In this document: piece by piece, positions 1-64,000 of the stretch
Position numbering within the stretch: the stretch's first letter is position 1
Layout: every line of letters begins with the position of its first letter
From: a virus
IMG/VR virus record: IMGVR_UViG_3300045988_182393
Span: 1-64,000 of that record
DNA length: 64,000 nucleotides
Strand: one strand, 5' to 3'
Program-made: the position numbers and the translations under genes
The notes under the pieces: generated by a model
Told to the model about the DNA's origin: nothing
Database searches by the model: none
The model's input: only the letters and a program-made list of their open reading frames with translations

Positions 1-147
1 GCGGCCTTTCATCCCACGATTGAAATCGTGGGCTTTCCCGGCCTTCGTTTGGTAACTGCTCTGTGCGAACACTGAAAACCACAGGATTTCTTCGATGACT
101 TCCGGTTGTAGTGTATTTGATTGGACTTTCAAATTCTATTTTAGTCG

Positions 148-176
148 CACATATTGCAACTTACGGTTGTATTTGC
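148..176 (+). promoter_or_regulatory. Sigma-A-like promoter TTGCAA-17-TATACT upstream of the Y-family polymerase operon
   Basis: ttgcaa cttacggttgtatttgc tatact read directly. RBS GGAGG precedes the ATG at 257. Confidence 0.4.
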
Positions 177-256
177 TATACTAATAACAACCAATAACAA
201 CCAACAAGGCACAAATAACAACTAATAGGTGTTACCGCGAACCGAGGAGGCCAATC

Positions 257-1525
257 ATGGCAAGCGAAAGAACCATTCTTCATTGTGATATGAACTGCTT
301 TTACGCCAGCTGCGAGATGGCCTACAATCCAAAGCTGCAGGGAAAATCAATTGCGGTATGTGGTGACCCGGAAAGGCGAAATGGCATCGTGTTGACTGCC
401 TCGTATCCGGCCAAATGGATGGGCGTGAAAACCGGAATGCCTCTATGGGAAGCACAGCAGCATTGCCGAGATATCATCTTTGTCCCGGCACACTATGACC
501 TTTATACCAGATACAGCGACTATACCAGAGAAATCTTCCTGCGCTTCACGGACCAGGTTGAACCGTTTGGCTTGGATGAGGCGTGGCTCGATTGTACCGC
601 AAGCCAGTCACTTTTTGGGACAGGGGAAAAGATAGCCAAGAAAATCTCTGATACCGTGAAGGATGAACTCGGCATTACCTGTTCGGTCGGAGTCAGTTGG
701 AATAAAGTCTTTGCGAAATTGGGGTCCGACTATAAAAAGCCGGATGCCATCACCGTCATATCAAGGTCAAACTGGAAAGATATCGTGTTCCCGCTGCCTG
801 CCACGGACCTTTTGTATGTCGGGTCCAGAACGGGGAAAAAGCTGGCAAACTACTGTGTCCATACAATCGGCGACTTGGCGACTGCCAATCCGAATTTTCT
901 GAAAGAAAAGCTTGGAAAAGTTGGCTCCATGCTATGGGGATTCGCAAATGGCCATGATACGGGAGCGGTAGCGAAATATGAAGGCAGAGAAGCTCAGGCA
1001 CCTATCAAAAGCATTGGCAACAGTTGGACCACACCAAGAGACTTGTTCACGGATGAAGATGTCTGGATAGTTCTCTACCTGCTTTCAGAAAGCGTGGCAG
1101 CAAGGCTCAGAGAGAATCATTTCCGATGTCGAGGGGTAGAAGTGAGCCTCCGAGATTCCAGCCTTTTCAGCTTTGAACGGCAAGTTAAGTTATCTCAGCC
1201 AACGATGCAGGAAAAGGATATTGCGGAGGCAGCATACCAGCTATATAAGAAGAACTACCGATGGAGTGAGCATCTCCGCTCGGTCGGCGTAAGAGCCATC
1301 GACCTTCGGCCAGATACGGAACCAAACCAGATATCATTTGAGTATAGCGCTGAAAAGCAGGAAGAGATAGAGAAGCTCGAATCGGCTATCGACAGCGTTC
1401 GCAATCGATTCGGATACTATTCTGTACAAAGGGCTGTCATGTACAAGGACCGCTTTCTCTCTCATTGTGATGCAAAGGAAGACCATATGATTCACCCACA
1501 TGGGTATTTGCAGGAGAGTATCTAA
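257..1525 (+). CDS. Y-family (UmuC/DinB/ImpB-like) translesion DNA polymerase
   Basis: 422 aa. N-terminal LHCDMNCFYASCE...SIAVCG and FGLDEAWLD...SVGVS are typical IMS/UmuC palm motifs. GGAGG RBS. Confidence 0.9.
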   Translation: MASERTILHCDMNCFYASCEMAYNPKLQGKSIAVCGDPERRNGIVLTASYPAKWMGVKTGMPLWEAQQHCRDIIFVPAHYDLYTRYSDYTREIFLRFTDQVEPFGLDEAWLDCTASQSLFGTGEKIAKKISDTVKDELGITCSVGVSWNKVFAKLGSDYKKPDAITVISRSNWKDIVFPLPATDLLYVGSRTGKKLANYCVHTIGDLATANPNFLKEKLGKVGSMLWGFANGHDTGAVAKYEGREAQAPIKSIGNSWTTPRDLFTDEDVWIVLYLLSESVAARLRENHFRCRGVEVSLRDSSLFSFERQVKLSQPTMQEKDIAEAAYQLYKKNYRWSEHLRSVGVRAIDLRPDTEPNQISFEYSAEKQEEIEKLESAIDSVRNRFGYYSVQRAVMYKDRFLSHCDAKEDHMIHPHGYLQESI

Positions 1526-1528
1526 TCC

Positions 1529-1789
1529 ATGCCAGAACAAAGAATTAAAAAATATGTCGAGGTCATTGCCGATTTCTCTCCTGAAGGCATTTTGACACCG
1601 CAGACAGTCATCTGGGACACAGGCCAGAAATTTGACATCACCTGCATCTCAGAAGTATTGCCGCGTAAATACTCAAAGACCGGCGGCATTGGGGTGCGCT
1701 ATACCTGCCAGATAGGCAGAGCAAAAACAAACCTATACTACGAAGTGGATAAATGGTTCGTCGAAGCAAAGGAGGCACAATGTGAATAA
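1529..1789 (+). CDS. small hypothetical protein co-transcribed with the Y-family polymerase
   Basis: 86-aa ORF 4 nt after the polymerase stop. No recognisable motif. Confidence 0.45.
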   Translation: MPEQRIKKYVEVIADFSPEGILTPQTVIWDTGQKFDITCISEVLPRKYSKTGGIGVRYTCQIGRAKTNLYYEVDKWFVEAKEAQCE

Positions 1790-2336
1790 TAAATACCGAG
1801 AGAAAACCTGCTGCTTTGTCGGGCACAAAGATATTCCGCCAGGAGAACAACTTAAAATATTAGTCAGGGTAGAGCATCGGCTCATTCCACTCATTCAGCA
1901 GGGGGTCACCTATTTTGGCATCGGCGGTTCCTTAGGCTTCGATACCCTCATGGCAGACATGTTAATTTCCTTAAAAGCTGCGCATCCACGGATTCGGATT
2001 ATTGAGGTTTTGCCATTTGAGGGATACCGTTCTAAATGGAGCTTGGAACAGCAGCGGCACGCAAAGAAGATAGACAAACAGGTGGATAAGATTGTCTATG
2101 CGGCGAAAGAGCCAAGCAGGGGAGTATATCTTTTAAGAGACCGGCATTTAGTGGATTGTTCTGCCTATTGCATCTCTTATTGTACTAGAAATACTGGAGG
2201 CACAGCATATACGGTAAAATACGCTCTGGAACATGGCGTAACGGTGTATAACGCTTCCAGTTTCGACGTGAGCGCCTTGCTTCAGGCTCAGCCACTTGGG
2301 AAGAACGAACAGGAAGTGTCTTCGCACAAAATATGA
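1782..2336 (+). CDS. YpsA-like SLOG family protein (DUF1273)
   Basis: GTG start with GGAGG RBS. CCFVGHKD...YFGIGGSLGFDTLMADM...IIEVLPF parallels B. subtilis YpsA (ITGYKP...ILISGQLGVELWAAE...VITPF). Confidence 0.75.
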   Translation: MNNKYREKTCCFVGHKDIPPGEQLKILVRVEHRLIPLIQQGVTYFGIGGSLGFDTLMADMLISLKAAHPRIRIIEVLPFEGYRSKWSLEQQRHAKKIDKQVDKIVYAAKEPSRGVYLLRDRHLVDCSAYCISYCTRNTGGTAYTVKYALEHGVTVYNASSFDVSALLQAQPLGKNEQEVSSHKI

Positions 2337-2398
2337 GGGAGATTTCCTGGCATTTGGAAAAATACCCCTAGGACTTTGAGCTTTGCTGCACAAAAACA

Positions 2399-2432
2399 AG
2401 CCTCCGCTCTTTGGCGGGGGCTCTTCTTGTAT
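2399..2432 (+). terminator. Rho-independent terminator
   Basis: cctccgc-tctttg-gcggggg stem-loop followed by a T-rich run. Confidence 0.6.
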
Positions 2433-2564
2433 TCTCAAAAACGTTGAATTCAATTTCACTGAATTCCGATTCAGCATTATTTGGCGTGGCTCAGCTTAGC
2501 CCGGCAGCACGATGCCATGGCGGCCGAACACAATGATTCTCCAGAACGGAATTCTCGACGTTCG

Positions 2565-2582
2565 GTGCGAATCGTATATAAT
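2565..2582 (+). promoter_or_regulatory. Conserved element-specific promoter box GTGCGAA-N5-TATAAT
   Basis: ggtgcgaa tcgta tataat, 37 nt upstream of the phosphoesterase RBS. Confidence 0.6.
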
Positions 2583-2618
2583 CTAAATAGTAAACACAAA
2601 AAAGAGAGGTGAAGAGCC

Positions 2619-3344
2619 ATGAAGGTCTTAGTCATTCCAGATTGCCATTTGAAACCCTGGATGTTTGCGCAGGCAGATGCCATCGTGAAGAAGGGCATTG
2701 CGGACAAGGCCGTCTGCCTTATGGACTTGGCAGATGATTTCGGGGTACATGGTGATGCACAGTATCTGGAGACCTATGAAACCGCAATCGCGTTTGCCAA
2801 GGAACATCCAGATACTCTCTGGTGCTACGGGAACCATGACCTGAGCTACATCTGGGGAAAACCGGAAACCGGATACCATCCGGAAAAAAGAGGGCTGGTG
2901 TGTCAAGAAATTAAAAAGTTGACAAATACCTTGCCAAAGAAAAGTCAGCTTGCATATATCCACAAAATTGACAAAACACTTTTCATGCACGGCGGCCTTG
3001 CAAATCTCTTTGTTCAGCTCCGGGTAGCACCACAGAACCGAAAAAATGTTCTCGCGGCTGTCAAAGCTATCAACCAAATGAGTTGTGAAACAATGTGGGC
3101 AACAGATTCTCCTATCTGGTATCGCCCGCAGCTGTCTCCAAATCAGAATGCAAAACGTTTGTATCGCGGCGGCAAATATCTGCAAGTGGTGGGGCATACG
3201 CCAGTCAAAGAAGTACACTTGGAAGACGGAGTTCTTTCCTGTGATACTTTCTCGACCTATCGTGACGGAACCCCATACGGGTCACAGGCTTTTTGTATCG
3301 TGGATACCATTACTTTGGAGTTTGAGACAGTTAAAGGCGGATGA
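2619..3344 (+). CDS. Calcineurin-like metallophosphoesterase
   Basis: VIPDCHL (DxH), LMDLADDFG (GDxxDxG-like) and YGNHD (GNHD/E) motifs. 241 aa. Confidence 0.8.
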   Translation: MKVLVIPDCHLKPWMFAQADAIVKKGIADKAVCLMDLADDFGVHGDAQYLETYETAIAFAKEHPDTLWCYGNHDLSYIWGKPETGYHPEKRGLVCQEIKKLTNTLPKKSQLAYIHKIDKTLFMHGGLANLFVQLRVAPQNRKNVLAAVKAINQMSCETMWATDSPIWYRPQLSPNQNAKRLYRGGKYLQVVGHTPVKEVHLEDGVLSCDTFSTYRDGTPYGSQAFCIVDTITLEFETVKGG

Positions 3345-3374
3345 GTGCCGATAAAACAAGCGTTGAGAGAAACG

Positions 3375-3391
3375 GTGCTATATGCTATAAT
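3375..3391 (+). promoter_or_regulatory. Variant of the conserved promoter box (GGTGCTA-N-TATAAT)
   Basis: ggtgcta tatgc tataat. Spacing is 1 nt shorter than the canonical copies. Sits upstream of a hairpin-rich leader (aaagggacgtcccttt palindrome, cttacggag/ctccgtaag) before 3602. Confidence 0.35.
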
Positions 3392-3601
3392 ATTTTCAAG
3401 TTCAAGAACCACAGCCGATACAATCTCAACGAAGAGCTTGATACCTGCTTGAAACTGCACAGCAATAAAAAACAAATATCAAATAACAGAAATGCAGCTT
3501 AAAGAGAAAGGCTGCCATATAAAATAGCAAGAAACGTTTGCAAAAATAGCAATCAGCGCGAAAGGGACGTCCCTTTCCTTACGGAGAAGAACTCCGTAAG
3601 G

Positions 3602-4597
3602 ATGGGTTCTGGCTGCTTCCTGCGCTGCGCGGGGGTGGCACATCTGGGCAAACTGATTGACCTGTATTCTTATCCGGTCAGAACGGCAATGCGGTTTCTG
3701 CTGGAAGATAAGACGACAGGTGAAAATATAATCTGGGCAACAAACACTTATGAACGATATGGCGATGGCTATCGGCAGGATAATCAAATTACGCCGGAGC
3801 TGATTTCCGGGGTATACGCCAATCTTATCCAGCCGCGTATTTTGAAAGCAGAAGAAGAACAGGCGGCAAGAACGAAATCCAAAGCCGAGGTCTTTACGCC
3901 CTCTTGGGTCGTCTGCTATATGAACAATAAATGCGATGACGATTGGTTTGGACGCGAGAACGTATTTAATACACTGAACGGCGAACACTGGGAGCCAACG
4001 AAAGAGCCTGTTTACTTTGAGAAAGAACGGGATTGGCAGCGGTATGTTGATTCTCGGCGGCTGGAAATCACCTGCGGCGAGGCCCCTTATCTGGTGTCCC
4101 GCTATGATGCCGCTACGGGTGAAGGACTGCCGATTGAAAGCAGAATCGGGATTCTGGACAGAAAGCTGCGGGTCGTGAACGAGAACACCGATAACGAGAC
4201 TGACTGGCTGAAATGGACGCGGCGGGCGTTTGAAAGCACCTACGGCTACGAATATCAGGGTGACAACCTGTTGGTTGCGCGTATCAACCTGCTCATGACC
4301 TTTGTGGACTATATGCAGGAGCGATGGCGGCGGGAGCCGACTGCCAAGGAACTGAACCGGATTGCCAATGTAATTTCATGGAACATATGGCAGATGGACG
4401 GCCTGAAAGGGACGATTCCGGGCAAGGAACTGTACATATCAGACGACTACGAGCAGCTATCCCTGTTTGCAAGTGACTTTGAACAGGAAACGCTGTTCGA
4501 TGAGGCGGCTAAGCAGAATAAAAAGTACGAATGTAAAATCCGTGATTGGCGTGCTATGCGGACAATCACTTATAACCAAATGAAGGGAGAGAAATAA
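3602..4597 (+). CDS. N-terminal (motif X / degenerate motif I) half of a split gamma-class N6-adenine DNA methyltransferase
   Basis: KAEVFTPSWVV (motif X, xxFTPxxVV) and LEITCGEAPYLV (degenerate DPxCGSGxFL). Ends 6 nt before the NPPY-containing ORF, which lies in another frame with its own RBS. Confidence 0.55.
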   Translation: MGSGCFLRCAGVAHLGKLIDLYSYPVRTAMRFLLEDKTTGENIIWATNTYERYGDGYRQDNQITPELISGVYANLIQPRILKAEEEQAARTKSKAEVFTPSWVVCYMNNKCDDDWFGRENVFNTLNGEHWEPTKEPVYFEKERDWQRYVDSRRLEITCGEAPYLVSRYDAATGEGLPIESRIGILDRKLRVVNENTDNETDWLKWTRRAFESTYGYEYQGDNLLVARINLLMTFVDYMQERWRREPTAKELNRIANVISWNIWQMDGLKGTIPGKELYISDDYEQLSLFASDFEQETLFDEAAKQNKKYECKIRDWRAMRTITYNQMKGEK

Positions 4598-4602
4598 ACG
4601 AT

Positions 4603-5640
4603 ATGAAGTTCGATTATGCCATTGGTAACCCTCCATATAATGCTGACTTTTCTATTTCTGGTGACAATGGGAAGTTTGCGGCCCCCGTTTATAATCTTTT
4701 TATGGACGCTGCATACGGTATTGCGGATAGAGTTGAATTGATTCATCCGGCACGTTTTTTGTTTAATGCGGGAAGTACGCCGAAGGCATGGAATGAAAAG
4801 ATGCTTAATAATAAGCATTTTAAGGTTTGTTACTATGAGCCTGATTGCAAAAAAGTGTTTTCGAATACAGATATTAAAGGTGGCGTAGCGATAACTTATT
4901 ATGATAGAACTCGTGAATATGCGCCAATTCAAGTTTTCACTCCATACGAAGAACTAAATGGCATTTTGCAAAAGACCAGAAAGTATAGTGAAAAGTCAAA
5001 TGTTGGTGATGTCGGCATTTCTAGTTATGCTTATCATTTCACGCCTATAATGCATAGAGAGCATCCTGAGGTAAAGGCGTTCCAGAGCAAAGGCCATGAG
5101 AATGACTTGAAGTCAAATATTATAGCCAAATTGCCAATGATTTTCTTTAAGGAAAAGCCTGATAATAAGGACTATATTACAATTATGGGACGTTTAGATA
5201 ACGAGAGAGTATCTATGTTTATTCAGCGTTCCTATATCAATGTGGTTAAGAATTTGGATAGCTATAAGATTTTCTTGCCAAAAGCGAGTGGAGTTGGTGA
5301 GTTTGGAGAAGCCCTTGCCCCTGCTATAATTGCAATGCCAGGGGTTGGACACACAGAAACTTTTTTCAGTATAGGCAATTTTTCTACATTGCAAGAGGCG
5401 GAAAATCTACTTAAGTATCTCAAATCAAGATTTGCTCGTGCATTGCTATCAATCTTAAAGAAGACGCAAATGATAACGCCGAGCAATTTTAAATTTATTC
5501 CCCTTCAAGACTTCACTCCCAACTCCGACATTAACTGGTCGGCTTCCATCCGCGACATTGACCAGCAGCTCTACAAGAAGTACGGTCTTTCCCAGCAGGA
5601 AATCGACTTCATCGAATCTCATGTAAAGGAGATGGCATAA
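4603..5640 (+). CDS. Catalytic (NPPY) half of an Eco57I-like N6-adenine DNA methyltransferase
   Basis: MKFDYAIGNPPYNADF (motif IV) then PARFLFNAGSTPKAWNEKMLNN (Eco57I-family P..FL....K.R..LL block). RBS aagggagag. Confidence 0.75.
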   Translation: MKFDYAIGNPPYNADFSISGDNGKFAAPVYNLFMDAAYGIADRVELIHPARFLFNAGSTPKAWNEKMLNNKHFKVCYYEPDCKKVFSNTDIKGGVAITYYDRTREYAPIQVFTPYEELNGILQKTRKYSEKSNVGDVGISSYAYHFTPIMHREHPEVKAFQSKGHENDLKSNIIAKLPMIFFKEKPDNKDYITIMGRLDNERVSMFIQRSYINVVKNLDSYKIFLPKASGVGEFGEALAPAIIAMPGVGHTETFFSIGNFSTLQEAENLLKYLKSRFARALLSILKKTQMITPSNFKFIPLQDFTPNSDINWSASIRDIDQQLYKKYGLSQQEIDFIESHVKEMA

Positions 5641-5641
5641 T

Positions 5642-8600
5642 ATGAGCACCAAAATCGTCATCAAAACAACGGACCGCGTTGTTCCGATGATTTATGCCTA
5701 TACCACTCCTGAGATTGCCCGCCATAACGGTTGGACGAAAATCGGCTACACCGAGCAGGATGTAGACAAGCGATTGAGCCAGCAGACCCATACTGCCGAT
5801 GTGGAATACAAAGAAGAATGGCGCGGCAATGCTACATTCGAGGATGGCTCCGGCGATACATTTACCGATAAAGATTTCCACCGCTATCTGCGCAAGCTGA
5901 ACATTGAGAACGACCCCAAAAACGAATGGTTCCATGTGACGGGACCTGTTTCCCGCAACCACTTCTATGATTTCCGTGCGAATCGCGGTATTTTGCAATC
6001 GCTGACCGCCGCAACTCCGTATAATCTGCGTGAGGAGCAGGAGGATGCGGTAGAAAAAACGCTGGATTACAGCCGCCTGCATACCAAGGGTGAATACCTC
6101 TGGAACGCAAAGCCGCGCTTCGGCAAAACACTTACGGCCTATGAGCTTTGCAAACAGATGGACGCAGACACGGTCCTTATCGTGACGAACCGCCCTGCGA
6201 TTGCAAACTCGTGGTATTCCGACTACGAGAAGTTCCTCGGTCCCGATTCCGGGTATCTGTTTGTGAGCGATACCAGCTCCCTGCAGGGGAAGCCTTTTGT
6301 TGTGAGCCGCAATCAGTATCTGGATATGCTGAACAACGACGACTACAAGTGCATCGAGTTCGTCAGCTTGCAGGACCTCAAAGGCTCCATTTACTTTGGC
6401 GGTGAATTTGAAAAGCTGAAAGAAGTCAATGACATTCATTGGGATGTTCTGATTATTGACGAAGCCCACGAGGGCGTAGATACCTACAAGACGGATGTGG
6501 CGTTCGACCATATTGACCGCAACTTTACGCTGCATCTGTCCGGCACGCCGTTTAAGGCCATTGCCAGCGAAAAATTCAAAGAGGACGCCATCTATAACTG
6601 GACCTATGCCGACGAGCAGAAGAAAAAACGCGATTGGCAGGGTGACCAGAGCGAGCAGAATCCCTACGCGAATTTGCCGCAGCTCAATATGTTCACCTAT
6701 CAGATGTCCGAGGTCGTTCGGGATGAACTGAAACAGGGCATTGAAATCAACGGCGAGACAGAAGAATGGGCGTTTGACCTAAATGAGTTTTTTGCAGTCA
6801 ATCAGGCCGGAAACTTTGTGCATGACAGCGCTGTGGACAAGTTCCTTGATGCGCTGACTACACAGACTAAGTTCCCGTTCTCCACACCGGAATTACGCGA
6901 TGAATTAAAGCATACGCTTTGGCTGCTGAACCGTGTGGACAGCGCCAAGGCTCTAGCCCGCAAGCTGAACAACCATCCTGTTTTCAAGGATTACAAGGTC
7001 GTCGCGGCAGTGGGTGACGGTAGATTGAACGATGATGATTCTGCCAAGAAAGCGTTTGACAGCGTGACCGAGGCTATCGCCCAGAACGACAAGACAATTA
7101 CGCTGTCTGTCGGACAGCTCACCACGGGCGTTACGATTCCAGAATGGACTGCTGTGCTGATGCTGAGCAGCATCAAGAGTGCATCCCTGTATATGCAGGC
7201 GGCGTTCCGTGCGCAGAATCCGTGCTTGTTCCACGACAAAGGCAAGTTCTACCGCAAGGAGAATGCTTATATCTTCGACTTCGACCCTGCGCGAACCCTT
7301 ATGATTTTTGAGGAGTTCGCAAATGACCTGTATGCCAGCACATCCGACGGGCGCGGAGATACCGAAACCCGCAAAAAGCACATCAAGGAACTGCTGAACT
7401 TCTTCCCGGTCATCGGTGAGGATGAAGACAGCGAGATGGTGGAGCTGGATGCCGAAAAGGTGCTTTCTATTCCGCGAAAGATTCGCTCCACAGAAGTTGT
7501 GAATCGCGGATTTATGTCCAACTATCTGTTTCAGAATATTTCCAATATCTTCGGCGCTCCGCAGGAGGTCGTGGACATTATTACAAAGTTCACCCCCGTG
7601 GACGAGCCGAAAAAGCAGGAAGTCAAGAAAGAAGATTTGGACCGCGTCCATGTGGATGAAAACGGCGATGTCAAAGTAGATGAGGGCTATGTTATCGGTT
7701 TGGCTGATGACATTTTTGGCGATAAAATCTATGATACTGTCGGCGAACAGGTCACGCAGGCTATTGATAAAGTCGCCGTTGACAACCAGCCCAAGGATAA
7801 GGCGCTGGAAGCGTTGCAGGAGGCTTTCAAGGCGCAGGCTGTTAAACCCATCGTGGCTGCTGCCACCTCCAATTACGGCACGGAAATCAAGGCTTCGGAT
7901 GCCAAGCGTGTAGAGAAGAAGCTGGGCGAGGATGCGGACCGTTTGGTGGCGCGGACTTACGGCGACTATCGTATCGAAACCAACCAAATCGAAAAAGAAC
8001 GCCATGAGCAGTTGGCTGCTGCTGCGCCCCACGAACAGGCAAAAATCAATCAGGAATTCGACCAGAAAAAGGCAGAGGCTACTGAAAAGCTGAAAACAGC
8101 TTTGAATGATACGGTCAGCAGCTTCGTGGAAGATGCCGCCAAAGAGACTGTCCGCAGCTATGAGACACAAATCGAGGAACGCAAAAAGAACGATGTGGAA
8201 GATACCATCCGCGACCATCTACGCGGTTTTGCCCGCACGATACCGTCATTTCTGATGGCCTATGGCACAGAGGATACCACTCTTGCCAATTTCGACCAAA
8301 TCGTTCCCGATGAAGTTTTCCAAGAAGTCACCAGCATCACGCTGGAGCAGTTCCGTTTCCTGCGCGATGGCGGTGATTACAAGGATACCGCCACAGGCGA
8401 AACGAAGCACTTTGACGGGAAGCTGTTTGATGAAGTCGTGTTTGATGATTCCATCAAAGAGTTCCTGCGGTTAAAGCGTGAACTGGCAAACTATTTTGAC
8501 CCGGCGAACGAAAAGGACATCTTCGACTACATTCCGCCGCAGCGCACGAACCAAATCTTTACCCCGAAAGCAACCGTGGCAAAGATGGTATCGCTTTTGG

Positions 8601-8938
8601 AAGAAGAAAATCCCGGATGCTTTAATGACCCGGACAAGACCTTTATTGACCTGTACATGAAATCGGGCCTGTACATTACCGAAATCGTGAAGCGTCTGTA
8701 CCAGAGCGAAGGCATGAAAGCTGCGTTCCCGAACTCCAAGGAGCGGCTCGAACACATCTTTGAAAAGCAGGTCTACGGTCTGGCTCCGTCCGAAATTATT
8801 TATCGCATTGCAACCAACTATATTCTTGGGTTCTCTGAGGAGCATAACGGAAAGCAGTATAACTTTCGTATGTGCGATGCATTGCCTTATGCAAAGGATG
8901 GGACGTTGAGCGAAAAGCTGGATGAGTTATTTGGATAA
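5642..8938 (+). CDS. T5orf172 (GIY-YIG-like) + SNF2/ResIII-type SF2 helicase with C-terminal coiled-coil and a degenerate methyltransferase motif X/I module
   Basis: N-terminus IYAYT...KIGYT...R...NEWF (GIY-YIG/T5orf172). KPRFGKT (motif I), LIIDEAHEG (DEAH), LHLSGTP (III), TGVTIPEW (V), QAAFRAQN (VI). C-terminus QIFTPKATVAKMV...TFIDLYMKSGLYI resembles methyltransferase motifs X and I. Confidence 0.8.
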   Translation: MSTKIVIKTTDRVVPMIYAYTTPEIARHNGWTKIGYTEQDVDKRLSQQTHTADVEYKEEWRGNATFEDGSGDTFTDKDFHRYLRKLNIENDPKNEWFHVTGPVSRNHFYDFRANRGILQSLTAATPYNLREEQEDAVEKTLDYSRLHTKGEYLWNAKPRFGKTLTAYELCKQMDADTVLIVTNRPAIANSWYSDYEKFLGPDSGYLFVSDTSSLQGKPFVVSRNQYLDMLNNDDYKCIEFVSLQDLKGSIYFGGEFEKLKEVNDIHWDVLIIDEAHEGVDTYKTDVAFDHIDRNFTLHLSGTPFKAIASEKFKEDAIYNWTYADEQKKKRDWQGDQSEQNPYANLPQLNMFTYQMSEVVRDELKQGIEINGETEEWAFDLNEFFAVNQAGNFVHDSAVDKFLDALTTQTKFPFSTPELRDELKHTLWLLNRVDSAKALARKLNNHPVFKDYKVVAAVGDGRLNDDDSAKKAFDSVTEAIAQNDKTITLSVGQLTTGVTIPEWTAVLMLSSIKSASLYMQAAFRAQNPCLFHDKGKFYRKENAYIFDFDPARTLMIFEEFANDLYASTSDGRGDTETRKKHIKELLNFFPVIGEDEDSEMVELDAEKVLSIPRKIRSTEVVNRGFMSNYLFQNISNIFGAPQEVVDIITKFTPVDEPKKQEVKKEDLDRVHVDENGDVKVDEGYVIGLADDIFGDKIYDTVGEQVTQAIDKVAVDNQPKDKALEALQEAFKAQAVKPIVAAATSNYGTEIKASDAKRVEKKLGEDADRLVARTYGDYRIETNQIEKERHEQLAAAAPHEQAKINQEFDQKKAEATEKLKTALNDTVSSFVEDAAKETVRSYETQIEERKKNDVEDTIRDHLRGFARTIPSFLMAYGTEDTTLANFDQIVPDEVFQEVTSITLEQFRFLRDGGDYKDTATGETKHFDGKLFDEVVFDDSIKEFLRLKRELANYFDPANEKDIFDYIPPQRTNQIFTPKATVAKMVSLLEEENPGCFNDPDKTFIDLYMKSGLYITEIVKRLYQSEGMKAAFPNSKERLEHIFEKQVYGLAPSEIIYRIATNYILGFSEEHNGKQYNFRMCDALPYAKDGTLSEKLDELFG

Positions 8939-8958
8939 AACAGTATAGGAATATAGCT

Positions 8959-9001
8959 AAGCCGCCAAGCGAGTGAAATCGTTTGGTGGCTTTTCTTTTT
9001 G
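8959..9001 (+). terminator. Rho-independent terminator
   Basis: gccgccaa...ttggtggc stem then a TTTTCTTTTT run. Confidence 0.65.
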
Positions 9002-9040
9002 CTACGGAAAAGTAGACATTGTACTTGTCATGAGCTTGTT

Positions 9041-9095
9041 GCATACTTGCTACGAACTTGCTAAAAACTTGCTAAGCACTTGCTACGCTTCACCT
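9041..9095. repeat. Tandem CTTGCTA(M) direct repeats (5 copies)
   Basis: acttgctacgaacttgctaaaaacttgctaagcacttgctacg, followed by an inverted gaagcaagttc. Confidence 0.5.
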
Positions 9096-9556
9096 CGAAG
9101 CAAGTTCATTTTTTTGCGCGAAAGAATATCGGATAAGTGACGCTTCCTACTCGTATGACCGAAAGAAAACATGCAAAGACTCTACCATTCTGGTAGGGCT
9201 TTTTTGCTGCCCAAAAAGTTGGAAAAATGTCGCAAGCGAGCCGCTGAAACCTCAGAATTTTGTCGCAGCCTTTCCGAATATGAGATGTATCTCACAAAAG
9301 CGAAATGCGCTGCTTCGTATCTGTGGTGAGACAATCGGAACAGGCGAATAGCAAAATCTCAGCTGCCGCAAATGCTGTCAAGTTCAAATCACAACTCCCA
9401 AAAGTTTCGTTTGGGAAAGCCTGCATTAAAAGTTTCGTTCTGGAAAATGCAGAGGGGAAAGGAAAATGTCGAAGCATATATGCACTGATTTTCTTCTTGC
9501 TATTTGTGCAATCCGCTCAAATTGGCGATAAATATTCCCAAAATAAATAAGTCAAA

Positions 9557-9574
9557 GTGCTTTTGGTGTATAAT
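9557..9574 (+). promoter_or_regulatory. Promoter (GTGC-N8-TATAAT variant) of lipoprotein gene 1
   Basis: gtgc ttttggtg tataat. The whole upstream region is duplicated upstream of the paralog at 10797-10814. Confidence 0.45.
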
Positions 9575-9605
9575 AGCTCTGACAAACAGAAAAAAGGAGA
9601 ACACT

Positions 9606-10700
9606 ATGAAAAAGGTTGTATCATTAGCACTTTCGACTTTGCTCGTCCTCTCGTTGGCTGCCTGTGGCAAGGCAGACAGTTCTGCTGCAGCCTCAAGTGA
9701 ATCCAAGTCAAGTGCTTCGTCGTCAAGTGCTTCGTCAAATAGCACTTCCAATAGCACGCAAGATTACAGCCCTGACGGGATTAAAGTAGGAGAGACATAT
9801 ACTACAGAAGACGGCAAAACATATGAAAGGGTGTGGAACGGCACAGGCAGCGATTTACCTACGCCGTCCCCCGAACCCAAAATTACATACGATAATGATT
9901 TCCAGGCACAAACACTTGTTGATAATGAAGAATGCACCATTATCTTGCAGAGCGTAGGCTACGATGATGATTACGGCTATTATTGGAAGCTTTACTTCAA
10001 GAATAAGACATCAGATAAAAAACTCGGTTACTCGTTTGGCGACTGCACATTGAATGGCGTGGGTGCGAGCCTTTGGCTTACGAGTGTTGAACCTGGTCAA
10101 GAGGAAACGGAGATTCATCATTGGGAAAGTTCCGGGCTTAAAATTTATAACATCAATCCGCAGGATATCAATACGGTAAGTTTTTATCTCGATGTCTATA
10201 ACGAATTAGATTATGATGTTATCCCACGGCATGACTTTGTTGATGACGATTTCGTGGTTTATCCAAAAGGGGAAGAAAACGCAACCGAGCCAAAGCATGA
10301 AACCCAACCCACAGACCTCGTACTGGCCGACAATGACGCTTGCACTCTGATGATTTGTGGATTTGACCCCGATGGCCTGGACGGTTACACGGCTAAAGCT
10401 TACATCGAAAACAAAACAGATAAAGAAATCATGCTTGCCTTTAGAAGTGGAGGTTCCATAAATGGCTTTGAGTGCTTCCCTGAAACAGATACAATGGGAA
10501 TTGATGCGCACACTAATGCCTATGTAGACATCTACTATCGCGATTATTTGGATACTTATGAGGCCAACGGTAAAGACCCCACCTCTATCACCGAAATGGT
10601 GATGCCAATCGTTATAAACAATTTCAATACTCGGGACATCTATGTAGATGAGACTTTCACTATTAACCCTCAGACAAATTCCGTGACAACATCGAAATAA
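9606..10700 (+). CDS. Secreted lipoprotein (paralog 1), Ser-rich linker + repeated beta-rich domains
   Basis: MKKVVSLALSTLLVLSLAAC lipobox. Shares blocks TIILQSVGYDDDYGYYWK, DDDFVVYPKGEE and DPTSITE-VMP with 10845-11867. Confidence 0.75.
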   Translation: MKKVVSLALSTLLVLSLAACGKADSSAAASSESKSSASSSSASSNSTSNSTQDYSPDGIKVGETYTTEDGKTYERVWNGTGSDLPTPSPEPKITYDNDFQAQTLVDNEECTIILQSVGYDDDYGYYWKLYFKNKTSDKKLGYSFGDCTLNGVGASLWLTSVEPGQEETEIHHWESSGLKIYNINPQDINTVSFYLDVYNELDYDVIPRHDFVDDDFVVYPKGEENATEPKHETQPTDLVLADNDACTLMICGFDPDGLDGYTAKAYIENKTDKEIMLAFRSGGSINGFECFPETDTMGIDAHTNAYVDIYYRDYLDTYEANGKDPTSITEMVMPIVINNFNTRDIYVDETFTINPQTNSVTTSK

Positions 10701-10796
10701 TTTGACGCCCTCCTGCGATTAAAATTATTAACTTTCCCGGGCTTCGTTTGCAACTTTGTAAGTAAAGGTTTCGTTCTGGAAAAGTAAAATGCCGAA

Positions 10797-10814
10797 GCGC
10801 TTTTGATGTATAAT
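10797..10814 (+). promoter_or_regulatory. Promoter of lipoprotein gene 2 (duplicated copy)
   Basis: gcgc ttttgatg tataat. Flanks are about 85% identical to 9530-9640. Confidence 0.4.
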
Positions 10815-10844
10815 AGCCTTATACAAAGAAAAAAGGAGAAAATC

Positions 10845-11867
10845 ATGAAAAAGGTTGTATCATTAGCACTTTCGGCTTTGCTTGTACTTTCCCTGGCCGC
10901 CTGTAGCAGCTCTAACACTACCAGTACTGCTGCCAGCAGTGCAGCTACATCTGATGCTGCATCCTCCGAGGAAAGCACCAGCGACTCTTCAACGAGTACT
11001 GCAAGTAGTGCTGCCGATAGTACAACGGCTGAACCTGACATCCAGTTCGATGAGAGTTTCCAGCCACAGACGATTGCCGACAACGATACCTGTACCATCA
11101 TCTTGCAGAGCGTTGGCTATGATGATGACTACGGATACTACTGGAAGATTAACTTCCAGAACAAAACGGACGACAAGACTCTATGCGCTATCACAAGCAG
11201 TTCATCGCTGAACGGAATCCCAGCCGATACCAGCTGGTTCCCGGAAATCGGACCCGGAGAAGAGGTTACTGAAGTCGTTTCGTGGGACAGCGAAGGACTG
11301 GAAATCTATGGAGTGAAACCGCAAGACATCGATACCGTCAAACTTCACATCGATGTCTATGATGAAGCAGAATGGGATGTGTCGAATCGTGATGACCCTA
11401 TCGATGATGACTTTGTGATTTATCCGAAAGGTGAAGAGAAAGCGACAAAACCAAAACACGAGATTCAGCCCACGGATATTGTGCTGTTCGACAATAATGC
11501 CTGCAGCATGGTCGTTTGCGGATTTTATTCTGATAGTTTCATGGGCTATACGGCGAAAGCCTACTGTCAGAACAAGACGGATGACCGTATCGATATCATT
11601 TTGGACAAAGGCTCTATCAACGGCTTTGAATGTACCCCAGAAGGAGCGGCACTACTGGAACCACATTCTAATGCCTACGTGGATATCCGTTGGCAGGAAT
11701 ATGCCGGAACCTACGCAGAAAATGGCAATGACCCAACATCCATCACAGAAATTGTAATGCCAGTTTTTGTGAGAAAAGACACAGGGAGCAATACGGTATA
11801 CATTGACGCCACTTATTCTATTGACCCGCAGGCAAGAACAGCAACGCCGATAGTGAATCCCCAATGA
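10845..11867 (+). CDS. Secreted lipoprotein (paralog 2)
   Basis: MKKVVSLALSALLVLSLAAC lipobox. Tandem duplicate of 9606-10700 including the 5'UTR. Confidence 0.75.
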   Translation: MKKVVSLALSALLVLSLAACSSSNTTSTAASSAATSDAASSEESTSDSSTSTASSAADSTTAEPDIQFDESFQPQTIADNDTCTIILQSVGYDDDYGYYWKINFQNKTDDKTLCAITSSSSLNGIPADTSWFPEIGPGEEVTEVVSWDSEGLEIYGVKPQDIDTVKLHIDVYDEAEWDVSNRDDPIDDDFVIYPKGEEKATKPKHEIQPTDIVLFDNNACSMVVCGFYSDSFMGYTAKAYCQNKTDDRIDIILDKGSINGFECTPEGAALLEPHSNAYVDIRWQEYAGTYAENGNDPTSITEIVMPVFVRKDTGSNTVYIDATYSIDPQARTATPIVNPQ

Positions 11868-11994
11868 TAGCCGCATGATTTTCCGAAACCAAAAACTTCT
11901 GGAATAGCAGCAAAACTTTTCTGAGTTCAGAAAACTTTTGGCATTTTTGGAAAAAGTTTTCTGGAATGGGAAAACTCTCCGGCTTTTTGGAATG

Positions 11995-12038
11995 AAAAAA
12001 TAAAAGCGCTCACCATTTTTCGGTGGGCGCTTTTCTTC
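11995..12038. terminator. Bidirectional Rho-independent terminator between convergent genes
   Basis: A-run, gcgctcacc-atttttc-ggtgggcgc, T-run. Confidence 0.7.
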
Positions 12039-12066
12039 ATAAATCAGGGCAAGGAGACCCGCGACT

Positions 12067-13611
12067 TTAGTCGTGGGTTATTGACTCTTCAGTTTTCTTT
12101 TTCAGCCATTGTCTTCTCACAAACGGCGTGACATAAGTTTCATCACTCTTCAGCTCATAGCCATAGCTTTCAGCTATCAGGATGGCACGTTCGCTTGCTT
12201 TCTGTCCGGCAGGCAGGTGGCGAATGAAACCATTGATGTTTTTGGACGAAGCATCATATTTGGACTTGTCGAACACCCGCAGCGGCTCGTCGTCACCATT
12301 GCCTTTCTTGCGATAATCGCGGGGCTTTCCGCCAATCATCAGACAACGAATCCCAAATGGAACATCCGCGTGTGTCACAAACGAAGACCGGAACGACGCA
12401 TCAGTGGGCAGAACATCCGGCAAATCACAGGCGAGAGAAGTGTACAGCCAGAGAATCAGATTCGTGACGCTGTCAACCAGCTCTGGAAATTGAGCTCGGT
12501 CAGTCAAAATATAAAACCACTCGGTGCTTGTGTTATAGTATCCGGCCAGGTCACCGAACTTGGTTACGATTTTATACAGACATACAATCTCGTTGTCGCG
12601 GCAAGTCTCTTTCAGCTTAATTTCCTGTATCAGCTGGCAGGCATCAAACTGAAACAATGCACCGTTGGCGGGAAGAGTTCTGCGGCGATGGTGCAGCGTA
12701 TCTTTCAGAAACTCTGTCGTATATTTGGGTGAGATGGGCTTTGGCCACCAGGACCACATGTTCGGAGTATTCTCAATCAGCGGCTTGTCCGGCAACATGT
12801 CCACGGTATACTCGTTCACATAGGTGGCCATCGAAAGGACAGTGTTCGTATACAAATGCGAGAGCAAAGCGAGGTCGTTGATGCTATCGAAATCTGCAAC
12901 ATTCTCATAGCCATAACGCTTGTAGTACGAAAAGACCATATCCAAGCGTCTGTCTTCAGAAATCTGAGATTCACATTTGTCGTATGGCCGATTGTTGAAA
13001 AGAGCATCACTATAATAGACAGGAACATCGGCGAGGGGATAGGGGTCCCGGATGATGATTGGCTCGTTCTCAGTTGAGATACCGACAATGTTGTTCACAA
13101 TATCGAATTCCTGAGGCTTGAGGTATTCGCTCCCCTGCATCAGCATATCGATTACCGCGTACAGGACAGAATCATTACGTTCCACATTTCCGTCAATGGA
13201 TAATCCTGAATGAACACATTCCTGCGCATAAGCAATAGCCTTGAAATACAGAGCATAGTCCTTATTCTTCTTGATGGGCTTTGTGAGCCCCTGCAAAAAC
13301 TGATGATAGCCTTTAATGAACTTGTCGGGGTTTGCCATGGCAAGCTCTACCTGAGAGCTGACGGCCTCAATGATGGGTTTGCACTCCTCAGCTTCACGGA
13401 CCAGGTGAAAGAGGAAAGTAGATGCTTTCCCAAAATCCATGTCATGCAATGTCGTCGCAACCTGGCAAGCGCTGGACAGGGTTCTTCTCTGAAATACCCA
13501 GATAGACTCGCCCTTGCTCCGATATTTCTTATCCCATACCGGTGCGTATTTATCGACTAAGGTATTACCGAAATCTTCCTGCACTGCCAAAACACCATTT
13601 TCGTTCTGCAC
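12067..13611 (-). CDS. Hypothetical 514-aa protein, downstream partner of the ART-HD gene
   Basis: Long ORF on the minus strand, 10 nt downstream of the 13622-15019 gene. No recognisable motif. Confidence 0.55.
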   Translation of the reverse strand: MQNENGVLAVQEDFGNTLVDKYAPVWDKKYRSKGESIWVFQRRTLSSACQVATTLHDMDFGKASTFLFHLVREAEECKPIIEAVSSQVELAMANPDKFIKGYHQFLQGLTKPIKKNKDYALYFKAIAYAQECVHSGLSIDGNVERNDSVLYAVIDMLMQGSEYLKPQEFDIVNNIVGISTENEPIIIRDPYPLADVPVYYSDALFNNRPYDKCESQISEDRRLDMVFSYYKRYGYENVADFDSINDLALLSHLYTNTVLSMATYVNEYTVDMLPDKPLIENTPNMWSWWPKPISPKYTTEFLKDTLHHRRRTLPANGALFQFDACQLIQEIKLKETCRDNEIVCLYKIVTKFGDLAGYYNTSTEWFYILTDRAQFPELVDSVTNLILWLYTSLACDLPDVLPTDASFRSSFVTHADVPFGIRCLMIGGKPRDYRKKGNGDDEPLRVFDKSKYDASSKNINGFIRHLPAGQKASERAILIAESYGYELKSDETYVTPFVRRQWLKKKTEESITHD

Positions 13612-13621
13612 GGTATCCTCC

Positions 13622-15019
13622 TTACAACTTTAACTGCCCCACACAACTCTGCGCAGTGGGCAGTAGTTTGTGGGTTATCTCGTTGCGGAAATACTTAGGG
13701 TCCACGGCCCGCATCCCGAACCGCACACGGTCTAAAGCATCTGCATCCTTGAGAATCGTATATAGCAGCCACACCCGTTCTTTGTCCCGGATATTGGATG
13801 CTTTGAGGTCTGCAAGAGCCTTGCGGTCATCCAAGCAATGATACTCGATGAGGAAAGCAGTTGCCGGATTGCAGTCGGAGGCTGTGTCATAATAAATGTC
13901 CCTAGACTTTGCTCCGTGGCTGTCATCGACATCATCGTTTGTCCGCCCAATATCATGATAAAGAATCGCATCACATAGCTGGTGGGATTCTTTTTTTGTT
14001 AAGGCAATGCCCTGAACCTGAACCAAAAGCAGCGCATCAAAGAGAACTCGCAGCGTATGCTCGGCGTCGTGCTCCTCATCATTAGCCCGGCCATAAGCAT
14101 CATACAGAGAGGAAATGCGGCTCCGGTAGCGCTGGTAGAGAGGGTAGAACTCCTGAATTTCATCTGTCAGAGCGTTAATGCCGTACAGTGTATCGACCTT
14201 TCTATCTTTTACGGCAGCCGGTGGGACAAGGACCTCTTTTTCTTCATCATTCGGAAAATACTCGATGATGTCACATTTGCTGACATGGGCAGTGATGATT
14301 CTGCTGTTCTCGAGACTCGGGATGCGGCAGGCGAAGAAACAGGCTGCCTTGTAGCTTGTGGTCCAGGAGAAAGATTTCTCGTATGGAGTTGACTTACTCC
14401 CTTCCCCGCGATAGATGGTCACAACATCCGGCAGGCTAGACAGCTTCTTTTCAGTGTTCTGCTTTTGTTTCTGAGACTTTCCAGAAAAGACTTTCTGAAG
14501 GTTATCCTCTTTGAGAGCCGAGAACCCAAAATCACTGGTACGATAGAAGTCCAAAAAAAGTGCGTATAGATTCTCACCCGGACTGGACAACTCAATGTAT
14601 TTAGAAAGAACCGATACACGCAGGCTGTCTTCCAGGGAAAAGAGGTAGCCGCGAATGAAGGGGACGTTTCCCGATGAGATTTTCTCGGCCATATCCAGAA
14701 CTCTCTGCTGAAACTTTTCATCCGATTCGCCGTTCACAGCCAGACGCTTGTCGCCATAAATGTTTAGAGAAAGAACGATGGGAATGGCCGGATTATCGAG
14801 TTCGCAGTAATAGAGCGGGGCCAACATATTGCGAGCGGCATAAATCCTGGTGATGGGCAGTCTCGGATACTTCTTAGCGAATTCAGAGGCCGTTATACCG
14901 ATGCTGTAGCCTTCTTTGTAGTACCGTTCAATATCCGCGCTCGTCTGCACTGCAGTAAGGGGAAGCATCGTATCAAGACTTGCTTGGTTGATGCTTACAA
15001 GAATATCCCCGACCGTCAT
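13622..15019 (-). CDS. Putative ADP-ribosyltransferase (R-S-E-like) fused to a C-terminal HD-domain phosphohydrolase
   Basis: Middle: VTIYRGEG (aromatic-R), SFSWTTSY (STS-like), NDEEKEVLVPP (ExE ARTT-like). C-terminus: HDAEHTLRV...LYHDIGR...HG...LKDADALDR (HD motifs). Confidence 0.55.
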   Translation of the reverse strand: MTVGDILVSINQASLDTMLPLTAVQTSADIERYYKEGYSIGITASEFAKKYPRLPITRIYAARNMLAPLYYCELDNPAIPIVLSLNIYGDKRLAVNGESDEKFQQRVLDMAEKISSGNVPFIRGYLFSLEDSLRVSVLSKYIELSSPGENLYALFLDFYRTSDFGFSALKEDNLQKVFSGKSQKQKQNTEKKLSSLPDVVTIYRGEGSKSTPYEKSFSWTTSYKAACFFACRIPSLENSRIITAHVSKCDIIEYFPNDEEKEVLVPPAAVKDRKVDTLYGINALTDEIQEFYPLYQRYRSRISSLYDAYGRANDEEHDAEHTLRVLFDALLLVQVQGIALTKKESHQLCDAILYHDIGRTNDDVDDSHGAKSRDIYYDTASDCNPATAFLIEYHCLDDRKALADLKASNIRDKERVWLLYTILKDADALDRVRFGMRAVDPKYFRNEITHKLLPTAQSCVGQLKL

Positions 15020-15142
15020 TGTTTTTCTCCTCCCACAATTCTTTCTAACATAATTATATCATATTTTACAGATGGACGGGCCAAAATCGCAACTTTGTTC
15101 ATGAATACTTAACCTTTATGCACGAGATTTATTGTTGCCCTA

Positions 15143-15182
15143 ATATATAAAACTAGAGCCCCGTCATCTTGGATGGGGCTCT
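15143..15182 (-). terminator. Minus-strand hairpin terminator insulating the ART-HD cassette
   Basis: agagcccc...ggggctct stem, T-run on the minus strand (atatataaaac on +). Confidence 0.45.
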
Positions 15183-15487
15183 TGAGTTGTAGCTGGAGGT
15201 GTATCTCATTTTGTGCCAGGGGTATTGTATGGTAGTTTTCGAAAATGAGTACAAAAAAACAAACACCAGAAGTCAAACTCAAAAATATCTTAGTCTTGGC
15301 AAGTTTACCCTTGCGCCGCTGTGCGAACCTCATAAAATAGAAATTGTACAAGAGAAACGGCAAGTGACGTTCATCGCGATTGTAGTTGGTCGCCACGAAT
15401 CGATGCCGTGTCTGCTTGCGCATAATTACCTCTTTTCGAAGCCCACAGGTCATTCTCTCACCTGTGGGTTTTGCTTATTGCGGAATC

Positions 15488-15505
15488 GTGCGAATTGCAG
15501 ACAAT
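15488..15505 (+). promoter_or_regulatory. Conserved promoter box GTGCGAA-N5-GACAAT
   Basis: gtgcgaa ttgca gacaat upstream of the flotillin gene. Confidence 0.55.
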
Positions 15506-15598
15506 TAAAGACAGAGCGATTGTGAGATGGGGCGATACCGATGCAGTAGGGATGAGAATCTTAGCAGCTAAAAAATTGAATGTGGAGAAATAAAAATT

Positions 15599-17242
15599 AT
15601 GGTATACGTGATTGGAATTGTAGCAGCCCTGATTATTCTCTTTGGATTTCTCTGCTACAAGAAAGCTCCGCCCACGGAGGCTATCGTTGTAACTGGCTTT
15701 GGCCTGTCTAAGCCTAAAGTGGTTTGCGGAAAGGGTACATTTGTTCTGCCCGTTCTCCAACGGGCTGACCGACTGAATATGCGCCTTTTGAAAATCGATG
15801 TCAAGACTCCTGAAACAGGTGTTAAGACGAAGAACGGCGTAAGTCTCTGGATTGACTCTGTTGTCACGATTCAAGTCTACAGCGAAAACTCTACCGTTCT
15901 GGATGAAGAAGTGAAGGCATCCGGTCTGAAAGACGCCAAGGCGTACATCATGTCCCGACAACAGGCAGCCATCTCGAACTTTCTGGGCATGAACGAGCAG
16001 GGCATCAATGAGAAAGTTAATGACGTTCTGCAGGGCAATTTGCGTGAGATTGTCTCTGACATGACCGTTGACCAAATTCTGACGAACCGCAAGCAGATGG
16101 CTGTGAGCGTTATCGAGAATGCTCGCCCCGACCTTGCTAAGATGGGACTTGAGGTCGTGACTTTTAACGTCCAGGATATCAGGGATGCGGTGGATGTTCA
16201 GGGCCACAACCACGGCGTCATCGAGGCTATCGGCATTGAACAGGAAGAGCTTGTGAAAAAACAGGCTGAAATTGCCCGTGCTCAGGCTGCCCGTGATGTA
16301 GCCTGCGCGAAGGCCGATGCTGAGATGGCTGCAAATGCCAAGGAAGTTGAAGCGCAGACTGTGATTGCAAAACGCAACAATGAATTGCAGCTCGCCAAGG
16401 CAAAGCTGAAAGCTGAAGCTGATAAAGCTGCGGCTGACGCAGATGCTGCCGGTCAGATTCAGATGAATCTCCGCGCCAAAGAAATCAAAGAAGCGGAAGC
16501 GGATGCTGAAATCGCCAAGCAGAAGAAAATGGTAGACCTTGCCGCACAGGAAGCCGAGGTCCAGCAACGCAAACTGGATGCGGAAGTCCGCAAACAGGCA
16601 GATGCTGACCTGTACCGCCGCCAGAAAGAGGCAGAAGCCAAGAAATATGAGGCGGAACGTGCAGCTGAGGCACAGAAGTTCTCCAAGCAGCAGGAAGCAG
16701 AAGGCATTGAACTTGTCGGTAAGGCAGAAGCTGAAGCGATTCGTCAGAAAGGCTTGGCTGAAGCGGAAGCCATGAAACAGAAAGCAGAGGCATATAAGCA
16801 GTATAACGATGCGGCTGTGGCTGAAATGCTCATCAAGGTTCTTCCTGACATTGCCAAGAGCGTGGCTCAGCCTTTGTCCAGCATTGATAAGGTTTCTATC
16901 ATTGGCGGTGACGCCTCCGGCGTATCCGGCGTTTCCGGGAACGTTCCTATCCTGATGGCTCAAACCATGCAGACGGTGAAAGAAGCGACCGGCATTGACA
17001 TGGGCGAAATTGTCCGTGCCAACAGCATCCAGGCAAAGACCGACCGCAACATCAACATTATGACTCAATGTGAACAGCCTGAGAATAACAAAGAGAAAGG
17101 AGGTGCCAAGGCAATGGAACGCGTAGAAGGCGGCTATCTGATTCATGAGAAGAGTCTCAACGGTGAGAAAGTCACTCATTTTCGACCGGATGTGACCGAA
17201 GAAGAGAAGGCTATCATGAAAGACAAAAAGGCCAAAGATTAA
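15599..17242 (+). CDS. Flotillin / SPFH (band-7) family membrane protein
   Basis: N-terminal TM, SPFH-like core, then a long E/A/K-rich coiled coil (AEAEA repeats) typical of FloT/YuaG. Confidence 0.85.
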   Translation: MVYVIGIVAALIILFGFLCYKKAPPTEAIVVTGFGLSKPKVVCGKGTFVLPVLQRADRLNMRLLKIDVKTPETGVKTKNGVSLWIDSVVTIQVYSENSTVLDEEVKASGLKDAKAYIMSRQQAAISNFLGMNEQGINEKVNDVLQGNLREIVSDMTVDQILTNRKQMAVSVIENARPDLAKMGLEVVTFNVQDIRDAVDVQGHNHGVIEAIGIEQEELVKKQAEIARAQAARDVACAKADAEMAANAKEVEAQTVIAKRNNELQLAKAKLKAEADKAAADADAAGQIQMNLRAKEIKEAEADAEIAKQKKMVDLAAQEAEVQQRKLDAEVRKQADADLYRRQKEAEAKKYEAERAAEAQKFSKQQEAEGIELVGKAEAEAIRQKGLAEAEAMKQKAEAYKQYNDAAVAEMLIKVLPDIAKSVAQPLSSIDKVSIIGGDASGVSGVSGNVPILMAQTMQTVKEATGIDMGEIVRANSIQAKTDRNINIMTQCEQPENNKEKGGAKAMERVEGGYLIHEKSLNGEKVTHFRPDVTEEEKAIMKDKKAKD

Positions 17243-17260
17243 AGACAACGAATAAAAAGA

Positions 17261-17291
17261 GGGTGACTCGAAAGAGCCATCCTTTTTTCTG
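17261..17291 (+). terminator. Rho-independent terminator (GAAA-loop hairpin + U6)
   Basis: gggtgactc-gaaa-gagccatcc tttttt. Confidence 0.5.
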
Positions 17292-17374
17292 TTGTGACGC
17301 AAACGAAAAGTTCATGGTAGCCATCCAATTAGGGTGACTGTCTTTTTTGCATGTTAAGGCTTTGTTGCTGAATC

Positions 17375-17392
17375 GTGCGAATCGAAGATAAT
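17375..17392 (+). promoter_or_regulatory. Conserved promoter box GTGCGAA-N5-GATAAT
   Basis: gtgcgaa tcgaa gataat upstream of 17463. Confidence 0.5.
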
Positions 17393-17462
17393 TAGAAGCA
17401 AAAGATACTTCGTATCAAGCCCTCTTGATAGCAAATAGAGTAAAACCGGAGAGGTGAAGTTA

Positions 17463-18266
17463 ATGCTCGGCGTGAGTTTGATTATCATAGCAGCGGCTAT
17501 AGTCTACATGGTCGAAACCTATATCAGCACCTATTACACTATCGAATACATGCACGGAACATCGCTGTTCATTATCCTCCTTGCGAAATATGGCACGCCA
17601 GTCCTGTTCCTGCTGCTCTGCGCCTACATTGCATATCGCAATTTTCTCAAAAAGCAGAAAGCTGCGGCTTCTGCTGCATCTGAACGGCCTACAAGCAAAG
17701 AAGAGCTGTATACCAACAAAATTCAAACGGCAGTAAAGACAAAAAGCGTCTTCTCAGAGCAGGCTGACCAAATGCTGTATCAGGTACGGCGCTTCGGGCA
17801 AAAAATGGCCGTTGCCTACAGCATGACCCAGGATAGCAAGACATCCGGGGAACAAGTCAAGTGCCTAACGTTATTGGAATCCGCAGAACGTATCTTCTAT
17901 GACCGACTGGATGACGCGATTCGCTCGGCTTCAATGTTTGATGAAACGGAATACAAGGCTTTCTGTCAAGGCTCTATCTCGTTTGGAAACAAAGAAGAAG
18001 TGCAGAAAAAGAAAGAAATCTACAATGGTATCGTAAGTACCGTGGATAAGGTAGTTCATGACAATGAGCGCTTAATCCTCCGATTGGATTCTTTAGCATA
18101 CGCTCTGAACCAACGTTCTGCCCAGAATCCGTGGGATACAGAGGTTGTGCTCGCAATGTCAAAGCTCGATGCTGTCATTAACAAGACGACGCAGGATATT
18201 GAACAGGATGAAGATATCAGTCGTGAGGCTATGAAACGATATAACAACTTGAAAGGAGAAATTTAA
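17463..18266 (+). CDS. Membrane protein of the flotillin operon (2 TM + cytoplasmic coiled-coil domain)
   Basis: RBS ggagagg. TM helices LGVSLIIIAAAIVY and LFIILLAKYGTPVLFLLLCAYIAY. Confidence 0.6.
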   Translation: MLGVSLIIIAAAIVYMVETYISTYYTIEYMHGTSLFIILLAKYGTPVLFLLLCAYIAYRNFLKKQKAAASAASERPTSKEELYTNKIQTAVKTKSVFSEQADQMLYQVRRFGQKMAVAYSMTQDSKTSGEQVKCLTLLESAERIFYDRLDDAIRSASMFDETEYKAFCQGSISFGNKEEVQKKKEIYNGIVSTVDKVVHDNERLILRLDSLAYALNQRSAQNPWDTEVVLAMSKLDAVINKTTQDIEQDEDISREAMKRYNNLKGEI

Positions 18267-18267
18267 C

Positions 18268-19962
18268 GTGACAAAAAAGAACATTTTCCCTGTAGTTGCA
18301 ACCATTGCTGTGGTAGGCGTTGTTCTCGGAGTATTTTCGATGACGGTGATGAGGGACTCAAACGTCAGCATTAGTACAATGACGTCCGAGCAGGCATATG
18401 CCAACTTGAGCAGCAAGATGAAGCGCATCGGCGTGCAGGAGGTCAAGGTCAATCCTCAGCAGCTAGATGTTTCTGAATTCCTTGATGCAAAGGATGAACT
18501 GCCCGACATTGAATCCTCCTACCCATTCGTGGTCGTAGGAAACGGAGATGTGAACATCGAAATCTTTTCCTCTGGCGAGAAAGCAGCAGAGTCCGGCTCA
18601 GATTCTTTCCTGACCGAAATGGCAAAGAAGTTCAACGCCCAGCACAACAAGACTTCCGGAGACAAGACTATGAGTGTCTCCCTGCGCTCCATTCCGTCCG
18701 GTACGGCGGCTGAGTACATCTCGACGGGAAAGTATCAGCCCGAGTGCTATACCCCCTCAAATACACTCTTTGGCGAGCTGGTGAAGAACGAGGGCGTAGA
18801 ATTGACCGTTGAGGCTGACCGTCTGGTCGGCAATGTGGCGGGTATTCTCGTATCAAAGAAGACAGGGGATATGCTTCGCTCTGAATACGGTGAAGCATCT
18901 GTTTCTTCCGTTCTGAACGCAACCATCGATGGCAAACTCATGATGGGATACTCGAACCCCTACACAAGTGCTACGGGTCTTAATTTTCTGCTTGAGGCTC
19001 TTGCGAGCAGCGGCAGCGATACGATTGTCGATACGGCTGCTGTTGAGAATTTCCAGAAATTTCAAGCGAACGTCCCTCTCGTATCCTTCACGACCCAGCA
19101 GATGGTCCAGTCGGCTGACAAGGGTATCGTGGACGGTGTCGTGATGGAGTACCAGTCTTATCAGAATGACCCGACCTTGCAGCGCAACTACGAATTCATC
19201 CCGTTCGGTGTACGGCACGATAATCCTCTGTATTCCATCGGGAATGTCTCTGCTGAGAAAAAGGAAGTTATTACTGCCTTCGTTTCCTTCTGCGCTCAGA
19301 ACCAGGCGGAGGCGACCAAGGACGGGTTCAATGGTCTTGACGACTATGCTTATACAGGCAAGGCATACGATGGCAACACCATCGCACAGGCTCAGAGTGT
19401 CTGGAAAGAAGAGAAGGACTCAGGCATTCCTATTGTGGCAGAGTTCGTTGTCGATACTTCCGGCTCGATGCGCGGCGAACCCCTGAATGCCCTGAAAACC
19501 GCGATGATAAACACCATCCAGTATATCAATGACGACAACTATATCGGCATCATTGGCTTTGATTCAGATGTCAGGGAATACCTGCCCATTGACCAGTTCT
19601 CTCTGACCCAGAAAACTCTGTATAAGGGTGCCGTGAACTCCCTCGATGCGAACGGCAGCACCGCAATGTACAACGGTCTTTGCGTTGCTATGGACCGCAT
19701 CTACCAGAAATCTCAGGAACTGGGTGGGAATTGCACGCCCATCATCTTTGTGCTCACGGATGGTGACAACAATACCGGATATGGCTTCTCCGATACGAAA
19801 AACATCATTGCCGGTATGGATATCCCCATTTACACCATCAGCTACAACTACGCAGCGGATAGTCTTTCGGAGCTCGCTTCCATCAACGAAGCGGCAGCTA
19901 TCGTCGGCAACAGCGAGGATATCACCTACAAGCTCCGCAACCTGTTCAACGCAGAGATGTAA
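18268..19962 (+). CDS. Membrane-anchored von Willebrand factor A (vWA) domain protein
   Basis: N-terminal TM. C-terminal FVVDTSGSMRGEPL (DxSGS MIDAS)...GSTAMYNGL...IIFVLTDGDNN. Confidence 0.8.
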   Translation: MTKKNIFPVVATIAVVGVVLGVFSMTVMRDSNVSISTMTSEQAYANLSSKMKRIGVQEVKVNPQQLDVSEFLDAKDELPDIESSYPFVVVGNGDVNIEIFSSGEKAAESGSDSFLTEMAKKFNAQHNKTSGDKTMSVSLRSIPSGTAAEYISTGKYQPECYTPSNTLFGELVKNEGVELTVEADRLVGNVAGILVSKKTGDMLRSEYGEASVSSVLNATIDGKLMMGYSNPYTSATGLNFLLEALASSGSDTIVDTAAVENFQKFQANVPLVSFTTQQMVQSADKGIVDGVVMEYQSYQNDPTLQRNYEFIPFGVRHDNPLYSIGNVSAEKKEVITAFVSFCAQNQAEATKDGFNGLDDYAYTGKAYDGNTIAQAQSVWKEEKDSGIPIVAEFVVDTSGSMRGEPLNALKTAMINTIQYINDDNYIGIIGFDSDVREYLPIDQFSLTQKTLYKGAVNSLDANGSTAMYNGLCVAMDRIYQKSQELGGNCTPIIFVLTDGDNNTGYGFSDTKNIIAGMDIPIYTISYNYAADSLSELASINEAAAIVGNSEDITYKLRNLFNAEM

Positions 19963-20234
19963 CTCAAAAGCGCGGTTTTGTCCGCGCAGCTGCTCCAAAA
20001 GACAGCCTCCACGCGGCGAGCAGCGGGAACATGCTGGTCGAAGCGGCACGGCCGTCAGCTACCAGTGCCACTCGATGGATGAGGCGGTCGATATGGTCGC
20101 CGCCTTGTACAATGGCAGAAAAAACAGAAGCAGCGCAAGCATAACCATCCTGCAAAAATATATGCCGTTCATCTTTTTGGGTGGACGGCTTTTTGTTTTG
20201 TGAATACAGCGATTCAGTGGCGAAGCGAGCCGAT

Positions 20235-20291
20235 TTTACCAGCAGTTTGATATTCTGCGGCATGATTTCCAGCAGTTTGATACTCTGTGGG
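20235..20291. repeat. Two tandem 27-bp imperfect-palindromic repeats TTTYACCAGCAGTTTGATAYTCTGYGG
   Basis: 20235-20260 and 20265-20291. A third copy lies at 27046-27072. Each is CCAGCAG-N9-CTGCGG-like. Confidence 0.6.
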
Positions 20292-20664
20292 CAGTTGCAC
20301 AGCCGTGCAAATTGCATACAATGGGAATTGGAGAACAAAAAAAGCGATGCAAGGATGTATTTGTAATAAATGTGGCGGCTGTTTTTGGTATTCGCGAAAC
20401 AACACGAAATTAAACGAAACGCGAAGAGGATACAAGAAAAGACGAATGAAATCCGGCTGAGGCGGATAATACTTGTGCCGAGTAGTTTAAAGTCCGGACA
20501 ATGGGACAGCTAAAGTGGTAAAATGAAACTAGGAATACCTAAAATCAGAGTTAACCGAAAAAACAAAAACCATGAATGAATAATTGGTTGCTAAAAAGTA
20601 ACCGCTCGCTTTTATACCCAAACCAACAAATGACCCAAATCTGTTTAGGAAGGATAGATACAAA

Positions 20665-22830
20665 ATGGCAAGAAGGAAAACAAACGACTTGGAAAATCAG
20701 ATGTCGCTCATGGACATGATGGCATCGGAAAGCCCCGAATATACCGAAGAAGGCCCGGAAGAACTCTTGGACCCCGGCGAGGACATGGGGGACAGTGAAG
20801 GGCAGACGGATAAGCCCTTCAAACTCGTGGCGAACAAGACCACGAAGGCAAAGGTGAGCATCTCCACGCAGGCGCTGAATGTTGTGAAGGCGGTATATGC
20901 TGATACGGTCGAAACGAATTGGGAAGAGTTGTTTGACGGGTTCGACAGACTCTATGCTATCACTTTTTCGTCCGGTATCGAGTTCGTGAATAAGGTCATC
21001 AACAAGTTCTCGTATGCGGAAGTCGTGTTCGGATGCGAGAAAATCATCGCCAACGACATTGCTGCCATCATGTCGGTGCAAATCGACAGCGTGCAGCGGC
21101 TCGCTAAGTCTAAGTCGGCAGGGAACCTTGCGAACCGCCTCAATGACGGGTCCTTGCAGCTGTATGTATCGCGAGACACGAAATCGCACGAGAAAATCTT
21201 TATCTTGGAGAGCGCTGACCATAAGCGCGTCCGAGTCATCACCGGCAGTGCGAATATGTCGGCATCGGCGTTTTGCGGCATTCAGCGAGAGAATATCGTC
21301 TGCTTCGATGACGAGGCGGCATTTTCGCATTACAAGGTTCTGTTCGAGACCTTCCAGGAGACCTGCTCCGACAATGTCTCCTATAAGGCAGTCGTGAACA
21401 CCATGAACCAGGAAGATTATCTGAAAGAGAACATCAAAGAAGTGCCCGTCTTTCAGGCTATTGAAAAGCAGAAGCTTGTCTTTCTGGAACAGGCACAGCC
21501 TGAGGATGAGGTCGAATACGAGATAGCTGCCGATGTCAAGAAAATGCAGGAACTCGTCAAGCCAATCATGCCTAAGATGCCGGTACAGGCGAATCGTATT
21601 GTAGTGGCAGCGGAACCGATGCGCGTTTTCGGGAAACGATATACCGAGGTGCGGCGTGTGGCAGCTGAGGCAGTTAAGCAGCTCCCGAAATTACATATCG
21701 ACTATGATGCCGGGACCATGACCTTCAACGACGAGAATATCGACCTCAATCCGAATCTCAGCGAGGTGGCAAAGAACATCAAGAGCATCCAGAAGTTCTT
21801 CTTAGGCATGGACTACTTTTACGGCGATGTCGAACAGGCCAAGAAGGACTACTTCAAGTACATGACCTGGTATCTGGCTACTCCGTTCATGGCGTATCTG
21901 CGGTATTTCGCATCGAGGAACAACTACGATACGAAGCTGTTCCCGATGTACGGCGTTATATACGGCGACTCAAACGGCGGCAAGACGACCTTTATAAAAT
22001 TTCTTGTCAAACTCATGTGCGGTGAGACCGTTAAGATGAACACGACGGAGGATTTCACAGCCACAAGAATCGACGGCCTCAAACGAGTTTGTGAGGGACT
22101 GCCGCTGAACATCGACGACCTCGCCAAGACCCAGTTTCAGAACCATTCAGAACGGGTAATCAAGAACGATGAATGGGGTATCTCGGACAGGCTCGTGAAC
22201 TATCCTGCTGTATCTATCACATCGAATAAAATTACCTCGCTGACAAAAGACCTCTCGAAACGTGCTATCATCTGTCGAATTGGTGCTAAAATCGACAACG
22301 AGCGCGGTGCCAAAAACTCGAAGCGTGTGAATGAGAGTATGTCGGAGCTGACAACCGCGTTCTATGGCGAATATGTCCGCCGAATGCTTGTTTGCATCGA
22401 TGAGATGACGACGGAAATGCGTGAAAATGCGAATGGCAAGGAATACTTCCCGGATATCTTCCACGCTTCGTCTAGTGTCATTGCAGATATCTTCGAGGCA
22501 TGCGGAATCGATTTGCCGGACTATGTGCGTATCCTGTACTATAACGACTATATGGGTGATGAGAGCATTGGTCGTGCTGCAATTGAGAAAATCGAACTGG
22601 CATGGCAGGCTGACCCGAGCAAGTTCCGGGTTGATAAGAAGCAGAACAGGCTCATTTACTCCTATCCGCCGGATGGACCGTGGTACGAACTGAAATACAT
22701 TGCAGATGAGCTGCCGAACTCCCTCGAAGCAGAGATTTCTGGCGGCAACCAGCTTATCATGAACTACGAGCAGGCACAGGAATTGTTCGGCATCAAGTTT
22801 CGGCGCTGGCTGGGCATCTTTAACCTCTAA
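20665..22830 (+). CDS. PLD-like (single HKD) nuclease domain fused to an SF3 (D5/P4-type) helicase
   Basis: SHEKIFILESADHKRVRVITGSANMS (HxK...GSxN). C-terminus YGDSNGGKTT (Walker A), LPLNIDD (B), VSITSNK (motif C). Confidence 0.6.
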   Translation: MARRKTNDLENQMSLMDMMASESPEYTEEGPEELLDPGEDMGDSEGQTDKPFKLVANKTTKAKVSISTQALNVVKAVYADTVETNWEELFDGFDRLYAITFSSGIEFVNKVINKFSYAEVVFGCEKIIANDIAAIMSVQIDSVQRLAKSKSAGNLANRLNDGSLQLYVSRDTKSHEKIFILESADHKRVRVITGSANMSASAFCGIQRENIVCFDDEAAFSHYKVLFETFQETCSDNVSYKAVVNTMNQEDYLKENIKEVPVFQAIEKQKLVFLEQAQPEDEVEYEIAADVKKMQELVKPIMPKMPVQANRIVVAAEPMRVFGKRYTEVRRVAAEAVKQLPKLHIDYDAGTMTFNDENIDLNPNLSEVAKNIKSIQKFFLGMDYFYGDVEQAKKDYFKYMTWYLATPFMAYLRYFASRNNYDTKLFPMYGVIYGDSNGGKTTFIKFLVKLMCGETVKMNTTEDFTATRIDGLKRVCEGLPLNIDDLAKTQFQNHSERVIKNDEWGISDRLVNYPAVSITSNKITSLTKDLSKRAIICRIGAKIDNERGAKNSKRVNESMSELTTAFYGEYVRRMLVCIDEMTTEMRENANGKEYFPDIFHASSSVIADIFEACGIDLPDYVRILYYNDYMGDESIGRAAIEKIELAWQADPSKFRVDKKQNRLIYSYPPDGPWYELKYIADELPNSLEAEISGGNQLIMNYEQAQELFGIKFRRWLGIFNL

Positions 22831-22836
22831 TATGCA

Positions 22837-22872
22837 TGGCAGGTTCTTTTCGGAGCCTGCCTTCTTATTTCA
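22837..22872 (+). terminator. Rho-independent terminator
   Basis: ggcagg-ttcttttcggag-cctgcc then ttcttattt. Confidence 0.6.
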
Positions 22873-22891
22873 CAAAAATAGTTGCCCATTT

Positions 22892-22909
22892 GTGCGAATT
22901 GCAGACAAT
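22892..22909 (+). promoter_or_regulatory. Conserved promoter box GTGCGAA-N5-GACAAT
   Basis: tgtgcgaa ttgca gacaat. Confidence 0.55.
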
Positions 22910-22993
22910 CAGAAATAAAGCGTAAAGCAAAGGAGCTGAGTACCATCTCAAAATTTGCAAGCAAAAAGTTGATTGAGCGAAATTGCAATATCA

Positions 22994-23436
22994 TGAAAGA
23001 CTACGGCAACGGCTATTCCATTGAGGAGCTTGCCGCAAAATACAGGTTGAGCGTCCGTACATGCTATCGAGCGTTAGACGACGCGAAACAGGAGGCCAGA
23101 ATTCAGTTGGCGCAGGTAGAGGATGCTAGAAAGGCCGAAATTCTTGCGGCATACAAGAACAGTGTCCCTCTCAAGGAAATGATTGCGAAATTTAACGTGG
23201 CAGAAGGATATTGCAGCATGGTTGCCAACGATGCGGGCCTGACTGAAAACCGTAGAAATGAGCGCATCAAAATTCGGCAAAAACCCCGCAATGAGAATAT
23301 CTTTCGAGAATACGAGAGTGGCGTGCCGGTGCAGAAACTATCCGAAAAATATCAGCTCTCGGTTCCGGGCATTTACAAAGTGATTCAAAGAGTCAGAAAG
23401 CAGAAGGAGGCGATGGAGTTTTGCAATGGATTGTGA
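22994..23436 (+). CDS. Tandem-HTH-repeat DNA-binding protein (3 resolvase/sigma-region-4-like HTH modules)
   Basis: Repeats YSIEELAAKYRLSVRTCYRAL / VPLKEMIAKFNVAEGYCSMV / VPVQKLSEKYQLSVPGIYKVI. Start inferred at the first in-frame ATG. Confidence 0.55.
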
Positions 23437-24059
23437 AGCAAACCAAATCGAAAGGATATGAGTTCACCTTCGATATCGTGAAAGGCAAGGCCGTTATCGG
23501 GCAGGCACACTATATCCCGAAATTGCTACGGCAGGGTTATGGCATCCGGCTGAATGATTCCAAGTTCCTGCTGCAATACATGCCAGCTGCTGACGCAAGG
23601 GCGTACATGCGCGGCATCAACACGAAAGATATTCTGAGACACCCTTTTGCTATCCGTGAGAACAACTGCACGGTAGGCGAAATTTCCGTCATCCATACAA
23701 AAACCGGATTCCTCCAAGGATACAATTCTATCGCCATGCAGCTGTATGGCGAGGAATACCAGAGCTACAAAATTGGCTTTGGAAAAGAAGGAGTATGCTG
23801 CCCTGTATTCCTTTGCGGACAGCAAATCGCCCAAATCAATAAGAGCGCGGTGGTCAAGGATAATCTGGATGAATACCTGATTTACGCAGTGAATGAAAAG
23901 GCACTGATGCCGTCCGTCATGTTCGCCATTTATATTGATGGAATATACTACGCAAACCGAGGCATGTATGTGGATGACGCAACGACTATCAACTGCGAAT
24001 ACAGCTTGAACGAGGAAGTCCTGTCCCACTACGACCCGAATTTTGTCAAAGGGCTATAA
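23421..24059 (+). CDS. hypothetical protein
   Basis: 212-aa ORF with TTG start. RBS gaaggagg 9 nt upstream. Confidence 0.5.
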   Translation: MQWIVKQTKSKGYEFTFDIVKGKAVIGQAHYIPKLLRQGYGIRLNDSKFLLQYMPAADARAYMRGINTKDILRHPFAIRENNCTVGEISVIHTKTGFLQGYNSIAMQLYGEEYQSYKIGFGKEGVCCPVFLCGQQIAQINKSAVVKDNLDEYLIYAVNEKALMPSVMFAIYIDGIYYANRGMYVDDATTINCEYSLNEEVLSHYDPNFVKGL

Positions 24060-24102
24060 CTCCGATAACTGGTATTCACAGACAATATCATGTTGCGAAA
24101 CT

Positions 24103-24120
24103 GTGCGAATTGCAGACAAT
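24103..24120 (+). promoter_or_regulatory. Conserved promoter box GTGCGAA-N5-GACAAT
   Basis: ctgtgcgaa ttgca gacaat upstream of 24160. Confidence 0.55.
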
Positions 24121-24159
24121 TAAAAGTGAATGAATTACAAAAGCTACAGAGGATAAACA

Positions 24160-24759
24160 ATGAGCTATGAACCCATTATCACACCGGGCAGGAATTTCTT
24201 TCTTGTCTCGACGGAGTACAAAGAGAGCTGCTCTGCCTGGTGCCGCAAGCAAATTAGAGCGACACTGAGGACCTGTCAGGGACGAGTCATCATCATTGAT
24301 GCAACGGGCGAGTACGCGGACTTGGCGCTTGAACATGACAGATTGATTCGAGAGAAAATCCCGTCCATCATTTATCGGTATAAGCTGGTGGACGGGAAAC
24401 CGTATATTGCTCATGTCATTGAAGTTGATACGGAAGCAAATGAAGCACCGCACCTGATTGTATACGATATCAGCCGGACCATAATCACCAGCTGGAAGGT
24501 CGGCGTGGAGGCAATTGATAAAATCCTGCAATCCTATGCCGTGATGCAGGACAGTGAAATCGCGTGGCTGTATGTTCCGCTGGACTTATATACCAATGTC
24601 AAGCCCGAAAGCGAATCCTGGAACATTTTGGAACGAACTATCAAGGGTAATGAAGGCAAGCTCATGACAGTACTGACGACTCGCAAATTCACCATTGGGA
24701 TGGTCCAGCGCTGTTTACATATGGCAAAAATCAAAAATAATTTGGAGGATAACAAATGA
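24160..24759 (+). CDS. hypothetical protein
   Basis: 199-aa ORF. Stop overlaps the next start. Confidence 0.5.
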   Translation: MSYEPIITPGRNFFLVSTEYKESCSAWCRKQIRATLRTCQGRVIIIDATGEYADLALEHDRLIREKIPSIIYRYKLVDGKPYIAHVIEVDTEANEAPHLIVYDISRTIITSWKVGVEAIDKILQSYAVMQDSEIAWLYVPLDLYTNVKPESESWNILERTIKGNEGKLMTVLTTRKFTIGMVQRCLHMAKIKNNLEDNK

Positions 24760-25643
24760 CCAATGAACAGCTGAGAATCGCATTGACGGCGAATGCCGTT
24801 ACCAAACAAACCCGAAACCATTTTGGGTTCAGTAACCCGTGTGGGAAGACTCTGGAAGAGTACAACAAATCTTCAACGCTTTGCTGTGTGACGGCAGCGC
24901 AGAAAATGAACACGCCGGGTTTTGAGCGTGTTTTGGCTGCGCAGATTTTTCCCTGCTTTACCATTGGCTGCTGGAATCAGACAAAGACGGTCTATGATTT
25001 TGACTACGAGTTTCAGAAAATGCTGATGGATACGGATGACGTGGCAATTCATCAGGATATTCTGCAGCGGCTTCCGATTCGTGATTTCTTTATCCCGGTG
25101 TATGACAGCTACGACTACAACGGTATGTTCGTGCATGTGGAATTTGAAGAGAAAGAGAAGACCACTGCTTTCGGCATCGTTCTTGTCGGCCCGGCCAAAG
25201 GCAGCCATGATGATTTCACGTTCCTGACTCTGCCTGCCTGGGCCAAAGAAAACCAGAGCTTGACGGAAGCAACCCGGAGTACGAAAGAATATCTGGAAAA
25301 GGCAGCAGGGCAGCGGCAAGTGAACGGTATCAGTGTTCCAGCCGTAATGGAAGAAGTGCCTTCGGTCTTCGACGACGGAACGCCTTATGTCCGGCTGGCA
25401 ATCCTGTGCGCCAACTATCTTGCCAGCAAGAACCCAGATGTTCGCCTTGAAACCTCCAAGAAGCGTGACCGCCCGGTTTTTGTATTCCAGGGAAAAGCAC
25501 AACGCATCAACATTAAACCGTATACCGTTGGTGAGAATGCAGCCAAAGAATACAAAAAGAATGGGGAAGGCAAAACTCCCCGCTGGCGGCATTACTGGTG
25601 CGGCAATGGCCGGGAACGTCGGGAATGCAAATTCATCTATTGA
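24756..25643 (+). CDS. hypothetical protein
   Basis: 295-aa ORF, translationally coupled to the previous gene. Confidence 0.5.
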   Translation: MTNEQLRIALTANAVTKQTRNHFGFSNPCGKTLEEYNKSSTLCCVTAAQKMNTPGFERVLAAQIFPCFTIGCWNQTKTVYDFDYEFQKMLMDTDDVAIHQDILQRLPIRDFFIPVYDSYDYNGMFVHVEFEEKEKTTAFGIVLVGPAKGSHDDFTFLTLPAWAKENQSLTEATRSTKEYLEKAAGQRQVNGISVPAVMEEVPSVFDDGTPYVRLAILCANYLASKNPDVRLETSKKRDRPVFVFQGKAQRINIKPYTVGENAAKEYKKNGEGKTPRWRHYWCGNGRERRECKFIY

Positions 25644-25654
25644 TGAACTATGAA

Positions 25655-25700
25655 GAGCGCACGCCCCGTCTATAGCCGTAAGGCTTAGGCGGGGTTGGCA
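25655..25700 (+). ncRNA. Structured RNA module copy R1 (GTAA-tetraloop nested hairpin)
   Basis: ccccgtcta-t-agcc-GTAA-ggct-tag-gcgggg. Covaries with R2 and R3. Confidence 0.4.
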
Positions 25701-25719
25701 GAAGAAACTATCTGAACGG

Positions 25720-25920
25720 ATGGCACATCTCAGCAGCGGAGAAGTGGTTCAGCGTGACCTGTATTCCGCTTTTCTGCTTGAACATATAGATACAGAAACC
25801 CTGAAATACGATATCGAAGCTCTTAAAGCTGCTTTTCCTGCATTTTTGAAGATGCATGAAAATACAAAAAAGCGCCTGCAGGAAGCTGAAAGCTATCTTC
25901 CTGCAAGCGTTGGATTCTAA
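25720..25920 (+). CDS. small hypothetical protein
   Basis: 66-aa ORF. Confidence 0.3.
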   Translation: MAHLSSGEVVQRDLYSAFLLEHIDTETLKYDIEALKAAFPAFLKMHENTKKRLQEAESYLPASVGF

Positions 25921-25929
25921 AAATAATAG

Positions 25930-26268
25930 TTTTCCGGGGGTCTCGACACGTCCCTCGTAAGAGAGCTGCCCCGTAAGGGGTGAAACTTCACAGGAGGATG
26001 CACTCAAAAAGCTGGGAACGCAGACAAGTGTGTTGGTCAACCTGCAAAGGCTGGATACTCATGGAAAGCCACACCCGTGGCTTTTTGTGGGAAACCGCAT
26101 AACTCGCTACCTGGCATGCTGCATGGTGATGAGCCTTGCAGCTGCCGCCCAGGAATCCCACGATTTCAATCGTGGGAGGTGTCAACGTAAGGCTACAACT
26201 CACGGAGAACCCCCATCTACAGCCGTAAGGCTTAGGTGGGGAGGTTCACGGGATGAGGTAAATATCAT
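25930..26268 (+). ncRNA. Highly structured ~340-nt leader containing module copy R2 and multiple GNRA hairpins
   Basis: ctc-GTAA-gag, cccc-GTAA-gggg, gccac-accc-gtggc, cccacga-TTTCAA-tcgtggg, ccccatcta-c-agcc-GTAA-ggct-tagg-tgggg, then RBS and ATG 26269. Confidence 0.4.
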
Positions 26269-26974
26269 GGCTTCCCATACTTATCAGGACCCGATTGGGT
26301 TCTATGAATGGTTCGATGACCTTCCCTATGCTATCCAGGATAGTATTCTGAAACACCTGCCGCATATGGAAGGCGAGGAATGGCTCATTGTCATTATCCT
26401 TGCAGCTCTTCTTCTGATGATTCTGGTTTCAGCGTATCTGGGCTTTGCAAGACATAATGTCAAAAAAACGAGTGAACGACTCAACGCTTTGAAAGAGCTG
26501 AACAACACGACTGAATTCATGCCGGTCGAGGCGCAGTACCGCTACTATCTACGTTCTGATACGAAGCCGGAATACGAGGAGTTCTCGCTCCCGAAATTCT
26601 TCCGCCGCGAAGTGAGAGAAAACTTTAAGCTGTTCAACACTCTTCTTGGCAATGCTCGGGCAAACACGGTATTGTATGAAACATACGGCCGCGAAATCCA
26701 GGAACTCCCGGATTGGACAGAATCGGATGACGATTGCGGGCGGCATATCCCGTTCTTTCTCTACCACAACATCGAGAAAGAGTTGTACGATGAAACTGTC
26801 CTGGACTGCCCTGTAACGAGCCCTGAGTTTGTCTGTACGAAAAGCTATCTGCCCAAAGATGCCAAAGAGCCGATTGAGACGGAAGAGACCTATACACTGG
26901 AGGAACTGGAAGAGTACATACGCCGCTTGAAGGTTGCAGCCGAGGTTAAGAAAAGCGGCCAGAGTGCAAGCTGA
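26269..26974 (+). CDS. Membrane-anchored hypothetical protein
   Basis: Start with RBS ggatgagg. TM WLIVIILAALLLMILVSAYLGF. Confidence 0.5.
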
Positions 26975-27045
26975 AAAAAGTCAGCAGCCATAAGCAAGAG
27001 GCAGGGCCCTGTGTTTCATGGTTCCAGAACGTCTTCCCACCTTAA

Positions 27046-27072
27046 TTTTACCAGTACTTTGATATTTTGTGG
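27046..27072. repeat. Third copy of the 27-bp TTTTACCAGYASTTTGATAT..TGYGG repeat
   Basis: ttttaccagtactttgatattttgtgg. Confidence 0.5.
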
Positions 27073-27122
27073 TTATTGACAAACGGCGCAAAAGGTGCTT
27101 GAGTTAAAAGCCATTGCAAAAA

Positions 27123-27140
27123 AGTGCGATATCCATATAA
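27123..27140 (+). promoter_or_regulatory. Conserved promoter box GTGCGAT-N5-TATAAT
   Basis: agtgcgat atcca tataat upstream of 27172. Confidence 0.5.
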
Positions 27141-27171
27141 TAAATTGAAATTCAAAAGGGAGATACACATT

Positions 27172-27780
27172 ATGAGTGAACAGAAAGAAAATGCGCAGCT
27201 CGAAGCTTATCGGAAGCTCGTTGAAGATTTCAAGCGCTTTGTCAGCTCTGAGATTCGGACGGAGGAAAACAGTTACCGAATTGTGGACATGACTTCTGAA
27301 GATGCCGAAATCAATGACCCTAGTGTTCCGGTAACTCAGCTGGAAGACGATAAGGCAGAGAAGCTTGCCGGTATCTGCATGGACCTGTCCAATGCCACGC
27401 TGTGGCTCTACTACAACCGTGACAAATTTGCAAACGTCGAGTTCATGCCCCTGACTGATGAAACTCTGAAAGAATACCAGAAGCAGGCTCAGAATGCTCT
27501 GAATGAGCCGAAGAGCCCTCTGTATCTGAAATCCTGGTATCAGCTCATTGAAATGTTGAGTCAGGAATGTATCCCGCAGCGCTACGAGGACGACGGTCAG
27601 CGATATACAGACGTCTATGTGAACACCTATATGCTCATGTACCTGACCATGACCCGACTCAAGAACGGCGGAACCTTTACACGCCTTGCAAACGGGCAGG
27701 GAAGCGATGCTGTGAAAATCACGACCATCGCAATGTACTACTTCTCCAGCCTTTTGACGGTTCTCTGCACTGAATATTAA
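27172..27780 (+). CDS. hypothetical protein
   Basis: RBS aaagggag. ~202 aa. Confidence 0.5.
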   Translation: MSEQKENAQLEAYRKLVEDFKRFVSSEIRTEENSYRIVDMTSEDAEINDPSVPVTQLEDDKAEKLAGICMDLSNATLWLYYNRDKFANVEFMPLTDETLKEYQKQAQNALNEPKSPLYLKSWYQLIEMLSQECIPQRYEDDGQRYTDVYVNTYMLMYLTMTRLKNGGTFTRLANGQGSDAVKITTIAMYYFSSLLTVLCTEY

Positions 27781-27848
27781 GAAATTTTTTCCCGTGTGAG
27801 CAGCGACGCTCATGCGGGAATTTTTTTGTAATTTTCTATTGTCAATCT

Positions 27849-27866
27849 GTGCGAATTACGTACAAT
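27849..27866 (+). promoter_or_regulatory. Conserved promoter box GTGCGAA-N5-TACAAT
   Basis: ctgtgcgaa ttacg tacaat. Confidence 0.55.
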
Positions 27867-27956
27867 GAAAAATATAAACCAAAAATATATCTTATCGTTG
27901 TCCCGCATGAGTTGTTTGTGCGGGACTTTTTTGTTTGCGGAAAGGAAATGCACTAT

Positions 27957-28152
27957 GTACGGTTTATCAGAAGAAAGCTTAACGATTGTTGGTATTATTT
28001 TGATTGTGGTTGGTGTCGCTATGATTGGTTGGGGATTTGAATGGAATCAGGACATTACCAATGATAAACGGGTCGGAACCGTTGTCAGAGACATTGGCGT
28101 TATGGTTTTGGCAACCGGCATCATATTTGTGATGCAGCGGGCAATAAACTAA
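27957..28152 (+). CDS. small membrane protein (2 TM)
   Basis: RBS aaaggaaatg. IVGIILIVVGVAMIGWGF and VMVLATGIIFVM. Confidence 0.45.
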
Positions 28153-28165
28153 ATTTGGAAAATGT

Positions 28166-28199
28166 AAGGCAGGCTCATTTCGGGCCTGCTTGTTTTTTG
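28166..28199 (+). terminator. Rho-independent terminator
   Basis: ggcaggc-tcatttcgg-gcctgct then tgtttttt. Confidence 0.65.
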
Positions 28200-28207
28200 G
28201 GTGAAAT

Positions 28208-30403
28208 ATGATTACAACAAAGAAGATTGACCCACGGCCATATCAGCAGAAAGCTGCTGCGGCGATTCACAGAGAGTGGGATGCCGGGAATAAGAAAACG
28301 CTGGTTGTGATGCCGACCGGAACCGGCAAAACTATTGTGTTTGCAAGCATCGTGAACGACCAGGTGGCAAAGGGCGAACACGTTTTGATTCTTGCGCACC
28401 GGGAAGAGCTTTTACAGCAGGCAAGCGACAAGCTCAAGATGGTGACGGGGCTAGAGACCGCGTTAGAGAAAGCGCAAAGCTCGGCGCTCGATTCCGATAA
28501 GATAGTCGTGGTTGCCAGTGTTCAGACTCTCTCTAAGCAGAATCGGTTAATGAAGTATCCGCGTGATTATTTCGGGACTATCATCATTGATGAAGCGCAT
28601 CACACGGCAGCCAAAACTTACAAGGGAATTCTCGAGCATTTCATCGATGCCAAAGTGTTGGGCGTGACCGCAACACCCGACCGAAGCGACATGAAATCCC
28701 TATCTGATATCTTTGATAGTCTTGCATTTGAATATAAGCTCCCGGATGCAATTCGGGAAGGATATCTCTGCAAAATTAACACGAAGACAATTCCGGTCGA
28801 GGTAGACATCAGCAAGGTTCATATCAATGCCGGTGATTTCAGTGCTCAGGACCTCGGCAATGTTCTTGACCTGTATCTGGACACGATTGCGGATGCCATT
28901 GTGCGAGAATGCCAGAACCGAAAGACTGTCATCTTTACGCCTCTGGTACGAATCAGCAAAAGACTGTGTAATATCCTCAATAAGCGAAACTTCAAGACCG
29001 CAGAAGTCAACGGCGCGTCTGCGGACCGGAAGGACGTTCTGAAAGGGTTTGACAATGGCGAGTACAAGGCGCTGACGAACGCGATGCTCCTGACGGAAGG
29101 CTGGGATTGCCCGACCGTTGACTGTATCATCTGCTTGCGTCCTACCAAGAGCCGTAGCCTGTATGCGCAGATTGTGGGACGCGGAACACGCCTATGTGAA
29201 GGGAAAAAGAATCTTCTCGTGCTGGATTTCCTGTGGCTGACAAAGAAACATAGTCTTTGCCATCCTGCTGATATTTTCTGTGAAGACCCGGAAGTGGCAC
29301 AAAAGACCACCGATATGCTGGCGGATGCGGCACTCACCGGTTCGAATAGCCAGGAGAATTTCGGGAGTCCCGAATTGGGGCTGATTGAGGCAATCGAGGA
29401 AGCACAGACTGAGCTGGACGAGGAAAAGCGGAAAGCACTGTGTGAACTCGAAAAGCAGGATACGATTCAGCGCAAGCTCAAGGCACAGCGTCAAAAGCCG
29501 AGAGGATTGGTTGACCCGCTGCAGTATATCTTCAGCATCGAAGCGCCAGAACTCAACGATTATCAGCCGATGTTTGAGAGTGAGAGGCAGGAGCCTTCCG
29601 ATGACATCATCGATAGTATTTCGTGCTACGGCGTGAAAGGGGATGCCATCAAATCTCAGGGCCTTGCCGCTGCAATTCTCAAACGACTCATTGCTCGCAG
29701 AGCCAGCGGAATGGCTACCCCGAAACAGATTCGGTGTCTTGAAAGTTTTGGGTTCGTCCATGTTGGGCGCTGGACATTGCGCTATGCAAGCAGCTTTTTG
29801 GACATCATCAGTTCTCATGACTGGAAACTTCCGAATGGGTTCGACGCATCCACGCTGGACCCGGAAAAGAATACGGCAGAAGACCTCGCCAAGCTGTATC
29901 CAGACTACAAGGAAGATGAGACGAAGAAAGCACCGCGTGGGGATGCTTTCATCTGCTGCTACTACGATGCAAGCTACAATTTGGCTCGCAAGAAGGTCTG
30001 CAACAGTGAAAAAGAAATGTTGAATCTGTATTATTCACTGTTCAATACTTGCGAAGCAAAGTACTTCTATTGTACGAAGGAAGCTGATGCCTGGATGGCA
30101 GAAAAGCAGAATCTAATTGCCAGAAAGACTGGAACACCGATTCCTGCCGCACAGCCGACTCAGGCAACACCCGCAGTACCTCCTCCCTTTGTCCCGACAG
30201 CTCCCGCTAAGAGCCACGAATATTATTGCTGCCTTGCACGCTGGGACGGGTCTTATATCGGCTATGAAACTTACAAGAGTGAGCAGGCGGCACAGAATGC
30301 CCGAAAGCAGATTGCCCGGCGCGGTGAGACGGCAGTGTATGCCACAGTAGAGGAAGCCGAAGCGTGGGTCGAACGGCAAAAGGCAGCGAGAACCAGGAGG
30401 TAA
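28208..30403 (+). CDS. DEAD/DEAH-box SF2 helicase with a ~330-aa C-terminal extension
   Basis: VVMPTGTGKT (I), IIIDEAHH (II), LGVTATP (III), LLTEGWDCP (V), QIVGRGTR (VI). Confidence 0.85.
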   Translation: MITTKKIDPRPYQQKAAAAIHREWDAGNKKTLVVMPTGTGKTIVFASIVNDQVAKGEHVLILAHREELLQQASDKLKMVTGLETALEKAQSSALDSDKIVVVASVQTLSKQNRLMKYPRDYFGTIIIDEAHHTAAKTYKGILEHFIDAKVLGVTATPDRSDMKSLSDIFDSLAFEYKLPDAIREGYLCKINTKTIPVEVDISKVHINAGDFSAQDLGNVLDLYLDTIADAIVRECQNRKTVIFTPLVRISKRLCNILNKRNFKTAEVNGASADRKDVLKGFDNGEYKALTNAMLLTEGWDCPTVDCIICLRPTKSRSLYAQIVGRGTRLCEGKKNLLVLDFLWLTKKHSLCHPADIFCEDPEVAQKTTDMLADAALTGSNSQENFGSPELGLIEAIEEAQTELDEEKRKALCELEKQDTIQRKLKAQRQKPRGLVDPLQYIFSIEAPELNDYQPMFESERQEPSDDIIDSISCYGVKGDAIKSQGLAAAILKRLIARRASGMATPKQIRCLESFGFVHVGRWTLRYASSFLDIISSHDWKLPNGFDASTLDPEKNTAEDLAKLYPDYKEDETKKAPRGDAFICCYYDASYNLARKKVCNSEKEMLNLYYSLFNTCEAKYFYCTKEADAWMAEKQNLIARKTGTPIPAAQPTQATPAVPPPFVPTAPAKSHEYYCCLARWDGSYIGYETYKSEQAAQNARKQIARRGETAVYATVEEAEAWVERQKAARTRR

Positions 30404-30407
30404 TCAT

Positions 30408-30962
30408 ATGCGTACCAATAAGACAGTAAGCCATATTTACTACGAACTCGACCATGATGTGCAGGAATATGCGAAACGGCTTTTGGCTAAAAAGATTCTG
30501 CACGCGGCACAGCAGGACAATGCCGTTCCGTTTCCTGATGAAACGGCAAAGAGAATTGCCGAGACGGCGGTGTTTCTGACCGAACGCCTCACGCTTTTGT
30601 ATGAGGTCAGTTCTGGCTTTCGAGGCATTCGGTTCAGCGATTCCGGGAAACAACCCGCTGTTTATACTACCATGGTTCAGCGCAATGCTCCTTTGTACGA
30701 TGAGCCGATGCTTGGGCGGGCCTACAACCTCGCCAGCTTCCTTGCCGCTGAAAGTCCCGATATCAGAGAAGTGGTTTTGATGAAGCATGGGGTTTTGGCG
30801 GCAATTTATAATGCTGCTGCGCACATGAAAGAGCGGACTCCGGAGCCGGGAAAAATCTCGGTTCAGAGCCAGCTGTTTGTGTCTACGGCAGTTGAGTTGT
30901 TTGATGGTCTTTTGAGTACAGCAGTAGAGAAAAAGAACAGCGGCAATAAAACCGCCGCATGA
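30408..30962 (+). CDS. hypothetical protein
   Basis: 184 aa. RBS aggagg. Confidence 0.5.
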   Translation: MRTNKTVSHIYYELDHDVQEYAKRLLAKKILHAAQQDNAVPFPDETAKRIAETAVFLTERLTLLYEVSSGFRGIRFSDSGKQPAVYTTMVQRNAPLYDEPMLGRAYNLASFLAAESPDIREVVLMKHGVLAAIYNAAAHMKERTPEPGKISVQSQLFVSTAVELFDGLLSTAVEKKNSGNKTAA

Positions 30963-30983
30963 GATAGAGAATAGGAGATTCGT

Positions 30984-31436
30984 ATGATTCGATTCAGAAA
31001 AGATACCCCTCGCTACTGGTTTATGAGTAACTATTATTCTTGCGAATTTGTGATGAATGGGATTCGTTACAAGAATGCCGAAGCAGCGTTTCAGAGCCAC
31101 AAGGTTCCGCTGGAAGAGCGCAAACAATTTTCAGACATGCCTCCGGCAACGGCTAAGCATTTTGGCCGTCATGTGGCTTTCCCTGCCAACTGGGACGAAA
31201 CCCGGGACGATGTAATGCGCCGCGTGGTGATGGCTAAATTCGAACAGAATAAAGACCTCAAGCAGCGTCTCCTCGAAACGGGAACGCAGCCAATCGAGGA
31301 AGATACCACCAGTTGGCACGATAACTACTGGGGAAACTGCCATTGCCCGAAATGCCGGAACATCCCGGGTCAGAACCGGCTTGGGATTATTCTGATGGAA
31401 ACGAGGGACAAGCTAAAAAAACAAACGAGTAAATAA
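30984..31436 (+). CDS. NADAR (YbiA/DUF1768) domain protein
   Basis: FMSNYYSCEFVMNGIRYKNAEAAFQSHK, MAKFEQNKDLKQRLLETG and NYWGN...GQNRLGIILMETRDKL match E. coli YbiA block for block. Confidence 0.85.
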   Translation: MIRFRKDTPRYWFMSNYYSCEFVMNGIRYKNAEAAFQSHKVPLEERKQFSDMPPATAKHFGRHVAFPANWDETRDDVMRRVVMAKFEQNKDLKQRLLETGTQPIEEDTTSWHDNYWGNCHCPKCRNIPGQNRLGIILMETRDKLKKQTSK

Positions 31437-31461
31437 TATTTGCGAGTCATTTCCTTTTTTA

Positions 31462-31508
31462 AGACAAAAGGCTGCCGCCCATCACGGGTAGCAGCCTTCT
31501 TTTTTTGT
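31462..31508. terminator. Bidirectional Rho-independent terminator
   Basis: aaaaggctgc...gcagcctt then tttttttg, between convergent genes. Confidence 0.7.
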
Positions 31509-31961
31509 TTAGTGGGTGTCGTGGCACACATGCTCGAAATCGACGAGCAGCTCATTTGCTGCCTTTTGCACACATGCTATGGCCGGTTCATCCTTGACTT
31601 TTTCAGGTAAAAGGATAAGGCACGGACGGTTAATATCAGTTGAGCTGCTATAGTGGCAGGAGAGCAACTCTTCTCCAAATTCGTGATTAAGGGCGGAGGC
31701 AAGACATTTACCGAGCAAAGCACAATCCTCATCTTTCGCCAAAAGCCTATCCGCCTCATCGTAGTTAATGCGGCCGTTATCGAGACATATACGGTCAAGA
31801 AATGCACGAACAGAAGCAGATGCGCTCATGGCATCTATAGTCTGACGATGATTCTCAAGAAAAATGCAAAATATCGGCTTTTCGATTTCATCCAAGTAAA
31901 AGCCAAGGCCGGTAATACGGGTATTGGTATCGGTTTGTGTCATAGGAAACACCTCATCCAT
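31509..31961 (-). CDS. hypothetical protein (minus-strand cassette)
   Basis: 150-aa ORF downstream of the 628-aa XRE gene. Confidence 0.45.
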   Translation of the reverse strand: MDEVFPMTQTDTNTRITGLGFYLDEIEKPIFCIFLENHRQTIDAMSASASVRAFLDRICLDNGRINYDEADRLLAKDEDCALLGKCLASALNHEFGEELLSCHYSSSTDINRPCLILLPEKVKDEPAIACVQKAANELLVDFEHVCHDTH

Positions 31962-31997
31962 TATGGCAGCGAATCACCTTGCCGCATTCAGAACAAC

Positions 31998-33884
31998 TCA
32001 CTGAACAACTTCGCCAAGGTCATTTGCGTATTTCGGGTCACACATCATGAAATAGTTGACGGGGCCGTACTCCAGACCGAGCTCCTGCGCGTATGCCTTG
32101 ATGACTTCCAGAACGTCCTCTTTCTTGAGGCCAAACTTGGAATGCAGACGGGCAAACTCTTTGTCAGAGACAGAAACGCAAGAGCAATTTTCTGCATCGG
32201 TTTCTTTGCTGCCCAGCATCCCGTCAAAGATGTCCTGCCCTGCACAGAGAATCGTCTCATTGTTCATCGCATAGGCGATAACGGAAGCCTTACAGTCAAA
32301 GTCGCTGTCTTCCACAAGGAAATCCTCAGGGCGGCCGTGACGTTCAACAACGTTTTCATAGATGTCCCGGAGTTCGATAGGAGCAGAAGGAGCGGTCAGC
32401 GCTGCTTTATGAAGGCGCATGAATTCCACAAACTTTTCATCCGAGAGGGTATCAGTATAAAAGCCGATGCCGGAAACGCGAACCTTCACTTCGCTGGCAA
32501 AGTAATCGTCAATTTTGGAGACGATTTTCTGTTGAACCCGCTTGTACGCTTCCTGAACATTGGAAGCCGTGTAAAATACCGGGAACTTCATGATGTCGAT
32601 TCCCTCCGGCAGACTCGCGTCATAGGCCGCATCAATGCCGCCTCGCAGCGCCGGAACCGCGTCATGCAGCTCTTTCACAGAAGAAATGTATCCGGTAATG
32701 TACAGCTCATCGTTTTTGCTGTAATGCCCGATAAGTCCCACATAGAGGGTCTGCATCAGCATCCGCTTGAAGCTGAACCAACATAGACGAATGGGTAGAA
32801 TGACATTAGCAGCCGTACCTTCCGCACGATAGGTGCCGGGGGCAGAGACCTTTTCCAGCAGAATCTGGTCGTTCTTGTCGCCGTATTTTTCCTTGAAAAG
32901 AGCTTGAAGAATTTCAGTGGACGAAAGAGGAGTGGACATTGGAATCGTTTCATTCAGAAAAGAGAGGAATGCATCCACGTTGTCTTTCTGCCATGCGTCA
33001 TCAGACATGCTTGCACGCTGCATAGAGAGCTTGTCTTTCCCGTCGTCAGGCAAGGGCTCATACCCACAGGCGATACGAAGCTCGTTCTCCGTGACAGCAT
33101 CCGTTGCGCTTGCAATTTTCTTGATGGTATTCTCGGTCGGCTGAGCTTTTGCGTTGCCATTCACGAGGCTGCTGATATACCCACGAGTCAGTCCTGCCTG
33201 AAACGCAAACTTACCCTGTGTTCGGGTTCCGATGGCTTTTTTAACCAGCGATGCCAGCCTTTGAAAGTCGGGCTCTTTGGGAAAAGTGGCCTCCGTATCC
33301 TTATTGCCGTTCTTTTCAAGTACCGACTTGTCCCAACCGGTGACAAGAGAATACCCAATATCCTTCAAGGATTGATAGGCAACCCCGTTCTGGTCAAGAG
33401 CCGGGGAGTATGTACCGCTGTTATCTTCCAGCTGCTCTACTGCGTCACGCACCATCCTTGCTTCGTTCATCAGGATGACGTCCGGGGCTTCAAGCCGGGC
33501 AAGACTCTTGTACCGATTATTGAGGCGCTCGACTCGTGCGGCCAATGCAGTGATGTTGGCAACTTGGTCTTCCGTTGCATGGGCAGAGATATCTGCACCA
33601 AGTTCAAAATGGTTCAGTGCAGGAATATCCACGCCTTTGCTCTTGGCGAATTCCACAATGGCTTCCGCGCCATAAAAACGCTTCTCATGGGTTGCGACAA
33701 CTTTCGTTATCGTGTCGGCCGAGTTGTCCAGCTCAAGCACTTCACCTTTTCCGGCATCCTCGACATAACACCTGGCGTTGGTGAGAAAGCCTTTCAAAAA
33801 ATCAGCATCCACATCCAGCTTTTTAGCGATGTCGGGCAGCTGCTTATAGAAAATCACGGGCGTGGCGAGGTTAACATAAATCAT
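31998..33884 (-). CDS. Large (628 aa) protein with a central XRE/Cro-C1-type HTH
   Basis: FAFQAGLTRGYISSLVNGNAKAQPTENTIKKIASA resembles an XRE HTH. Divergent from the + operon starting at 34256. Confidence 0.55.
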   Translation of the reverse strand: MIYVNLATPVIFYKQLPDIAKKLDVDADFLKGFLTNARCYVEDAGKGEVLELDNSADTITKVVATHEKRFYGAEAIVEFAKSKGVDIPALNHFELGADISAHATEDQVANITALAARVERLNNRYKSLARLEAPDVILMNEARMVRDAVEQLEDNSGTYSPALDQNGVAYQSLKDIGYSLVTGWDKSVLEKNGNKDTEATFPKEPDFQRLASLVKKAIGTRTQGKFAFQAGLTRGYISSLVNGNAKAQPTENTIKKIASATDAVTENELRIACGYEPLPDDGKDKLSMQRASMSDDAWQKDNVDAFLSFLNETIPMSTPLSSTEILQALFKEKYGDKNDQILLEKVSAPGTYRAEGTAANVILPIRLCWFSFKRMLMQTLYVGLIGHYSKNDELYITGYISSVKELHDAVPALRGGIDAAYDASLPEGIDIMKFPVFYTASNVQEAYKRVQQKIVSKIDDYFASEVKVRVSGIGFYTDTLSDEKFVEFMRLHKAALTAPSAPIELRDIYENVVERHGRPEDFLVEDSDFDCKASVIAYAMNNETILCAGQDIFDGMLGSKETDAENCSCVSVSDKEFARLHSKFGLKKEDVLEVIKAYAQELGLEYGPVNYFMMCDPKYANDLGEVVQ

Positions 33885-34119
33885 GGTGTACTCCTTTCAA
33901 ATATGTCATTAGCTGTACAATGCTGTCATCTTCTGTAATTATAATAGCACATCCCGCACCAAAAAGCAAGCATGAATTTACAATAAATGACAAGAAAATA
34001 CACGAGATGACATATTTGGGCAAAGCGGTTGATTTTTGGCATTTCCTGTTCAGCAACGGAACAAGTCCCATGTGCCTTGTCTTTGTCACGGCTTTGCCAT
34101 ATTTTTGCCTTGTGCATCC

Positions 34120-34137
34120 GTGCGAATTGAATATGAT
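34120..34137 (+). promoter_or_regulatory. Conserved promoter box GTGCGAA-N5-TATGAT
   Basis: ccgtgcgaa ttgaa tatgat, in a divergent intergenic region. Confidence 0.5.
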
Positions 34138-34255
34138 GGGAAATATAAAATAAATAAGTGTAAGCCGCAGAGATTATGTTTCTGCGGCTCTTTCTTTTGT
34201 GGTCCCCATGCGGATGAAAATGTCTGCGTGGGGATTATTTATTGGGAGATATAAC

Positions 34256-35515
<1,260 letters not shown>

Positions 35516-35719
35516 TGGAATTATGGGTGTGCCGATTACTTTTTTGGACAAGTATAACCCGGATGAATTTGAGATTATTCAACTCTGTGCCTCTCATGGG
35601 AAAGTGCCAAAAGGAATTGAGAATGAATCTGGCTATATAAATGGGAAATGGTTGTATGCCCGTATTCTTATTCAAAAGAAGAAAGAATGTAAATATTAAG
35701 GAGAATTAGGAAAACTGAA

Positions 35720-36400
35720 ATGAAACAGAAAAAAGAGCAAAATGGGCTTATCTTCAAAAGCTATTTTCATGCACCTAACGAAGGCGAAGTGTACAAAAGT
35801 GCAATGAACAAGTTGTCAGACAAAACACTTAACAACTTTACGCCTATTTCTATGGCTACAACAGCAAAAGAAGAATTTAAAAACAAATTGGCTATTGAGG
35901 AATGGGTGAATTCGTATGTGGGGGCGGCTAAACAATTAGCACAACTAAATCAAAACAGATGTAACGGTGGCAAGACCGGGTATGCGCTTTATAAATACAA
36001 TTATACTTTGCCAACTGTGTTTCTCATAAGACACGCGGCAGAACTTGCAATAAAAGAAGCCATCGATAAAAGTGGGAAAGTGCCGAATAGCTCTACCCAC
36101 GACCTTGACAAGTTGTGGAATTCTATATCGAGTCAACTTCCTGAAAGTAAAACTCCAAACGATAGGAAAACCATACAGCAAGTGCGTACGTTTTTACAAT
36201 ATATATCCCACTTGGATAAAGATGGAACAAAAGCACGATATGCGGTTGATAAAAATGGAAATTATACGCACGCGAAATTCGAATGGGTGGATTGTATAAA
36301 ACTGTCTAATACATTAGATGCTTTTGTTACAACACTTCGTTCCATAGACTGGGAGCATGTTAAGGCTTCAAAGGAAAAAGAAGCAAAGAAAGAAGGATAA
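35720..36400 (+). CDS. hypothetical protein (low-GC)
   Basis: 226 aa, AT-rich codon usage. Sits between the methyltransferase and the Type IV restriction gene. Confidence 0.5.
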   Translation: MKQKKEQNGLIFKSYFHAPNEGEVYKSAMNKLSDKTLNNFTPISMATTAKEEFKNKLAIEEWVNSYVGAAKQLAQLNQNRCNGGKTGYALYKYNYTLPTVFLIRHAAELAIKEAIDKSGKVPNSSTHDLDKLWNSISSQLPESKTPNDRKTIQQVRTFLQYISHLDKDGTKARYAVDKNGNYTHAKFEWVDCIKLSNTLDAFVTTLRSIDWEHVKASKEKEAKKEG

Positions 36401-36403
36401 ATC

Positions 36404-37540
36404 ATGAAAATCACCGAAACTAAAATCAAGGTATCTGACCTTGTCGAGAACTACAAGGATAATGGCGATGGCGGTGTCTTTGGCTACAATGACCGTCTTA
36501 CGATTCGCCCGTCCTTCCAGCGTGAGTTTATTTACGGGGAGAAGCAGCGTGCAGCCGTCATCGATTCCGTAATGAACGGATTTCCGCTGAACGTCATGTA
36601 CTGGTCTAAGACCGGGGCTGACACATACGAGGTTCTTGATGGGCAGCAGCGTACCGTCTCTATTGCCCAGTACATCAACAAGGATTTCCCTGTCACGGTC
36701 AACGGCAATGATAAGTTCTTCCAGAACCTGACCAACGAAGAAAAGCAGGCAATTCTGGACTACGAGCTGACGGTCTATGTCTGTGAAGGCACGGAAGCCG
36801 AGAAGCTGGAATGGTTTAAGCGTATCAACATCGCTGGAGAAGTTCTGACTCCGCAAGAGCTGCTGAACGCTACCTATACAGGTCCGTGGCTGGCTGATGC
36901 AAAGAACTACTTCTCAAAGCGCAACTGTGTGGCCGCGAAGATGGCTGATGGTTACTTGAAAGGGAACCCTATTCGGCAGGAACTGCTGGAAAAGGCTCTG
37001 ACTTGGATTGCGGACCGGGATGGTCTGGAATCCGGGCAGATGTACATGGCTATCCACCAGCATGACGAGGATGCCAATGACCTCTGGCTTTACTTCCAGT
37101 CAGTTATCAACTGGGCAAAAATGCTGTTCCCGACTAAGCGGAAGGGGATTACTGATGCACAGGCGTGGGGACTGCTCTACAACAAGTACCATGCCATGCA
37201 GTACAACAGCAACGCTCTGGAAGCAGACATCAAGCAGCTCGTGATGGACGATGATGTGACGAAAAAGGCAGGCATCGTTCCGTACATCCTGTCTGACCGT
37301 ACATGGCGTGACGAGAAGCACCTGTCTCTGCGTGCGTTTACTGAATCCCAGAAACTCCGTGCCTACGAGCGGCAGGGTCACAAATGTCCCTTGTGCGTTG
37401 CAAATGGCATCAACACCGAGTATGCCTTTGAGGATATGGAAGGTGACCACATCATTCCTTGGAGCAAGGGCGGGCATACTACGGATGACAACCTGCAGAT
37501 GTTGTGCAAGAAGTGCAATGCGGCGAAGTCGGATATGTAA
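36404..37540 (+). CDS. GmrSD-like Type IV restriction enzyme (N-terminal DUF262/ParB-like + C-terminal HNH)
   Basis: VLDGQQRTVSI (DGQQR). C-terminus CPLC...GDHIIPWSKGGHTTDDNLQMLCKKCNAAK (HNH). Confidence 0.8.
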   Translation: MKITETKIKVSDLVENYKDNGDGGVFGYNDRLTIRPSFQREFIYGEKQRAAVIDSVMNGFPLNVMYWSKTGADTYEVLDGQQRTVSIAQYINKDFPVTVNGNDKFFQNLTNEEKQAILDYELTVYVCEGTEAEKLEWFKRINIAGEVLTPQELLNATYTGPWLADAKNYFSKRNCVAAKMADGYLKGNPIRQELLEKALTWIADRDGLESGQMYMAIHQHDEDANDLWLYFQSVINWAKMLFPTKRKGITDAQAWGLLYNKYHAMQYNSNALEADIKQLVMDDDVTKKAGIVPYILSDRTWRDEKHLSLRAFTESQKLRAYERQGHKCPLCVANGINTEYAFEDMEGDHIIPWSKGGHTTDDNLQMLCKKCNAAKSDM

Positions 37541-37626
37541 TGGTGGGAGCATATCATGAAAAAATATCGCTCTTTCATGTTCGGTATGTTCACCGGCACA
37601 GATGGGAATACAAATGTCGTATTTTT

Positions 37627-38031
37627 TCAAAAATCCAATTTATAATCCCCTGTAAGAATCCCATCAACCTCCATTGTTGCGTTCGGGTCTGCTCGAAACC
37701 CAGCTTTATGACAAAAGACTTCCATTTCACGAGTTAGTACAGATTGCATAACGATACGATGCACACCATAGTCTTCGCAAATTTCTTTCAACGCATCGAG
37801 CAACAGAGACATTGTACCATGACGCTTTATAGAAAACCTAACACGTGAAATAACCAAAGCAAAATTACAAAGAAATGAAACCCTAAGTTCATTTTCACCG
37901 TCATCAGAAGTAATCCAGACTGTGCGCATACTATTAGATACGTTGCAAATACAACCTTGCTTATCCTCGATGATATTCACAAGCCGTTGCGTTTGTTCCT
38001 TCGTAAGCTCAAGCATACCGGGCAATGCCAT
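37627..38031 (-). CDS. Possible GNAT-family acetyltransferase (small, low-GC)
   Basis: HRIVMQSVLTREMEVFCHKAGF resembles the GNAT C-terminal motif. Weak call. Confidence 0.35.
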   Translation of the reverse strand: MALPGMLELTKEQTQRLVNIIEDKQGCICNVSNSMRTVWITSDDGENELRVSFLCNFALVISRVRFSIKRHGTMSLLLDALKEICEDYGVHRIVMQSVLTREMEVFCHKAGFRADPNATMEVDGILTGDYKLDF

Positions 38032-38099
38032 AAAGATTCCTCCGACAGTTATGTAGTATCATTTCATACATATATTATACATGTATTCTATACCGTTGG

Positions 38100-38590
38100 C
38101 CAAGCTGCTAGGTCGTTATTTTACAAAAAAATTCAAAAACAGGAGCCGTTCATACCACAGGAAAGCCTGCGGGTTTTCTAGCTCCCAATTATAACATTGG
38201 TGCCCGGTATTTCATCCGCGAGGTAACAAAACCCATGTCAAAGAAGGCATGGTCTCAGTGTAAGGCTAAAGTTCCTGACATTGGGCGTAGAACCCAATGC
38301 ACATTGTACTCCCTTAAACAGTTGCATTCACTGTTGAGCCCCCCCGTGGCGACTCAACAGCCCGGGCCCATCTGTTGGGATTACACTGTGTTGCGAGAAC
38401 TTTGCGGGAGACTAACCCCTATGTGGCGACCAATGCCGTCAGGCATTGTTAGCTAAGTTCGGGTCGTATCTCTACCTTCGGGTTACGCAGAGACTTACCG
38501 TGGGGTTACAACCCACGGAGAAGCCCCAACTATAGCCGAAAGGTTTAGGTGGGGAGGTCCACGATGAAGCATACAAAATTAGCGAGGTAG
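38100..38590 (+). ncRNA. Structured non-coding leader containing module copy R3
   Basis: ctgttgag...ctcaacag hairpin, ccgtggg-gttacaa-cccacgg, ccccaacta-t-agcc-GAAA-ggtt-tagg-tgggg, then RBS and ATG 38597. Confidence 0.35.
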
Positions 38591-38596
38591 AAGTTA

Positions 38597-38986
38597 ATGT
38601 TTAATACTAAGAAAACCGTCCGCCAGGACATTCACGAAAACGAAGTAGCTTACTCCGGCACTGTGACTGCCGTCACCCACATGACCATCGTGGTCTTCAT
38701 CCCGGCACTCGATGTCGAGGTGGATGTCAAGCGTAACCCCGATGCATCCGTCCAGAACGGTTCTGTCCCCGAAGTAGGGGATATTGCTACTGTGCAAGTA
38801 GTGCTTGAAGACGGCGATTATAACGCTACCGCTGCCACGTTCGTGCCACAGCAGGACATCAAGGAAGACATTCCCGTCACCGATGACGACTTCTTTGATG
38901 ACGATTTGGATGATGAAAAAGCAGAGGAGTATGACTGGTACAACGAGCCTCCTGCAGATGATTTTGGCAATTGGGACATTGACTGA
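38597..38986 (+). CDS. Acidic hypothetical protein (D/E-rich C-terminus)
   Basis: 129 aa. RBS gcgagg. DDDFFDDDLDDEKAEEYDW tail. Confidence 0.5.
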   Translation: MFNTKKTVRQDIHENEVAYSGTVTAVTHMTIVVFIPALDVEVDVKRNPDASVQNGSVPEVGDIATVQVVLEDGDYNATAATFVPQQDIKEDIPVTDDDFFDDDLDDEKAEEYDWYNEPPADDFGNWDID

Positions 38987-39050
38987 ATTATTGAGATTGG
39001 CCTTGAGTAATTCACGAAGCGTGGTATAATAAGACTATCACAAAAGGTTT

Positions 39051-39106
39051 GAGCCTCCCATCGTAATCAGTAGCATGCTGACTGCGGTGGGAGGCTTTTT
39101 ATTTTG
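39051..39106 (+). terminator. Rho-independent terminator
   Basis: gcctccca...tgggaggc then tttttatttt. Confidence 0.7.
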
Positions 39107-39128
39107 AAGAAAGGGGCAATGATAGATT

Positions 39129-40007
39129 ATGACTTTGAACGCACAGAATGGAACTAAAAAAGAACACTTTGTTCCGCAATTTTATATGGCTAATTTTTCG
39201 ATTCCGGGAAAACACGGAATAGTCTATTCACTTGAAGCCACGGTAATCAACCCTCGCCCAAAGAAGATGGCAGTTTCCGGGTTGTGCGTCTGTGATGATT
39301 TGTATGAAAGTAAATACGATGATAAATACATTTTGCACAACGAAACAGAGCATTCGTTTTCAAAATACGAAGCAAAGCAAAAGGTGCTTGTAGATAAAAT
39401 AATTAACATTTCAAATAACAGGGAAAACATCAATTCGGCATTGGTTCTAAGAAAGTCTGAAAAAGAGGCGCTGGTTCAATTTGTAGCGCAACTATATCTC
39501 AGGAATAAATCGATTTACCAGAAAATGTGTAATAGTTTAAAATGCCAGTCGGACGGGAGTGGTAATGATTGGAAAAGGTTCATGGATTCGTTTTTGAAAC
39601 AAGCTTACAATAGAACAATTATTTCAACAAACGATGGCGAGCATGAAGAATTTCAAACAAAAGACTTGTGTAAGTATTTGAATACGTTGTGCTATCAATT
39701 TTGCTATACGCGGGAAACATTCATAACTTCTAATGTGCCAGTAACAATCTTTACTGTAAAAAACAAGAATGTTCTGGAGGTATGGGTTCCATTAGCATCA
39801 CATGTTGGAGTTTTGTTCTCGTCAAAGAACGGACATTCAGGAAATAATAGGCTTATTGACCACACGCAGTCAACAGAAGAACTCAATAGGCGCATGTATT
39901 GGGCACCGATTGCGGCTCATAGCAGTTCTATTTTGCTTATTGCATCAAAAGACAAGGTCCTTCGAGAATTGTATCAAAATGCTTCAACAGAATTTCAAAA
40001 GATATAA
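39129..40007 (+). CDS. DUF4238-like protein (low-GC)
   Basis: N-terminal HFVPQFYMANF matches the DUF4238 HxVPxxYL signature. AT-rich. Confidence 0.5.
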   Translation: MTLNAQNGTKKEHFVPQFYMANFSIPGKHGIVYSLEATVINPRPKKMAVSGLCVCDDLYESKYDDKYILHNETEHSFSKYEAKQKVLVDKIINISNNRENINSALVLRKSEKEALVQFVAQLYLRNKSIYQKMCNSLKCQSDGSGNDWKRFMDSFLKQAYNRTIISTNDGEHEEFQTKDLCKYLNTLCYQFCYTRETFITSNVPVTIFTVKNKNVLEVWVPLASHVGVLFSSKNGHSGNNRLIDHTQSTEELNRRMYWAPIAAHSSSILLIASKDKVLRELYQNASTEFQKI

Positions 40008-40162
40008 GGGCGAAATTAGAACTATAATCTTTTATGCCACCTCATTGCATAATTGTAAATTATAAAAACAAATGGTATAATGTAAATAATACAAACCGCC
40101 ATCCAGCACTAAACTCAAATACCAAAAAATCAAACAAATCCCATCACGAAAGGAGCCATACC

Positions 40163-40627
40163 ATGTCCACCCTCAAAAACGGTGAGTTCGGCATCGACTT
40201 GGACAAGGAGAAAATTCTCTGGACTGACCGCAAGCGCCACACTATCTTTTCTCTGCCGCTGTCCTTTACGAAGTACACCCTGACCGAGACCAAACTCATC
40301 ATCCAGCGTGGCTGCTTTAATCTGCGCGAGGATGAGATTCAGCTGTACCGCGTCCGGGACATCGCGTTCAAGCAGAACTTCTATGAGCGTCTGTGCCGTG
40401 TTGGTAGCATTCATCTCTGCTCCACGGATGCCATGACACCGGAAATCGATATCCGTCGTATCAAGAACCCGCGTGATGTCAAGGAAGTGCTTTCTAAGAC
40501 CATCGAGGCTTGCCGGAAAGCGAACGGTATCCGTACTTCGGAAATCATCGGGGACCATGGTCACTTCCCAGAGCCTGCCCCGCATGGTATGCCGCCTGAA
40601 CCTTGCCACGAACATCCCCATGACTAA
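40163..40627 (+). CDS. Bacterial PH-domain (bPH_2/YdbT-like) protein
   Basis: RBS aaaggag. TKYTLTETKLIIQRGCFNLREDEIQLYRVRDIAFKQ resembles bPH_2. Confidence 0.5.
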   Translation: MSTLKNGEFGIDLDKEKILWTDRKRHTIFSLPLSFTKYTLTETKLIIQRGCFNLREDEIQLYRVRDIAFKQNFYERLCRVGSIHLCSTDAMTPEIDIRRIKNPRDVKEVLSKTIEACRKANGIRTSEIIGDHGHFPEPAPHGMPPEPCHEHPHD

Positions 40628-40630
40628 TAC

Positions 40631-40670
40631 CAGCCCGTACAGATTCAGTTCTGTGCGGGCTGTTTTTTGT
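40631..40670 (+). terminator. Rho-independent terminator
   Basis: cagcccg...cgggctg then tttttt. Confidence 0.65.
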
Positions 40671-40922
40671 TTCCAAAAGAAATTTGAAATCCGGTCTGGT
40701 CGGATTCATGAGGTATAACGGTTGACCGATTATGCGAACCTCATACAAGTCAACTACCCAACCTGAAGGAGGGGTGTACTAAGATTGGCCTTGAATACAA
40801 GCAGGTTAGCAGCTTCTCCGACCACATGCAGCGGATGACTGTTGAGGAGTTTGGCGAACGCCTGAAGGAACAGTGGAAGGTTTTGATGAGAGACCTGAAA
40901 TAAACTGCCACCGAAAAGAATA

Positions 40923-40960
40923 ACCTACCTGCCACAAGCAGGTGGGTCTTTTTCTTTTTG
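40923..40960 (+). terminator. Rho-independent terminator
   Basis: acctacctgc-cacaa-gcaggtgggt then ctttttcttttt. Confidence 0.6.
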
Positions 40961-41295
40961 TACTGGCAGCAGCCTAAAGAGGAGGGAGCCGCCCAATGAA
41001 ATGCCTATTCCAGAACGTCTTAAATTGACTCGTGGTGCGATTCGCATAGAATGAAAAGAAATGAAACAGAAAGCGAGATGAGTATAATGTTTGCAATGTG
41101 TCGAGATGGCTCAACCGTTCATGCCTTTGGAAACGCCATCAGTGTCAGCGGCCGGGGCATGAGTGAAACCTATGTTTTATGTGGGAACATGCTCACCGGC
41201 CCTCATGGGTTCAGGTCGATGAACTGCAGGAGCATCGACGAGGAGTTTTGCCTGGTGTGCGGTGTACACGGCGGCAAGAATTGGTGAAGCAAAAT

Positions 41296-41399
41296 CCTTG
41301 ATTTGTGTTGTTTTTTGGGTGTGTTAAGGTCTTGATTTGTGTAGGATTTTACCCTTTCATAGGTCTTGATTTGTGTTAAGTCCTGAGACAAATACAAGA
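41296..41399. repeat. Iteron/operator-like array: 3 direct copies of (C/G)TCTTGATTTGTGT at ~34-bp spacing plus one inverted partial copy
   Basis: 41296-41309, 41329-41342, 41364-41378. Inverted gacaaatacaag at 41386-41399. Confidence 0.6.
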
Positions 41400-41439
41400 A
41401 ATCGCGAACCCGATATAAGAAATTTTGTATTGCTACAGC

Positions 41440-41457
41440 GTGCGAATTGCATACAAT
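41440..41457 (+). promoter_or_regulatory. Conserved promoter box GTGCGAA-N5-TACAAT
   Basis: gcgtgcgaa ttgca tacaat. Confidence 0.55.
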
Positions 41458-41506
41458 AAAAGATGTCGAAAGATAAACCACAACACACAAAAAGGAGATT
41501 TTAACA

Positions 41507-41826
41507 TGAGCACTAGCATTCTGAAACTTGAAGCCACTGTAATCCGTCCCAAAGATTTTGACGAACTCGACGGCCTCGCCGCTTCCATCAGCTTCCCTGT
41601 CGAATACGATGATGAAGCAATTGGTGAGGCCCTGGGCGACCAGGACCTGATGGCCTATGTCGTCGGAGAGCTGCACGACCTCGTTGTCCGTATGCGTCCC
41701 GAATGGCTGGATAACGAGGATACCAGCCTGACCATCAAGGCATTCCTGGACGACGCCGAGTGCCAGACGTTTAAGGGCCTTGTTGCAATGAAAGAAGACA
41801 GCTACACCTTCGACCTTGAAGGCTAA
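41507..41826 (+). CDS. Small acidic hypothetical protein (possible DNA mimic)
   Basis: 106 aa. RBS aaaggag. Strongly D/E-rich. Confidence 0.45.
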
Positions 41827-41846
41827 ACACAACAGTGCAAAAGCAA

Positions 41847-41886
41847 ACCCTGCTCGCAGCAAAATGCGGGCAGGGTCTTTTTTTGT
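41847..41886 (+). terminator. Rho-independent terminator
   Basis: 10-bp stem ccctgctcgc/gcgggcaggg then ttttttt. Confidence 0.75.
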
Positions 41887-42063
41887 TTGACAATGTGTGC
41901 GAGATGACTATGATAGATATTGTATTAAAGATACCACTTACCAATTTACTTTTTAACATTCCGCTTTTGCAAGGACAGCCTCATTTTGAGGTTGTCCTTT
42001 TTGTTTTGCAGAAGCGACCGACCCGCTGTGGAGATTGCATCAAGAGCAGCACCCGGAACTATC

Positions 42064-42906
42064 ATGAATAACATTAACATGAACGAAAAAGTCATCACCA
42101 TCTGCCCCGATTGCGGTTGCAAATACACAACCTACGAGGCAAACCTTGTTAGAGCTAAGCAGCGTGGCGTAACTGCCTGCCCTGTCTGCCGATTCAAAAC
42201 GGTCAAAAACCGTAAGGTAACTACGGCATTCAAAGCCGAAGAAACCCATAGCGAAAAGCTTGTTCCCGGAGTCAATGATTTGGCTACCAAGTATCCCAAA
42301 ATTGCAGCTATGTGGAGTCCTAAAAACACGATTCGTCCCGACGAAGTTCGCTGTGACAGTCCCGAAAATGTGATTGTTGTATGCCCTGATTGTCATGCAG
42401 AGTACACAACAAAAATCATCTCTTTGGTCAAAGACATCGAGAATGGAACCTTCACTTGCCCCGTATGCCGTGGCATGAAAGTCGTTCCCGGAACCAATGA
42501 CTTGGCAACCACATCTCCTGCCGTGGCAAAAATGTGGAGCAGCAAAAACGCTTTCTCCCCGCGTGAAGTAAGTGCCAATAGCTGCAAGAAGGTCGTCATT
42601 GTATGCCCGGATTGCGGAGAAGAATACGTCACTCACGTGAATTCTCTTGTCCACTGCATCAATAACGGCAGTTCTTTTTGTCCCTGCTGCACCAAGCATA
42701 AGCCGCTTCCTTTCGATTTTAAGGTCGAGTATAGCGGACCTATGACCAAGACCATGAATGATGGCTCGAAAGCAACCATCATTCGCATCATCAGCGCAAA
42801 CGCCGTTGACGTTCAATTCGAAGACGGATTTGTTCTGAAGCACGCCCGTTTGACACAGTTCAACAAGGGCACGCTGAAAGGCCATCACACGAATACTAAC
42901 GTTTGA
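42064..42906 (+). CDS. Protein with four tandem treble-clef zinc-ribbon repeats (DUF4379-like) and a small C-terminal beta domain
   Basis: Repeats CPDCG...CPVC-G-KVVPG-NDLAT--P--A-MWS-KN---P-EV x4. C-terminus TIIRIISANAVDVQFEDGFV. Confidence 0.6.
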   Translation: MNNINMNEKVITICPDCGCKYTTYEANLVRAKQRGVTACPVCRFKTVKNRKVTTAFKAEETHSEKLVPGVNDLATKYPKIAAMWSPKNTIRPDEVRCDSPENVIVVCPDCHAEYTTKIISLVKDIENGTFTCPVCRGMKVVPGTNDLATTSPAVAKMWSSKNAFSPREVSANSCKKVVIVCPDCGEEYVTHVNSLVHCINNGSSFCPCCTKHKPLPFDFKVEYSGPMTKTMNDGSKATIIRIISANAVDVQFEDGFVLKHARLTQFNKGTLKGHHTNTNV

Positions 42907-42938
42907 ACATTACTATGAATAACAAGGAGATGCTTACT

Positions 42939-43088
42939 ATGACTATCACCAACCCTCTGCTTCTTTCTACTCTGAACATGCTGAAGAGCATGAATCCGGA
43001 AATTTATCCGCGTGTCCTTGCTGCAGCCGAGGAAAGCGCCGACATGAAGGAATTCAACGCTCGTTTGCAGGTTATGCTGGACGAGTGA
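42939..43088 (+). CDS. small hypothetical protein
   Basis: RBS aaggag. 49 aa. Confidence 0.3.
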   Translation: MTITNPLLLSTLNMLKSMNPEIYPRVLAAAEESADMKEFNARLQVMLDE

Positions 43089-43132
43089 AGCAATTCTTCA
43101 TGAATAACAACTCAATACCCATTGAACGTAAA

Positions 43133-43180
43133 GCAGTCACTTTTGCCCTCAAAAGAGGGAAGGGTGGCTGCTTTTTTTAT
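43133..43180 (+). terminator. Rho-independent terminator (nested hairpin)
   Basis: agcagtcac...gtggctgct enclosing ccctc-aaaa-gaggg, then ttttttt. Confidence 0.6.
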
Positions 43181-43209
43181 TTTTATTGATAACAAAGGAG
43201 AAATCTATC

Positions 43210-44511
43210 ATGAATACTAACATGAAAATTATGATGCACGCTAACTCTTGCAACTGCGCTGCTTGCACTCCTGTTCCGACTCTTGGCATTGAGATGCCGT
43301 ATAACATCAAAGAAAATTGCCTTGCTGTTGCTTGCCCGAAAGCTGCGGCAATGCTGAGTGATAAAGACAAACGCCTTGCTTTGGAAGCCACTACTGGAAG
43401 CCACAGAAAAGCCACTTTTGTTTGTCCGGACTGTGGGCAGGAATTCGAAGCTGTAATCCAGAATGTTGTTCGTTCTGTAAAAAATGGCACTAAGGGTTGT
43501 CCTGTTTGCGAAGGACTTAAAGTTGTTCCTGGTATAAACGATTTAACTACCAAATGCCCAAAAGCCGCTGCTATGTGGAGCAGCAAAAATAAGCTTTCTG
43601 CTTCAGAAGTTACCGCTAGAAGCAACAAAAAGGCAATTTTCAAATGCTATGTTTGCAAGCAAGAATTTGAAGCCCAAATTTGTCATGTTGCTCGTTCTGT
43701 AGAGAATGACACTATAGGTTGCCCTATTTGTGCGGGGCTCAAGGTTGTTTCTAGCATCAACGACCTTGCGTCGCAATGCCCAGAAGCAGCCGCCATGTGG
43801 AGTAGCAAAAATAAGCTTTCTGCTTCAGAAGTCGCTGTTAAGAGCAACAAAAAAGCCTTCTTCAAATGCCGTGATTGCGGGCAAGAATTCGAAGCCGCGA
43901 TTCAAAATGTTGTCCGTTCTGTAGGCAATGGCTTTACTGGCTGTTACGACTGCAAAATGCGGAGAAAGAATGCTATTTCCAAACCAGAGTGCTTTTTGGT
44001 GCGTCCTATGATGGCATTCGCTGGTGAAAACGGAATTGCTAATCCTTTCGCTGATGTACGGAACATTTTGGGTGAGAATAGTCTCTTGGGTCTGGACTTT
44101 GTGGACCACATTCAGAAATTGTGTGGCGAATACAATGGCGTTGCATGGCATGGAGATGATGAACACGTAGTAAGAGACCGTTTCAAGTTTGAAGCTGCCC
44201 ACAAAGCTGGGTACACCATGATTCGCATTCAGGAGCCGGGGCTTGAAGTCCTTGACCCCAAATACGACATCGTTATGCCCGAAGGCTTTTACCGTAACGG
44301 CAAATACGATGCCGAAATCATGGAAGAAGTTGGCCGCAAAGTTATCCACCTGTTGGAAGAAATTTACGGTCGCAAGGCTTCTCCTGAGATTTGGGCACTG
44401 AACAACTTCAAGGAATTCGAGATTTGGTACGATGCCAACAAGAAGGAACTTGAAGCCAATGCACGGAAGAAGGGTCCGAAGGGCAAAACCGCAGCGAAGA
44501 TGGCTGCCTGA
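43210..44511 (+). CDS. Zinc-ribbon-repeat (x4) protein with a C-terminal DUF559/Vsr-like PD-(D/E)xK endonuclease domain
   Basis: Same CPxC...KVVPGINDLT/A..CP.AAAMWSSKNKLSASEV repeats as 42064-42906. C-terminus GLDFVDHIQKLCGEYNGVAWHGDDEH...GYTMIRIQE (DUF559-like). Confidence 0.65.
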   Translation: MNTNMKIMMHANSCNCAACTPVPTLGIEMPYNIKENCLAVACPKAAAMLSDKDKRLALEATTGSHRKATFVCPDCGQEFEAVIQNVVRSVKNGTKGCPVCEGLKVVPGINDLTTKCPKAAAMWSSKNKLSASEVTARSNKKAIFKCYVCKQEFEAQICHVARSVENDTIGCPICAGLKVVSSINDLASQCPEAAAMWSSKNKLSASEVAVKSNKKAFFKCRDCGQEFEAAIQNVVRSVGNGFTGCYDCKMRRKNAISKPECFLVRPMMAFAGENGIANPFADVRNILGENSLLGLDFVDHIQKLCGEYNGVAWHGDDEHVVRDRFKFEAAHKAGYTMIRIQEPGLEVLDPKYDIVMPEGFYRNGKYDAEIMEEVGRKVIHLLEEIYGRKASPEIWALNNFKEFEIWYDANKKELEANARKKGPKGKTAAKMAA

Positions 44512-44568
44512 TAGATTACAAGACCTCTGACGAACTCAGTCGTCTTTTTACATAGATAGCGTTTCCTG

Positions 44569-44610
44569 CCGTTCACCCCCTAACCGGGTGGGCGGCTTTT
44601 TCTTTTTGCT
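44569..44610 (+). terminator. Rho-independent terminator
   Basis: ccgttcaccc-cctaacc-gggtgggcgg then ctttttctttttg. Confidence 0.55.
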
Positions 44611-44796
44611 TATTTGTTGCGTAGCTGCGCTTTTTGCCGTTGGAACCGTAGGTGCCAGGATGCGTAGCTGCCGACATGACTTGACCTGATGTGCGAGGCT
44701 CGTACAATCAGATTTGTACGACAGATATCAAACACAAAATAGGGTTTATATTGAGTTGCTCAGTGGCCTTATGGCTGTTGGGCTGCTTTTTCTTTT

Positions 44797-44814
44797 GTGC
44801 GAACTGCGTACAAT
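44797..44814 (+). promoter_or_regulatory. Conserved promoter box GTGCGAA-N5-TACAAT
   Basis: tgtgcgaa ctgcg tacaat. Confidence 0.55.
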
Positions 44815-44837
44815 AAAAATCAGACGGAGGAATAACT

Positions 44838-45245
44838 ATGAAAAAATTTATTGGGACTGCTTTGGTGCTGTGCTGCCTGGCTCTACCTTTGGCTGGCTGT
44901 GAGGACGCAATCAGCACTGTGACAAGTACCACAATGTCTGAACTCGAAGATATCCCGAACCAGATATTGGCCACACCGGAAAGTGCTGAGATGAAACCGG
45001 AATACAATTACATTCATTTTCGCTACGACAACATTTGGACCGTATCCGCTCTCGTAAGCTACGAAATCGTGGACAACGGCCAAAACATAAAATTTGAAAT
45101 CAACGATAGTCGTTATCGAGACAAGGTTTTTTATACCAGCATGGCGAATGTAGAGCTCGTATACCGAGACGATAGCGTTGATTATCGCACGGGCTATGCG
45201 ATTTATCCGGGGAATGCCTCGAAATTTGGAAAAGGTGGTAAGTGA
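44838..45245 (+). CDS. Small lipoprotein
   Basis: MKKFIGTALVLCCLALPLAGC lipobox. Confidence 0.6.
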   Translation: MKKFIGTALVLCCLALPLAGCEDAISTVTSTTMSELEDIPNQILATPESAEMKPEYNYIHFRYDNIWTVSALVSYEIVDNGQNIKFEINDSRYRDKVFYTSMANVELVYRDDSVDYRTGYAIYPGNASKFGKGGK

Positions 45246-45246
45246 G

Positions 45247-45723
45247 ATGAGCATAAATTTTGTTGATGGCAATATTTTTTCACGACTGTCAACGAACAAG
45301 ACGACATATATCTGCCAACAAGTGAATTGTAAAGGCGTGATGGGAGCTGGACTTGCCATGCAAATTTGCATCCAATGGCCGGTGGTATATCAGCGCTATC
45401 TGGAGTTTTGCTATGGAAACGACGGCAACAAGTTCGGTACTTATCAGGAGGTTCTGGTAGAACCGAAGCTGTATGTCGTGAATCTGTTCGGGCAGAATGG
45501 TTATAGCCGAGGTGAAAGGCAGACGAATTATGCTGCACTGGCGGCTGCGCTGTTCTCGTTTTTTAGAGACTGCGCTCAAAAGTATCAGGACGTAACTATC
45601 CGGTTGCCATATGGTTTAGGCTGCGGACTTGCCGGAGGCGACTGGGACACGGTTCTGGACATCATCAGCGATGCAGCAAAAGCCTGGAATCTGAATGTTG
45701 AGATTTGGAAATTCCAACAGTAA
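45247..45723 (+). CDS. Macro domain protein (TARG1/OARD1-like clade)
   Basis: ICQQVNCKGVMGAGLA and LPYGLGCGLAGGDW resemble the macro P-loop and S-G-Y-G-P motifs. Confidence 0.75.
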   Translation: MSINFVDGNIFSRLSTNKTTYICQQVNCKGVMGAGLAMQICIQWPVVYQRYLEFCYGNDGNKFGTYQEVLVEPKLYVVNLFGQNGYSRGERQTNYAALAAALFSFFRDCAQKYQDVTIRLPYGLGCGLAGGDWDTVLDIISDAAKAWNLNVEIWKFQQ

Positions 45724-45726
45724 TAG

Positions 45727-45772
45727 CAGAAAGACCCTTACCGAAAATCGGTAGGGGTCTTTCTTTTTTTGT
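45727..45772 (+). terminator. Rho-independent terminator
   Basis: gaaagacccttacc-gaaaat-cggtaggggtctttc then ttttttt. Confidence 0.8.
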
Positions 45773-45892
45773 AGGGACGCAAATATGTACAGATTGTAAA
45801 CAAATGGCACCTGCCGTTGCGAAAAAGTACGATAGTGGGATAATATTAGTAAAGAAACAACAACATCATCAGTAAAGTGAGTGAAAAAGCCG

Positions 45893-46900
45893 ATGACAAA
45901 CGCAGAACTGAAAGCAGTCCTCTGGCGTGAGGAATACGATTTCCTGCACACCAACAAACGCTTGGGGAGCAACATTTTATTCCTAACGCTTAGCGGCAGT
46001 CATGCCTACGGAACCAACGTCGAAGGCTCCGATATCGATATACGTGGCGTGGCAGGCTCACCCGAAATCTTAGGGTTTAACCGCTTCGAGCAGGCCATTG
46101 ACAACCGGACAGATACAGTCATCTACGCTGTGAACAAGTTTGTCGGCTTGCTTGCGCAGAGTAATCCCAGCATTATCGAACTTCTTGGCAATGACCCGGA
46201 GCTATATGTGAACATGACGCCGGAAGGCCAAATGCTGCTTGACAATAGGGAACTGTTCTTGACTCGGCGCATTGCCTACAGCTATGGCGGCTTTGCAAAC
46301 GACCAGCTCAGACGTTTGCAGATGGGTTTGCTTCGCAACAGAGTCTCGCCGGAGGCGCTCAAAAACAAATTCGAGAAGAGAAGCCTGGAACGGTCGATTA
46401 CCGGATGGGGCAAGGATGACATTTTTGAAATCTCCATCAGTGAGGATACAGATAAAGAAGGCAAGCATCCGCTCCTGATTTCTTGCAGCTTGAACGATTA
46501 TCCAGTCACCTCTCTAAAGTCGCTGCTAAAGAGTCTGACTACGACCATCGACCAGTATGAGCAGCCGCAGCACCCGAAAGCACAAAAAGATGCTGCCCAC
46601 ATCAACAAACACGCGATGCACATTGTGCGGTTGTACTACACGGCGTTCGATATTCTGGAAAAAGGCGAGATTATCACTCACCGAGACAAGGAGCGCGAGG
46701 AACTGTTGGCGATTCGCAACGGCAAGTACCTGCGTGAAGACGGGTCGTACGCACCCGAATTCTTTGAGCTTGTTGATGCGCTTGAAAAGAGATTTCAGGA
46801 TGACGTGAGGAAAACCCCTCTTCCTGCTAAGCCTGACTTTGGAAAAATTGAGGAGCTTCTGGTGGAAATCAACAAGTCATATTTGCGGCGTATCGTGTAA
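45893..46900 (+). CDS. Pol-beta-superfamily nucleotidyltransferase (RlaP/PF10127-like)
   Basis: LTLSGSHAYGTNVEGSDIDIRGV is the GS-x9-13-DxD nucleotidyltransferase signature. GTG at 45881 is an alternative start. Confidence 0.6.
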   Translation: MTNAELKAVLWREEYDFLHTNKRLGSNILFLTLSGSHAYGTNVEGSDIDIRGVAGSPEILGFNRFEQAIDNRTDTVIYAVNKFVGLLAQSNPSIIELLGNDPELYVNMTPEGQMLLDNRELFLTRRIAYSYGGFANDQLRRLQMGLLRNRVSPEALKNKFEKRSLERSITGWGKDDIFEISISEDTDKEGKHPLLISCSLNDYPVTSLKSLLKSLTTTIDQYEQPQHPKAQKDAAHINKHAMHIVRLYYTAFDILEKGEIITHRDKEREELLAIRNGKYLREDGSYAPEFFELVDALEKRFQDDVRKTPLPAKPDFGKIEELLVEINKSYLRRIV

Positions 46901-47026
46901 AGCAGAACACCAACGACAACAACCATCAAGGCTGTACAAGATTATGCGCTCATTCGCAAGTTGCGGGTTGGCGTTCTTTTTTGCCCAAAAAACAAAAATA
47001 AAACATAGCAAAAGCCTTGCACATCT

Positions 47027-47044
47027 GTGCGAATCAGATATAAT
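47027..47044 (+). promoter_or_regulatory. Conserved promoter box GTGCGAA-N5-TATAAT
   Basis: tctgtgcgaa tcaga tataat. Confidence 0.55.
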
Positions 47045-47069
47045 AACCCTAATAAGATAAGAATTGTGC

Positions 47070-47112
47070 CCTGGCGGCTTCTGAATTGGATGCTGCCGGG
47101 GCATTTTGTTTG
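47070..47112 (+). terminator. Leader hairpin/terminator-like structure between the promoter box and the helicase start (attenuator-like)
   Basis: gccctggcggc-ttctgaattggat-gctgccggggc then attttgtttg. Confidence 0.35.
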
Positions 47113-47129
47113 TTAAGGAGAATTTGGCT

Positions 47130-49850
47130 ATGACACTGAACGACTTGTCAAGCGAACAACAGGAATTCGTACATTTGGCATTGTCGGGCAAAAACGTATT
47201 ATGTGATGCCTGCATTGGCAGCGGAAAAACATCGACCATCAACGTGCTCTGTGATGCGTACCCTCCAGAACGGCGTATCCTGTACTTGACCTATAACCGA
47301 TTACTCAAACTTGACGCCAAAGACAAAATCAAAAATCATAATGTCTTGGTCCAGAACTATCACGGATTTGCAAGCCTGCTGCTGAACAAAAAGGGAATCC
47401 GGAATTGCGGACAAGGCGAACAGCTCGCTATGGTATTGGAAAAGAAAATTCCGATTCCGCCAATTGATACTCTTATCATTGACGAGTATCAGGATATCAA
47501 TGACGAGATTGCAGAACTGCTCAAATATATCCGTTCTCAGAATCCGGGCCTTCAAATCATCGCAGTGGGCGATATGAAGCAGAAAATCTACGATGATACA
47601 GCGCTGGATGTCTGGGAATTCATGCAGGATTTTCTCGGCCGCCATGAACAGGTGGTTTTCACGAAATGCTTCCGTATTTCTCATGACTTGGCAGAACGAC
47701 TCGGCAATATCTGGGGCAAGACCATCAACGGCGTAAATGGCTCCTGCATTGTGGAACAGATGTCGGTCGATGAGGTGACGGAGTTTCTGAATAAACAAAA
47801 CCCGAAAGATGTTTTGTGCCTGGGCGCTCGAATCGGAGCTATGACAAAGGTGCTCAATGACCTGGAAAATCGCCCCGGAAACCTCTATGACAAGCATCAC
47901 GTCTATGCAAGTATCGCGGACAATGACGGGGATAAGGCGGTAGCACCTTCCTCAGATGTTGGTATCTTCACAACATTTGACGGCAGCAAAGGTATGGAGC
48001 GACCTATCTGTGTCGTGTTCGATTTCACTGAAGAATACTGGTCGTCCCGCACAAGCAAGCCGATGTCACGATATGAGATTCTTCGGAATCTGTTTTGTGT
48101 CGCAGCAAGCCGAGGAAAGCAGCGAATCATTTTCGTAAACTCAGACCATCCGTTGAGCGATAAATCCCTGATGACTCCGACTGGAATGAATTGCGTGTTC
48201 CGGCATCCGTTTTCGTTCTCCGAGATGTTCGACCACAAATTCATCGAAGATGTGGATGCTTGCTATAAGCTGCTGGAAGTCACACCGATTGAGCACAACG
48301 ACAATACGACCATCGATGTGCAGGCAGCGGATGCCATGATTGATTTGTCCCCCTGTATCAGTATCTACATGCAGGCAGGCTTCTTTAATTCCTATGATAT
48401 CGATGACGCACTCGCTTATTACATGGACCTACACAAGGACATGCAGTATTTGAAAATCAAGAAAGGCGCAACGGTCGAGGATAAGGTTCTACTGCTCACA
48501 GCACTCGAAACGAATCAGTGCAGGTATGTAAAACAGGTCAAGCCTCCTTTTGTGAACGCAAAAGCCAAAATGTCGCTCAGTATGCGGCTTGGAACCGTGT
48601 TCACTCCCGATGAGTATGTTCAGGCACGCGGAGATATCGACATCCATACTAATGACCATAAAGTGATTTATGCCTCGGGCCTTGCGGATGTCGTAAAGAA
48701 CAACACCGTCTACTGCATCAAGTTCATCAGCAGTCTGGCACACAAGCATTTTCTGCAGTGTGCGTGTTCTATGATTGCGCTGGGGCTTCCATATGGCGTT
48801 GTCTGGAACGTGAAAAGTAACCTGATGTACAGCGTAAAAATCAAGGATAAGGACGCTCTGATTGACGCAATCCTCAAGTGCATCACGAAACGAGCTTACA
48901 ACGGCGCGGATTGTTACACCTGCCGAAAAGGCTTTGTACAGGATACGGCATCGATTATCGACCGCTGGACTGACGACGGATATGCGGAAGAGTCCACCAC
49001 TATCACTTCCGGAGATGGTATCGCCATCATCAAGCAAGGAAGCCGTTATTTCGTGATGGATGGAGCACGCCGAAACACTCTGAACGATAATTTTGGGCTT
49101 GGTTTTGCCGATGTGAAAGACGCTTGTCTTGCTTATGCGAAGAGTTGCGAACTTCAAAAAAACGTGGACCATGATTCTCCTTATTCCGAAGTCGAGTTCT
49201 GGCTCGACCAGAACAAGGCGTTTGAGGAATACATGACTCAGGTAAGCCATGAAATCGAGCAGCACGAAGAAGGACCGTATGCAAAATACAAGTCTTTCGC
49301 TACGCCTGCTGTCCGAAAGATGCTGGCGGAAAAGGGACTGACCATCACGTTCCCGGAAAAGGTCCTCATCAAGGTCTGGAAGATGCGCCGTGTCGAAGAT
49401 GCCATGTATCAGAAAATCGAAGAAGCAAATAAGCAGAACAATTCCAATGTGCCGCTCGATGAGGCGTTCTTTGACTCTGAACTGGTAGATTCCGTCGAGG
49501 GAAATACCGAAAATACCAAGGCAAAAGCCAAACCCCAAAAGGAATCCACATTACCGTTCTCCAAGTACGGCGCAGATGAGAAGAAGAGCTATCGTGTCGT
49601 GAAAAGCGATGAACTCTCAAAGCCCAACCAGCCCCGTTATGTTGTGGTCGAGGCCGCAACTGATAAGGTCCTGGACAATGCTAACGGATATGGCTACCTT
49701 TCCTATCAGGCTGCCTGGAAAGGCTATTCGTACAAGAGCAAGCATCATCTGGACGGCACGAAGAAACCGATGAGTAAGAGTGCAAAAGAGCAGGCAAAGA
49801 AAAAGGCGGCTTTCTTTTCAACTGACTCAGAGCAGCTCAGCTTTGGCTGA
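47130..49850 (+). CDS. UvrD/Rep-like SF1 helicase with a large C-terminal extension
   Basis: RBS aaggag. ACIGSGKTSTIN (Walker A), LIIDEYQDIND (motif II). Confidence 0.75.
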   Translation: MTLNDLSSEQQEFVHLALSGKNVLCDACIGSGKTSTINVLCDAYPPERRILYLTYNRLLKLDAKDKIKNHNVLVQNYHGFASLLLNKKGIRNCGQGEQLAMVLEKKIPIPPIDTLIIDEYQDINDEIAELLKYIRSQNPGLQIIAVGDMKQKIYDDTALDVWEFMQDFLGRHEQVVFTKCFRISHDLAERLGNIWGKTINGVNGSCIVEQMSVDEVTEFLNKQNPKDVLCLGARIGAMTKVLNDLENRPGNLYDKHHVYASIADNDGDKAVAPSSDVGIFTTFDGSKGMERPICVVFDFTEEYWSSRTSKPMSRYEILRNLFCVAASRGKQRIIFVNSDHPLSDKSLMTPTGMNCVFRHPFSFSEMFDHKFIEDVDACYKLLEVTPIEHNDNTTIDVQAADAMIDLSPCISIYMQAGFFNSYDIDDALAYYMDLHKDMQYLKIKKGATVEDKVLLLTALETNQCRYVKQVKPPFVNAKAKMSLSMRLGTVFTPDEYVQARGDIDIHTNDHKVIYASGLADVVKNNTVYCIKFISSLAHKHFLQCACSMIALGLPYGVVWNVKSNLMYSVKIKDKDALIDAILKCITKRAYNGADCYTCRKGFVQDTASIIDRWTDDGYAEESTTITSGDGIAIIKQGSRYFVMDGARRNTLNDNFGLGFADVKDACLAYAKSCELQKNVDHDSPYSEVEFWLDQNKAFEEYMTQVSHEIEQHEEGPYAKYKSFATPAVRKMLAEKGLTITFPEKVLIKVWKMRRVEDAMYQKIEEANKQNNSNVPLDEAFFDSELVDSVEGNTENTKAKAKPQKESTLPFSKYGADEKKSYRVVKSDELSKPNQPRYVVVEAATDKVLDNANGYGYLSYQAAWKGYSYKSKHHLDGTKKPMSKSAKEQAKKKAAFFSTDSEQLSFG

Positions 49851-49897
49851 TTCAGAAAATCAACAACAGATTTCACGATTAAAAGGAGGAGGAAATC

Positions 49898-50671
49898 ATG
49901 GCAGCCAAAAAGGATAAGATGATTCCGTCTGAGAAAGAACGGAAAAGAGCACTGAAATATGCGACCCCGGCAGGCACGGGTCGGATGTGGGTAACAATGG
50001 GAATCGCCTTTATAATTTTCGGCATTATCTTGCTGCTGATTCCAATTGGCCTTGTTATTTCGGAGGCATCAGCGCAGAGATACGACCCCGAAAGCATCCA
50101 TACAGCAACACTTGTATTCTATCTGCTTGGCGCATTTTTTGATTTCTGCGGATGTTTCTGCGTTATCTTTGGTAAGCTTGCCGTCAAAGCATTTGCGAAA
50201 ATACTGTGCAAGGGTGAAATTAACTATCCGGTAGCGGAATACAAAACACCTAAGAAACTGCTGCTTCAAGAGGCAGCAGCTATCGACCAGAGTCCTAATG
50301 CTCCATTGACAGCTTCCACATTCGGGAACTGGATTGATTTTGAAGCCGATTGGCAAAACTGCCTTTCCATTTATAATGGCATCTTGCAGAGTCATCAGAT
50401 TTTCAAAAAACTGATTCTTGTACAAGACAATTTTACTTACAAAGAGCTGGACTACGAGAATAACTCGGAACTCGGCGTCGGAGCCAAAACATTCGCCGCA
50501 GGAAGCACAACGACCATCGGCAAAATGAAAGGCCACAAGCTCATTTATAATATCGGCATGAATCTTTCCAATGGCAAACTGGGAGTTAACAGCTATTCCA
50601 TCGATACATTGAACGTCACGAATGAAGTACATAAATGGTTAGCTGACCACGGATACACCCGCACAGACTAA
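49898..50671 (+). CDS. Membrane protein (2 TM), hypothetical
   Basis: RBS aaaggaggagg. MWVTMGIAFIIFGIILLLIPIGLVI and LVFYLLGAFFDFCGCFCVIFG. Confidence 0.5.
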   Translation: MAAKKDKMIPSEKERKRALKYATPAGTGRMWVTMGIAFIIFGIILLLIPIGLVISEASAQRYDPESIHTATLVFYLLGAFFDFCGCFCVIFGKLAVKAFAKILCKGEINYPVAEYKTPKKLLLQEAAAIDQSPNAPLTASTFGNWIDFEADWQNCLSIYNGILQSHQIFKKLILVQDNFTYKELDYENNSELGVGAKTFAAGSTTTIGKMKGHKLIYNIGMNLSNGKLGVNSYSIDTLNVTNEVHKWLADHGYTRTD

Positions 50672-50680
50672 GAAATAGCT

Positions 50681-51022
50681 TTGTTCGTTGTCGATACTTC
50701 CGGTTCAATGCGCGGAGAGCCTCTCAATGCACTGAAAACGGCCATGATTAACACCATCCAGTATATCAATTACGACAACTATATCGGCATCCTCGATGAG
50801 TTGCTGGCGATTCTGGCTGATTCAGACGACAGAGCTAGGACTCATAACCTCAGCGGCAGGGATACCTTATCGCCGCCGGTGAGAGGAGGTGTTATGCACA
50901 GACTCAGAACGTTGCGCACTGTTTCGATGCAGCCACGCCAACTCGACCAACACGAATATAATCACAAATCGGAAAATCCTTCTGAATATCACATAACAAA
51001 TATCAGACATATGCCCACATAG
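50681..51022 (+). pseudogene. Decayed fragment of a vWA-domain gene (paralog remnant of 18268-19962)
   Basis: 50684-50800 is ~85% identical at the nucleotide level to 19444-19560 (FVVDTSGSMRGEPLNALKTAMINTIQYIN-DNYIGI). Diverges on both sides. Confidence 0.6.
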
Positions 51023-51039
51023 GCAGAAAGGAATTACAG

Positions 51040-51906
51040 ATGGGACGCTATAATTTTAATCAGAGGACTCGGGACGGCTACGAAATCTCGCCCGAACAGG
51101 CGGCAAAATGGCTTGAGAGGAACGATAGCAATCGGAACGTGAACGTCGCCAAAGTCAAAAAGATGGCGAAAGACATGAGAGAAGGGCATTGGGATACAAC
51201 GCATCAGGGTATCGCCATTGCCTCCGATGGCACGCTGGTCGATGGCCAGCATCGACTGCTCGCTATCGTCGAGTCCGGTGTGACCGTGCGTATGAACGTG
51301 ACCTTTAATGCCGCCAAGTCTCAGCACATCGATTCCGGAAACATCCGCTCCATGGCGAACCGTGTGCAGATGTCCGAGTACGATATGAGCTGGACGAACA
51401 ATACGATTCTCTCCGCAGCAAACCTCATCGGCCGCGTGTTCGCAGGCTCGAACCTCAGTCACGAGGAAGCTTTGAGCGAATGGCTGATGAAATACCGCAC
51501 GCAAATCGAATCCGCCACCAAGTGCATCAAGAAGGCTACGCTGCCGGGACTCAATTCCGCAGGTACAACAGCGGCCATCATTGTGGCTGCCATGAACGAT
51601 GTTCCCGCTATTTATATCGAGAAGTTCATGGACGTGTTCTATTCGGGGTTCACCAACAATGAAGCCGAACATTATGCTATCACGCTGCGGGACGAACTGC
51701 TGCGCGAAAACCGTGTCAAGCGCGGCACACAGTATGCAAGGTTTGCCTTTTTCCGTACTGCAAACCGACTGAACCAGTATTATAAGACTGCCACTGGGCA
51801 GCGCGTCGCTAAGCGCGTCAATAACGGTGACTTCCCATACAATGTCTACGATGCCAACGGCGGTATCGTAAAGCCCGAAACTAAGAAGACGAAGAAGGCG
51901 GTATAA
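51040..51906 (+). CDS. ParB/Srx-fold nuclease-like domain protein
   Basis: HWDTTHQGIAIASDGTLVDGQHRLLAI carries the DGQHR signature. Confidence 0.65.
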   Translation: MGRYNFNQRTRDGYEISPEQAAKWLERNDSNRNVNVAKVKKMAKDMREGHWDTTHQGIAIASDGTLVDGQHRLLAIVESGVTVRMNVTFNAAKSQHIDSGNIRSMANRVQMSEYDMSWTNNTILSAANLIGRVFAGSNLSHEEALSEWLMKYRTQIESATKCIKKATLPGLNSAGTTAAIIVAAMNDVPAIYIEKFMDVFYSGFTNNEAEHYAITLRDELLRENRVKRGTQYARFAFFRTANRLNQYYKTATGQRVAKRVNNGDFPYNVYDANGGIVKPETKKTKKAV

Positions 51907-52020
51907 ACCTAAATTAAATCGGCTTGACTTTTTGCGGCTGTACGAATGTTGCAAAGCTCAGATATAATCCCGGAATTCTGATAATACGCATGGAAAATTG
52001 TTGCAAGGAGGACGAAAACT

Positions 52021-52296
52021 ATGAATGAATTCAAAGCAAGGAGCACGCTGGGAAGCGAGGCTGTCCCGGTTTTCGGCGATGACGGTGAGCTCACGGAATG
52101 GCTGCACCGGGACAACTATACTGTCGAGGAATTGGAACTGATGAACTTTGTCGGCGATGAAAAGCCCGTCATCAAAAAGGACGGCGTGAAAATTATCCGG
52201 GATGGCACGGTCATTCGGAGGACCAACACTGAAACAAGAAAAACTGAATTTTTATTCATCCCGCGCATTGTCACCAGCGAACAGAAAACGGTGTGA
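52021..52296 (+). CDS. hypothetical protein
   Basis: 91 aa. RBS aaggagg. Confidence 0.4.
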   Translation: MNEFKARSTLGSEAVPVFGDDGELTEWLHRDNYTVEELELMNFVGDEKPVIKKDGVKIIRDGTVIRRTNTETRKTEFLFIPRIVTSEQKTV

Positions 52297-52586
52297 GGTG
52301 CAACGTGGTCAAAATTTATGGGTCCAGTGACGACCTTGTCTGCCTGGATAATTCCAACTATGGAGTCGATGAAATTGGTTGCTTCGATGTCAAGGGAGTC
52401 CGGCTGTTCTTGGATGATGACACGATTTTGGTAGTGCGCTATACGAACGGTATCTGGCGCATTGAAATTGAACGCAAGGGCACGGCACCATATCAGCATG
52501 AGGTCTGTGCGGGCAATGATGAGGCCGATTACAGCGATATCTTTTGTACGGAATCCGACGTTATTGCGCACGAAATCATTCGATGA
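52293..52586 (+). CDS. hypothetical protein
   Basis: GTG start overlapping the preceding stop (translational coupling). Confidence 0.4.
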   Translation: MRCNVVKIYGSSDDLVCLDNSNYGVDEIGCFDVKGVRLFLDDDTILVVRYTNGIWRIEIERKGTAPYQHEVCAGNDEADYSDIFCTESDVIAHEIIR

Positions 52587-52600
52587 GGATTGGAGCAGCC

Positions 52601-53254
52601 ATGGCAAAAACTCTTCTGACTCAAAAAATAGAATCAGCGCTAAAGGTTTGGCATCCTGCCAACTATGGTGGATACCGGGTTGATTCATTCCGTCAAGGCT
52701 TCGACGCTCTGGAAGTACCTGTCGAGTGTGGCTCGATAAAATCCGGTCTTGTTGACTTCGTTCGGGTCCAAGAGTGCTTCACATCAGAAACAAAATGTGG
52801 GACCTGCAAACTCTCAATGTACAGGGATGAGAACAGAGACTTAGTTATGCCGTCCGTCCGGCAGTGGACGCAGGAAGTATCATGCCCTAAAGATATCGCC
52901 GACTGGAGTTTTCGTAATGAACCGTGTACGGAACGGTTCTGCAGGCTATATAAGACGAAACATACATACACCATCGACACCGTCATCACCTGCGTGGAAA
53001 TTAAGGTTTCCGTGAGTGACTTTCACTCTGACCATGGCCACAACTTTGTGGGGCACTGTAACTACTATGCGATGCCGTTAGCACTATACAAGAAAGTCAA
53101 AGATGAGATTCCTGATGGTATAGGAGTTCTGCTATATTACAACGGCGAAAGTACCTGCGGGATTCGCAAGAAAATCGAATGCAAGCCCTGCCAACTCTCA
53201 GAGAAAACCCAGAAATGGCTCATCATGTCAGTTGCTAAGCGACTGACAAAATAA
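52601..53254 (+). CDS. Cys-rich hypothetical protein
   Basis: RBS ggag. ~217 aa with many Cys/His. No clear motif. Confidence 0.45.
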   Translation: MAKTLLTQKIESALKVWHPANYGGYRVDSFRQGFDALEVPVECGSIKSGLVDFVRVQECFTSETKCGTCKLSMYRDENRDLVMPSVRQWTQEVSCPKDIADWSFRNEPCTERFCRLYKTKHTYTIDTVITCVEIKVSVSDFHSDHGHNFVGHCNYYAMPLALYKKVKDEIPDGIGVLLYYNGESTCGIRKKIECKPCQLSEKTQKWLIMSVAKRLTK

Positions 53255-53399
53255 AGATATTCGCAGCGATAAAAATTTTCTAAAAAAGGAGAGAGATATT
53301 AAGAATTGGGATATATCGGCCGTGACAAGTCGGTATAAAATGTTTTATAACTGCCCTTGCGGTGACATCTTTGCATCCGCAGCATAAAAGGAGAAATAA

Positions 53400-53516
53400 A
53401 TGAAGAAGCTTTTGCAAATCATCATTTTCGCTATCCTGGTCGGATTTGGCGTTATCTGGTATACAGAAAGCCGGAAGCGCCAGGCCATGATTCCGCTCGA
53501 ATTTCGAGGCGAGTGA
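53400..53516 (+). CDS. small membrane peptide (38 aa)
   Basis: RBS aaaggag. LLQIIIFAILVGFGVIWY. Confidence 0.3.
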   Translation: MKKLLQIIIFAILVGFGVIWYTESRKRQAMIPLEFRGE

Positions 53517-53517
53517 A

Positions 53518-53730
53518 ATGCGAAAAGACATCAAAATTGTGCTGGAAAGCATCTGGTATCTAATTCTGCCGGTGTTTATTTTTGTACTTAACATTAGATA
53601 TTGGCATGGGTATCTAGCGAATCCTGGCTGGTCCTTGACCCATCCGTCATATGTTGTTCTTGGATTTGTCTTGAGCGCTGCGTTGTGCTTTGAGATTGTA
53701 TATATCGACATCAAGTTTGGGGAAAAATAG
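53518..53730 (+). CDS. small membrane protein (2 TM)
   Basis: 70-aa ORF immediately following 53400-53516. Confidence 0.4.
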   Translation: MRKDIKIVLESIWYLILPVFIFVLNIRYWHGYLANPGWSLTHPSYVVLGFVLSAALCFEIVYIDIKFGEK

Positions 53731-53813
53731 CGCTTGCCAAAATATACGAACGCCGTACAATGTAAAGTGTGAACAGATACTAAGCAATCAGTAGGATTCA
53801 CAATCTGTATTTT

Positions 53814-53856
53814 AAGCGGACTTATCCCATAGCGGGGTAGGTCCGCTTTTTTTGTT
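53814..53856 (+). terminator. Rho-independent terminator
   Basis: agcggac...gtccgct then ttttttt. Confidence 0.7.
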
Positions 53857-53872
53857 GAAAGGAGAAGAATTC

Positions 53873-55033
53873 ATGAAAATCAAAAACAAGCTTTTACGGA
53901 GTACAGCGGCAATCATCGCTGCGCTCTTTGCACTCAGCTTCACCGGCTGCGGTCAGAGTCCGATAATATCGGAAAGTCCATCCAGTATCGGGGTCGTCTC
54001 AGAAAGCACTGTGAGCAGTGACCAGACAGCTGGCGATTCGGTGGACGGCAGCTTTACGATTCACTTTATAGACGTAGGGCAGGCGGATTCCGCCCTTATC
54101 ACCTGTGACGGCCACTCAATGCTTATTGATGGCGGTAATGTAGATGATTCTAACCTCTTATATTCTGTTATGCAGCGTGAAACCGATGGGCACCTGGATT
54201 ATGTCGTTGGGACTCACGCGCACGAAGACCACATCGGCGGCTTGTCCGGTGCTTTTGAGGCCGTCACTGCGGACATGACTCTATGCCCTGTGACAGAATA
54301 CGACAGCAAAGCATTTCGGGACTTTGCAAGCTACGCGGAACAGAAAGGCGGAGGCATCACGATACCGGATGTGGGTGAAACCTACACTCTGGGGGAAGCG
54401 GAATTCACGATAGTTGGTGTTAATTCTGCTCCCGATGATACGAACAATGCATCGATTGTTCTGCGCATCGTTTATGGGGATACTTCGTTCCTCTTTACTG
54501 GTGATGCTGAACAGGAAGCCGAAAATGTGATACTTGCATCGGGACAAGACATTCAGTCAACGGTTCTGAAAGTAGGTCATCACGGCTCAAACACATCCAC
54601 ATCGGAAGCCTTTCTGGATGCAGTGAATCCGACCTATGCTGTGATTTCCTGTGGAGCAGGGAACAGCTATGGCCACCCGCATCAGGAAACACTCGACAAG
54701 CTGCAAAACAAGGGTGTTGAGGTTTATCGCACAGACCTGCTGGGTGATATCTATTGTACCTCGGATGGCAAAGAGGTAAGTTTCACTTCCGGTGAATATC
54801 ATGATGAAAACCGGATTGAAGCCGGTAGTGCTGCAGATTCCAAGGATGAACAGGACAAAGCTTCACTTGTCATAGACGAGACATACGTTCTGAACACGAG
54901 CACTATGAAGTTTCACAAACCCGATTGCTCTGCAGTCGAATCGATGAGTCAAAAGAATCGAATCGACTATATGGGGCCCCGCGATGAGCTCATCCAGGAA
55001 GGGTATTCGGCGTGTGGGATTTGCAAACCATAA
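53873..55033 (+). CDS. Lipoprotein with ComEC/Rec2-type metallo-beta-lactamase fold hydrolase domain
   Basis: Lipobox LSFTGC. HFIDVGQADS, GTHAHEDHIGG (HxHxDH), GDAE, KVGHHGS. Confidence 0.75.
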   Translation: MKIKNKLLRSTAAIIAALFALSFTGCGQSPIISESPSSIGVVSESTVSSDQTAGDSVDGSFTIHFIDVGQADSALITCDGHSMLIDGGNVDDSNLLYSVMQRETDGHLDYVVGTHAHEDHIGGLSGAFEAVTADMTLCPVTEYDSKAFRDFASYAEQKGGGITIPDVGETYTLGEAEFTIVGVNSAPDDTNNASIVLRIVYGDTSFLFTGDAEQEAENVILASGQDIQSTVLKVGHHGSNTSTSEAFLDAVNPTYAVISCGAGNSYGHPHQETLDKLQNKGVEVYRTDLLGDIYCTSDGKEVSFTSGEYHDENRIEAGSAADSKDEQDKASLVIDETYVLNTSTMKFHKPDCSAVESMSQKNRIDYMGPRDELIQEGYSACGICKP

Positions 55034-55061
55034 AAATTGCACCTGATTTACTCGACAAGCT

Positions 55062-55079
55062 GTGCGAACCGACTACAAT
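55062..55079 (+). promoter_or_regulatory. Conserved promoter box GTGCGAA-N5-TACAAT
   Basis: ctgtgcgaa ccgac tacaat. Confidence 0.55.
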
Positions 55080-55149
55080 AAAAATTGTACGATAGATAAC
55101 ATTCTATATCGAAAGGGTTTTATGCCTTTCGTACATTCACAATTTCGCT

Positions 55150-55192
55150 TAAAGGGCGGACTTCCTGTTTTTAGGGAGCCCGCCCTTTTTGT
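55150..55192 (+). terminator. Intrinsic-terminator-like hairpin inside the leader between the promoter box and 55217 (attenuator-like)
   Basis: aaagggcgg...ccgcccttt then ttg, preceded by a cgaaagg...cctttcg hairpin. Confidence 0.45.
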
Positions 55193-55216
55193 ATGAACAA
55201 GAAGGAGCGTAATGCA

Positions 55217-55957
55217 ATGTTCAAAATTCACGATGACAAAGTCTATTTCGTCGCCGAAACCCCCGATATCAACAAAGTTATCGAAATCTTCCTACCTAAG
55301 GATGACCGTGGCACCATTATGGATTCACACGAAATCCGTGTGGACCTGTGCCGTGCCGTCATTCACATGGAGAAGGAGGGTGTCCGTGTCTTGAAGGTCC
55401 GCAACATTGAGGATACCAACAAGGCAAGCATCGACATCTGGCACATGCCGGAATATCAGGAGGCTGCAGAGTCTCCCGTAAGCGATGTGGTCAATGCCTG
55501 CATTGAGTCCTGCTTTGATTCCGGTGCAATGTTCAATCTGCCATGCAAAGCCAACCGCAAAACCCATGAAGTTTTTGCTGTCGAATGCTGCGCAAGCCCC
55601 GATGATGATGACTCGTTCAGTTATGCAGAAGTGAAAATCAACGGCAAGGATTATCCTATCAATTTTATTGACGATATTCTTCTCGAAAACAATGTTGATG
55701 ATGCGCTGGATGAGTTTTATAGAATTCAGCAGACAGGCGAGTATTGGCAGCCTGATGGCAACAAAACGCTGGATGATGCCATTCACGAATGTCGTTGGGC
55801 TATCCTGAAGGATGCCATCCAGAAGCGCGGACATGAGGCTGTTGCTGATTTTGTCGGGACCGACATTTCCAGCGATACTTACGACCGCGTGATGGATGAA
55901 ACCGAAGCCCAGATGCCGGACGAAGAGTTCGAGCGCTTCTGGGAAAAGTACATCTAA
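55217..55957 (+). CDS. hypothetical protein (first gene of the radical-SAM operon)
   Basis: RBS aaggag. ~246 aa. Confidence 0.5.
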   Translation: MFKIHDDKVYFVAETPDINKVIEIFLPKDDRGTIMDSHEIRVDLCRAVIHMEKEGVRVLKVRNIEDTNKASIDIWHMPEYQEAAESPVSDVVNACIESCFDSGAMFNLPCKANRKTHEVFAVECCASPDDDDSFSYAEVKINGKDYPINFIDDILLENNVDDALDEFYRIQQTGEYWQPDGNKTLDDAIHECRWAILKDAIQKRGHEAVADFVGTDISSDTYDRVMDETEAQMPDEEFERFWEKYI

Positions 55958-55992
55958 GAAACATCTCACACACAGAAAGGGAGCATATTACT

Positions 55993-56319
55993 ATGGCTAT
56001 TTTCAATACCAACGAATTTCTCCGCAAAACCTTCAGCAAGACCATCTTTGGTACTGCTGCACTTCGTCCGGAAGCAGTTTGTGCAGACGGCTTCACCCTG
56101 TCGATTCAGGCAAGCGGCATGCACTACTGCATACCGAACGAAGACCTGTCGGACGGCAATTACTCTAAGGTTGAACTCAGCTACTTGTCTGAGGAGGTCG
56201 AAGAGTTTCTGCCGTTTGCTGAAGACGACGAGGCACCGCTGGCTACGGTCTACGGGTATGTGCCCGTAGAAACCGTAGACGCGGTTCTGGCCAAGCACGG
56301 CGGTATCGTCAACGCGTGA
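55993..56319 (+). CDS. hypothetical protein
   Basis: 108 aa. RBS aaagggag. Confidence 0.45.
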   Translation: MAIFNTNEFLRKTFSKTIFGTAALRPEAVCADGFTLSIQASGMHYCIPNEDLSDGNYSKVELSYLSEEVEEFLPFAEDDEAPLATVYGYVPVETVDAVLAKHGGIVNA

Positions 56320-56335
56320 GGGGGGGGAACTTACG

Positions 56336-56662
56336 ATGGAAGTATTCACTATCGTCGCCAATGAGGTCATTGGCTTATCCGCAACGGAATGCACACTGAT
56401 GCAATTCAGCTACAATCCGGAGCAAATCCATGACCCCGAAGCGGTCCTGCGCAGTGCTGTCATGGACTATCTCAAGACGGATGAAGGCAAACGACAGCTG
56501 GAAATCAACTGTGGTTGCTGGAACTGGGGCGATGTCGATGACATTCCCGGCTCGTTCTTCTTGAACTATGGTCTGACTAAAATCGCTCCGCCGGATGTGA
56601 ATGTTGTCGTCGACCGCAACGAGAACTTCATGGATGACTACGAGGATTGCGAGGAAGAATAA
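56336..56662 (+). CDS. hypothetical acidic protein
   Basis: 108 aa. C-terminus DDYEDCEEE. Confidence 0.45.
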   Translation: MEVFTIVANEVIGLSATECTLMQFSYNPEQIHDPEAVLRSAVMDYLKTDEGKRQLEINCGCWNWGDVDDIPGSFFLNYGLTKIAPPDVNVVVDRNENFMDDYEDCEEE

Positions 56663-56680
56663 CAGAAAGGGCATGAAAAA

Positions 56681-57421
56681 ATGCGTATTTATAGCGCAAA
56701 CAACGTATTCATAGAAGTTACGCGCCGATGCAATATGTGCTGTGCGCACTGCCTGCGCGGAGATGCCGAAAGCATCGATATTCAGGAGAAGTACATCGAC
56801 GCTTTTCTCGACAACCTTGAGAAGGGAGCTTATATCAGCTCTCTTACCTTTACCGGTGGGGAAATCTCTCTGAATATACCGGCAATTCGATACACCTTGA
56901 AAGCTGTCAAAGAGCGCGGTATCGCCGTTGGAAGCTTTTACATGGTCACTAACGGAAAAGCTGTCGATAAGATGGCTGACCTTGCTATGGCGAGTCTGGA
57001 GTGGTGGGCCTACTGCGATGAAAAAGATGACTATATGTGCGGTCTTTGCATCAGCAGTGATAACTTCCACGAAGCAATCCCATATGAAAGTGAAAGTATC
57101 CTTAGTGGCTTGAAATATAACCGTAACGATAAGGTAACGGACTTCCATCTGGCTTATTTACTGAACGAAGGGCGTGCTAAGAATCTCGATTCGAATATCT
57201 ATAAGAAGCGTGAACCTCATGTAGACAAGCTCGAATACGAATTCAACAAAACCGGCGATATCGACTTTTACAGCGGCGAGCTGTACTTGAACGCCATCGG
57301 TGATGTCGTTTCCGGCTGCGATTGGTCCTACAAGTCGCAGAAGAAATATCGTTTTGGTAATGTAATGAACAAAAACTGGCTGGAAAACATTTCCAACAGC
57401 GAGTTGTACATTGCAAGCTAA
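56681..57421 (+). CDS. Small radical SAM enzyme (possible twitch/SPASM-like auxiliary Cys)
   Basis: VTRRCNMCCAHC (CxxxCxxC), TFTGGE (GGE motif). Extra CDEKDDYMCGLC Cys triad. Confidence 0.7.
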   Translation: MRIYSANNVFIEVTRRCNMCCAHCLRGDAESIDIQEKYIDAFLDNLEKGAYISSLTFTGGEISLNIPAIRYTLKAVKERGIAVGSFYMVTNGKAVDKMADLAMASLEWWAYCDEKDDYMCGLCISSDNFHEAIPYESESILSGLKYNRNDKVTDFHLAYLLNEGRAKNLDSNIYKKREPHVDKLEYEFNKTGDIDFYSGELYLNAIGDVVSGCDWSYKSQKKYRFGNVMNKNWLENISNSELYIAS

Positions 57422-57491
57422 ACCATATCACTTATACATTGCCACTGTTTTCCTACAGAAACGGTGGCTTTTTTAGAAAAGGAGACCACAA

Positions 57492-58925
57492 ATGACTGAA
57501 ACAAAAGACATGTTTGAACAAATCAGCGCCATCTTAACCGATAAGAAAGATAAGCCGTTTTCTTATGAGGAGCTTGCAGCAATGCTCAAAACTGACCCTG
57601 ATGCCCTCAAAACCTTTGATGAGGTCTATAAGACACAGGTTCTTGAAAGCGGAGAGCTGCATGAAAATATGCTCCAGTGGGATACAGCTACAGTCAAAGC
57701 AATTCTCGACAAAAAGGTCTACTTCCCACCGGAACTCAATTCGCTCATTGACCGCATCGTCACAGAACTGGTGCTTGAAACGCGTCTGTACATCTACAAC
57801 GCGGAACGCGGTGGCTATTATGTGACATACTCTGCCAACCGCGACTTTATGACAGAGGTTACAAACGAGGAGTTGAAACGCTACCCCGAAGAACTCCGTC
57901 CGCAGCTCACCGGAAAGTTGATGAAGATTGACATTTCTGAGCCGTCGTACAAGGAACTGCTTCAAAACTACGCAGGCTACAAGAATGCAAAGAACGACAG
58001 CACAAAAATGTTCTACCACAACATGTTCCGTCAAGGTCTTGACATCCTCGACCTTGATGACTTCACTTATCAGATGCTTGAGATGAACCCCAACTCTATG
58101 GGCTTCTGGTTTCCTCCTCTGGTAGAGGGATTGTACGGCAGCGCATTTTTCAAGGTTCCGGACACAAAAATTCTTCGCGTACCTATCACCATGCTGCAGC
58201 TTACCCGCCTTGGTTTCGAGACGTTGAATCCCGTTACAAAGGAAATCGTGAACCGTTATTGCCAGAAAGTCTTCCATCTTGATGGATACGAAGACTATTT
58301 TATCAAAACGGGCACGTATTCTTCCAAATACGAATTCCGCAACGCTCATATCCATAACCCGAAGGAAATCAATGAGATGGGCGAGTATTTCTTGTTTTTG
58401 AATCATCTGACATGCTCGATGGCATCCCCTCTGAACAATCGCTGCTTCTACGGCGCGAACACCACGAACGAGTGGGTCGTCAGAGAATACATCAAGGACA
58501 AAGAAAATAACCCCACCATCTACAACGGTTTGCCGCTGCACACTGAATATCGCGTGTTTGTGGATTTTGATACAAAGGAAATCCTTGGCGCAAGTCCTTA
58601 TTGGCGCAGCGATGTTATGAAGAACGAATTCAAAAAAGTCAGCAGCCCACAGGAACGCCATGATTATGTTGTCTACAAGATGCATGAAGACATTCTGAAC
58701 CAGCGTTACCACGAAAGCGTTCAAACTGTTCTGGCTGAGCTGAAGAAGGTTATTCCTCGCATTGAGTTGACAGGGCAGTGGAGCGTCGATGTAATGCGCA
58801 ACGGCAATGATTACTACATCATTGATATGGCGCTTGCTGAGAACTCTGCTCTGAATGACTGCGTGCCGAGTAACCGCCTTCGTGCTTATCCGCAGCAGTG
58901 GCTGCCGGGTGAATCGAACAGCTGA
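57492..58925 (+). CDS. ATP-grasp-fold protein
   Basis: YFIKTGTYSSK (K/Gly-rich loop), WVVREYIKD (QEYI-like), QWSVDVMRNGNDYYIIDMALAENS (C-terminal vD...yyiiEvN). Confidence 0.55.
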   Translation: MTETKDMFEQISAILTDKKDKPFSYEELAAMLKTDPDALKTFDEVYKTQVLESGELHENMLQWDTATVKAILDKKVYFPPELNSLIDRIVTELVLETRLYIYNAERGGYYVTYSANRDFMTEVTNEELKRYPEELRPQLTGKLMKIDISEPSYKELLQNYAGYKNAKNDSTKMFYHNMFRQGLDILDLDDFTYQMLEMNPNSMGFWFPPLVEGLYGSAFFKVPDTKILRVPITMLQLTRLGFETLNPVTKEIVNRYCQKVFHLDGYEDYFIKTGTYSSKYEFRNAHIHNPKEINEMGEYFLFLNHLTCSMASPLNNRCFYGANTTNEWVVREYIKDKENNPTIYNGLPLHTEYRVFVDFDTKEILGASPYWRSDVMKNEFKKVSSPQERHDYVVYKMHEDILNQRYHESVQTVLAELKKVIPRIELTGQWSVDVMRNGNDYYIIDMALAENSALNDCVPSNRLRAYPQQWLPGESNS

Positions 58926-59018
58926 TACTCCTAGAACGAAACTTTGATTCGGATTCTTTCAGCAGAAAGCGTTGGAATCAAAATCATACAAATTGATTGT
59001 GCGAAAGCAATAGCAATC

Positions 59019-59057
59019 AAGACCACTACCCCAAAAAGGGTAGTGGTCTTATTTTTT
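59019..59057 (+). terminator. Rho-independent terminator
   Basis: aagaccactaccc-caaaaa-gggtagtggtctt then attttttg. Confidence 0.8.
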
Positions 59058-59104
59058 GCACAATACTTACCATAAATTACCAGAAAGAAAAACATTGTGC
59101 ATCT

Positions 59105-59122
59105 GTGCGAATTGCATATAAT
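59105..59122 (+). promoter_or_regulatory. Conserved promoter box GTGCGAA-N5-TATAAT
   Basis: tctgtgcgaa ttgca tataat. Confidence 0.6.
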
Positions 59123-59234
59123 ACAAAATATAGAACGAAAGGCATCAAAAAACATCGTTGGTCGGGCAAAATCCGACCGAAAGGCTAGGGCGGGCTCAGT
59201 TTTGAACCTGCTCTTTCTTTTTATCGGAGGCTTT

Positions 59235-59762
59235 ATGTCAAACAAAGAAGAACGCATGAACCGCAATAAAAGCATCATCGAAGATTACAAAAATGGAAAG
59301 CCGATTTTAGAAATCGCGAGGGAATATAATCTTTCAGAAACGATGTGCTACAAGATTCTAAAAGGTACGCAGGAGCCGCCTCGTTATTTTGAAAAAAAGA
59401 GGAAGAGACTTGCCACTCGAAATGAGCAGATTGTTAAACAGTATAAAGGCGGTATGACGGCCAGAGAATTGGGCAAGATGTACGGCATTTCCATGCAGCG
59501 TATTTATGCAATCTTGCATTCGAGCGGAGAGTACGAAAGCCAAAAATACAATCATATTGAAACGGCTCTCAAAAAAGAGAAAAAGATGCGGAACCAAACT
59601 TTTCTTGATGCTTACACAAAAAATCCTCAAAAATCGATTATCGAGTTGAGCAGGGAGGTAAATATCAGCCCTTCACTAGGTTATCTTATCCTTCATCAAA
59701 ATGGGATTTACCAGTATAACGTAAAAGCCAGAGCTAAGGAGAATAGCGAAAATGCCGATTAA
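59235..59762 (+). CDS. Tandem-HTH-repeat DNA-binding protein (paralog 2)
   Basis: Repeats PILEIAREYNLSETMCYKIL / TARELGKMYGISMQRIYAIL / SIIELSREVNISPSLGYLIL. Confidence 0.6.
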   Translation: MSNKEERMNRNKSIIEDYKNGKPILEIAREYNLSETMCYKILKGTQEPPRYFEKKRKRLATRNEQIVKQYKGGMTARELGKMYGISMQRIYAILHSSGEYESQKYNHIETALKKEKKMRNQTFLDAYTKNPQKSIIELSREVNISPSLGYLILHQNGIYQYNVKARAKENSENAD

Positions 59763-60270
59763 CAAGATTACCCACGTGTGTCTAACTCATGACAAAGTCA
59801 GGGCGCGAAATGAAAAGATGCTGGAGGATGCCGATAACGGTATGTCCCAGGAACAGCTGGCCGAAAAGTATCAAATCTGTGTTTCTACTGTCCGATATAG
59901 TCTGAAGGACTTTTACGAAGAACAGGCCCGGCAGAGAAAAGCAAAGAAGAAAGCCTGGCAAACCCAGATGATTCATGAATATGAGATGGGCGCAAAATCT
60001 CCGGAGCTTCAGGAAAAATACGGCATCAGTGGAACGCTCTTTTATCGGATTCTTCATGCGCACGGAAAGAATGGCCGACAAATCCACAGCCAAAACCGTA
60101 TCGAGACCGGCAAGAAAAGAAACGCCGAGATGGTCAGGAAATACAAAAACGGCGTTTCTGTCAAAGAGCTTGCGGAAGAATACGGGCTCAAAAAGGGAAG
60201 TGTATATCGCGCCATGAAGCGGTATAATCCAGGCCCAGGGAAAAGTAAAAGTTGTCAAAGTGAGGAATAA
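59752..60270 (+). CDS. Tandem-HTH-repeat DNA-binding protein (paralog 3)
   Basis: SQEQLAEKYQICVSTVRYSL / SPELQEKYGISGTLFYRIL / SVKELAEEYGLKKGSVYRAM. Confidence 0.6.
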   Translation: MPINKITHVCLTHDKVRARNEKMLEDADNGMSQEQLAEKYQICVSTVRYSLKDFYEEQARQRKAKKKAWQTQMIHEYEMGAKSPELQEKYGISGTLFYRILHAHGKNGRQIHSQNRIETGKKRNAEMVRKYKNGVSVKELAEEYGLKKGSVYRAMKRYNPGPGKSKSCQSEE

Positions 60271-60274
60271 TTGC

Positions 60275-61228
60275 ATGGCTGCATCAAAGAAAGATGTTGC
60301 GAAGCAGCAGGTCAAAGAAGACCGAGAAAAAGTCCGGGAAATGTATCTTTCTGGCAAAACTGTCAAGGAAATCGCCAAGGAAACGTATTTTTCAAGCTCT
60401 TATTGCTATGCCATGGTGAGAGACCTAGCAAAAGAAAAGAATCTTGCAAAGAAAGCAAAAAGAGCACCTCTCGACGAAGCTATGATTCAAGATGCGAAAG
60501 CCGGGATGACGGTTGCTGAAATCGCAAAGAAGCATGGCGTGACCTATCAGCAGTGCTACTATACTGTTTCTGAATACGCTCAAGCTACGATTAAGAAGAA
60601 CAAGAAAAAGCAGTCTGCTGCCACGAAAGTTCGCAATGCGGCTATGTTGGAAGATGCGAAAGCCGGAATGACTGATAAGGAAATCGCCAAAAAATACTTT
60701 TTGTCTCGAAGCAGTGTCCGTACCGTCCTTGCAGGGCATTTACATACAAATTCCAAAAAGTTGGATGAAAGGCGCAAGGCGATTCTTGCGGATTATGAGG
60801 CAGGAACGTCCTCAAAAGACATCTGTGAGAAATACGGTATTTCAAAATCCACTCTTTACAAGGACATGCGCCAAATTGGAAAAACCTGTCAGGAATACTA
60901 TCACAAGGCGCTGAAAGACAAGACCAATCGAAGGAATTCCGATATTCGAAGCAAAATCGAAAGAGGGGTCTCGGTCAGCACTATTGCCAAGGAATACGGA
61001 ATCTCTAAAACGGCGATTTATGAAACGTTTCATCAGGAAAATGTCAGAGCTGGAATTTTACAGAAACGCGGCCGTCCGCGAAAAAACACGGAACGTAATG
61101 CACTGATTGCTAAACGCCACAGGGAAGGCGAGAAGGTGCAGGCGCTTGCCACTGAATATAATCTCTCTGTTTCGACGGTAAACACTATTTGCAGTAGAAA
61201 CAAAAATCAGAATATAACCTCATATTAA
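60275..61228 (+). CDS. Tandem-HTH-repeat DNA-binding protein (paralog 4, ~7 modules)
   Basis: TVKEIAKETYFSSSYCYAMV, TVAEIAKKHGVTYQQCYYTV, TDKEIAKKYFLSRSSVRTVL, SSKDICEKYGISKSTLYKDM, SVSTIAKEYGISKTAIYETF, KVQALATEYNLSVSTVNTIC. Confidence 0.6.
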   Translation: MAASKKDVAKQQVKEDREKVREMYLSGKTVKEIAKETYFSSSYCYAMVRDLAKEKNLAKKAKRAPLDEAMIQDAKAGMTVAEIAKKHGVTYQQCYYTVSEYAQATIKKNKKKQSAATKVRNAAMLEDAKAGMTDKEIAKKYFLSRSSVRTVLAGHLHTNSKKLDERRKAILADYEAGTSSKDICEKYGISKSTLYKDMRQIGKTCQEYYHKALKDKTNRRNSDIRSKIERGVSVSTIAKEYGISKTAIYETFHQENVRAGILQKRGRPRKNTERNALIAKRHREGEKVQALATEYNLSVSTVNTICSRNKNQNITSY

Positions 61229-61261
61229 CAGGCTGCCATTTGGCGGCCTATTTCTTTTTTA
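61229..61261 (+). terminator. Rho-independent terminator
   Basis: aggctgcc-attt-ggcggcct then atttctttttt. Confidence 0.6.
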
Positions 61262-61273
61262 GGAGGAAATGAA

Positions 61274-62188
61274 ATGACAGACGACGTACGTAATTTAATT
61301 CGATTTGTGGTGGATGGCGATATTCGAAACGCGCAGACTCAGTGCCGAATCATGCTTGAAAAGAATGTCCCTGAAAAAGATGCCCGGTTTAAGGAGGCTG
61401 AACTCAAAAAGCTGAATCTTTTGAAACCGGAACTCATTCAGCTGCCTGCCAACCTGGAAAACCTCTTGATTGCGGAGGATGCCACGAATTTCCCTGAGAG
61501 CCGGTTCCTGCTCCGCGAGGAGGAAGAAACAGTCATCAACAAGCTCTTGGCCACCAGAAAAGCAGCTTTAGCCATCAAGGAGCTTGGCATCCACTATACT
61601 TGCTCTTTGCTTTTGACGGGCCTTCCTGGTGTTGGTAAGACTGAATTGGCCCGCTACATTGCACACAAGGCGAATTTACCGTTTGTTTTCCTGAAATTCT
61701 CTGGCCTTGTCAATTCTGCTCTTGGCCGGACACAGCAGAACATCGGCAGAGTGTTCGATTACGCAAAGCGCACGCCTTGTGTTCTTTGTGTTGATGAAAT
61801 TGATGCCATCGGAATGTGCCGTGGCAGCCGCGATGATGTCGCTGAAATGAGCCGCGTCACCATCGCATTGATGCAGGAACTTGACCGGCTCCCGAATGAC
61901 GTCATTCTCATTGGCACTACAAACCGCGTCGATAACCTTGACGAAGCCCTCATTCGCCGATTCACTTTCAAACACCGCGTCAAGCCTTTAGGCGACGATG
62001 ACATGAAAGAACTGTGCAAGAAGTTCCTTGCTTCGGCAGATTATCCCTTCACGGAATCCGAACTCGACGGACTCTGCCATTCGCTGCGTGAACAGCGGAC
62101 TGCCAGCGCCGTTGTCAATGCCTGTACAGAACGTATCGTTGCACATATCGTATCGCAGCTGCCTGAAAATTCGGCAGATGCCGTGTAA
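61274..62188 (+). CDS. Classical AAA+ ATPase
   Basis: LLLTGLPGVGKT (Walker A), VLCVDEID (Walker B), IGTTN (sensor 1), LIRRF (Arg finger). Confidence 0.8.
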   Translation: MTDDVRNLIRFVVDGDIRNAQTQCRIMLEKNVPEKDARFKEAELKKLNLLKPELIQLPANLENLLIAEDATNFPESRFLLREEEETVINKLLATRKAALAIKELGIHYTCSLLLTGLPGVGKTELARYIAHKANLPFVFLKFSGLVNSALGRTQQNIGRVFDYAKRTPCVLCVDEIDAIGMCRGSRDDVAEMSRVTIALMQELDRLPNDVILIGTTNRVDNLDEALIRRFTFKHRVKPLGDDDMKELCKKFLASADYPFTESELDGLCHSLREQRTASAVVNACTERIVAHIVSQLPENSADAV

Positions 62189-62228
62189 AAGTATGATAGC
62201 CTGGGAAGAAAGCCCTCGTCAGTTTAAG

Positions 62229-62891
62229 ATGTCAAAGCAACTCGATGAGGGAAAATTCGGAGAAGACTTGGCTCGCAAATTCCTTAACGACCCGATTATC
62301 AAAGTGAATCATGGCATTAGCCATTACGATGACGTGACTCAGGATAAATCATATCAAGACAAAGATACCGATTTCATTGTCTGGAAGAAGAATGGTAAGA
62401 CCTTTGGCCTGGAAGCGAAAGTGGACAGTCACAATACCGGAAATTTCTACCTGGAAACCTCGGTGGACTACTTCTCCATGGTGCCTGACGCTCTGAACGA
62501 ACAACGGGTGGCGCGGCGGTATCGGGATGGCATCGACCCTTTATGGCACACCCCGGGCTGGGTATACAGGAGTGGTGCGGACCAGATTCTCTATTATTTC
62601 AGAACCACGCAGCTGCTTTACATTTTCTCCCGCGTTGATGTCTGGTTCTATGCTGAAAAGCTGATGCGTGGTGGAATCCATCTTGACCCCGGAATCAGAA
62701 AGCCAAAAATGTATTCTGCCGAAAATATCAGTGAACGCAATGGCTCCACTCTCTTCTTTGCCAACGGCTTATGCGTGAATACTGAGCAGACATACAAGGC
62801 TTTAGGGGCGCAAAAAAGAGTCATTAAATACCAGGTTGAGAACCCGAATTCAGACGTCCCAACGTTCAGCTTTTGCCCTTTCAAATTATGA
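62229..62891 (+). CDS. PD-(D/E)xK-like nuclease-fold protein
   Basis: DTDFIVWKKNGKTFGLEAKVD fits D-x15-E-x-K. Confidence 0.45.
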   Translation: MSKQLDEGKFGEDLARKFLNDPIIKVNHGISHYDDVTQDKSYQDKDTDFIVWKKNGKTFGLEAKVDSHNTGNFYLETSVDYFSMVPDALNEQRVARRYRDGIDPLWHTPGWVYRSGADQILYYFRTTQLLYIFSRVDVWFYAEKLMRGGIHLDPGIRKPKMYSAENISERNGSTLFFANGLCVNTEQTYKALGAQKRVIKYQVENPNSDVPTFSFCPFKL

Positions 62892-62976
62892 ATTTTTCGC
62901 TAACAATCGTTAGAAAATCACATTTCAGTCTGACGGAAGAGTATAATTAAAGCATGGAAAGAGAGGACAAAAAATC

Positions 62977-63186
62977 ATGAACCAAATCAACGTTGTGACG
63001 ATTGGAAAACTCATTGAAGCGCATCGTGACGGTGACGAGCAGAAGTTCAAAACCTACGTCGATTTTATTGTTAAAGCCTACGAAGAGCAGGAGAACGACC
63101 GTGCCGCACGAATCATCCGAAGCAGCTATACGGGTGACTACGGTGAGCAGGGGAAAGTTGTTCTGGATGAAGCAAACGGACTCTGA
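62977..63186 (+). CDS. small hypothetical protein
   Basis: RBS ggaaagagagg. 69 aa. Confidence 0.4.
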   Translation: MNQINVVTIGKLIEAHRDGDEQKFKTYVDFIVKAYEEQENDRAARIIRSSYTGDYGEQGKVVLDEANGL

Positions 63187-63315
63187 GGAAGAGGTCCTGC
63201 AACAGCTGCAAAAGCACGCAGCAAACTATGCACAACGTATCACGATATATAAGATAGACGGTAGAACCGTGAAACGGGAAGTTGCCGAATACGACCAGTG
63301 GGAAAAGAAGTGGAT

Positions 63316-63801
63316 GAGTTAATCATGAAGCACAAAATCTCGGAAACCGGCGCTCGGATGCTTAAATATCAAGAGCAGCTTGCCCGCGAATACAAATACA
63401 AGCCTATTCCGCGTACCTTTTTCAAGGATGTGCGAGCAGAGTTCAAAGATGCTCTGCCAGAATGGTGCAACGTATCCGGTGGTACGACCAAACTCGAAAC
63501 CAGTAACGGCACAGTCATTACCAGCGGGTACAACCGTATCGTGATTGGCGACTACGGCGCATTCGTTGAGTTTTCGCGTGCCCAAGCAAATGCACGTCAT
63601 TTGAAAATCAAAGAGGGGCAGAGCTATCGTATCGAAGACCCGCGCTATGCTGAGCACGTCAAGTATCTTTGGCTCACGGCGGACGATGACTCAGACGTGA
63701 AAGTATACGACCAAAAGCGCTCGGTTGAGTACGCTGACTACAAGCCGGGGATGCTGTATGTCAGCGTGTACGAGGTGTTTCCGGCAGAAGAAGGTCACTG
63801 A
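63316..63801 (+). CDS. hypothetical protein
   Basis: RBS gaaaagaag. ~161 aa. Confidence 0.5.
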   Translation, partial: ELIMKHKISETGARMLKYQEQLAREYKYKPIPRTFFKDVRAEFKDALPEWCNVSGGTTKLETSNGTVITSGYNRIVIGDYGAFVEFSRAQANARHLKIKEGQSYRIEDPRYAEHVKYLWLTADDDSDVKVYDQKRSVEYADYKPGMLYVSVYEVFPAEEGH

Positions 63802-64000
63802 AAAAAAAGCCGAACCACGGGACGAATGGGGACAGGGTGATTCCATTGCTGACCTATACGCAAAGAGCGGTGCAGTGGTTTCACAGGTCAGCTCGGCCAA
63901 AGATTTACTGAATTTCCTGCAAACTGCCGGAAACGCAAGGCATTTGTGATGCACTTGCCTCAACCACAAGATATAGTGGCATCTTAATGTTTGTTTACAA

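Follow-up and report, generated by a model that had tools for sequence, protein, structure and literature searches.

NADAR enzymes remove ADP-ribose (ADPr) from guanine (PMC11543638, PMC11125620), and in vitro the four subtypes that were tested, YbiA among them, all hydrolyse guanosine-ADPr but in no case thymidine-ADPr (PMC11125620). Three unrelated phage NADARs, termed AdfN, counter DarTG1 (PMC11825919), and the PhiKZ protein AdfM is a phage Macro domain countering DarTG2 (PMC13309987), so that opposition to DarT by both domain types is already demonstrated in phages. E. coli YbiA and T4 gp30.3, expressed alone, did not protect cells from DarT1 (PMC11125620), and because of this failure the in-vitro activity of the YbiA subfamily does not guarantee an anti-DarT1 role. 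The Macro protein SCO6735 takes thymine-linked ADPr off DNA and rescues E. coli and Streptomyces from DarT, with mutation of N27, Q85, or G128 abolishing or reducing its activity (PMC9411070). Among large phages, 56% carry a Macro domain, more than 48% a NADAR domain, and 31% a SLOG domain, and the three co-occur above chance in DNA viruses and large phages; the same survey holds that these phage domains mostly target small ADPr-derived molecules, not DNA adducts (PMC9503650).

The locus described here lies in a window of 64,000 nt (positions 1 to 64,000 of IMG/VR record IMGVR_UViG_3300045988_182393), which falls within the accessory-gene region of a mobile element, some 280 kb long, that is highly prevalent in the human gut. 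Related contigs run up to about 280 kb, relatives are catalogued in IMG/VR, and the related IMG/VR loci numbered 61 in one search and 80 in another. Viral-type signs comprise PHROG matches and homologues in SPbeta-like or Faecalibacterium phages, and the element also bears further anti-defence-like genes, with a precomputed AcrVA2-like Pfam match on a neighbouring gene. Neither the 64-kb window nor the adjoining 10 kb showed any virion genes, so the label "phage" depends on the IMG/VR listing together with homologies. Its viral listing makes the element a probable jumbo phage with a host among the Clostridia; hints to that host are a binned "Clostridiales" MAG and the roughly 49% identical polymerases in Oscillospiraceae.

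An earlier note on this DNA had named five domains, a YpsA-type SLOG, a phosphoesterase, a NADAR, a Macro, and a Pol-beta nucleotidyltransferase, and all five calls hold; the open reading frames stand at the coordinates given below, and the gene callers of related contigs agree on 184, 241, 150, 158, and 335 aa, respectively. The analysis showed directly which domains are present, that their active sites are conserved, how the operons are laid out, and what is conserved among relatives. The three candidate ADPr genes are indeed together on one element, but they span 44 kb out of roughly 280 kb, as published work has found to be normal for large phages, and are not the concentration that had been proposed. 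They also belong to three separate transcription units and do not form one counter-defence toolkit. With the published rates taken as independent, 0.56 x 0.48 x 0.31 gives about 8% of large phages with all three domains, and the window is a clean example of the published pattern, not something new.

The NADAR gene is the last of a unit whose first gene encodes a 731-aa SF2 DNA helicase (28208..30403, + strand; ResIII 1.8e-36, with DEAD and Helicase_C), with about 50% identity to helicases from phages of Faecalibacterium and Streptococcus and preceded just 5' by three terminator-like hairpins (27789-28191). Between the two lies p184 (30408..30962, + strand), a 184-aa protein of no assigned function, separated by 4 nt from the helicase gene and by 21 nt from the NADAR gene and without a family match in Pfam and PHROG searches. 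No other gene of the block varies as much among relatives, its identity being 72-100% versus 96-99% for the helicase. NADAR and p184 diverge faster than the flanking genes among relatives, a hint of an arms race.

The NADAR itself is an orphan of the YbiA subfamily (30984..31436, + strand; 150 aa), matching Pfam PF08719 at E 5.2e-26 with 92.3 bits against a cut-off of 35.1. Its block-for-block correspondence with E. coli YbiA, as the earlier note put it, is correct, since 2b3w aligns over residues 2-145 (E 1.5e-13); the Phytophthora NADAR 8bau matches at E 3.5e-9, and Pfam Phage_30_3 at only E 0.004. Residues E33, K40, E106, D113, and W116 are invariant across 47 distinct homologues (34-100% identity), and they correspond to the ADPr-contacting and catalytic residues E43, K50, E125, D130, and W133 of a solved NADAR (PMC11543638). 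By this alignment the active site is intact, and the protein is a predicted N-glycosidic ADP-ribosyl hydrolase. It is without the N-terminal basic extension typical of DarT1-associated NADARs. All related loci from L001 to L044 carry the gene, and an index of the assembly collection lists the identical protein in 4048 blocks.

The Macro gene (45247..45723, + strand) follows by one base the end of a gene for a predicted 135-aa lipoprotein (44838..45245, + strand), whose N-terminus, MKKFIGTALVLCCLALPLAGC, contains a lipobox. A promoter-like site identified only by consensus scan (44681..44708, + strand; TTGACC-16-TACAAT, 10/12 matches) stands ahead of the pair, and a strong intrinsic-terminator-like hairpin (45728..45764, + strand) with a 17-pair stem, 8 GC pairs, and a following TTTTTTT lies directly 3' of Macro. 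The lipoprotein gene accompanies Macro in nearly all related Macro-bearing loci, L043 being the exception. Co-transcribed with the lipoprotein gene, Macro has a layout like that of the self-contained, add-on gene cassettes of prophages known as "morons", which is not an obvious fit to replication protection. Macro is present in most related loci that extend that far, and a homologue occurs in 736 phage records.

The 158-aa protein is a single-domain Macro of the SCO6735/BT1257 subclass of the ALC1-like class. The Pfam Macro model gives it only 14 bits, below the cut-off of 22, while homologues at about 44% identity bear precomputed PF01661 matches. Phmmer searches of the PDB match it to SCO6735 (5e3b, 7e-13), BT1257 (2e-10), Poa1p (1e-6), and the DarG macrodomain (6e-5), and the PADLOC DarG model matches at 3e-13. 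The earlier description as TARG1/OARD1-like is accurate for the broad ALC1-like class, but the direct match to TARG1 is not significant (0.45). The family conserves N27, Q83 (in FGQ), and G127 (in GCGLAGG), which correspond to SCO6735 N27, Q85, and G128; so aligned, the active site is intact and of the SCO6735 type. It is not TARG1-like, because equivalents of K84 and D125 are absent. In our alignment to the TARG1 sequence, these two positions correspond to Q83 and A129 of the window protein, in agreement with the published SCO6735/TARG1 alignment. The earlier note would have tested the Macro domain for a catalytic Lys and Asp, neither of which is there; Q83 and A129 are normal for the active SCO6735 subclass, and that test would therefore have misled.

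The third unit opens with a Y-family (DinB/UmuC-type) translesion DNA polymerase (257..1525, + strand; Pfam IMS 1.1e-46, IMS_C 9.6e-23) behind a promoter-like site (154-182), and polymerases with about 49% identity to it occur in Flavonifractor, Intestinimonas, Pseudoflavonifractor, and further Clostridia. The next gene encodes p86 (1529..1789, + strand), an 86-aa conserved small polymerase partner that occupies the place of YolD in comparable cassettes and that tblastn, at 29-42% identity, places behind the polymerase in some 20 genomes of Clostridia; Pfam and PHROG gave no match, and no family was found for it. Its end is overlapped by 8 nt by the start of the last gene (1782..2336, + strand), encoding a 184-aa YpsA/YoqJ-like SLOG protein (PF06908, E 9.7e-15; 55.4 bits, cut-off 27.7), and a terminator-like hairpin from a consensus scan only (2399..2422, + strand; 10-pair stem, 7 GC pairs) closes the unit. 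The SLOG protein matches B. subtilis YpsA (PDB 2nx2) at E 1.7e-3 and retains the GxD/E motif as G52-F-D54 as well as W86 (PMC6459960); PHROG 768 "DprA-like" is a weak match, and source databases call its homologues "phage-like protein YoqJ" or "SLOG family protein". Its sole conserved neighbour is the translesion polymerase, inside the element family of the window only, and homologues at 49-51% identity occupy unrelated gene contexts. It is a nucleotide-binding protein riding on a translesion-polymerase cassette, and may bind an ADPr derivative or DNA; nothing observed here links its mechanism to NADAR or Macro. The earlier count of three genes with domains known to bind or remove ADPr stands for NADAR and Macro, whereas ADPr binding by YpsA is a published prediction only (PMC6459960, PMC9503650).

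Other neighbours fall outside the set. The calcineurin-like phosphoesterase (Metallophos, 2619..3344, + strand; PF00149, E 1.3e-7) has its own promoter-like site (2555-2582) and no PDB sequence match. It had been suggested as able to degrade signalling nucleotides, but nothing links it to such a role; the gene is absent from relative L075 and is variable cargo outside any ADPr set. The RlaP-family Pol-beta nucleotidyltransferase (45893..46900, + strand; 335 aa, PF10127, E 1.6e-20), grouped with Macro before, is a separate transcription unit that is not counted in the ADPr set, since the terminator with its 17-bp stem and a promoter-like site with TG extension (45817-45844) divide the two. RlaP is an RNA 3'-end nucleotidyltransferase that adds 1-2 nucleotides during RNA repair (PMC12776372). 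On the other strand lies the "ART-HD" gene (13622..15019, - strand; 465 aa), with a gene directly 3' of it for a 514-aa protein of no assigned function (12067..13611, - strand; no Pfam, PHROG, or PADLOC match) that co-occurs with it in L028 and L075. Of the proposed ART-HD cassette, the HD phosphohydrolase domain at the C-terminus has good support, but the ART half has no match in any profile or fold search (Pfam, PDB-profile, PADLOC). The central domain, in which an R / S / ExE pattern is conserved across 41 divergent relatives, is putatively an ADP-ribosyltransferase.

The explanation that we favour, at about an even level of confidence, is that these are three independent, separately transcribed NAD/ADPr genes, of which NADAR and Macro likely keep the DNA of the element free of ADPr against DarT. 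Host DarT1-like or DarT2-like toxins would modify the replicating DNA, and NADAR and Macro would reverse this, as AdfN and AdfM do. In single-stranded DNA, the YbiA-type NADAR would cleave the N-glycosidic link of ADPr to guanine, possibly to other bases also, and the SCO6735-type Macro would take ADPr off thymine in single-stranded DNA and possibly off protein Glu/Asp, the two being predicted active hydrolases of complementary specificity. Context points to DNA because the NADAR unit starts with a helicase and YpsA follows a Y-family polymerase. We infer catalytic activity, DNA substrate, and a counter-defence role for both proteins. The earlier counter-defence reading stands to this extent, with intact NADAR and Macro active sites, the AdfN, AdfM, and SCO6735 precedents, the listing in a viral catalogue, and the anti-defence-like genes in its favour; nothing specific here favours Thoeris or another NADase as the target.

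It is unlikely that NADAR, Macro, or both act instead as antitoxin-like erasers of modifications that ART-HD of the element itself places on DNA, RNA, or proteins, for self-protection or regulation. All three genes occur within one element family, the conserved R/S/ExE pattern is fused to the well-supported HD domain, and myxobacterial YarT-YbiA provides a precedent for a YbiA-subfamily NADAR as antitoxin, with an ART unrelated to DarT (PMC11125620). The ART assignment, however, is unconfirmed by the searches above. Toxin-antitoxin pairs are normally adjacent, while ART-HD, on the other strand beside its own 514-aa partner, is separated from NADAR by 16 kb and from Macro by 30 kb. Also improbable is interception of small molecules, in which NADAR, Macro, and YpsA would bind or degrade diffusible ADPr-derived signals or toxic metabolites (Thoeris/TIR cADPR isomers, ADPr-1''-phosphate) and not DNA adducts. 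The viral survey proposes this in general terms and likewise reports the Macro/NADAR/SLOG co-occurrence and interaction of YpsA-clade SLOG domains with cADPR variants in prokaryotic conflict systems (PMC9503650), and Macro resembles the ADPr-1''-phosphatase Poa1p. The nearest characterised relatives of NADAR and Macro nevertheless act on DNA adducts, the cited literature reports no such activity for these subfamilies, and the scanned ORFs include no Nudix or other expected Pfam family.

Absence of any joint function, the genes being unrelated accessories with a superfamily theme in common and each serving general DNA-damage tolerance or another role, is distinctly unlikely, even though the three units are separate, co-presence would be expected from the high base rates in large phages, and the YpsA-polymerase adjacency is confined to this element family. 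The chromosomal counterparts may serve in damage tolerance in bacteria, ybiA lying in a LexA-controlled operon (PMC11125620) and SCO6735 behind a DNA-damage-type promoter (PMC9411070). Against it stand co-occurrence above chance in DNA viruses (PMC9503650), experimentally proven phage counterparts (PMC11825919, PMC13309987), and the arms-race hint from NADAR and p184. Very unlikely is an RNA-repair accessory role, in which Macro would work with RlaP on tRNAs cut by host anticodon nucleases and clear the ADPr-1''-phosphate left by the 2'-phosphotransferase step of RNA ligation. RlaP, which repairs damaged RNA 3' ends (PMC12776372), is encoded immediately 3' of Macro, NADAR associations with RNA repair are published (PMC9503650), and the Poa1p similarity fits. 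Yet Macro is much closer to SCO6735 and DarG than to Poa1p, the terminator and promoter-like site intervene, no RNA ligase, RtcB, Tpt1/KptA, or polynucleotide kinase is among the scanned ORFs, and L001, L025, and L028 retain Macro with RlaP not detected beside it.

Protection of element DNA against DarT, the favoured reading, can be set beside the described systems protein by protein. The YpsA-like protein is a PF06908 member with the nucleotide-binding motif, as are YpsA and SPbeta YoqJ, but E44 and W45, needed by YpsA for cell-division inhibition, are T43 and Y44 here, and only this element family attaches it to a translesion-polymerase cassette. The window NADAR resembles the AdfN proteins of T4-, T5-, and rV5-like coliphages (PMC11825919) as an orphan single-domain protein of a viral-type element, with no toxin gene beside it; it has the conserved catalytic Glu and Lys, and guanine-ADPr specificity would be expected. 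It differs in being of the YbiA subfamily: the position that defines the subfamily holds Glu here, His in the T4 type, and Asp in DarG1. AdfN-Bas32 and AdfN-Bas60 fall in a cluster with NADARs of archaea and non-YbiA NADARs of bacteria. The AdfN phages infect E. coli, while the host here would be a gut Firmicute. E. coli YbiA is its closest solved relative, with catalytic residues in common, an equal core fold length, and no N-terminal extension, and ybiA, in the dinG operon, likewise adjoins a DNA helicase gene (PMC11125620). Unlike YbiA and YarT-YbiA (PMC11125620), the window NADAR is phage-borne with no adjacent ART gene, and the riboflavin-intermediate N-glycosidase activity credited to YbiA is without obvious use for a phage.

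Human TARG1/OARD1 shares the broad macrodomain class with the window Macro and has substrates in common with SCO6735 (thymine-ADPr DNA, Glu/Asp-ADPr proteins), but the sequence similarity is insignificant and the K84/D125 dyad is absent. AdfM (PhiKZ gp104) is likewise a phage-encoded stand-alone Macro of the ALC1-like class (PMC13309987), 25% identical in pairwise alignment (E 1e-6); AdfM and DarG2 differ in having a catalytic Lys (K78/K80) where the window Macro has Gln, and the latter is without phage-nucleus context and without a DarT-binding C-terminal domain. SCO6735 and BT1257 (5e3b, 2fg1; PMC9411070) differ in that the gene of the window Macro is carried by a mobile element and has a lipoprotein gene as its partner, and the "mobile loop" of the protein is two residues shorter, with Arg for Lys (R88, R91). 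They are its best sequence matches, sharing the single domain of about 160 aa and the Gln in place of the TARG1/DarG catalytic Lys, and the equivalents of SCO6735 Asn27, Gln85 (GQxG), and Gly128 (GCGLAGG) are all found in the window Macro.

The NADAR protein encoded at 30984-31436 matches PF08719 with an E-value of 5.2e-26 and 92.3 bits against a cut-off of 35.1, its residues 4-145 spanning profile positions 2-163 of 163. HMMER alignment with YbiA (2b3w) and with Phytophthora NADAR (8bau) places E33, K40, E106, D113, and W116 at E43, K50, E125, D130, and W133 of the solved enzyme 8bau, which are its ADP-ribose-contacting and catalytic residues (PMC11543638). The catalytic Glu/Lys pair used to recognize the family is E43/K50 in P. 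nicotianae and E88/K95 in E. coli C7, with D130 and W133 contacting ADP-ribose. All five window residues are invariant in 47 of 47 distinct homologues collected from loci at 34-100% identity. The residue at the E125 position separates the subfamilies, with Glu in the YbiA type, Asp in DarT1-associated proteins, and His in T4-like phage. Because E106 supplies a Glu there, the window NADAR is assigned by sequence to the YbiA subfamily and is neither DarG1-type nor T4-type. The protein has 150 aa, and since its residue 2 pairs with YbiA residue 17, it carries no N-terminal extension of the DarT1-associated type.

The Macro protein at 45247-45723 scores below the Pfam PF01661 cut-off (14 bits against 22). 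Despite this sub-threshold score, homology makes the domain call secure. In phmmer searches against PDB sequences it matches SCO6735 (5e3b) at 7e-13, BT1257 at 2e-10, yeast Poa1p at 1e-6, and DarG macrodomains at 6e-5 to 1e-4; the PADLOC DarG model scores 3e-13, the single 158-aa domain lying on positions 2-144 of 329; and homologues at ~44% identity have precomputed PF01661 matches. A homologue of the window Macro, P0368, is 266 aa long, is encoded on a 181-kb contig, and begins with ~110 extra residues that look MazG-like by eye. The SCO6735/BT1257 subclass is recognized by Asn27, by Gln85 where TARG1/DarG have a lysine, and by the phosphate-loop Gly128, and mutating these residues in SCO6735 abolishes or reduces activity (PMC9411070). 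Alignment to SCO6735 equates them with N27, Q83 (in FGQ), and G127 (in GCGLAGG) of the window Macro, all nearly invariant in 16 family members and present in a family alignment of 17 sequences. In the subclass the mobile loop also exceeds that of DarG/TARG1 by five residues, some of its residues being basic; the window loop, YSRGERQT, is two residues shorter than that of SCO6735 and includes R88 and R91, and the single-sequence AF2 model is poor (pLDDT 55.7). On the three residues N27, Q83, and G127 the Macro is classed with the SCO6735/BT1257 subclass of ALC1-like macrodomains. We take the TARG1 Asp125 position to be A129 in GCGLAGG, from our own alignment with the TARG1 sequence.

The active site thus differs from that of TARG1/OARD1, the clade in which the earlier note had placed the Macro: the TARG1 dyad K84/D125 is absent, the lysine position being Q83 by way of SCO6735 Q85 (PMC9411070), and phmmer reaches TARG1 only at 0.45. 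The accompanying suggestion that loss of the Macro Lys/Asp would refute an eraser function is misleading and would wrongly reject the protein, because SCO6735 likewise lacks both the TARG1 K84/DarG K80 lysine and TARG1 D125, yet, of SCO6735, TARG1, and DarG, it works most efficiently on DNA with thymine-ADPr, and it also rescues cells from DarT (PMC9411070).

Every NADAR subtype tested, YbiA included, cleaves guanine-ADPr and not thymine-ADPr (PMC11125620), and three unrelated phage NADARs counter DarTG1, not DarTG2 (PMC11825919). Such AdfN proteins are defined by function, clearing guanine-ADPr off DNA and letting cells grow again under DarTG1. Thymine-ADPr is removed by SCO6735 and DarG (PMC9411070), and DarTG2 is countered by AdfM, a phage Macro of PhiKZ (PMC13309987). 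Because these published specificities are complementary, the best-supported reading is that of a pair of erasers, in which the orphan NADAR and Macro would together cover both known DNA ADP-ribosylation chemistries and guard the replicating DNA of the element. We regard the chances that this counter-defence reading holds as evenly balanced. Caution is due because YbiA and T4 gp30.3, each expressed singly, failed to shield cells from DarT1 (PMC11125620), and because the survey of Iyer et al. favours small-molecule substrates for most phage copies (PMC9503650).

The ORFs named in the earlier note are all present at the coordinates it gives, with the same product lengths from independent gene callers on related metagenome contigs, and profiles uphold its calls of YpsA, phosphoesterase, NADAR, and Pol-beta nucleotidyltransferase (of the RlaP family), with Macro supported by homology beyond Pfam. 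Its view of a single ADP-ribose toolkit does not stand, the genes falling into three separate units whose boundaries come from consensus scans and gene spacing, with promoter and terminator sites predicted only. One unit, on the plus strand, runs from a promoter-like site at 154-182 through the Y-family polymerase (257-1525), an 86-aa gene (1529-1789), and YpsA (1782-2336, an 8-nt overlap) to a terminator-like hairpin at 2399-2422. Another follows three terminator-like hairpins and comprises a helicase (28208-30403), p184 (30408-30962, a 4-nt gap), and NADAR (a 21-nt gap), with convergent genes beyond; these neighbours include no ART gene. The remaining unit extends from a promoter-like site at 44681 through a lipoprotein gene and the Macro gene, which starts one base on, to a hairpin with a 17-bp stem and T-run at 45728-45764. 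The supposed toolkit therefore amounts to accessory loci at three separate places and is no system.

RlaP (45881/45893-46900; PF10127 E 1.6e-20, 74.3 bits against 23) has its own promoter-like site at 45817-45844 and was not detected in L001, L025, and L028, three related loci that keep the Macro gene. A single Macro-RlaP operon was rejected on this variable presence and on the terminator and promoter-like site between the two genes. A promoter-like site of its own also precedes the calcineurin-like phosphoesterase (2619-3344; PF00149 E 1.3e-7), which the related locus L075 lacks. PDB sequence searches with both proteins returned nothing informative, and neither is counted with the ADP-ribose genes.

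The YpsA-like protein matches PF06908 at 9.7e-15 (55.4 bits against a cut-off of 27.7) and keeps the GxD/E motif, G52-F-D54 aligning with YpsA G53-V-E55 (PMC6459960). B. subtilis YpsA differs in having E44 and W45, which are needed to inhibit cell division (PMC6459960) and are not kept in the window protein. Binding or processing of ADP-ribose/NAD derivatives by the YpsA family is a prediction only (PMC6459960, PMC9503650). The polymerase and its 86-aa partner are widespread in Clostridia, and YpsA follows them only in this element family. A general coupling of YpsA to Y-family polymerases was rejected, the adjacency occurring only at 61-62% identity in loci of the element family (L157, L186, and L187); homologues at 49-51% identity adjoin HTH regulators or PIN toxins. 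The polymerase and partner (257-1789) form a kept pair in ~20 Clostridia genomes (loci L158-L178), including Flavonifractor, Intestinimonas, and Pseudoflavonifractor. The partner has no family match and occupies the place that YolD has in similar cassettes.

The ART-HD protein (13622-15019, minus strand), with a 514-aa gene directly downstream, has a solidly identified HD phosphohydrolase half. It carries the H...HD...D motif with invariant metal-binding residues, Pfam HD is found in 20 of 41 relatives, the AF2 model including this domain has a pLDDT of 91, and the closest structural matches of the domain are phosphodiesterase domains of Legionella SidE-family effectors. The ART half is putative, the call being based on a motif and a compatible strand order. 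ARTs of the R-S-E (cholera-toxin-like) type are recognized by a triad of Arg, Ser-x-Ser, and Glu-x-Glu on an ART fold; R204-G205, S218-W219, and E260xE262 are strongly conserved in the family, which counts 4476 cluster representatives at E <= 0.001, and the strand/helix order of the central domain in the AF2 model would fit an ART fold. Pfam, PADLOC, and PDB-profile searches of the protein found no ART family or structure, phmmer of the full-length protein against the PDB returned nothing, and the best match of a central-domain profile in the PDB was to unrelated proteins at E 1.2. Whole-chain fold searches gave essentially HD/PDE-type structures and no ART, and a Pfam scan of 41 family members gave essentially HD-type domains, plus two single weak unrelated matches.

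This putative ART underlies two other explanations of the erasers. In one, NADAR and Macro would provide self-immunity against the element's own putative enzyme, an explanation we find unlikely. The SidE-like structural matches would extend this to a writer-processor-eraser circuit, in which ART-HD would ADP-ribosylate a target and cleave the adduct to a phosphoribosyl form while NADAR and Macro erase off-target ADPr on element DNA. We know of no report of SidE-like phosphoribosyl chemistry in any phage and hold this circuit to be highly improbable; if true, a human-gut element of the highest prevalence class would carry a phage-borne system for reversible (phospho)ribosylation of nucleic acids or proteins.

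Interception of small molecules, in line with the survey of Iyer et al. (PMC9503650), is likewise an unlikely account. The handling of by-products of RNA repair would draw on RlaP downstream of Macro. The RlaP family is recognized by the PF10127 profile together with association with RNA-ligase/RNA-repair genes, and the window ORFs scanned contain neither RNA ligase nor RtcB, which leaves this explanation very unlikely. That the three genes have no joint function is consistent with their separate units, and we consider it rather improbable. A tight NADAR-Macro linkage in other phages was rejected, a homologue of this Macro lying within 10 kb of NADAR in only 2 of 28 unrelated NADAR loci.

NADAR and Macro are both well maintained among relatives. 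The helicase-p184-NADAR block is constant in 45 related loci, and the lipoprotein-Macro pair recurs in most of those reaching that far. Identities among relatives (L001-L044) are 72-100% for p184, 86-100% for NADAR in about four allele groups, and 96-99% for the helicase and HTH gene that flank them, a divergence at 30408-31436 that suggests local diversification or allele exchange. The lipoprotein gene (44838-45245) encodes a predicted 135-aa product with the lipobox LPLAGC and shares with Macro a unit having its own promoter-like site and strong terminator. Prophage 'morons' have this layout, and the lipoprotein gene could serve in superinfection exclusion.

A variable cargo slot, 33900-44800, separates the lipoprotein gene from the 628-aa HTH gene. 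Its contents in the window are an EcoRI-like methyltransferase, a HEPN protein, a GmrSD-N/HNH nuclease (PADLOC REase_II, 1e-130), DUF4238, a bPH_2 protein, and two DUF4379 zinc-finger proteins; in relatives the slot is taken by RRXRR-HNH genes or by cas genes of type I-C (cas5d, csd1, and cas7 in L006). Outside the ADP-ribose loci the window as a whole carries accessory genes of the usual kind: orphan or paired methyltransferases, the GmrSD/HNH nuclease, HEPN, and DUF4238 already named, a PLD nuclease, an AcrVA2-like gene (precomputed match), an MBL hydrolase, Mor-type regulators, and a radical SAM protein. The block at 3602-8938, present in the related locus L074 and absent from L075, is likewise variable cargo; it comprises a 331-aa protein, an Eco57I-type methyltransferase, and a 1098-aa T5orf172 + ResIII helicase protein that matches the PADLOC type IIG RM model at 5e-19, and could be a restriction or anti-restriction module. 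The gene at 24756-25643, with its AcrVA2-like Pfam match, is kept in all relatives. Identification of the MBL-fold protein (53852-55033) as the anti-Pycsar enzyme Apyc1 was rejected, the precomputed match being faint and our own scan giving Lactamase_B-type families only. The AcrVA2-like gene and the MBL-fold hydrolase are possible further anti-defence candidates. Three consecutive genes at 59097-61228 with repeated helix-turn-helix/Mor-type modules form an unusual regulator cluster, in which a 322-aa protein has at least four HTH_23-type repeats.

With 4048 blocks of an assembly collection indexed for exactly this NADAR protein, the element counts as very widespread; the contigs among the matches listed come from human-gut metagenomes and have lengths of 200-270 kb. 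Contigs carrying other window proteins reach 279.7 kb, and two that are independent of each other, 279,744 and 279,689 bp long, give a hint of how large the whole element is. Two IMG/VR searches gave 61 and 80 related loci. When 28000-50000 was compared by megablast with INPHARED phages and PLSDB plasmids, no near-identical DNA turned up, and the element has no sequenced isolate relative. The window has a G+C content of 47% with almost all genes on the plus strand, and tRNA and Rfam scans of it gave no matches. The helicase is ~50% identical to Faecalibacterium and Streptococcus phage helicases, another protein ~42% identical to its counterparts in Staphylococcus phages of the SPbeta-like group, and the polymerase ~49% identical to Oscillospiraceae polymerases. 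Against GTDB genomes, the helicase gave no confirmed match and the polymerase a single close relative at 84% identity, on a 224-kb contig that binning had put in a 'Clostridiales' MAG. This contig (L157, DYBQ01000001.1) is the first of the public MAG 'Clostridiales bacterium HRGM_Genome_2451', has the polymerase-p86-YpsA trio at 84, 74, and 61% identity, and may be a relative of the element binned into a bacterial genome. No virion genes emerged when the window and the 10 kb that follow it in the related contig L103 were scanned with Pfam and PHROG; the nearest to one was a weak tape-measure-like match (E 5.6e-4). Catalogue membership and homology make the element a probable jumbo phage of a Clostridia host.

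Gene content of this kind is well described: Iyer et al. (2022) report that jumbo phages have Macro in 56%, SLOG in 31%, and ARTs in >40% of cases, and that NADAR occurs in >48% when medium and jumbo phages are taken together (PMC9503650). The window genes are a correct, well-preserved instance of that pattern with a described mechanism; as both pattern (PMC9503650) and mechanism (PMC11825919, PMC13309987) are already published, current concepts are unchanged. Mild interest lies in the prevalence of the element, a glutamine-type Macro in a phage, the predicted coverage of guanine- and thymine-ADPr, and the ART-HD protein. If NADAR and Macro are active as predicted, the element would have erasers for both known kinds of DarT damage, and DNA ADP-ribosylation would seem to be a significant defence in gut Firmicutes. 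To our knowledge, its role there has hardly been studied.

DarG1 has a basic N-terminal extension and an adjacent darT1, neither of which accompanies the window NADAR. DarG2 uses Lys80 for catalysis, binds DarT through a C-terminal domain, and lies next to darT2, whereas the window Macro is a single domain with Gln at that position, flanked by the lipoprotein gene and RlaP and no darT2. Homologues of this Macro occur in 736 INPHARED phage records; it is 25% identical to AdfM (E 1e-6) and, if active, would be the glutamine-type, SCO6735-like counterpart of that lysine-type phage enzyme.

Follow-up and report, generated by a model that had tools for sequence, protein, structure and literature searches.

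A conserved TGCGA block in the spacer of sigma-A-type promoters of a large mobile element, a predicted operator of an element-encoded regulator

Closest described systems

At the lambda promoter PR′, the Q-binding element (QBE) lies between the -35 and the -10, and the lambdoid PR′-Q system combines it with a sigma-dependent pause and the tR′ terminator. The promoters considered here, which carry the heptamer GTGCGAA (the box) and recur in the window, i.e., the whole 64,000-nucleotide stretch of viral DNA that was analysed, likewise have a putative factor site between the two hexamers, a -10-like sequence early in the transcribed region, and, about 60-110 nt downstream, a terminator that would, barring read-through, give only a short RNA. 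However, lambda has one such promoter per phage, compared to dozens here, a terminator is absent from the vicinity of about half of the box promoters, and a Q homologue was not found among the window proteins scanned. The CUP repeats of the IncN plasmid pKM101, reportedly described by Delver and Belogurov in 1997, are promoter-bearing repeats that head anti-restriction genes and involve plasmid repressors (ArdK/ArdR). ArdK has been named as a repressor (PMC6289460). These repeats, which belong to a leading region, resemble the box promoters in heading anti-restriction genes, but they are much longer, belong to a Gram-negative plasmid, and have no sequence relationship to the box.

The PeSLs of T4-type phages, in which a terminator and a conserved early promoter flank the variable ORFs of hyperplastic regions, act as sites of homologous crossover through which modules are shuffled (PMC2839356, PMC4122927). 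Similarly, 43 of 105 box promoters lie just downstream of a terminator, and two recombination junctions fall within the promoter core. PeSLs differ in that they belong to T4-like myoviruses of Gram-negative hosts and have neither an additional invariant block in the spacer nor, beyond the promoter, any terminator or structured RNA. The SPBRE of the Bacillus phage SPbeta was predicted in silico, and its role as the operator of the master repressor MrpR was demonstrated decades later (PMC10516654). Like the box, it is a short element-specific sequence found by sequence inspection, and this large phage carries it in about 10 of its promoter regions. SPBRE is, however, 15 bp long and bound by a recombinase-fold protein, whereas the box has a core of 5-7 bp at a fixed place in the spacer, is far more numerous, with at least 20 copies in 64 kb, and goes together with leader terminators; an MrpR-like gene was not seen here. 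Finally, Reg576 and the EGeRS2 promoters make up the establishment regulon of p576 (PMC8708921). The p576/pLS20 clade II systems resemble the present one in having strong sigma-A promoters with a shared operator in front of variable anti-restriction and establishment operons, Reg being autoregulated and the expression transient after entry (PMC8708921, PMC6294495). In that case, the operators are dual heptamers (TTATCCC-N2-TTATCCC) located outside the core promoter and recognized by an RHH protein, and Reg governs 4 promoters rather than dozens, without a leader RNA/terminator module. By analogy with SPBRE/MrpR, EGeRS2/Reg, and PeSL, the best reading of the box promoters is that they form an early or establishment regulon under an element-encoded factor, a reading that we regard as having about an even chance of being correct.

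Anatomy and copies of the box promoter

A 28-nt matrix (TTGnnn-N4-GTGCGAA-N5-TAnAAT, score cut-off of at least 12) matches the + strand of the window 20 times and the - strand not once, and all 20 matches are in the intergenic DNA, which makes up 10.0 kb or 16% of the window. The initial annotation had named the frequency of the heptamer as a check. The bare GTGCGAA is only mildly enriched in the window (18 vs 10.1 expected), while the exact pattern GTGCGAA-N5-TAnAAT is found 8 times on the + strand and 0 times on the - strand against 0.01 expected, and the relaxed TTG-N7-[GTA]TGCGA[AGT]-N5-[TG]AnnnT gives 14 and 0 against 0.04 in shuffles. The remaining bare heptamers, at 63, 5976, 21248, and 58999 (and at 2321 on the - strand), are outside a promoter context. 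The motif is thus real and element-specific, and chance is excluded. All of the 13 copies previously listed are present, the sole correction being 27124 instead of 27123, and seven more were found, at 15321, 20305 (GTGCAAA), 40732, 41035, 41897, 44691, and 53744. The proposal that the box marks the operon starts of one element-specific regulon holds, as does its distinction from an extended -10. Its placement upstream of genes is also retained, with the gene starts at 41-155 nt downstream of the box and not at 40-130 nt.

The promoters contain a conserved -35 TTG (mostly TTGC, TTGT, or TTGAC) exactly 10 nt upstream of the heptamer, which results in a 16-bp spacer and in the consensus cTTGc..a.ctGTGCGAAttgcaTAcAAT. 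The TTG, the TGCGA, and the TA..AT of the -10 have equal information content, while N4 and N5 are variable. The box spans about -24 to -18 and its invariant TGCGA core about -23 to -19, in a register relative to the -10 that is identical in 68 of 75 cases. With -35 elements such as TTGCCA, TTGCAC, or TTGACN and -10 elements such as TAGAAT, TACAAT, TAAAAT, or TATAAT at this spacing, the hexamers are good for sigma-A, and, judged by their sequences, these are ordinary host-type promoters with an invariant TGCGA between the -35 and the -10. In orthologous comparisons, the heptamer is kept while the flanks, N4, N5, and hexamer positions change. Such selective conservation argues for sequence-specific recognition by some factor. 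At roughly balanced confidence, an element-encoded DNA-binding regulator is predicted to use the box as its operator, which would be built into the spacer of otherwise self-sufficient promoters.

The conserved -35, as informative as the -10, contradicts the initial annotation, in which the promoters had no conventional -35 and GTGCGAA was suggested to be recognized by a factor of the element, such as an alternative sigma or an appropriator. We consider this scenario extremely improbable. The candidate HTH modules do give weak matches of the sigma region 4 type, and a consensus TTGAC -35 is weakly associated with heptamers that start with a base other than G (p=0.03), but the block, being only 5 nt from the -10, is too close to act as a -35 surrogate, and neither a sigma gene nor a sigma region 2 homologue is present among the roughly 50 window proteins scanned. 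Since the promoters, with TTGnnn-16 bp-TAnAAT, look competent for the bare host sigma-A holoenzyme, such a factor is unnecessary; sequence-specific recognition by some factor remains supported, given that TGCGA is conserved like TTG and TA..AT.

Spo0A boxes occur in the early promoters of phi29, and the 0A box consensus is TGNCGAA. A host global regulator binding the box, by which the element would sense host physiology, would fit the shared CGAA and the Clostridiales hosts. It is nevertheless very unlikely, because TGCGAA is one base shorter than TGNCGAA, no variant of the TGTCGAA type exists among about 200 box copies, and the box is unlike LexA (GAAC-N4-GTTC), sigma-54, or cre sites.

The following copies are all on the + strand. 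The promoter at 2555..2582 (TCGACG-N4-GTGCGAA-N5-TATAAT) precedes a metallophosphoesterase gene at 2619, and those at 15311..15338 (TTGCGC..GTGCGAA..TAAAAT) and 15478..15505 (TTGCGG..GTGCGAA..GACAAT) are the first and second before the flotillin gene at 15599. The gene at 17463 and the VWA operon are preceded by 17365..17392 (TTGCTG..GTGCGAA..GATAAT), the PLD nuclease gene at 20665 by a variant at 20295..20322 (TTGCAC..GTGCAAA..TACAAT), the HTH-repeat gene at 22993 by 22882..22909 (TTGCCC..GTGCGAA..GACAAT), the gene at 24160 and the AcrVA2-like gene by 24093..24120 (TTGCGA..GTGCGAA..GACAAT), and the gene at 27172 by 27114..27141 (TTGCAA..GTGCGAT..TATAAT). Further copies are at 27839..27866 (TTGTCA..GTGCGAA..TACAAT, promoter 27849), at 34110..34137 (TTGTGC..GTGCGAA..TATGAT, promoter 34120), at 40722..40749 (TTGACC..ATGCGAA..TACAAG, weak, with a score of 16.7), at 41025..41052 (TTGACT..GTGCGAT..TAGAAT), at 41430..41457 (TTGCTA..GTGCGAA..TACAAT), and at 41887..41914 (TTGACA..GTGCGAG..TATGAT), the last being followed by a sequence that begins like the leader and by a terminator at 41971-41999. 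The promoter at 44681..44708 (TTGACC..GTGCGAG..TACAAT) is followed only by a truncated leader with a terminator at 44758-44783, an "empty cassette", and then by 44787..44814 (TTTTTC..GTGCGAA..TACAAT), upstream of 44838. The one at 47017..47044 (TTGCAC..GTGCGAA..TATAAT), with a leader hairpin and T-run at 47066-47103, lies upstream of a UvrD-like helicase gene, and a degenerate copy at 53734..53761 (TTGCCA..ATACGAA..TACAAT) has a variant leader, with a terminator at 53814-53848, ahead of an Apyc1-like MBL gene. The promoter at 55052..55079 (TCGACA..GTGCGAA..TACAAT) is discussed below with its leader. The top score belongs to 59095..59122 (TTGTGC..GTGCGAA..TATAAT), which heads the HTH operon with a 113-nt leader that has a hairpin and, just before the ribosome-binding site, a terminator-like stem (59187-59214).

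The box is confined to one block of the element. At a score of at least 16, there is no copy in the 10 kb flanking the window on either side, and a lower threshold adds one leftward-facing, leader-bearing copy upstream of the window in some variants only. Promoters without the box are found in the window at the umuC-like operon and at 3363, 9557, and 10797. The supposed weaker variants at 3375, 9557, and 10797 turned out to be unrelated promoters of the TTGAGA-17-TATAAT or extended -10 (TGnTATAAT) type; those at 9557 and 10797 head two paralogous genes.

Leader terminators and leader RNA

An intrinsic terminator is located at most 120 nt downstream in 58 of the 105 non-redundant box promoters, compared to 4/105 for the reverse complement and 0/105 for shuffles. 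About a third of the set has a conserved leader, and in this class the terminator is present in 35 of 36 cases. At promoter 27849, the hairpin is at 27900..27926 (+) and a second terminator at 28167-28191 (+), so that the helicase operon at 28208 lies behind two terminators, without a promoter of its own. Another leader terminator (34163..34189, +) separates promoter 34120 from the EcoRI-type methylase gene at 34256. In such arrangements, the downstream genes would need read-through. A complete copy of the conserved leader is found at 55085..55195 (+), comprising the stem P1 (UUGUACG/CGUACA), the hairpin P1a, the variable hairpin P2, and the tail UUCACAAUUUCGC, followed by an intrinsic terminator and the gene at 55217. 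The conserved fold is supported, and the RNA has no match in Rfam.

These features raise the alternative of a promoter-coupled antitermination of the lambda Q type, in which an antiterminator encoded by the element would use the box as its DNA loading site. The factor would board RNA polymerase as transcription starts or shortly afterwards and carry it through the leader and inter-cassette terminators; without it, each promoter would yield only a ~60-110-nt RNA. In a variant of this scenario, the folded leader RNA itself would be an antiterminator element like put, nut, conAn2, or canT. The pervasive promoter-proximal terminators point to antitermination control rather than occlusion, and the location of the box matches that of the Q-binding element, while the terminators just upstream of the boxes, the helicase operon, the supported leader fold, and the rigid mutual register of box, -10, and leader are also in line with it. 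In 26 of the 36 leader-class promoters, the -10 is followed at 9-14 nt by a -10-like TACGAT, and TAnnnT is present at the same offset in 9 of the 69 others (1.5 expected). The tail YGC matches the GCR of the terminator 5′ arm, with 0/18 incompatible combinations. Cis-acting antiterminator RNAs are moreover known in Gram-positive conjugative elements (PMC8191782, PMC11658703). We nevertheless judge the proposal to be unlikely, as there is no Q, N, or LoaP-like gene among the window proteins scanned and 47 of the 105 promoters keep the box without a nearby downstream terminator. In addition, TACGAT is also one strand of stem P1, which can explain its conservation, and shared lineage may underlie the correlation between tail and arm.

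Cassettes, candidate regulators, and the proposed regulon

The box recurs in 118 IMG/VR loci, one Clostridiales MAG, and Hadza/ENA contigs. Most of these loci have no nucleotide similarity to the window, and the copies are co-oriented within each locus, except for one locus with one match per strand. There are 218 unique promoter contexts, whose first genes fall into 85 clusters; these family-level counts are biased in ascertainment because the loci were retrieved with the exact GTGCGAA pattern, a set retrieved by the leader being only partly independent. The carriers are a family of very large phage- or plasmid-like mobile elements of human-gut Clostridia, and, as far as the predicted genes indicate, the boxes head accessory and anti-defence cassettes of unrelated genes. 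Homologues of one window protein are encoded by SPbeta-like Staphylococcus phages.

The promoter core and leader form repeats of about 130 nt with about 90% identity beside unrelated flanks. In the variants L004 and L005, the junctions are inside the 28-bp core, with 34110..34137 as the crossover site in both and with 47017..47044 (L004) and 41430..41457 (L005) as the partners. This makes it conceivable that no dedicated factor exists, and that the block is part of an optimized strong promoter contacted by the host RNA polymerase itself through a spacer contact of the beta′ zipper/Z-element type. Shared ancestry, together with frequent recombination or gene conversion among cassettes, would then account for its uniformity. 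Both the hexamers and their spacing suit sigma-A, and PeSLs are a precedent for conserved early promoter/terminator composites without a dedicated regulator (PMC4122927, PMC2839356). This possibility, although by no means negligible, appears rather unlikely, because conservation along the repeat is uneven: N4 and most of N5 are free, whereas TGCGA hardly varies, even between promoters whose leaders and flanks are unrelated. Moreover, the block is missing from other promoters of this element that appear to be functional.

Under the preferred operator reading, two sets of proteins are candidates for the regulator. One is that of the HTH-repeat proteins, namely a 147-aa protein with Mor/resolvase-type HTH modules (22993..23436, +; the gene exists as annotated earlier, with its start at 22993 instead of 22994) and those of three tandem genes (175, 172, and 317 aa; 59235..61228, +), the operon being followed by an AAA ATPase gene (61274-62188, +). 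Two HTH-repeat genes are indeed directly behind boxes, as first proposed, and these boxes score best. The box upstream of the operon is kept even in lineages with 29-34% protein identity; that it is unchanged although the proteins have diverged to about 30% counts against the operator reading. The other candidate is a 628-aa protein (31998..33884, -), with N-terminal RNA-polymerase beta′ clamp-like helices at aa 105-153 and an Xre HTH at aa 222-269. In the window, this gene and box promoter 34120 point away from each other, and the same divergent arrangement with a box promoter is found for homologues of 40-56% identity. In most lineages its own promoter has only a degenerate or shifted box-like sequence, and one 44% homologue lies on an 8.8-kb contig without boxes, which also counts against an operator. 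Furthermore, a plain repressor suits the short and asymmetric heptamer in its rigid register no better than does a factor that touches RNA polymerase (an activator or a Q-like loader) or the polymerase itself.

Protein binding at the box, repression, its timing, and the identity of the regulator are predictions from DNA sequence. According to the operator reading, when the element DNA enters a cell that has no regulator, the host RNA polymerase would fire all box promoters together. The resulting early or establishment burst would supply methylases, Acr-like and anti-CBASS/Pycsar-like enzymes, helicases, nucleases, tRNAs, and regulators. The regulator, once made, would occupy TGCGA between the -35 and the -10 and switch off the whole regulon. 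At more than half of the promoters, the leader terminator may constitute a second checkpoint, preceded in a third by the conserved folded RNA. Because they are nearly identical while the cargo is unrelated, the 28-bp cores and ~100-nt leaders would double as crossover points for the gain, loss, and exchange of cassettes. The box-promoter cassette is of a type known from other phages and plasmids.

The box promoter within the window

The initial annotation described 13 copies of a promoter box, the heptamer GTGCGAA placed 5 nt 5' of a -10-like hexamer, and all of them are present; only the position 27123 is amended, to 27124. When the 13 copies are aligned, they give the consensus TTGc..AtctGTGCGAATTGcATAcAAT, in which the conservation reaches upstream of the heptamer: a nearly invariant TTG is found exactly 10 nt 5' of it, leaving a spacer of 16 bp to the hexamer. 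As this TTG constitutes a -35 element, the claim that a conventional -35 is missing was mistaken. The commonest -35 forms are TTGCCA, TTGCAC, and TTGACN, which are related to TTGACA, the -10 reads TAGAAT, TACAAT, TAAAAT, or TATAAT, and the 16-bp spacer is kept in almost all copies. The quality of the -35 is weakly associated with that of the box (p=0.03). The promoters carry no TG at -15/-14, the N5 consensus being ttgca/cnGca, in agreement with the earlier statement that the box does not occupy the TGn position of an extended -10.

The heptamer is more frequent than expected in the window, with 18 matches (17 on the + strand) vs 10.1, and the enrichment is far larger for the exact pattern GTGCGAA-N5-TAnAAT, with 8 matches, all on the + strand, vs 0.01 expected. 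A relaxed regular expression gives 14 matches, again confined to the + strand, vs 0.04 in shuffles. A matrix of 28 nt derived from these 13 copies detects 20 sites at a score of >=12, every one of them on the + strand, the additional copies being at 15321, 20305 (GTGCAAA), 40732, 41035, 41897, 44691, and 53744. All 20 are intergenic, with intergenic DNA making up 10.0 of the 64 kb. With gene starts taken from our own calls combined with database calls, the distance from box to gene is 41-155 nt, and the gene is on the + strand; the orientation given previously therefore holds, while the range of 40-130 nt does not, and one copy precedes a bare terminator. The heptamers at 63, 5976, 21248, and 58999 have no promoter context.

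Three sites that had been regarded as weak variants of the box are promoters of other types: 3375 is TTGAGA-17-TATAAT, while 9557 and 10797 are TGnTATAAT extended -10 promoters without the box. The latter two belong to paralogous tandem genes (9557-10700 and 10797-11867), each with its near-identical extended -10 promoter in place of the box. Both products start with MKKVVSL, a signal-peptide-like start that suggests secreted or surface proteins.

One short sequence thus recurs at numerous promoters of a single element. At a score of >=16 the flanks, taken as the 10 kb preceding the window and the 10 kb following the AAA ATPase gene (61274-62188), contain zero copies. The box is likewise absent from the other promoters of the element, which is evidence against a property general to the host polymerase. 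Lowering the matrix threshold reveals two leftward-facing box-like sites near the left end. One is a weak promoter on the - strand at the left window edge (GTTGCA..GTGCGAC..TAGAAT, ~123-150), and the other, with a leader-like start, lies just 5' of the window in the related locus L016 and occurs in only some variants. The regulon therefore extends leftwards in the opposite orientation.

The element family, its cargo, and cassette exchange

A scan of IMG/VR with TTG-N7-GTGCGAA-N5-TAnAAT retrieves at least 118 loci. Among the matches listed, nearly all have a G+C content of 46-50%, the majority lack megablast similarity to the window, most contain several matrix hits, and in all but one these hits lie on a single strand. 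Across the loci there are at least 218 unique promoter contexts, the first downstream genes of which form at least 85 clusters. The box is therefore a family-wide promoter type, and its placement before unrelated cargo throughout the family rules out a local duplication. These family statistics refer to loci retrieved by the exact heptamer. In promoters found through their leader RNA, independently of the heptamer, GTGCGAA occurs 39 times, GTGCGAG 9, TTGCGAA 8, and ATGCGAA 7, with few others, which leaves TGCGA as the invariant core; in 68 of 75 such promoters it stands in the same register with the -10. Between orthologous promoters the flanks, the N4 and N5 segments, and positions of the hexamers vary, the core only rarely.

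Exact copies of the window's proteins occur in many human-gut metagenome contigs, which reach ~250-350 kb. Among GenBank phages and PLSDB plasmids, megablast detected no match to 20 kb of the window, IMG/VR lists the relatives as viral contigs, one window protein has homologues in SPbeta-like Staphylococcus phages, and a profile search of species-representative genomes with HTH175, one of the HTH-repeat proteins, returned a single relative, the human-gut MAG 'Clostridiales bacterium'. An 886-aa ATPase located ~7-9 kb left of the window (505-3165 of locus L019) matches both the TraG/TraC P-loop families and a terminase-large-subunit PHROG, and the element can therefore be either a jumbo (pro)phage or a conjugative megaplasmid. 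For both, the block that carries the boxes resembles an early or establishment region.

The gene content is that of an accessory/anti-defence island with almost wholly rightward transcription. It includes an orphan Eco57I-type methylase (4603-5640), an AcrVA2-like protein (24756-25643), a NADAR protein (30984-31436), an orphan EcoRI-type methylase (34256-35515), and an Apyc1-like enzyme of the metallo-beta-lactamase fold (53873-55033), a mix that, judged from the predicted proteins, is typical of anti-defence islands. Further cargo comprises a Y-family polymerase, helicases, a PLD nuclease, GmrSD-HNH, HEPN, flotillin/VWA, and radical SAM proteins, and many neighbouring box-driven genes are without annotation. 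No tRNA genes were found in the window; directly after the HTH/AAA operon of the element there is an array of 9-18 of them, e.g., an 18-tRNA array starting ~1.7 kb right of the window end (L007, 12989-19351) and one in L142 (12871-17284). In the latter, from a Hadza lineage, a box variant (TTGACA..GTGCGAC..GATAAT) lies directly 5' of the first tRNA gene.

In variants of the window with blocks missing or replaced, the junctions lie at boxes or terminators; an ungapped pairwise census of junctions, with which indels interfere, serves as qualitative evidence only. Two crossovers were defined by alignment: in L004 the context of the box promoter 34120 passes into that of 47027 at the -35, and in L005 the 34120 context passes into that of 41440 between the heptamer and the -10. 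At 44681-44783 there is an "empty cassette" composed of a box promoter, a truncated leader, and a terminator but no gene, followed immediately by the next box promoter at 44787; from its layout it looks like the scar of a cassette loss. The same cassette-exchange behavior is known for the PeSL motifs of T4-type phages (PMC2839356, PMC4122927). As in PeSL, a terminator stem-loop and a conserved promoter stand between variable ORFs (a terminator is present <=60 nt upstream of the -35 in 43 of 105 family box promoters), and the replacement junctions of related genomes fall inside the motif. PeSL, however, belong to T4-like myoviruses, while the host here is a gut Clostridiales and GenBank phages show no megablast similarity. 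The cassettes therefore work like PeSL without being members of that class. An integron-like core site was dropped by inspection, as there is no integrase and homology accounts for the crossovers.

Recombination of this kind brings up the possibility that the box is simply a strong promoter read by polymerase only and homogenised by exchange. The good hexamers and the crossovers within the promoter would fit such a proposal, and the absence of the block from the element's other promoters speaks against it; we consider it rather unlikely. We favor instead recognition of the block by a dedicated factor, because the hexamers are good, the block is selectively conserved, and it is missing from the other promoters. 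These observations do not favor the alternative sigma factor or appropriator proposed in the initial annotation, which appears extremely unlikely. That a host regulator binds the box is, in our estimate, very improbable. Several known sites were dropped by inspection: the sigma-54 -24/-12 promoter (wrong spacing), the LexA/Cheo box (no GTTC half), the Spo0A 0A box (one base longer), and Rex and cre sites. A Frpo-like single-strand promoter was dropped as well, the promoter itself being outside any hairpin.

Leader terminators and a structured leader RNA

In the window, strong hairpins with a T-run separate several box promoters from the first gene, at 27900-27926, 34163-34189, 41971-41999, 44758-44783, 47066-47103, 53814-53848, and 59187-59214. 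Over the family, 58 of 105 non-redundant box promoters have an intrinsic terminator <=120 nt after the -10; the reverse-complement control gives 4 of 105, and shuffled sequences give 0 of 105. The DEAD-box helicase/NADAR operon (28208-31436) is preceded by two terminators (27900-27926 and 28167-28191) and a 65-aa ORF, and has no recognisable promoter of its own in the upstream segment 28153-28207; it thus appears to depend on read-through from the box promoter 27849.

About a third of the box promoters are followed by a conserved structured leader of ~65 nt with a fixed start 5-6 nt after the -10. It consists, in order, of UUGUACGAUAGAUACCA, the short hairpin UAGAU-ACC-AUCUA, a hairpin of variable sequence, and CGUACAAUUCACAAUUYYGC, 3' of which a conserved terminator, GCGGACUUCC... 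or GCAGACUCACC..., and then the RBS are located. Three helices are predicted, namely P1 (UUGUACG/CGUACAA), the UAGAU-ACC-AUCUA hairpin, and the covarying P2, leaving the tail UUCACAAUUYYGC. The window contains one complete copy (55085-55195, + strand) and partial or variant copies at 44714, 41920, and 53767. Of the 36 leader-class promoters, 26 have the -10-like motif TAnnnT 9-14 nt after the -10, as do 9 of the 69 remaining ones (1.5 expected). The motif, which in a lambda Q-type unit would be the pause element of the initially transcribed region, overlaps the RNA stem P1.

A covariance model built on the hand-set three-helix structure finds 107 leader copies in 855 kb (loci L023-L121), while MAFFT/RNAalifold recovers P1 alone. 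The cells of the model are paired in 90% of cases vs 84.5% upon shuffling, and there are 48 double-change cells vs 10.5 +/- 2.6, with none of 500 shuffles reaching either observed value; these counts are for related sequences in an alignment fitted to the model. The double changes are mostly in the variable hairpin, and slid controls are far lower. The frequent G-U pairs make the fold strand-specific, as fits an RNA. Rfam (15) gave no hit in the window at the gathering score, and an E-value search of the leader region (55040-55230) gave sub-threshold chance hairpins only. The leader could serve as an attenuator, an antiterminator RNA, or a small RNA.

The combinations of the tail YGC with the GCR of the terminator arm are CGC/GCG 18, CGC/GCA 0, TGC/GCA 11, and TGC/GCG 9, such that an incompatible pair never occurs. 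This hints at an antiterminator pairing, or may be a lineage effect. The leaders of the HTH operon in three deeply diverged lineages differ in sequence, and all of them place a hairpin and a terminator just 5' of the RBS.

These features bear on a further alternative, in which a Q-like loader or an RNA-based antiterminator would act at the box promoters. A promoter-proximal terminator is shared with the lambda Q unit, and the position of the box between -35 and -10 would fit a factor-binding element. Such terminators are pervasive, and the register of the box is rigid; precedents for antiterminators exist in elements of Gram-positive bacteria, conAn and canT (PMC8191782, PMC11658703). However, none of the ~50 proteins scanned in the window and flanks belongs to a Q/antiterminator family of Pfam, NCBIfam, or PHROGs, and we regard this alternative as unlikely.

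Candidate regulators and implications

The initial annotation pointed to four paralogous HTH-repeat proteins of 3-7 modules. The four proteins are confirmed, with 147, 175, 172, and 317 aa, but the modules, which resemble the gamma-delta resolvase DNA-binding domain and Mor, number 3-6. Two of the genes are directly 3' of boxes, as had been noted, and these boxes are the best-scoring ones. The operon of HTH genes and AAA ATPase recurs at 29-34% identity, always behind TTGCAC-N4-GTGCGAA-N5-TAnAAT; a box precedes it in 4 of 4 lineages seen. All 78 clusters of this narrow family come from the gut, and the homology search with HTH175 reached only 3-4 closely knit gut lineages, with the same box in all. 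The AAA protein (61274-62188) is similar to PHROG 3757 and to the anti-phage ATPase IteA of NCBIfam, the latter with E=4e-49 but a score under the cut-off of that family.

Another protein of interest is the 628-aa product of the gene 31998-33884 (-), which combines an Xre-type HTH with a homologue of the beta' clamp helices in residues 110-176 (264-320 in E. coli beta'; E=1.7e-5 by phmmer, 2e-7 for NCBIfam rpoC). This segment is kept in homologues of 39-56% identity, and the AlphaFold model has a pLDDT of 84. The gene is divergent from, and ~300 nt away from, a 34120-type box promoter in the window, in six IMG/VR loci, and for one 56% homologue; a 44% homologue is on a short contig without boxes. 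Its own promoter has no consistent canonical box, only degenerate or shifted box-like sequences. Since sigma region 2 and NusG-family factors dock on the beta' clamp helices, a clamp mimic bound to DNA would make an attractive candidate regulator. Both the HTH-repeat proteins and the 628-aa protein are candidate binders of the box.

The simplest model is that the block is a spacer operator for an element repressor, and we give it about an even prospect of being correct. Upon entry of the element, a burst of cargo expression from the box promoters would take place, followed by silencing through the repressor at the operator. Such operator-repressor control has been established experimentally for Reg576/EGeRS2, including burst and silencing (PMC8708921, PMC6294495), and for SPBRE/MrpR (PMC10516654), and in these regulons, as here, one short sequence is shared by many promoters of one element. 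A bolder proposal, which we consider improbable, is that box, fixed-register leader RNA, and terminator form a previously undescribed promoter-coupled switch, with dozens of copies per genome, run by the 628-aa protein as a repressor-type Xre HTH fused to an RNA-polymerase clamp mimic. Bound to TGCGA, it would capture sigma-A or NusG at the promoter, decide between initiation and read-through of the leader terminator, and thereby turn all of the anti-defence cargo on or off.

Element-specific boxes that recur at promoters and mark out an early or establishment regulon are already well known, as are conserved promoter/terminator composites that mediate shuffling. What is new is this particular box, whose TGCGA core keeps one position in the spacer; the number of its copies, at least 20 per 64 kb and hundreds across a family of gut elements; the systematic way in which it is coupled to a leader terminator and to a structured RNA that Rfam lacks; and the unusual candidate regulator.

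The analysis yields two testable targets, the leader RNA and a predicted DNA-binding protein with an RNA-polymerase clamp mimic, and compact promoter/terminator parts for gut Clostridia that are probably strong and switchable. The rule TTG-N7-nTGCGAn-N5-TAnAAT delimits the putative early/establishment regulon of abundant, uncultured elements of ~250 kb in the human gut, and marks for discovery a cargo that is largely unannotated and rich in anti-defence-like genes. It reveals how this cargo is wired, in cassettes of promoter, leader, and terminator, and by which route it is shuffled, through crossovers within the promoter core.

Follow-up and report, generated by a model that had tools for sequence, protein, structure and literature searches.

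A widespread three-gene operon for a predicted restriction-modification system with Type ISP-related architecture and a split gamma-class methyltransferase

Type ISP restriction-modification (R-M) enzymes such as LlaGI and LlaBIII (PDB 5ffj, 4xqk) carry a nuclease, an SF2 ATPase, a coupler, a gamma-class N6-adenine methyltransferase and a target-recognition domain (TRD), in that order, on one polypeptide. The nuclease is of the Mrr/PD-(D/E)xK type, and methylation and the targeting of restriction both fall to one intact methyltransferase domain. The DnmA(YeeA)-YeeB-YeeC cluster comprises a gamma-class N6A methyltransferase with a TRD, an SF2 helicase and a T5orf172 domain; an R-M-like role in defence has been predicted for it (PMC2731913). 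DnmA is MmeI-like, with a single intact methyltransferase chain of ~880 aa, and the YeeB helicase and YeeC, with its C-terminal T5orf172 domain, are separate proteins. The Type IIL/IIG enzymes (MmeI, DrdV, Eco57I family) and the orphan methylase CamA are single chains in which an NPPY gamma-class core within an Eco57I Pfam domain is followed by a C-terminal TRD; they have no ATPase motor, and their nuclease is PD-ExK (none in CamA). In Type I systems (HsdR/HsdM/HsdS), a swappable specificity subunit is common to the modification and motor-nuclease assemblies, and its gene diversifies quickly while its partners are conserved; HsdS is a separate TRD-only protein on complete HsdM domains. M.AquI and M.EcoHK31I are precedents for DNA methyltransferases working as two separately encoded polypeptides (PMC3404938). 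Both methylate cytosine at C5; the break falls near motifs VIII-X or at motif IX, and each has one partner.

The locus described here lies in a window of 64,000 nt (positions 1 to 64,000 of the viral record IMGVR_UViG_3300045988_182393). Its domain order resembles that of Type ISP, and members of its family, like LlaGI and LlaBIII, are plasmid-borne in lactic acid bacteria; sequence-level similarity between the two families was looked for and none was detectable. Unlike Type ISP, the nuclease-like domain is of the T5orf172/GIY-YIG type, the methyltransferase fold is split, a divergent SAM-binding half resides on the motor protein and a second, canonical half is always encoded. The three activities are those of DnmA-YeeB-YeeC as described, but the methyltransferase is divided, the T5orf172 domain is at the helicase N-terminus and a second N-terminal half is duplicated onto the helicase protein. 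The Eco57I domain and the NPPY core followed by a TRD are shared with the Type IIL/IIG enzymes and CamA. A fast-diversifying specificity gene is shared with Type I, in which the swappable unit is not half of a catalytic Rossmann fold, as it is here; the proposed interface would be fold complementation. In contrast to M.AquI and M.EcoHK31I, there are two N-terminal halves, one of them on a motor-nuclease. No experiment on any family member was found in the literature.

The operon and its methyltransferase halves

ORF1 (3602-4597), ORF2 (4603-5640) and ORF3 (5642-8938) are encoded on the + strand. They form a single operon, given the gaps of 5 and 1 nt, the Shine-Dalgarno (SD) sites, a promoter-like site before and a terminator after. 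The promoter-like site upstream of ORF1 (3363..3391, + strand) reads TTGAGA-17 nt-TATAAT with a TG extension, an 11/12 match to consensus only. Two perfect palindromes occupy the leader (3560..3601, + strand): GAAAGGGAC/GTCCCTTTC at 3560-3577 and CCTTACGGAG-aagaa-CTCCGTAAGG at 3577-3601, the latter directly adjoining the ORF1 ATG. They are a possible operator or translational hairpin. An intrinsic-terminator-like hairpin with a 14-bp stem and a T run appears at 8959..8992 (+ strand), 21 nt past the ORF3 stop. The motifs and domains of the three ORFs are far beyond chance, and 53 homologues show no variation at the putative catalytic and motif positions.

ORF1 (331 aa), denoted N2, is the free-standing SAM-binding half of a gamma-class N6-adenine DNA methyltransferase and contains motifs X, I, II and III. 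Motif X and a degenerate motif I had been recognized by the sequence-only reading, and both were located: AEVFTPSWVV at aa 95-104 (nt 3884-3913) and the variant LEITCGEAPYL at aa 154-164 (nt 4061-4093). Motif II/III (YGYEYQGDN...) lies at nt 4241-4294 and motif III (NIWQMDGL) at nt 4382-4405, all on the + strand. A match to PADLOC MTase_II PDLC03390 (4e-111) spans the whole protein, which has >8000 homologues, nearly all of 305-320 aa. A good SD site is absent at 3602, which is the likelier start because homologues keep an 'LI.....PV' segment upstream of Met30.

ORF2, denoted C, comprises the catalytic half, the target-recognition region and a conserved C-terminal segment. It begins 5 nt past the ORF1 stop in a different frame, preceded by the SD site AAGGGAGAG (duplex dG -6.9), in agreement with the earlier proposal that it has its own ribosome-binding site. 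The N-terminus is MKFDYAIGNPPY, and NPPY occupies residues 9-12 behind the beta-4 strand; ORF2 thus opens near NPPY, not literally with it as had been stated. Motif IV (KFDYAIGNPPY, 4606-4638, + strand) in beta-4 is followed by beta-5 to beta-7. The Eco57I-family block assigned to ORF2 was recovered with Pfam Eco57I, which covers profile positions 73-171 only (51.2 bits) on this protein alone. ORF2 is matched from end to end by PADLOC MTase_II PDLC03375, and its C-terminus matches the end of REase_MTase_IIG PDLC03626; 'REase_MTase_IIG' is also the PADLOC class of fused relatives. The target-recognition region (about aa 100-240, nt 4900-5322, + strand) is hypervariable. Consistent with specificity swapping, ORF2 is only 19-26% identical between systems whose ORF3 proteins are 97-98% identical. 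Since target recognition and the catalytic NPPY loop both lie in ORF2, this protein is the specificity module, and by sequence comparison it appears to be a swappable one.

The ORF3 protein and its second SAM-binding half

ORF3 (5642..8938, + strand) encodes a nuclease-motor-coupler-N1 protein of 1098 aa. It had been described as a T5orf172/GIY-YIG-type region fused to a ResIII/SNF2-type helicase with a long coiled coil. The first domain (5684-5980, + strand) is a modest match to Pfam T5orf172 at aa 17-100 (25.1 bits, cut-off 20, E 2.6e-5). Its GIY-YIG-type residues Y18, Y20, Y36, R44, H80 and E95 are invariant in ORF3 homologues; nuclease activity of the T5orf172 family is itself a prediction. 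The SF2 ATPase (6014-7516, + strand; Pfam ResIII, aa 127-304) has invariant Walker A, DEAH and SGTP motifs and is best called a ResIII-type SF2 ATPase. The SNF2 label was dropped (SNF2-rel_dom, 14.7 bits, below the 24.9 cut-off). The coiled coil was corroborated as the coupler (7682-8233, + strand), with long helices at aa 681-864 in the AF2 model, and is followed by a helical linker (8234-8518, + strand). The pLDDT of the model is 74.7, and 85-90 for the tail. The top Foldseek match is Type ISP LlaBIII (4xqk, E 1.3e-10, about 1100 columns), and LlaBIII and LlaGI are the best PDB matches.

The C-terminal segment of ORF3, denoted N1 (8519-8935, + strand), contains the motifs QIFTPKATVAKMV, FIDLYMKSGLYITEI, VYGLAPSEIIYRIATNYILGF and NFRMCDALPY. 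In the AF2 model a motif-X helix is followed by beta1, beta2 and beta3, and the protein ends there. The suggestion of a second motif X/I module proved sound, since hhalign aligns N1 with the canonical SAM-binding halves (N2) at a probability of 94% (E 1e-7), and by sequence the two are evidently paralogues. N1 forms an entire, though divergent, SAM-binding half-domain, and its end coincides precisely with the point at which ORF2 takes up the fold. The first Gly of its G-loop is replaced by an invariant Lys and the acid (Glu) of motif II by an invariant Ala, in split and fused loci alike; N1 may thus have lost SAM binding.

Split and fused forms among relatives

The trio is present in at least 577 species genomes spanning many phyla; Fibrobacter, Bacteroides and Lachnospiraceae are among the groups that keep it. 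In 66 of 67 informative loci the homologues of ORF1 and ORF2 are located upstream of ORF3. A single boundary is common to five architectures, and fission and fusion have recurred at it. The arrangement N2|C|ORF3 is present in 34/67 loci from several phyla, split at exactly the same residue boundary, and N2-C is fused ahead of ORF3 in 22/67. The remaining forms are N2|ORF3|C (L092), N2|ORF3-C (L006, L008, L009, L091, L093) and the single chain ORF3-N2-C, in which the halves run N1-N2-C (P0318, P0355, P0362). N1 is thus covalently joined to an ORF2 homologue in other lineages; in a Lactobacillales/Bacillales plasmid clade N1 is contiguous with C, and N2 is a separate small gene. N1 and N2 have an identical fold-boundary end in all architectures. 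Split and fused forms interleave on the ORF3 tree with at least nine changes.

The Pfam Eco57I model runs continuously over both the N2-C and N1-C junctions. When the window's own proteins were joined in silico, ORF3 tail plus ORF2 covered profile positions 1-171 (58.7 bits) and ORF1 plus ORF2 covered 4-171 (60.8 bits). The N1-C fusion was predicted with high confidence as a complete canonical methyltransferase domain, a confidence that may in part reflect a generic Rossmann-fold prior in AF2. Its fold matches include Type ISP among the best, as well as CamA, DrdV, MmeI and HsdM.

Each architecture has two N-halves but a single C-half, so that one N-half is left with no obvious partner where the fusion is N2-C, N1-C or N1-N2-C. 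A free C-half produced by internal initiation might supply it. An SD-like site does precede the start at the junction, but a Lys/Gly/Glu-rich linker peptide accounts for most of it (excess over synonymous resampling 1.1 kcal/mol, Fisher p 0.12), and none was seen in the single-chain N1-N2-C form.

Alternative explanations and the proposed system

That ORF1 and ORF2 are a frameshifted pseudogene of a single-chain methyltransferase is extremely improbable. Fused orthologs do occur, as the 22 uninterrupted N2-C frames and the in-frame fusion P0110 attest, but the common boundary of the 34 split loci, their varied frames and spacings, the start codon and SD site that each of them has, and the repeated gain or reversal of the split uphold the view of two polypeptides. 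Other genes separate the halves in 9 of the 34 split loci sampled and in L003 and L010, among them whole MNT/HEPN genes, XRE regulators and IS256 (several loci); the ORF1-like proteins, >8000 in number, have a length of about 310 aa, and PADLOC/REBASE-derived profiles exist separately for each half. Genuine frameshifts, as in Collinsella loci, are irregular and unlike this boundary-exact split. A stronger contender, though still a minority possibility, keeps the R-M system and lets ORF2 pair only with ORF1 as the sole true methyltransferase and specificity unit. N1 would then be a degenerate docking or coupler pseudo-half that complements no C-half and binds the assembled ORF1-ORF2, in the manner of HsdR on M2S in Type I. 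It accords with the two key SAM-binding residues missing from N1, with equal conservation of N1 where N2-C is covalently fused, with the weak evidence for internal initiation and with the single chain N1-N2-C, in which N2 adjoins C, N1 has no cis partner and no internal start signal is present. Against it stand the contiguous N1-C of the plasmid clade, its confidently predicted complete domain, and the termination of N1 at the exact N2 fold boundary in all forms.

A role outside defence is improbable, whether the operon is taken for an epigenetic or orphan methyltransferase whose helicase-nuclease is a relic or has been repurposed, as has been suggested for DnmA-YeeB-YeeC, or for a mobile-element maintenance or repair module. 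The B. subtilis cluster confers neither phage protection nor a transformation barrier (PMC9973331), and a Y-family polymerase is the neighbour of the operon both here and on an Enterococcus plasmid; DnmA/YeeB homologues are, however, reported as protective in Vibrio crassostreae in work cited there. The nuclease and ATPase motifs are without exception unchanged from phylum to phylum, the recognition region of ORF2 turns over rapidly between near-identical systems, an arms-race signature, and the cassette spreads horizontally as one unit into defence islands and plasmids. The suggestion of an anti-restriction module found no support, and such a plasmid or ICE establishment function, in which the methyltransferase pre-protects incoming DNA and the helicase-nuclease attacks host systems, is very unlikely. 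The cassette is often plasmid-borne (85 plasmids; 23 conjugative, 22 mobilizable), but many copies are chromosomal with housekeeping genes on either side, broad anti-restriction methylases do not resemble one gamma-class enzyme of narrow specificity whose TRD is hypervariable, and the nuclease-motor partner would have no role. R-M is favoured by the hypervariability of the specificity region and by the setting in defence islands and on plasmids, where McrBC, TIR, FRG and toxin-antitoxin genes are close by in the window and in relatives' loci. Together with the LlaBIII and LlaGI matches of ORF3, these features substantiate the R-M logic near Type ISP that had been suggested.

The three genes together make up an intact representative of a predicted R-M family that is very widespread and has Type ISP-related architecture. 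For its mode of action, we give about an even chance to an ATP-dependent, Type ISP-like system in which ORF2 is the shared module of two SAM-binding halves. Its predicted layout would be nuclease, SF2 motor, coupler, gamma-class methyltransferase and TRD, with two putative departures from Type ISP: a T5orf172/GIY-YIG-family nuclease and a methyltransferase fold cut between beta-3 and beta-4. ORF2 would complete the Rossmann fold with either of the two paralogous halves. With ORF1, which has the canonical SAM-binding residues, it would form the protective N6-adenine methyltransferase; with N1, it would bring the motor-nuclease to those copies of this site that are unmodified. The next steps, as in Type ISP, would be translocation driven by ATP and nicking of the GIY-YIG type, and the family may in this way act against phage.

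Operon layout and the split methyltransferase

The system consists of three co-directional ORFs at 3602–8938 on the plus strand. ORF1 (3602–4597) encodes the free SAM-binding half (N2; motifs X and I–III) of a gamma-class N6-adenine methyltransferase, ORF2 (4603–5640) the catalytic half (C; motif IV NPPY onward) with the target-recognition region (TRD), and ORF3 (5642–8938) a T5orf172/GIY-YIG-like domain, an SF2 ATPase, a coiled coil and a second, divergent SAM-binding half (N1). The stop codon of ORF1 is separated by 5 nt from the ATG of ORF2, and the stop codon of ORF2 by 1 nt from the ATG of ORF3. The Shine–Dalgarno (SD) sites for ORF2 and ORF3 are AAGGGAGAG and AAGGAG, respectively, the former in agreement with the strong ribosome-binding site claimed by the sequence-only reading. 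A strong promoter-like site is found upstream of the block at 3363–3391, and a terminator with a 14-bp stem downstream at 8959–8992. ORF1 itself has no good SD site. Two perfect palindromes are located directly upstream of its start, within 3560–3601: the first is GAAAGGGAC/GTCCCTTTC, and the second, with a 10-bp stem and a 5-nt loop, ends at the start codon. They may serve as an operator, or as a hairpin that controls translation of the N2 half.

The Pfam scan gave zero matches for ORF1. ORF2 aligns only with the second half of the Eco57I methylase model (profile positions 73–171), and ORF3 matches T5orf172 at aa 17–100 and ResIII at aa 127–304. NCBIfam holds no family for any of the three. 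In PADLOC, where the relevant models are REBASE-derived, ORF1 and ORF2 lie end-to-end on separate 'MTase_II' profiles of 327 and 348 positions, and a 'REase_MTase_IIG' profile of 1359 positions is matched by parts of ORF3 and by the C-terminus of ORF2. All of the motifs quoted in the sequence-only reading were located in the window proteins.

More than 8000 relatives of ORF1 are present in the databases, nearly all of 305–320 aa, and those with names are called 'restriction endonuclease subunit M'. Relatives of ORF3 also exceed 8000. The trio occurs in the same order in Lachnospiraceae, in Fibrobacter (308/348/1119 aa) and in Bacteroides fragilis, where an MNT/HEPN pair separates the two methyltransferase genes. 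With one genome scanned per species, an ORF3 relative is present in at least 577 genomes. The best 80 of these (58–67% identity) include Clostridia, Treponema, Collinsella, Bifidobacterium, Adlercreutzia, Parabacteroides, Alistipes, Alphaproteobacteria, Akkermansia, Kiritimatiellae, Melainabacteria, Riflebacteria and one Methanocorpusculum MAG. The family, which is very common, is also distributed in Faecalibacterium, in Bacteroidota more widely and on plasmids of Enterococcus, Lactococcus and Lactobacillaceae.

The state of the methyltransferase was scored in the 67 loci having enough upstream sequence. ORF1 and ORF2 are split exactly at the M-K-F-D...NPPY boundary in 34 of these, with the halves adjacent in 25 (in various relative frames) and separated by 0.2–1.9 kb in 9. 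An uninterrupted N2-C frame is present in 22 loci, 11 loci are irregular or truncated, and one has an odd gene order. The DNA between separated halves encodes MNT/HEPN pairs, other small toxin-antitoxin-like pairs and divergently oriented XRE-type regulators; a B. longum plasmid carries IS256 at this position. At least 9 changes between the split and fused states are required on the neighbor-joining tree of ORF3 (56 tips), compared with a mean of 17 and a minimum of 11 for shuffled states. The split is a stable, recurrent state and not a lesion, and the claim of a two-polypeptide methyltransferase is borne out at the same boundary in half of the loci. The sequence-only reading had also allowed that intact orthologues would mark this copy as a frameshifted pseudogene. 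Fused orthologues do exist and make that scenario half true, yet they do not entail a pseudogene, and the pseudogene reading is rejected given the single boundary shared by the split loci and the repeated switching.

Several individual loci deviate from these arrangements. In four (L042, L047, L048 and L066), the gap separating the ORF1 and ORF2 homologues contains a conserved XRE-type HTH gene of ~80 aa in opposite orientation, which may encode a C-protein-like controller of the ORF2-ORF3 unit. Five Collinsella loci (L069–L072 and L075) share an overlapping frameshift just past NPPY, away from the usual boundary, which reflects either programmed frameshifting or inheritance of a pseudogene. 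A split cassette, complete and ~60% identical to its bacterial counterparts, is carried by an 86-kb contig of the Methanocorpusculum sp. MAG (L079), an archaeal methanogen; the contig was either wrongly binned or acquired the cassette by inter-domain transfer in the gut. In a Riflebacteria MAG (L078), the ORF3 homologue comes first, followed on the same strand by the ORF2 and then the ORF1 homologues; its matched reading frame begins only at the position of ORF3 residue 155. Two metagenome proteins are deletion chimeras of the window locus, which is evidently being eroded in some populations. In P0014, the upstream metallophosphatase is joined to the middle of ORF1, and in P0017 the first ~235 aa of ORF1 run straight into the final ~270 aa of ORF3.

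The predicted nuclease, the motor and the C-terminal tail of ORF3

The N-terminus of ORF3 scores 25.1 bits against Pfam T5orf172 (cutoff of 20), and homologues of ORF3 match MUG113 in the same region. The GIY-YIG-type residues Y18/Y20, Y36, R44, H80 and E95 are invariant in 53 homologues, as are the segments IYAY, KIGYT and NEW, the last of which carries E95. The strands and helices of the AF2 model (E16–21, E32–37, H41–50, E57–63 and H76–85) give the beta-beta-alpha-beta-alpha core that the GIY-YIG superfamily requires. The domain is assigned on these features to the T5orf172 branch of the superfamily as a predicted nuclease. The sequence-only reading had considered that this region might lack conserved catalytic residues; the putative catalytic residues are invariant. 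The Walker A (GKT), DEAH, SGTP and motif VI-like residues of the motor are likewise invariant. The best PDB match of the whole ORF3 model is the Type ISP enzyme LlaBIII (E = 1.3e-10, ~1100 co-linear columns); LlaGI is also among the matches, above most SNF2/ISWI/Chd1 motors, SauUSI, XPB and RadD.

The C-terminus of ORF3 is among the most conserved parts of the protein (53–118 homologues). The motif X residues Q971, I972, T974 and P975 are invariant, together with F1001, D1003, Y1005, K1007, S1008, G1009, Y1011 and E1014 of a variant motif I and, further on, G1046, A1048, P1049 and D1079. The tail is modeled by AF2 with a pLDDT of 85–90, compared with a mean of 74.7 for the protein, as a motif-X helix, beta1, helix, beta2, helix and beta3, after which the chain ends. 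Deeper alignments were required to detect the relationship of this tail to N2. Pairwise BLASTP of the tail against ORF1 is not significant (E = 0.55), and the first hhalign comparison with shallow alignments was marginal (probability of 58%). With diverse alignments, N1 matches the ORF1-type N2 halves with a probability of 86% (E = 5e-6) and the short canonical N2 subtype with a probability of 94% (E = 1e-7), motif for motif. The second motif X/I module that the sequence-only reading had placed on ORF3 is upheld by this match. N1 has Lys at the first G-loop glycine position and Ala at the motif II acidic position (MKSGLY and YGLAP; K for G and A for E), and it may have lost SAM binding. Motif I of ORF1 reads CGEAPY, compared with AGEGAF in the short N2 type, and YGYE is kept.

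Covalent and proposed pairing of the catalytic half with either SAM-binding half

An exhaustive search with the ORF3 tail returned 853 representatives. Among the best 150, ~80 end right past N1, as ORF3 of the window does, and in ~29 N1 is followed within a few residues by an ORF2 homologue starting KFDVIIGNPPYQ, as in P0309 (1447 aa). Four proteins, including P0318 (1492 aa), contain N1, N2 and the C-half in one chain; the N2 motif I of these single chains is canonical (LEPTAGKGAFL). One further ORF3 homologue, P0256 (1381 aa), has past N1 an unrelated extension of ~280 aa that is not the NPPY half and contains a D...DFKVSK segment resembling a PD-(D/E)xK nuclease motif. The N1-C fusions are dominant on plasmids of Enterococcus, Pediococcus, Bacillus and Paenisporosarcina, and a separate small N2 gene is found immediately upstream in every one examined. 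On an L. plantarum plasmid the order is N2, ORF3 and C, with the C-half gene overlapping the ORF3 stop codon. Both covalent pairings, N1-C and N2-C, occur in nature, for example N2-C in F. prausnitzii ATCC 27768 and N1-C on E. durans and Pediococcus pRS5 plasmids.

The Pfam Eco57I alignment runs unbroken across the natural N1-C and N2-C junctions. When the window proteins are concatenated in silico, ORF1 plus ORF2 covers profile positions 4–171 and the ORF3 tail plus ORF2 covers positions 1–171, each with no break. The motif order X, I, II, III, IV (NPPY), V–VIII and TRD is present only in these paired halves. The ORF1, ORF2 and ORF3 sequences returned nothing relevant from the PDB, the N2-C and N1-C alignment profiles matched no methyltransferase there, and fold comparison was the sole informative route to structural relatives. 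A natural N1-C fragment (P0307) is modeled with a pLDDT of 85 (core >90) as a continuous beta1–3/beta4–7 domain. In Foldseek the model resembles whole gamma-class methyltransferase-TRD modules, in the order CamA (E = 1e-12), BrxX/PglX, LlaBIII/LlaGI, DrdV and MmeI; its similarity to HsdM is at the fold level only. The N1-C pairing is predicted from this model to form the canonical methyltransferase fold.

The mean pairwise identity across loci is 0.61 for ORF3, 0.49 for ORF1 and 0.40 for ORF2, with the variability of ORF2 concentrated at residues ~100–240. In the locus pairs L033/L056, L043/L045 and L023/L025, the ORF3 proteins are 97–98% identical and the ORF1 proteins 93–96%, but the ORF2 proteins only 19–26%. 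This pattern is as expected for a restriction-modification (R-M) recognition domain swapped by recombination, and it marks ORF2 as the putative specificity module.

The findings are most simply read together as a Type ISP-like ATP-dependent R-M system made from separable parts. ORF2, with the catalytic loop and TRD, would set the target site. ORF1 would give the competent SAM-binding half and, with ORF2, the protective methyltransferase. ORF3 would bring the nuclease, the motor and a half impaired in SAM binding, and restriction would depend on recruitment of that ORF2 module through this half. ORF2 would physically serve both partners in the three-gene form; the T5orf172 domain presumably cuts DNA, and the system presumably defends against phage. 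We tentatively propose, as a possibility about which considerable doubt is warranted, that ORF2 alternates by fold complementation, acting as a methyltransferase with free N2 and as the site-recognition head for restriction with N1 on the motor-nuclease. If so, the decision to modify or cut would be set by competition for half a Rossmann fold, and a change of one small gene would reprogram both activities together. This would be a previously undescribed coupling of modification and restriction and a natural case of one half-domain shared between two enzymes.

The chief rival, which we regard as rather unlikely, is that N1 is a docking pseudo-domain and ORF1-ORF2 the only methyltransferase. Two N-halves and one C-half are present in every architecture, and a start codon is always found at the junction of the fused genes (ATG in 21 of 21 N2-C fusions; ATG, TTG or GTG in N1-C fusions). 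SD-like pairing at the junctions is -7.0 kcal/mol versus -1.7 kcal/mol at other internal ATGs (p = 4e-12). Resampling of synonymous codons shows that the Lys/Gly/Glu-rich linker peptide accounts for most of this signal, leaving an excess of 1.1 kcal/mol (Wilcoxon p = 5e-4, Fisher p = 0.12, for loci that are non-independent). Internal initiation yielding a free C-half from the fused genes is for that reason only suggestive. The single-chain form has no SD-like site before the C-half, which, with the linker effect and the stoichiometry, speaks for docking.

Known systems, genomic context and significance

As in Type ISP enzymes, an SF2 helicase-like ATPase, a coupler and a gamma-class N6A methyltransferase-TRD follow in that order. 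Type ISP enzymes carry all activities on a single polypeptide, whereas the window has three genes; single-chain relatives such as P0318 exist, yet they carry an extra N-half. The N-terminal nuclease of Type ISP is Mrr-like PD-(D/E)xK, whereas that of ORF3 is T5orf172 with GIY-YIG-clan residues. Further hallmarks of Type ISP are translocation-collision cleavage between head-to-head sites and one-strand methylation. Type I systems comprise HsdS with two TRDs, HsdM, and HsdR with a PD-ExK nuclease, and the trio has no HsdS, HsdM or HsdR family match in Pfam, NCBIfam or PADLOC. Type III systems pair a beta-class Mod with Res (SF2 ATPase, C-terminal PD-ExK nuclease); the trio has the gamma-class motif order and an N-terminal T5orf172 nuclease domain, and only the generic ResIII ATPase domain matches. 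DnmA-YeeB-YeeC, reportedly protective in Vibrio and without activity in B. subtilis (PMC9973331), has the same three activities in an intact MmeI-like methyltransferase without nuclease, a separate SF2 helicase and a separate T5orf172 protein. The window instead encodes a methyltransferase in two pieces and a single T5orf172-helicase protein. The window system would work like DnmA-YeeB-YeeC and is a non-member by architecture.

MmeI/Type ISP relatives with helicase subunits and GIY-YIG nucleases have been anticipated and called uncharacterized (PMC2731913; PMC3553950), and two-subunit C5 methyltransferases provide a precedent for splitting (PMC3404938). ORF1-, ORF2- and ORF3-type genes are already catalogued as putative R-M components in the REBASE-derived PADLOC profiles, so the kind of system is already known. 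In a non-exhaustive literature search outside REBASE, no account was found of the trio, the beta3/beta4 split of a methyltransferase, or the combination of two N-halves with one C-half. What is new here is the architecture and the coupling mechanism that it implies.

The window is an accessory, defense-rich region. Y-family polymerase, SLOG and metallophosphatase genes lie upstream of the trio, and a PLD nuclease, a ResIII/DEAD helicase, an EcoRI-like methylase, GmrSD-HNH, DUF4238, RlaP and a UvrD-like protein are also encoded. No tRNA genes were found in the window, and megablast of positions 1–24000 against plasmids gave no near-identical record. Phage records gave only 5 matches, weak or metagenomic, and metagenome sequences with identical or near-identical copies of ORF1 and ORF3 number in the hundreds to thousands. 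The Y-family polymerase adjoins the system in the window (257–1525) and in L009, an Enterococcus durans conjugative plasmid (10025–11350), which suggests a shared mobile-element backbone or a recurrent association. Tandem paralogous genes at 9504–10700 and 10803–11867 encode proteins with signal-peptide and lipobox-like N-termini (…LSLAAC…) and Ser/Thr-rich linkers, with no Pfam family for either. At 15599–19962, the gene for an SPFH/flotillin protein precedes an unannotated 270-aa ORF and a gene for a von Willebrand factor A protein. A PLD-family nuclease (matching the NgoFVII N-terminal PLD domain) and a 731-aa ResIII/DEAD/SWI2-SNF2 helicase, a few kb apart at 20665–22830 and 28208–30403, recall the ATP-dependent CglI/NgoAVII-type restriction enzymes, which combine a nuclease with a helicase-like ATPase. 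An EcoRI-like adenine methyltransferase (34199–35515; Pfam E = 2.7e-103) is closely followed by a GmrSD_N plus HNH protein (36404–37540), a predicted Type IV-like modification-dependent nuclease and further defense cargo of the window.

Members of the family are currently annotated as 'restriction endonuclease subunit M', 'Eco57I domain protein' and 'DEAD/DEAH helicase', and a non-exhaustive literature search found no study of them. For programmable or split-enzyme methylation tools, a methyltransferase that is naturally divided into interchangeable halves and has a compact specificity gene that can be swapped would make a useful scaffold. Since its parts have already been separated by evolution, the family offers a natural test of the coupling of recognition, methylation and translocation in Type ISP-like machines. 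If active in R-M, these systems probably form a major obstacle to gene transfer and to infection by phage in gut and dairy bacteria; they would also contribute unexplained m6A motifs to methylomes and be relevant to the engineering of gut commensals that are hard to transform.
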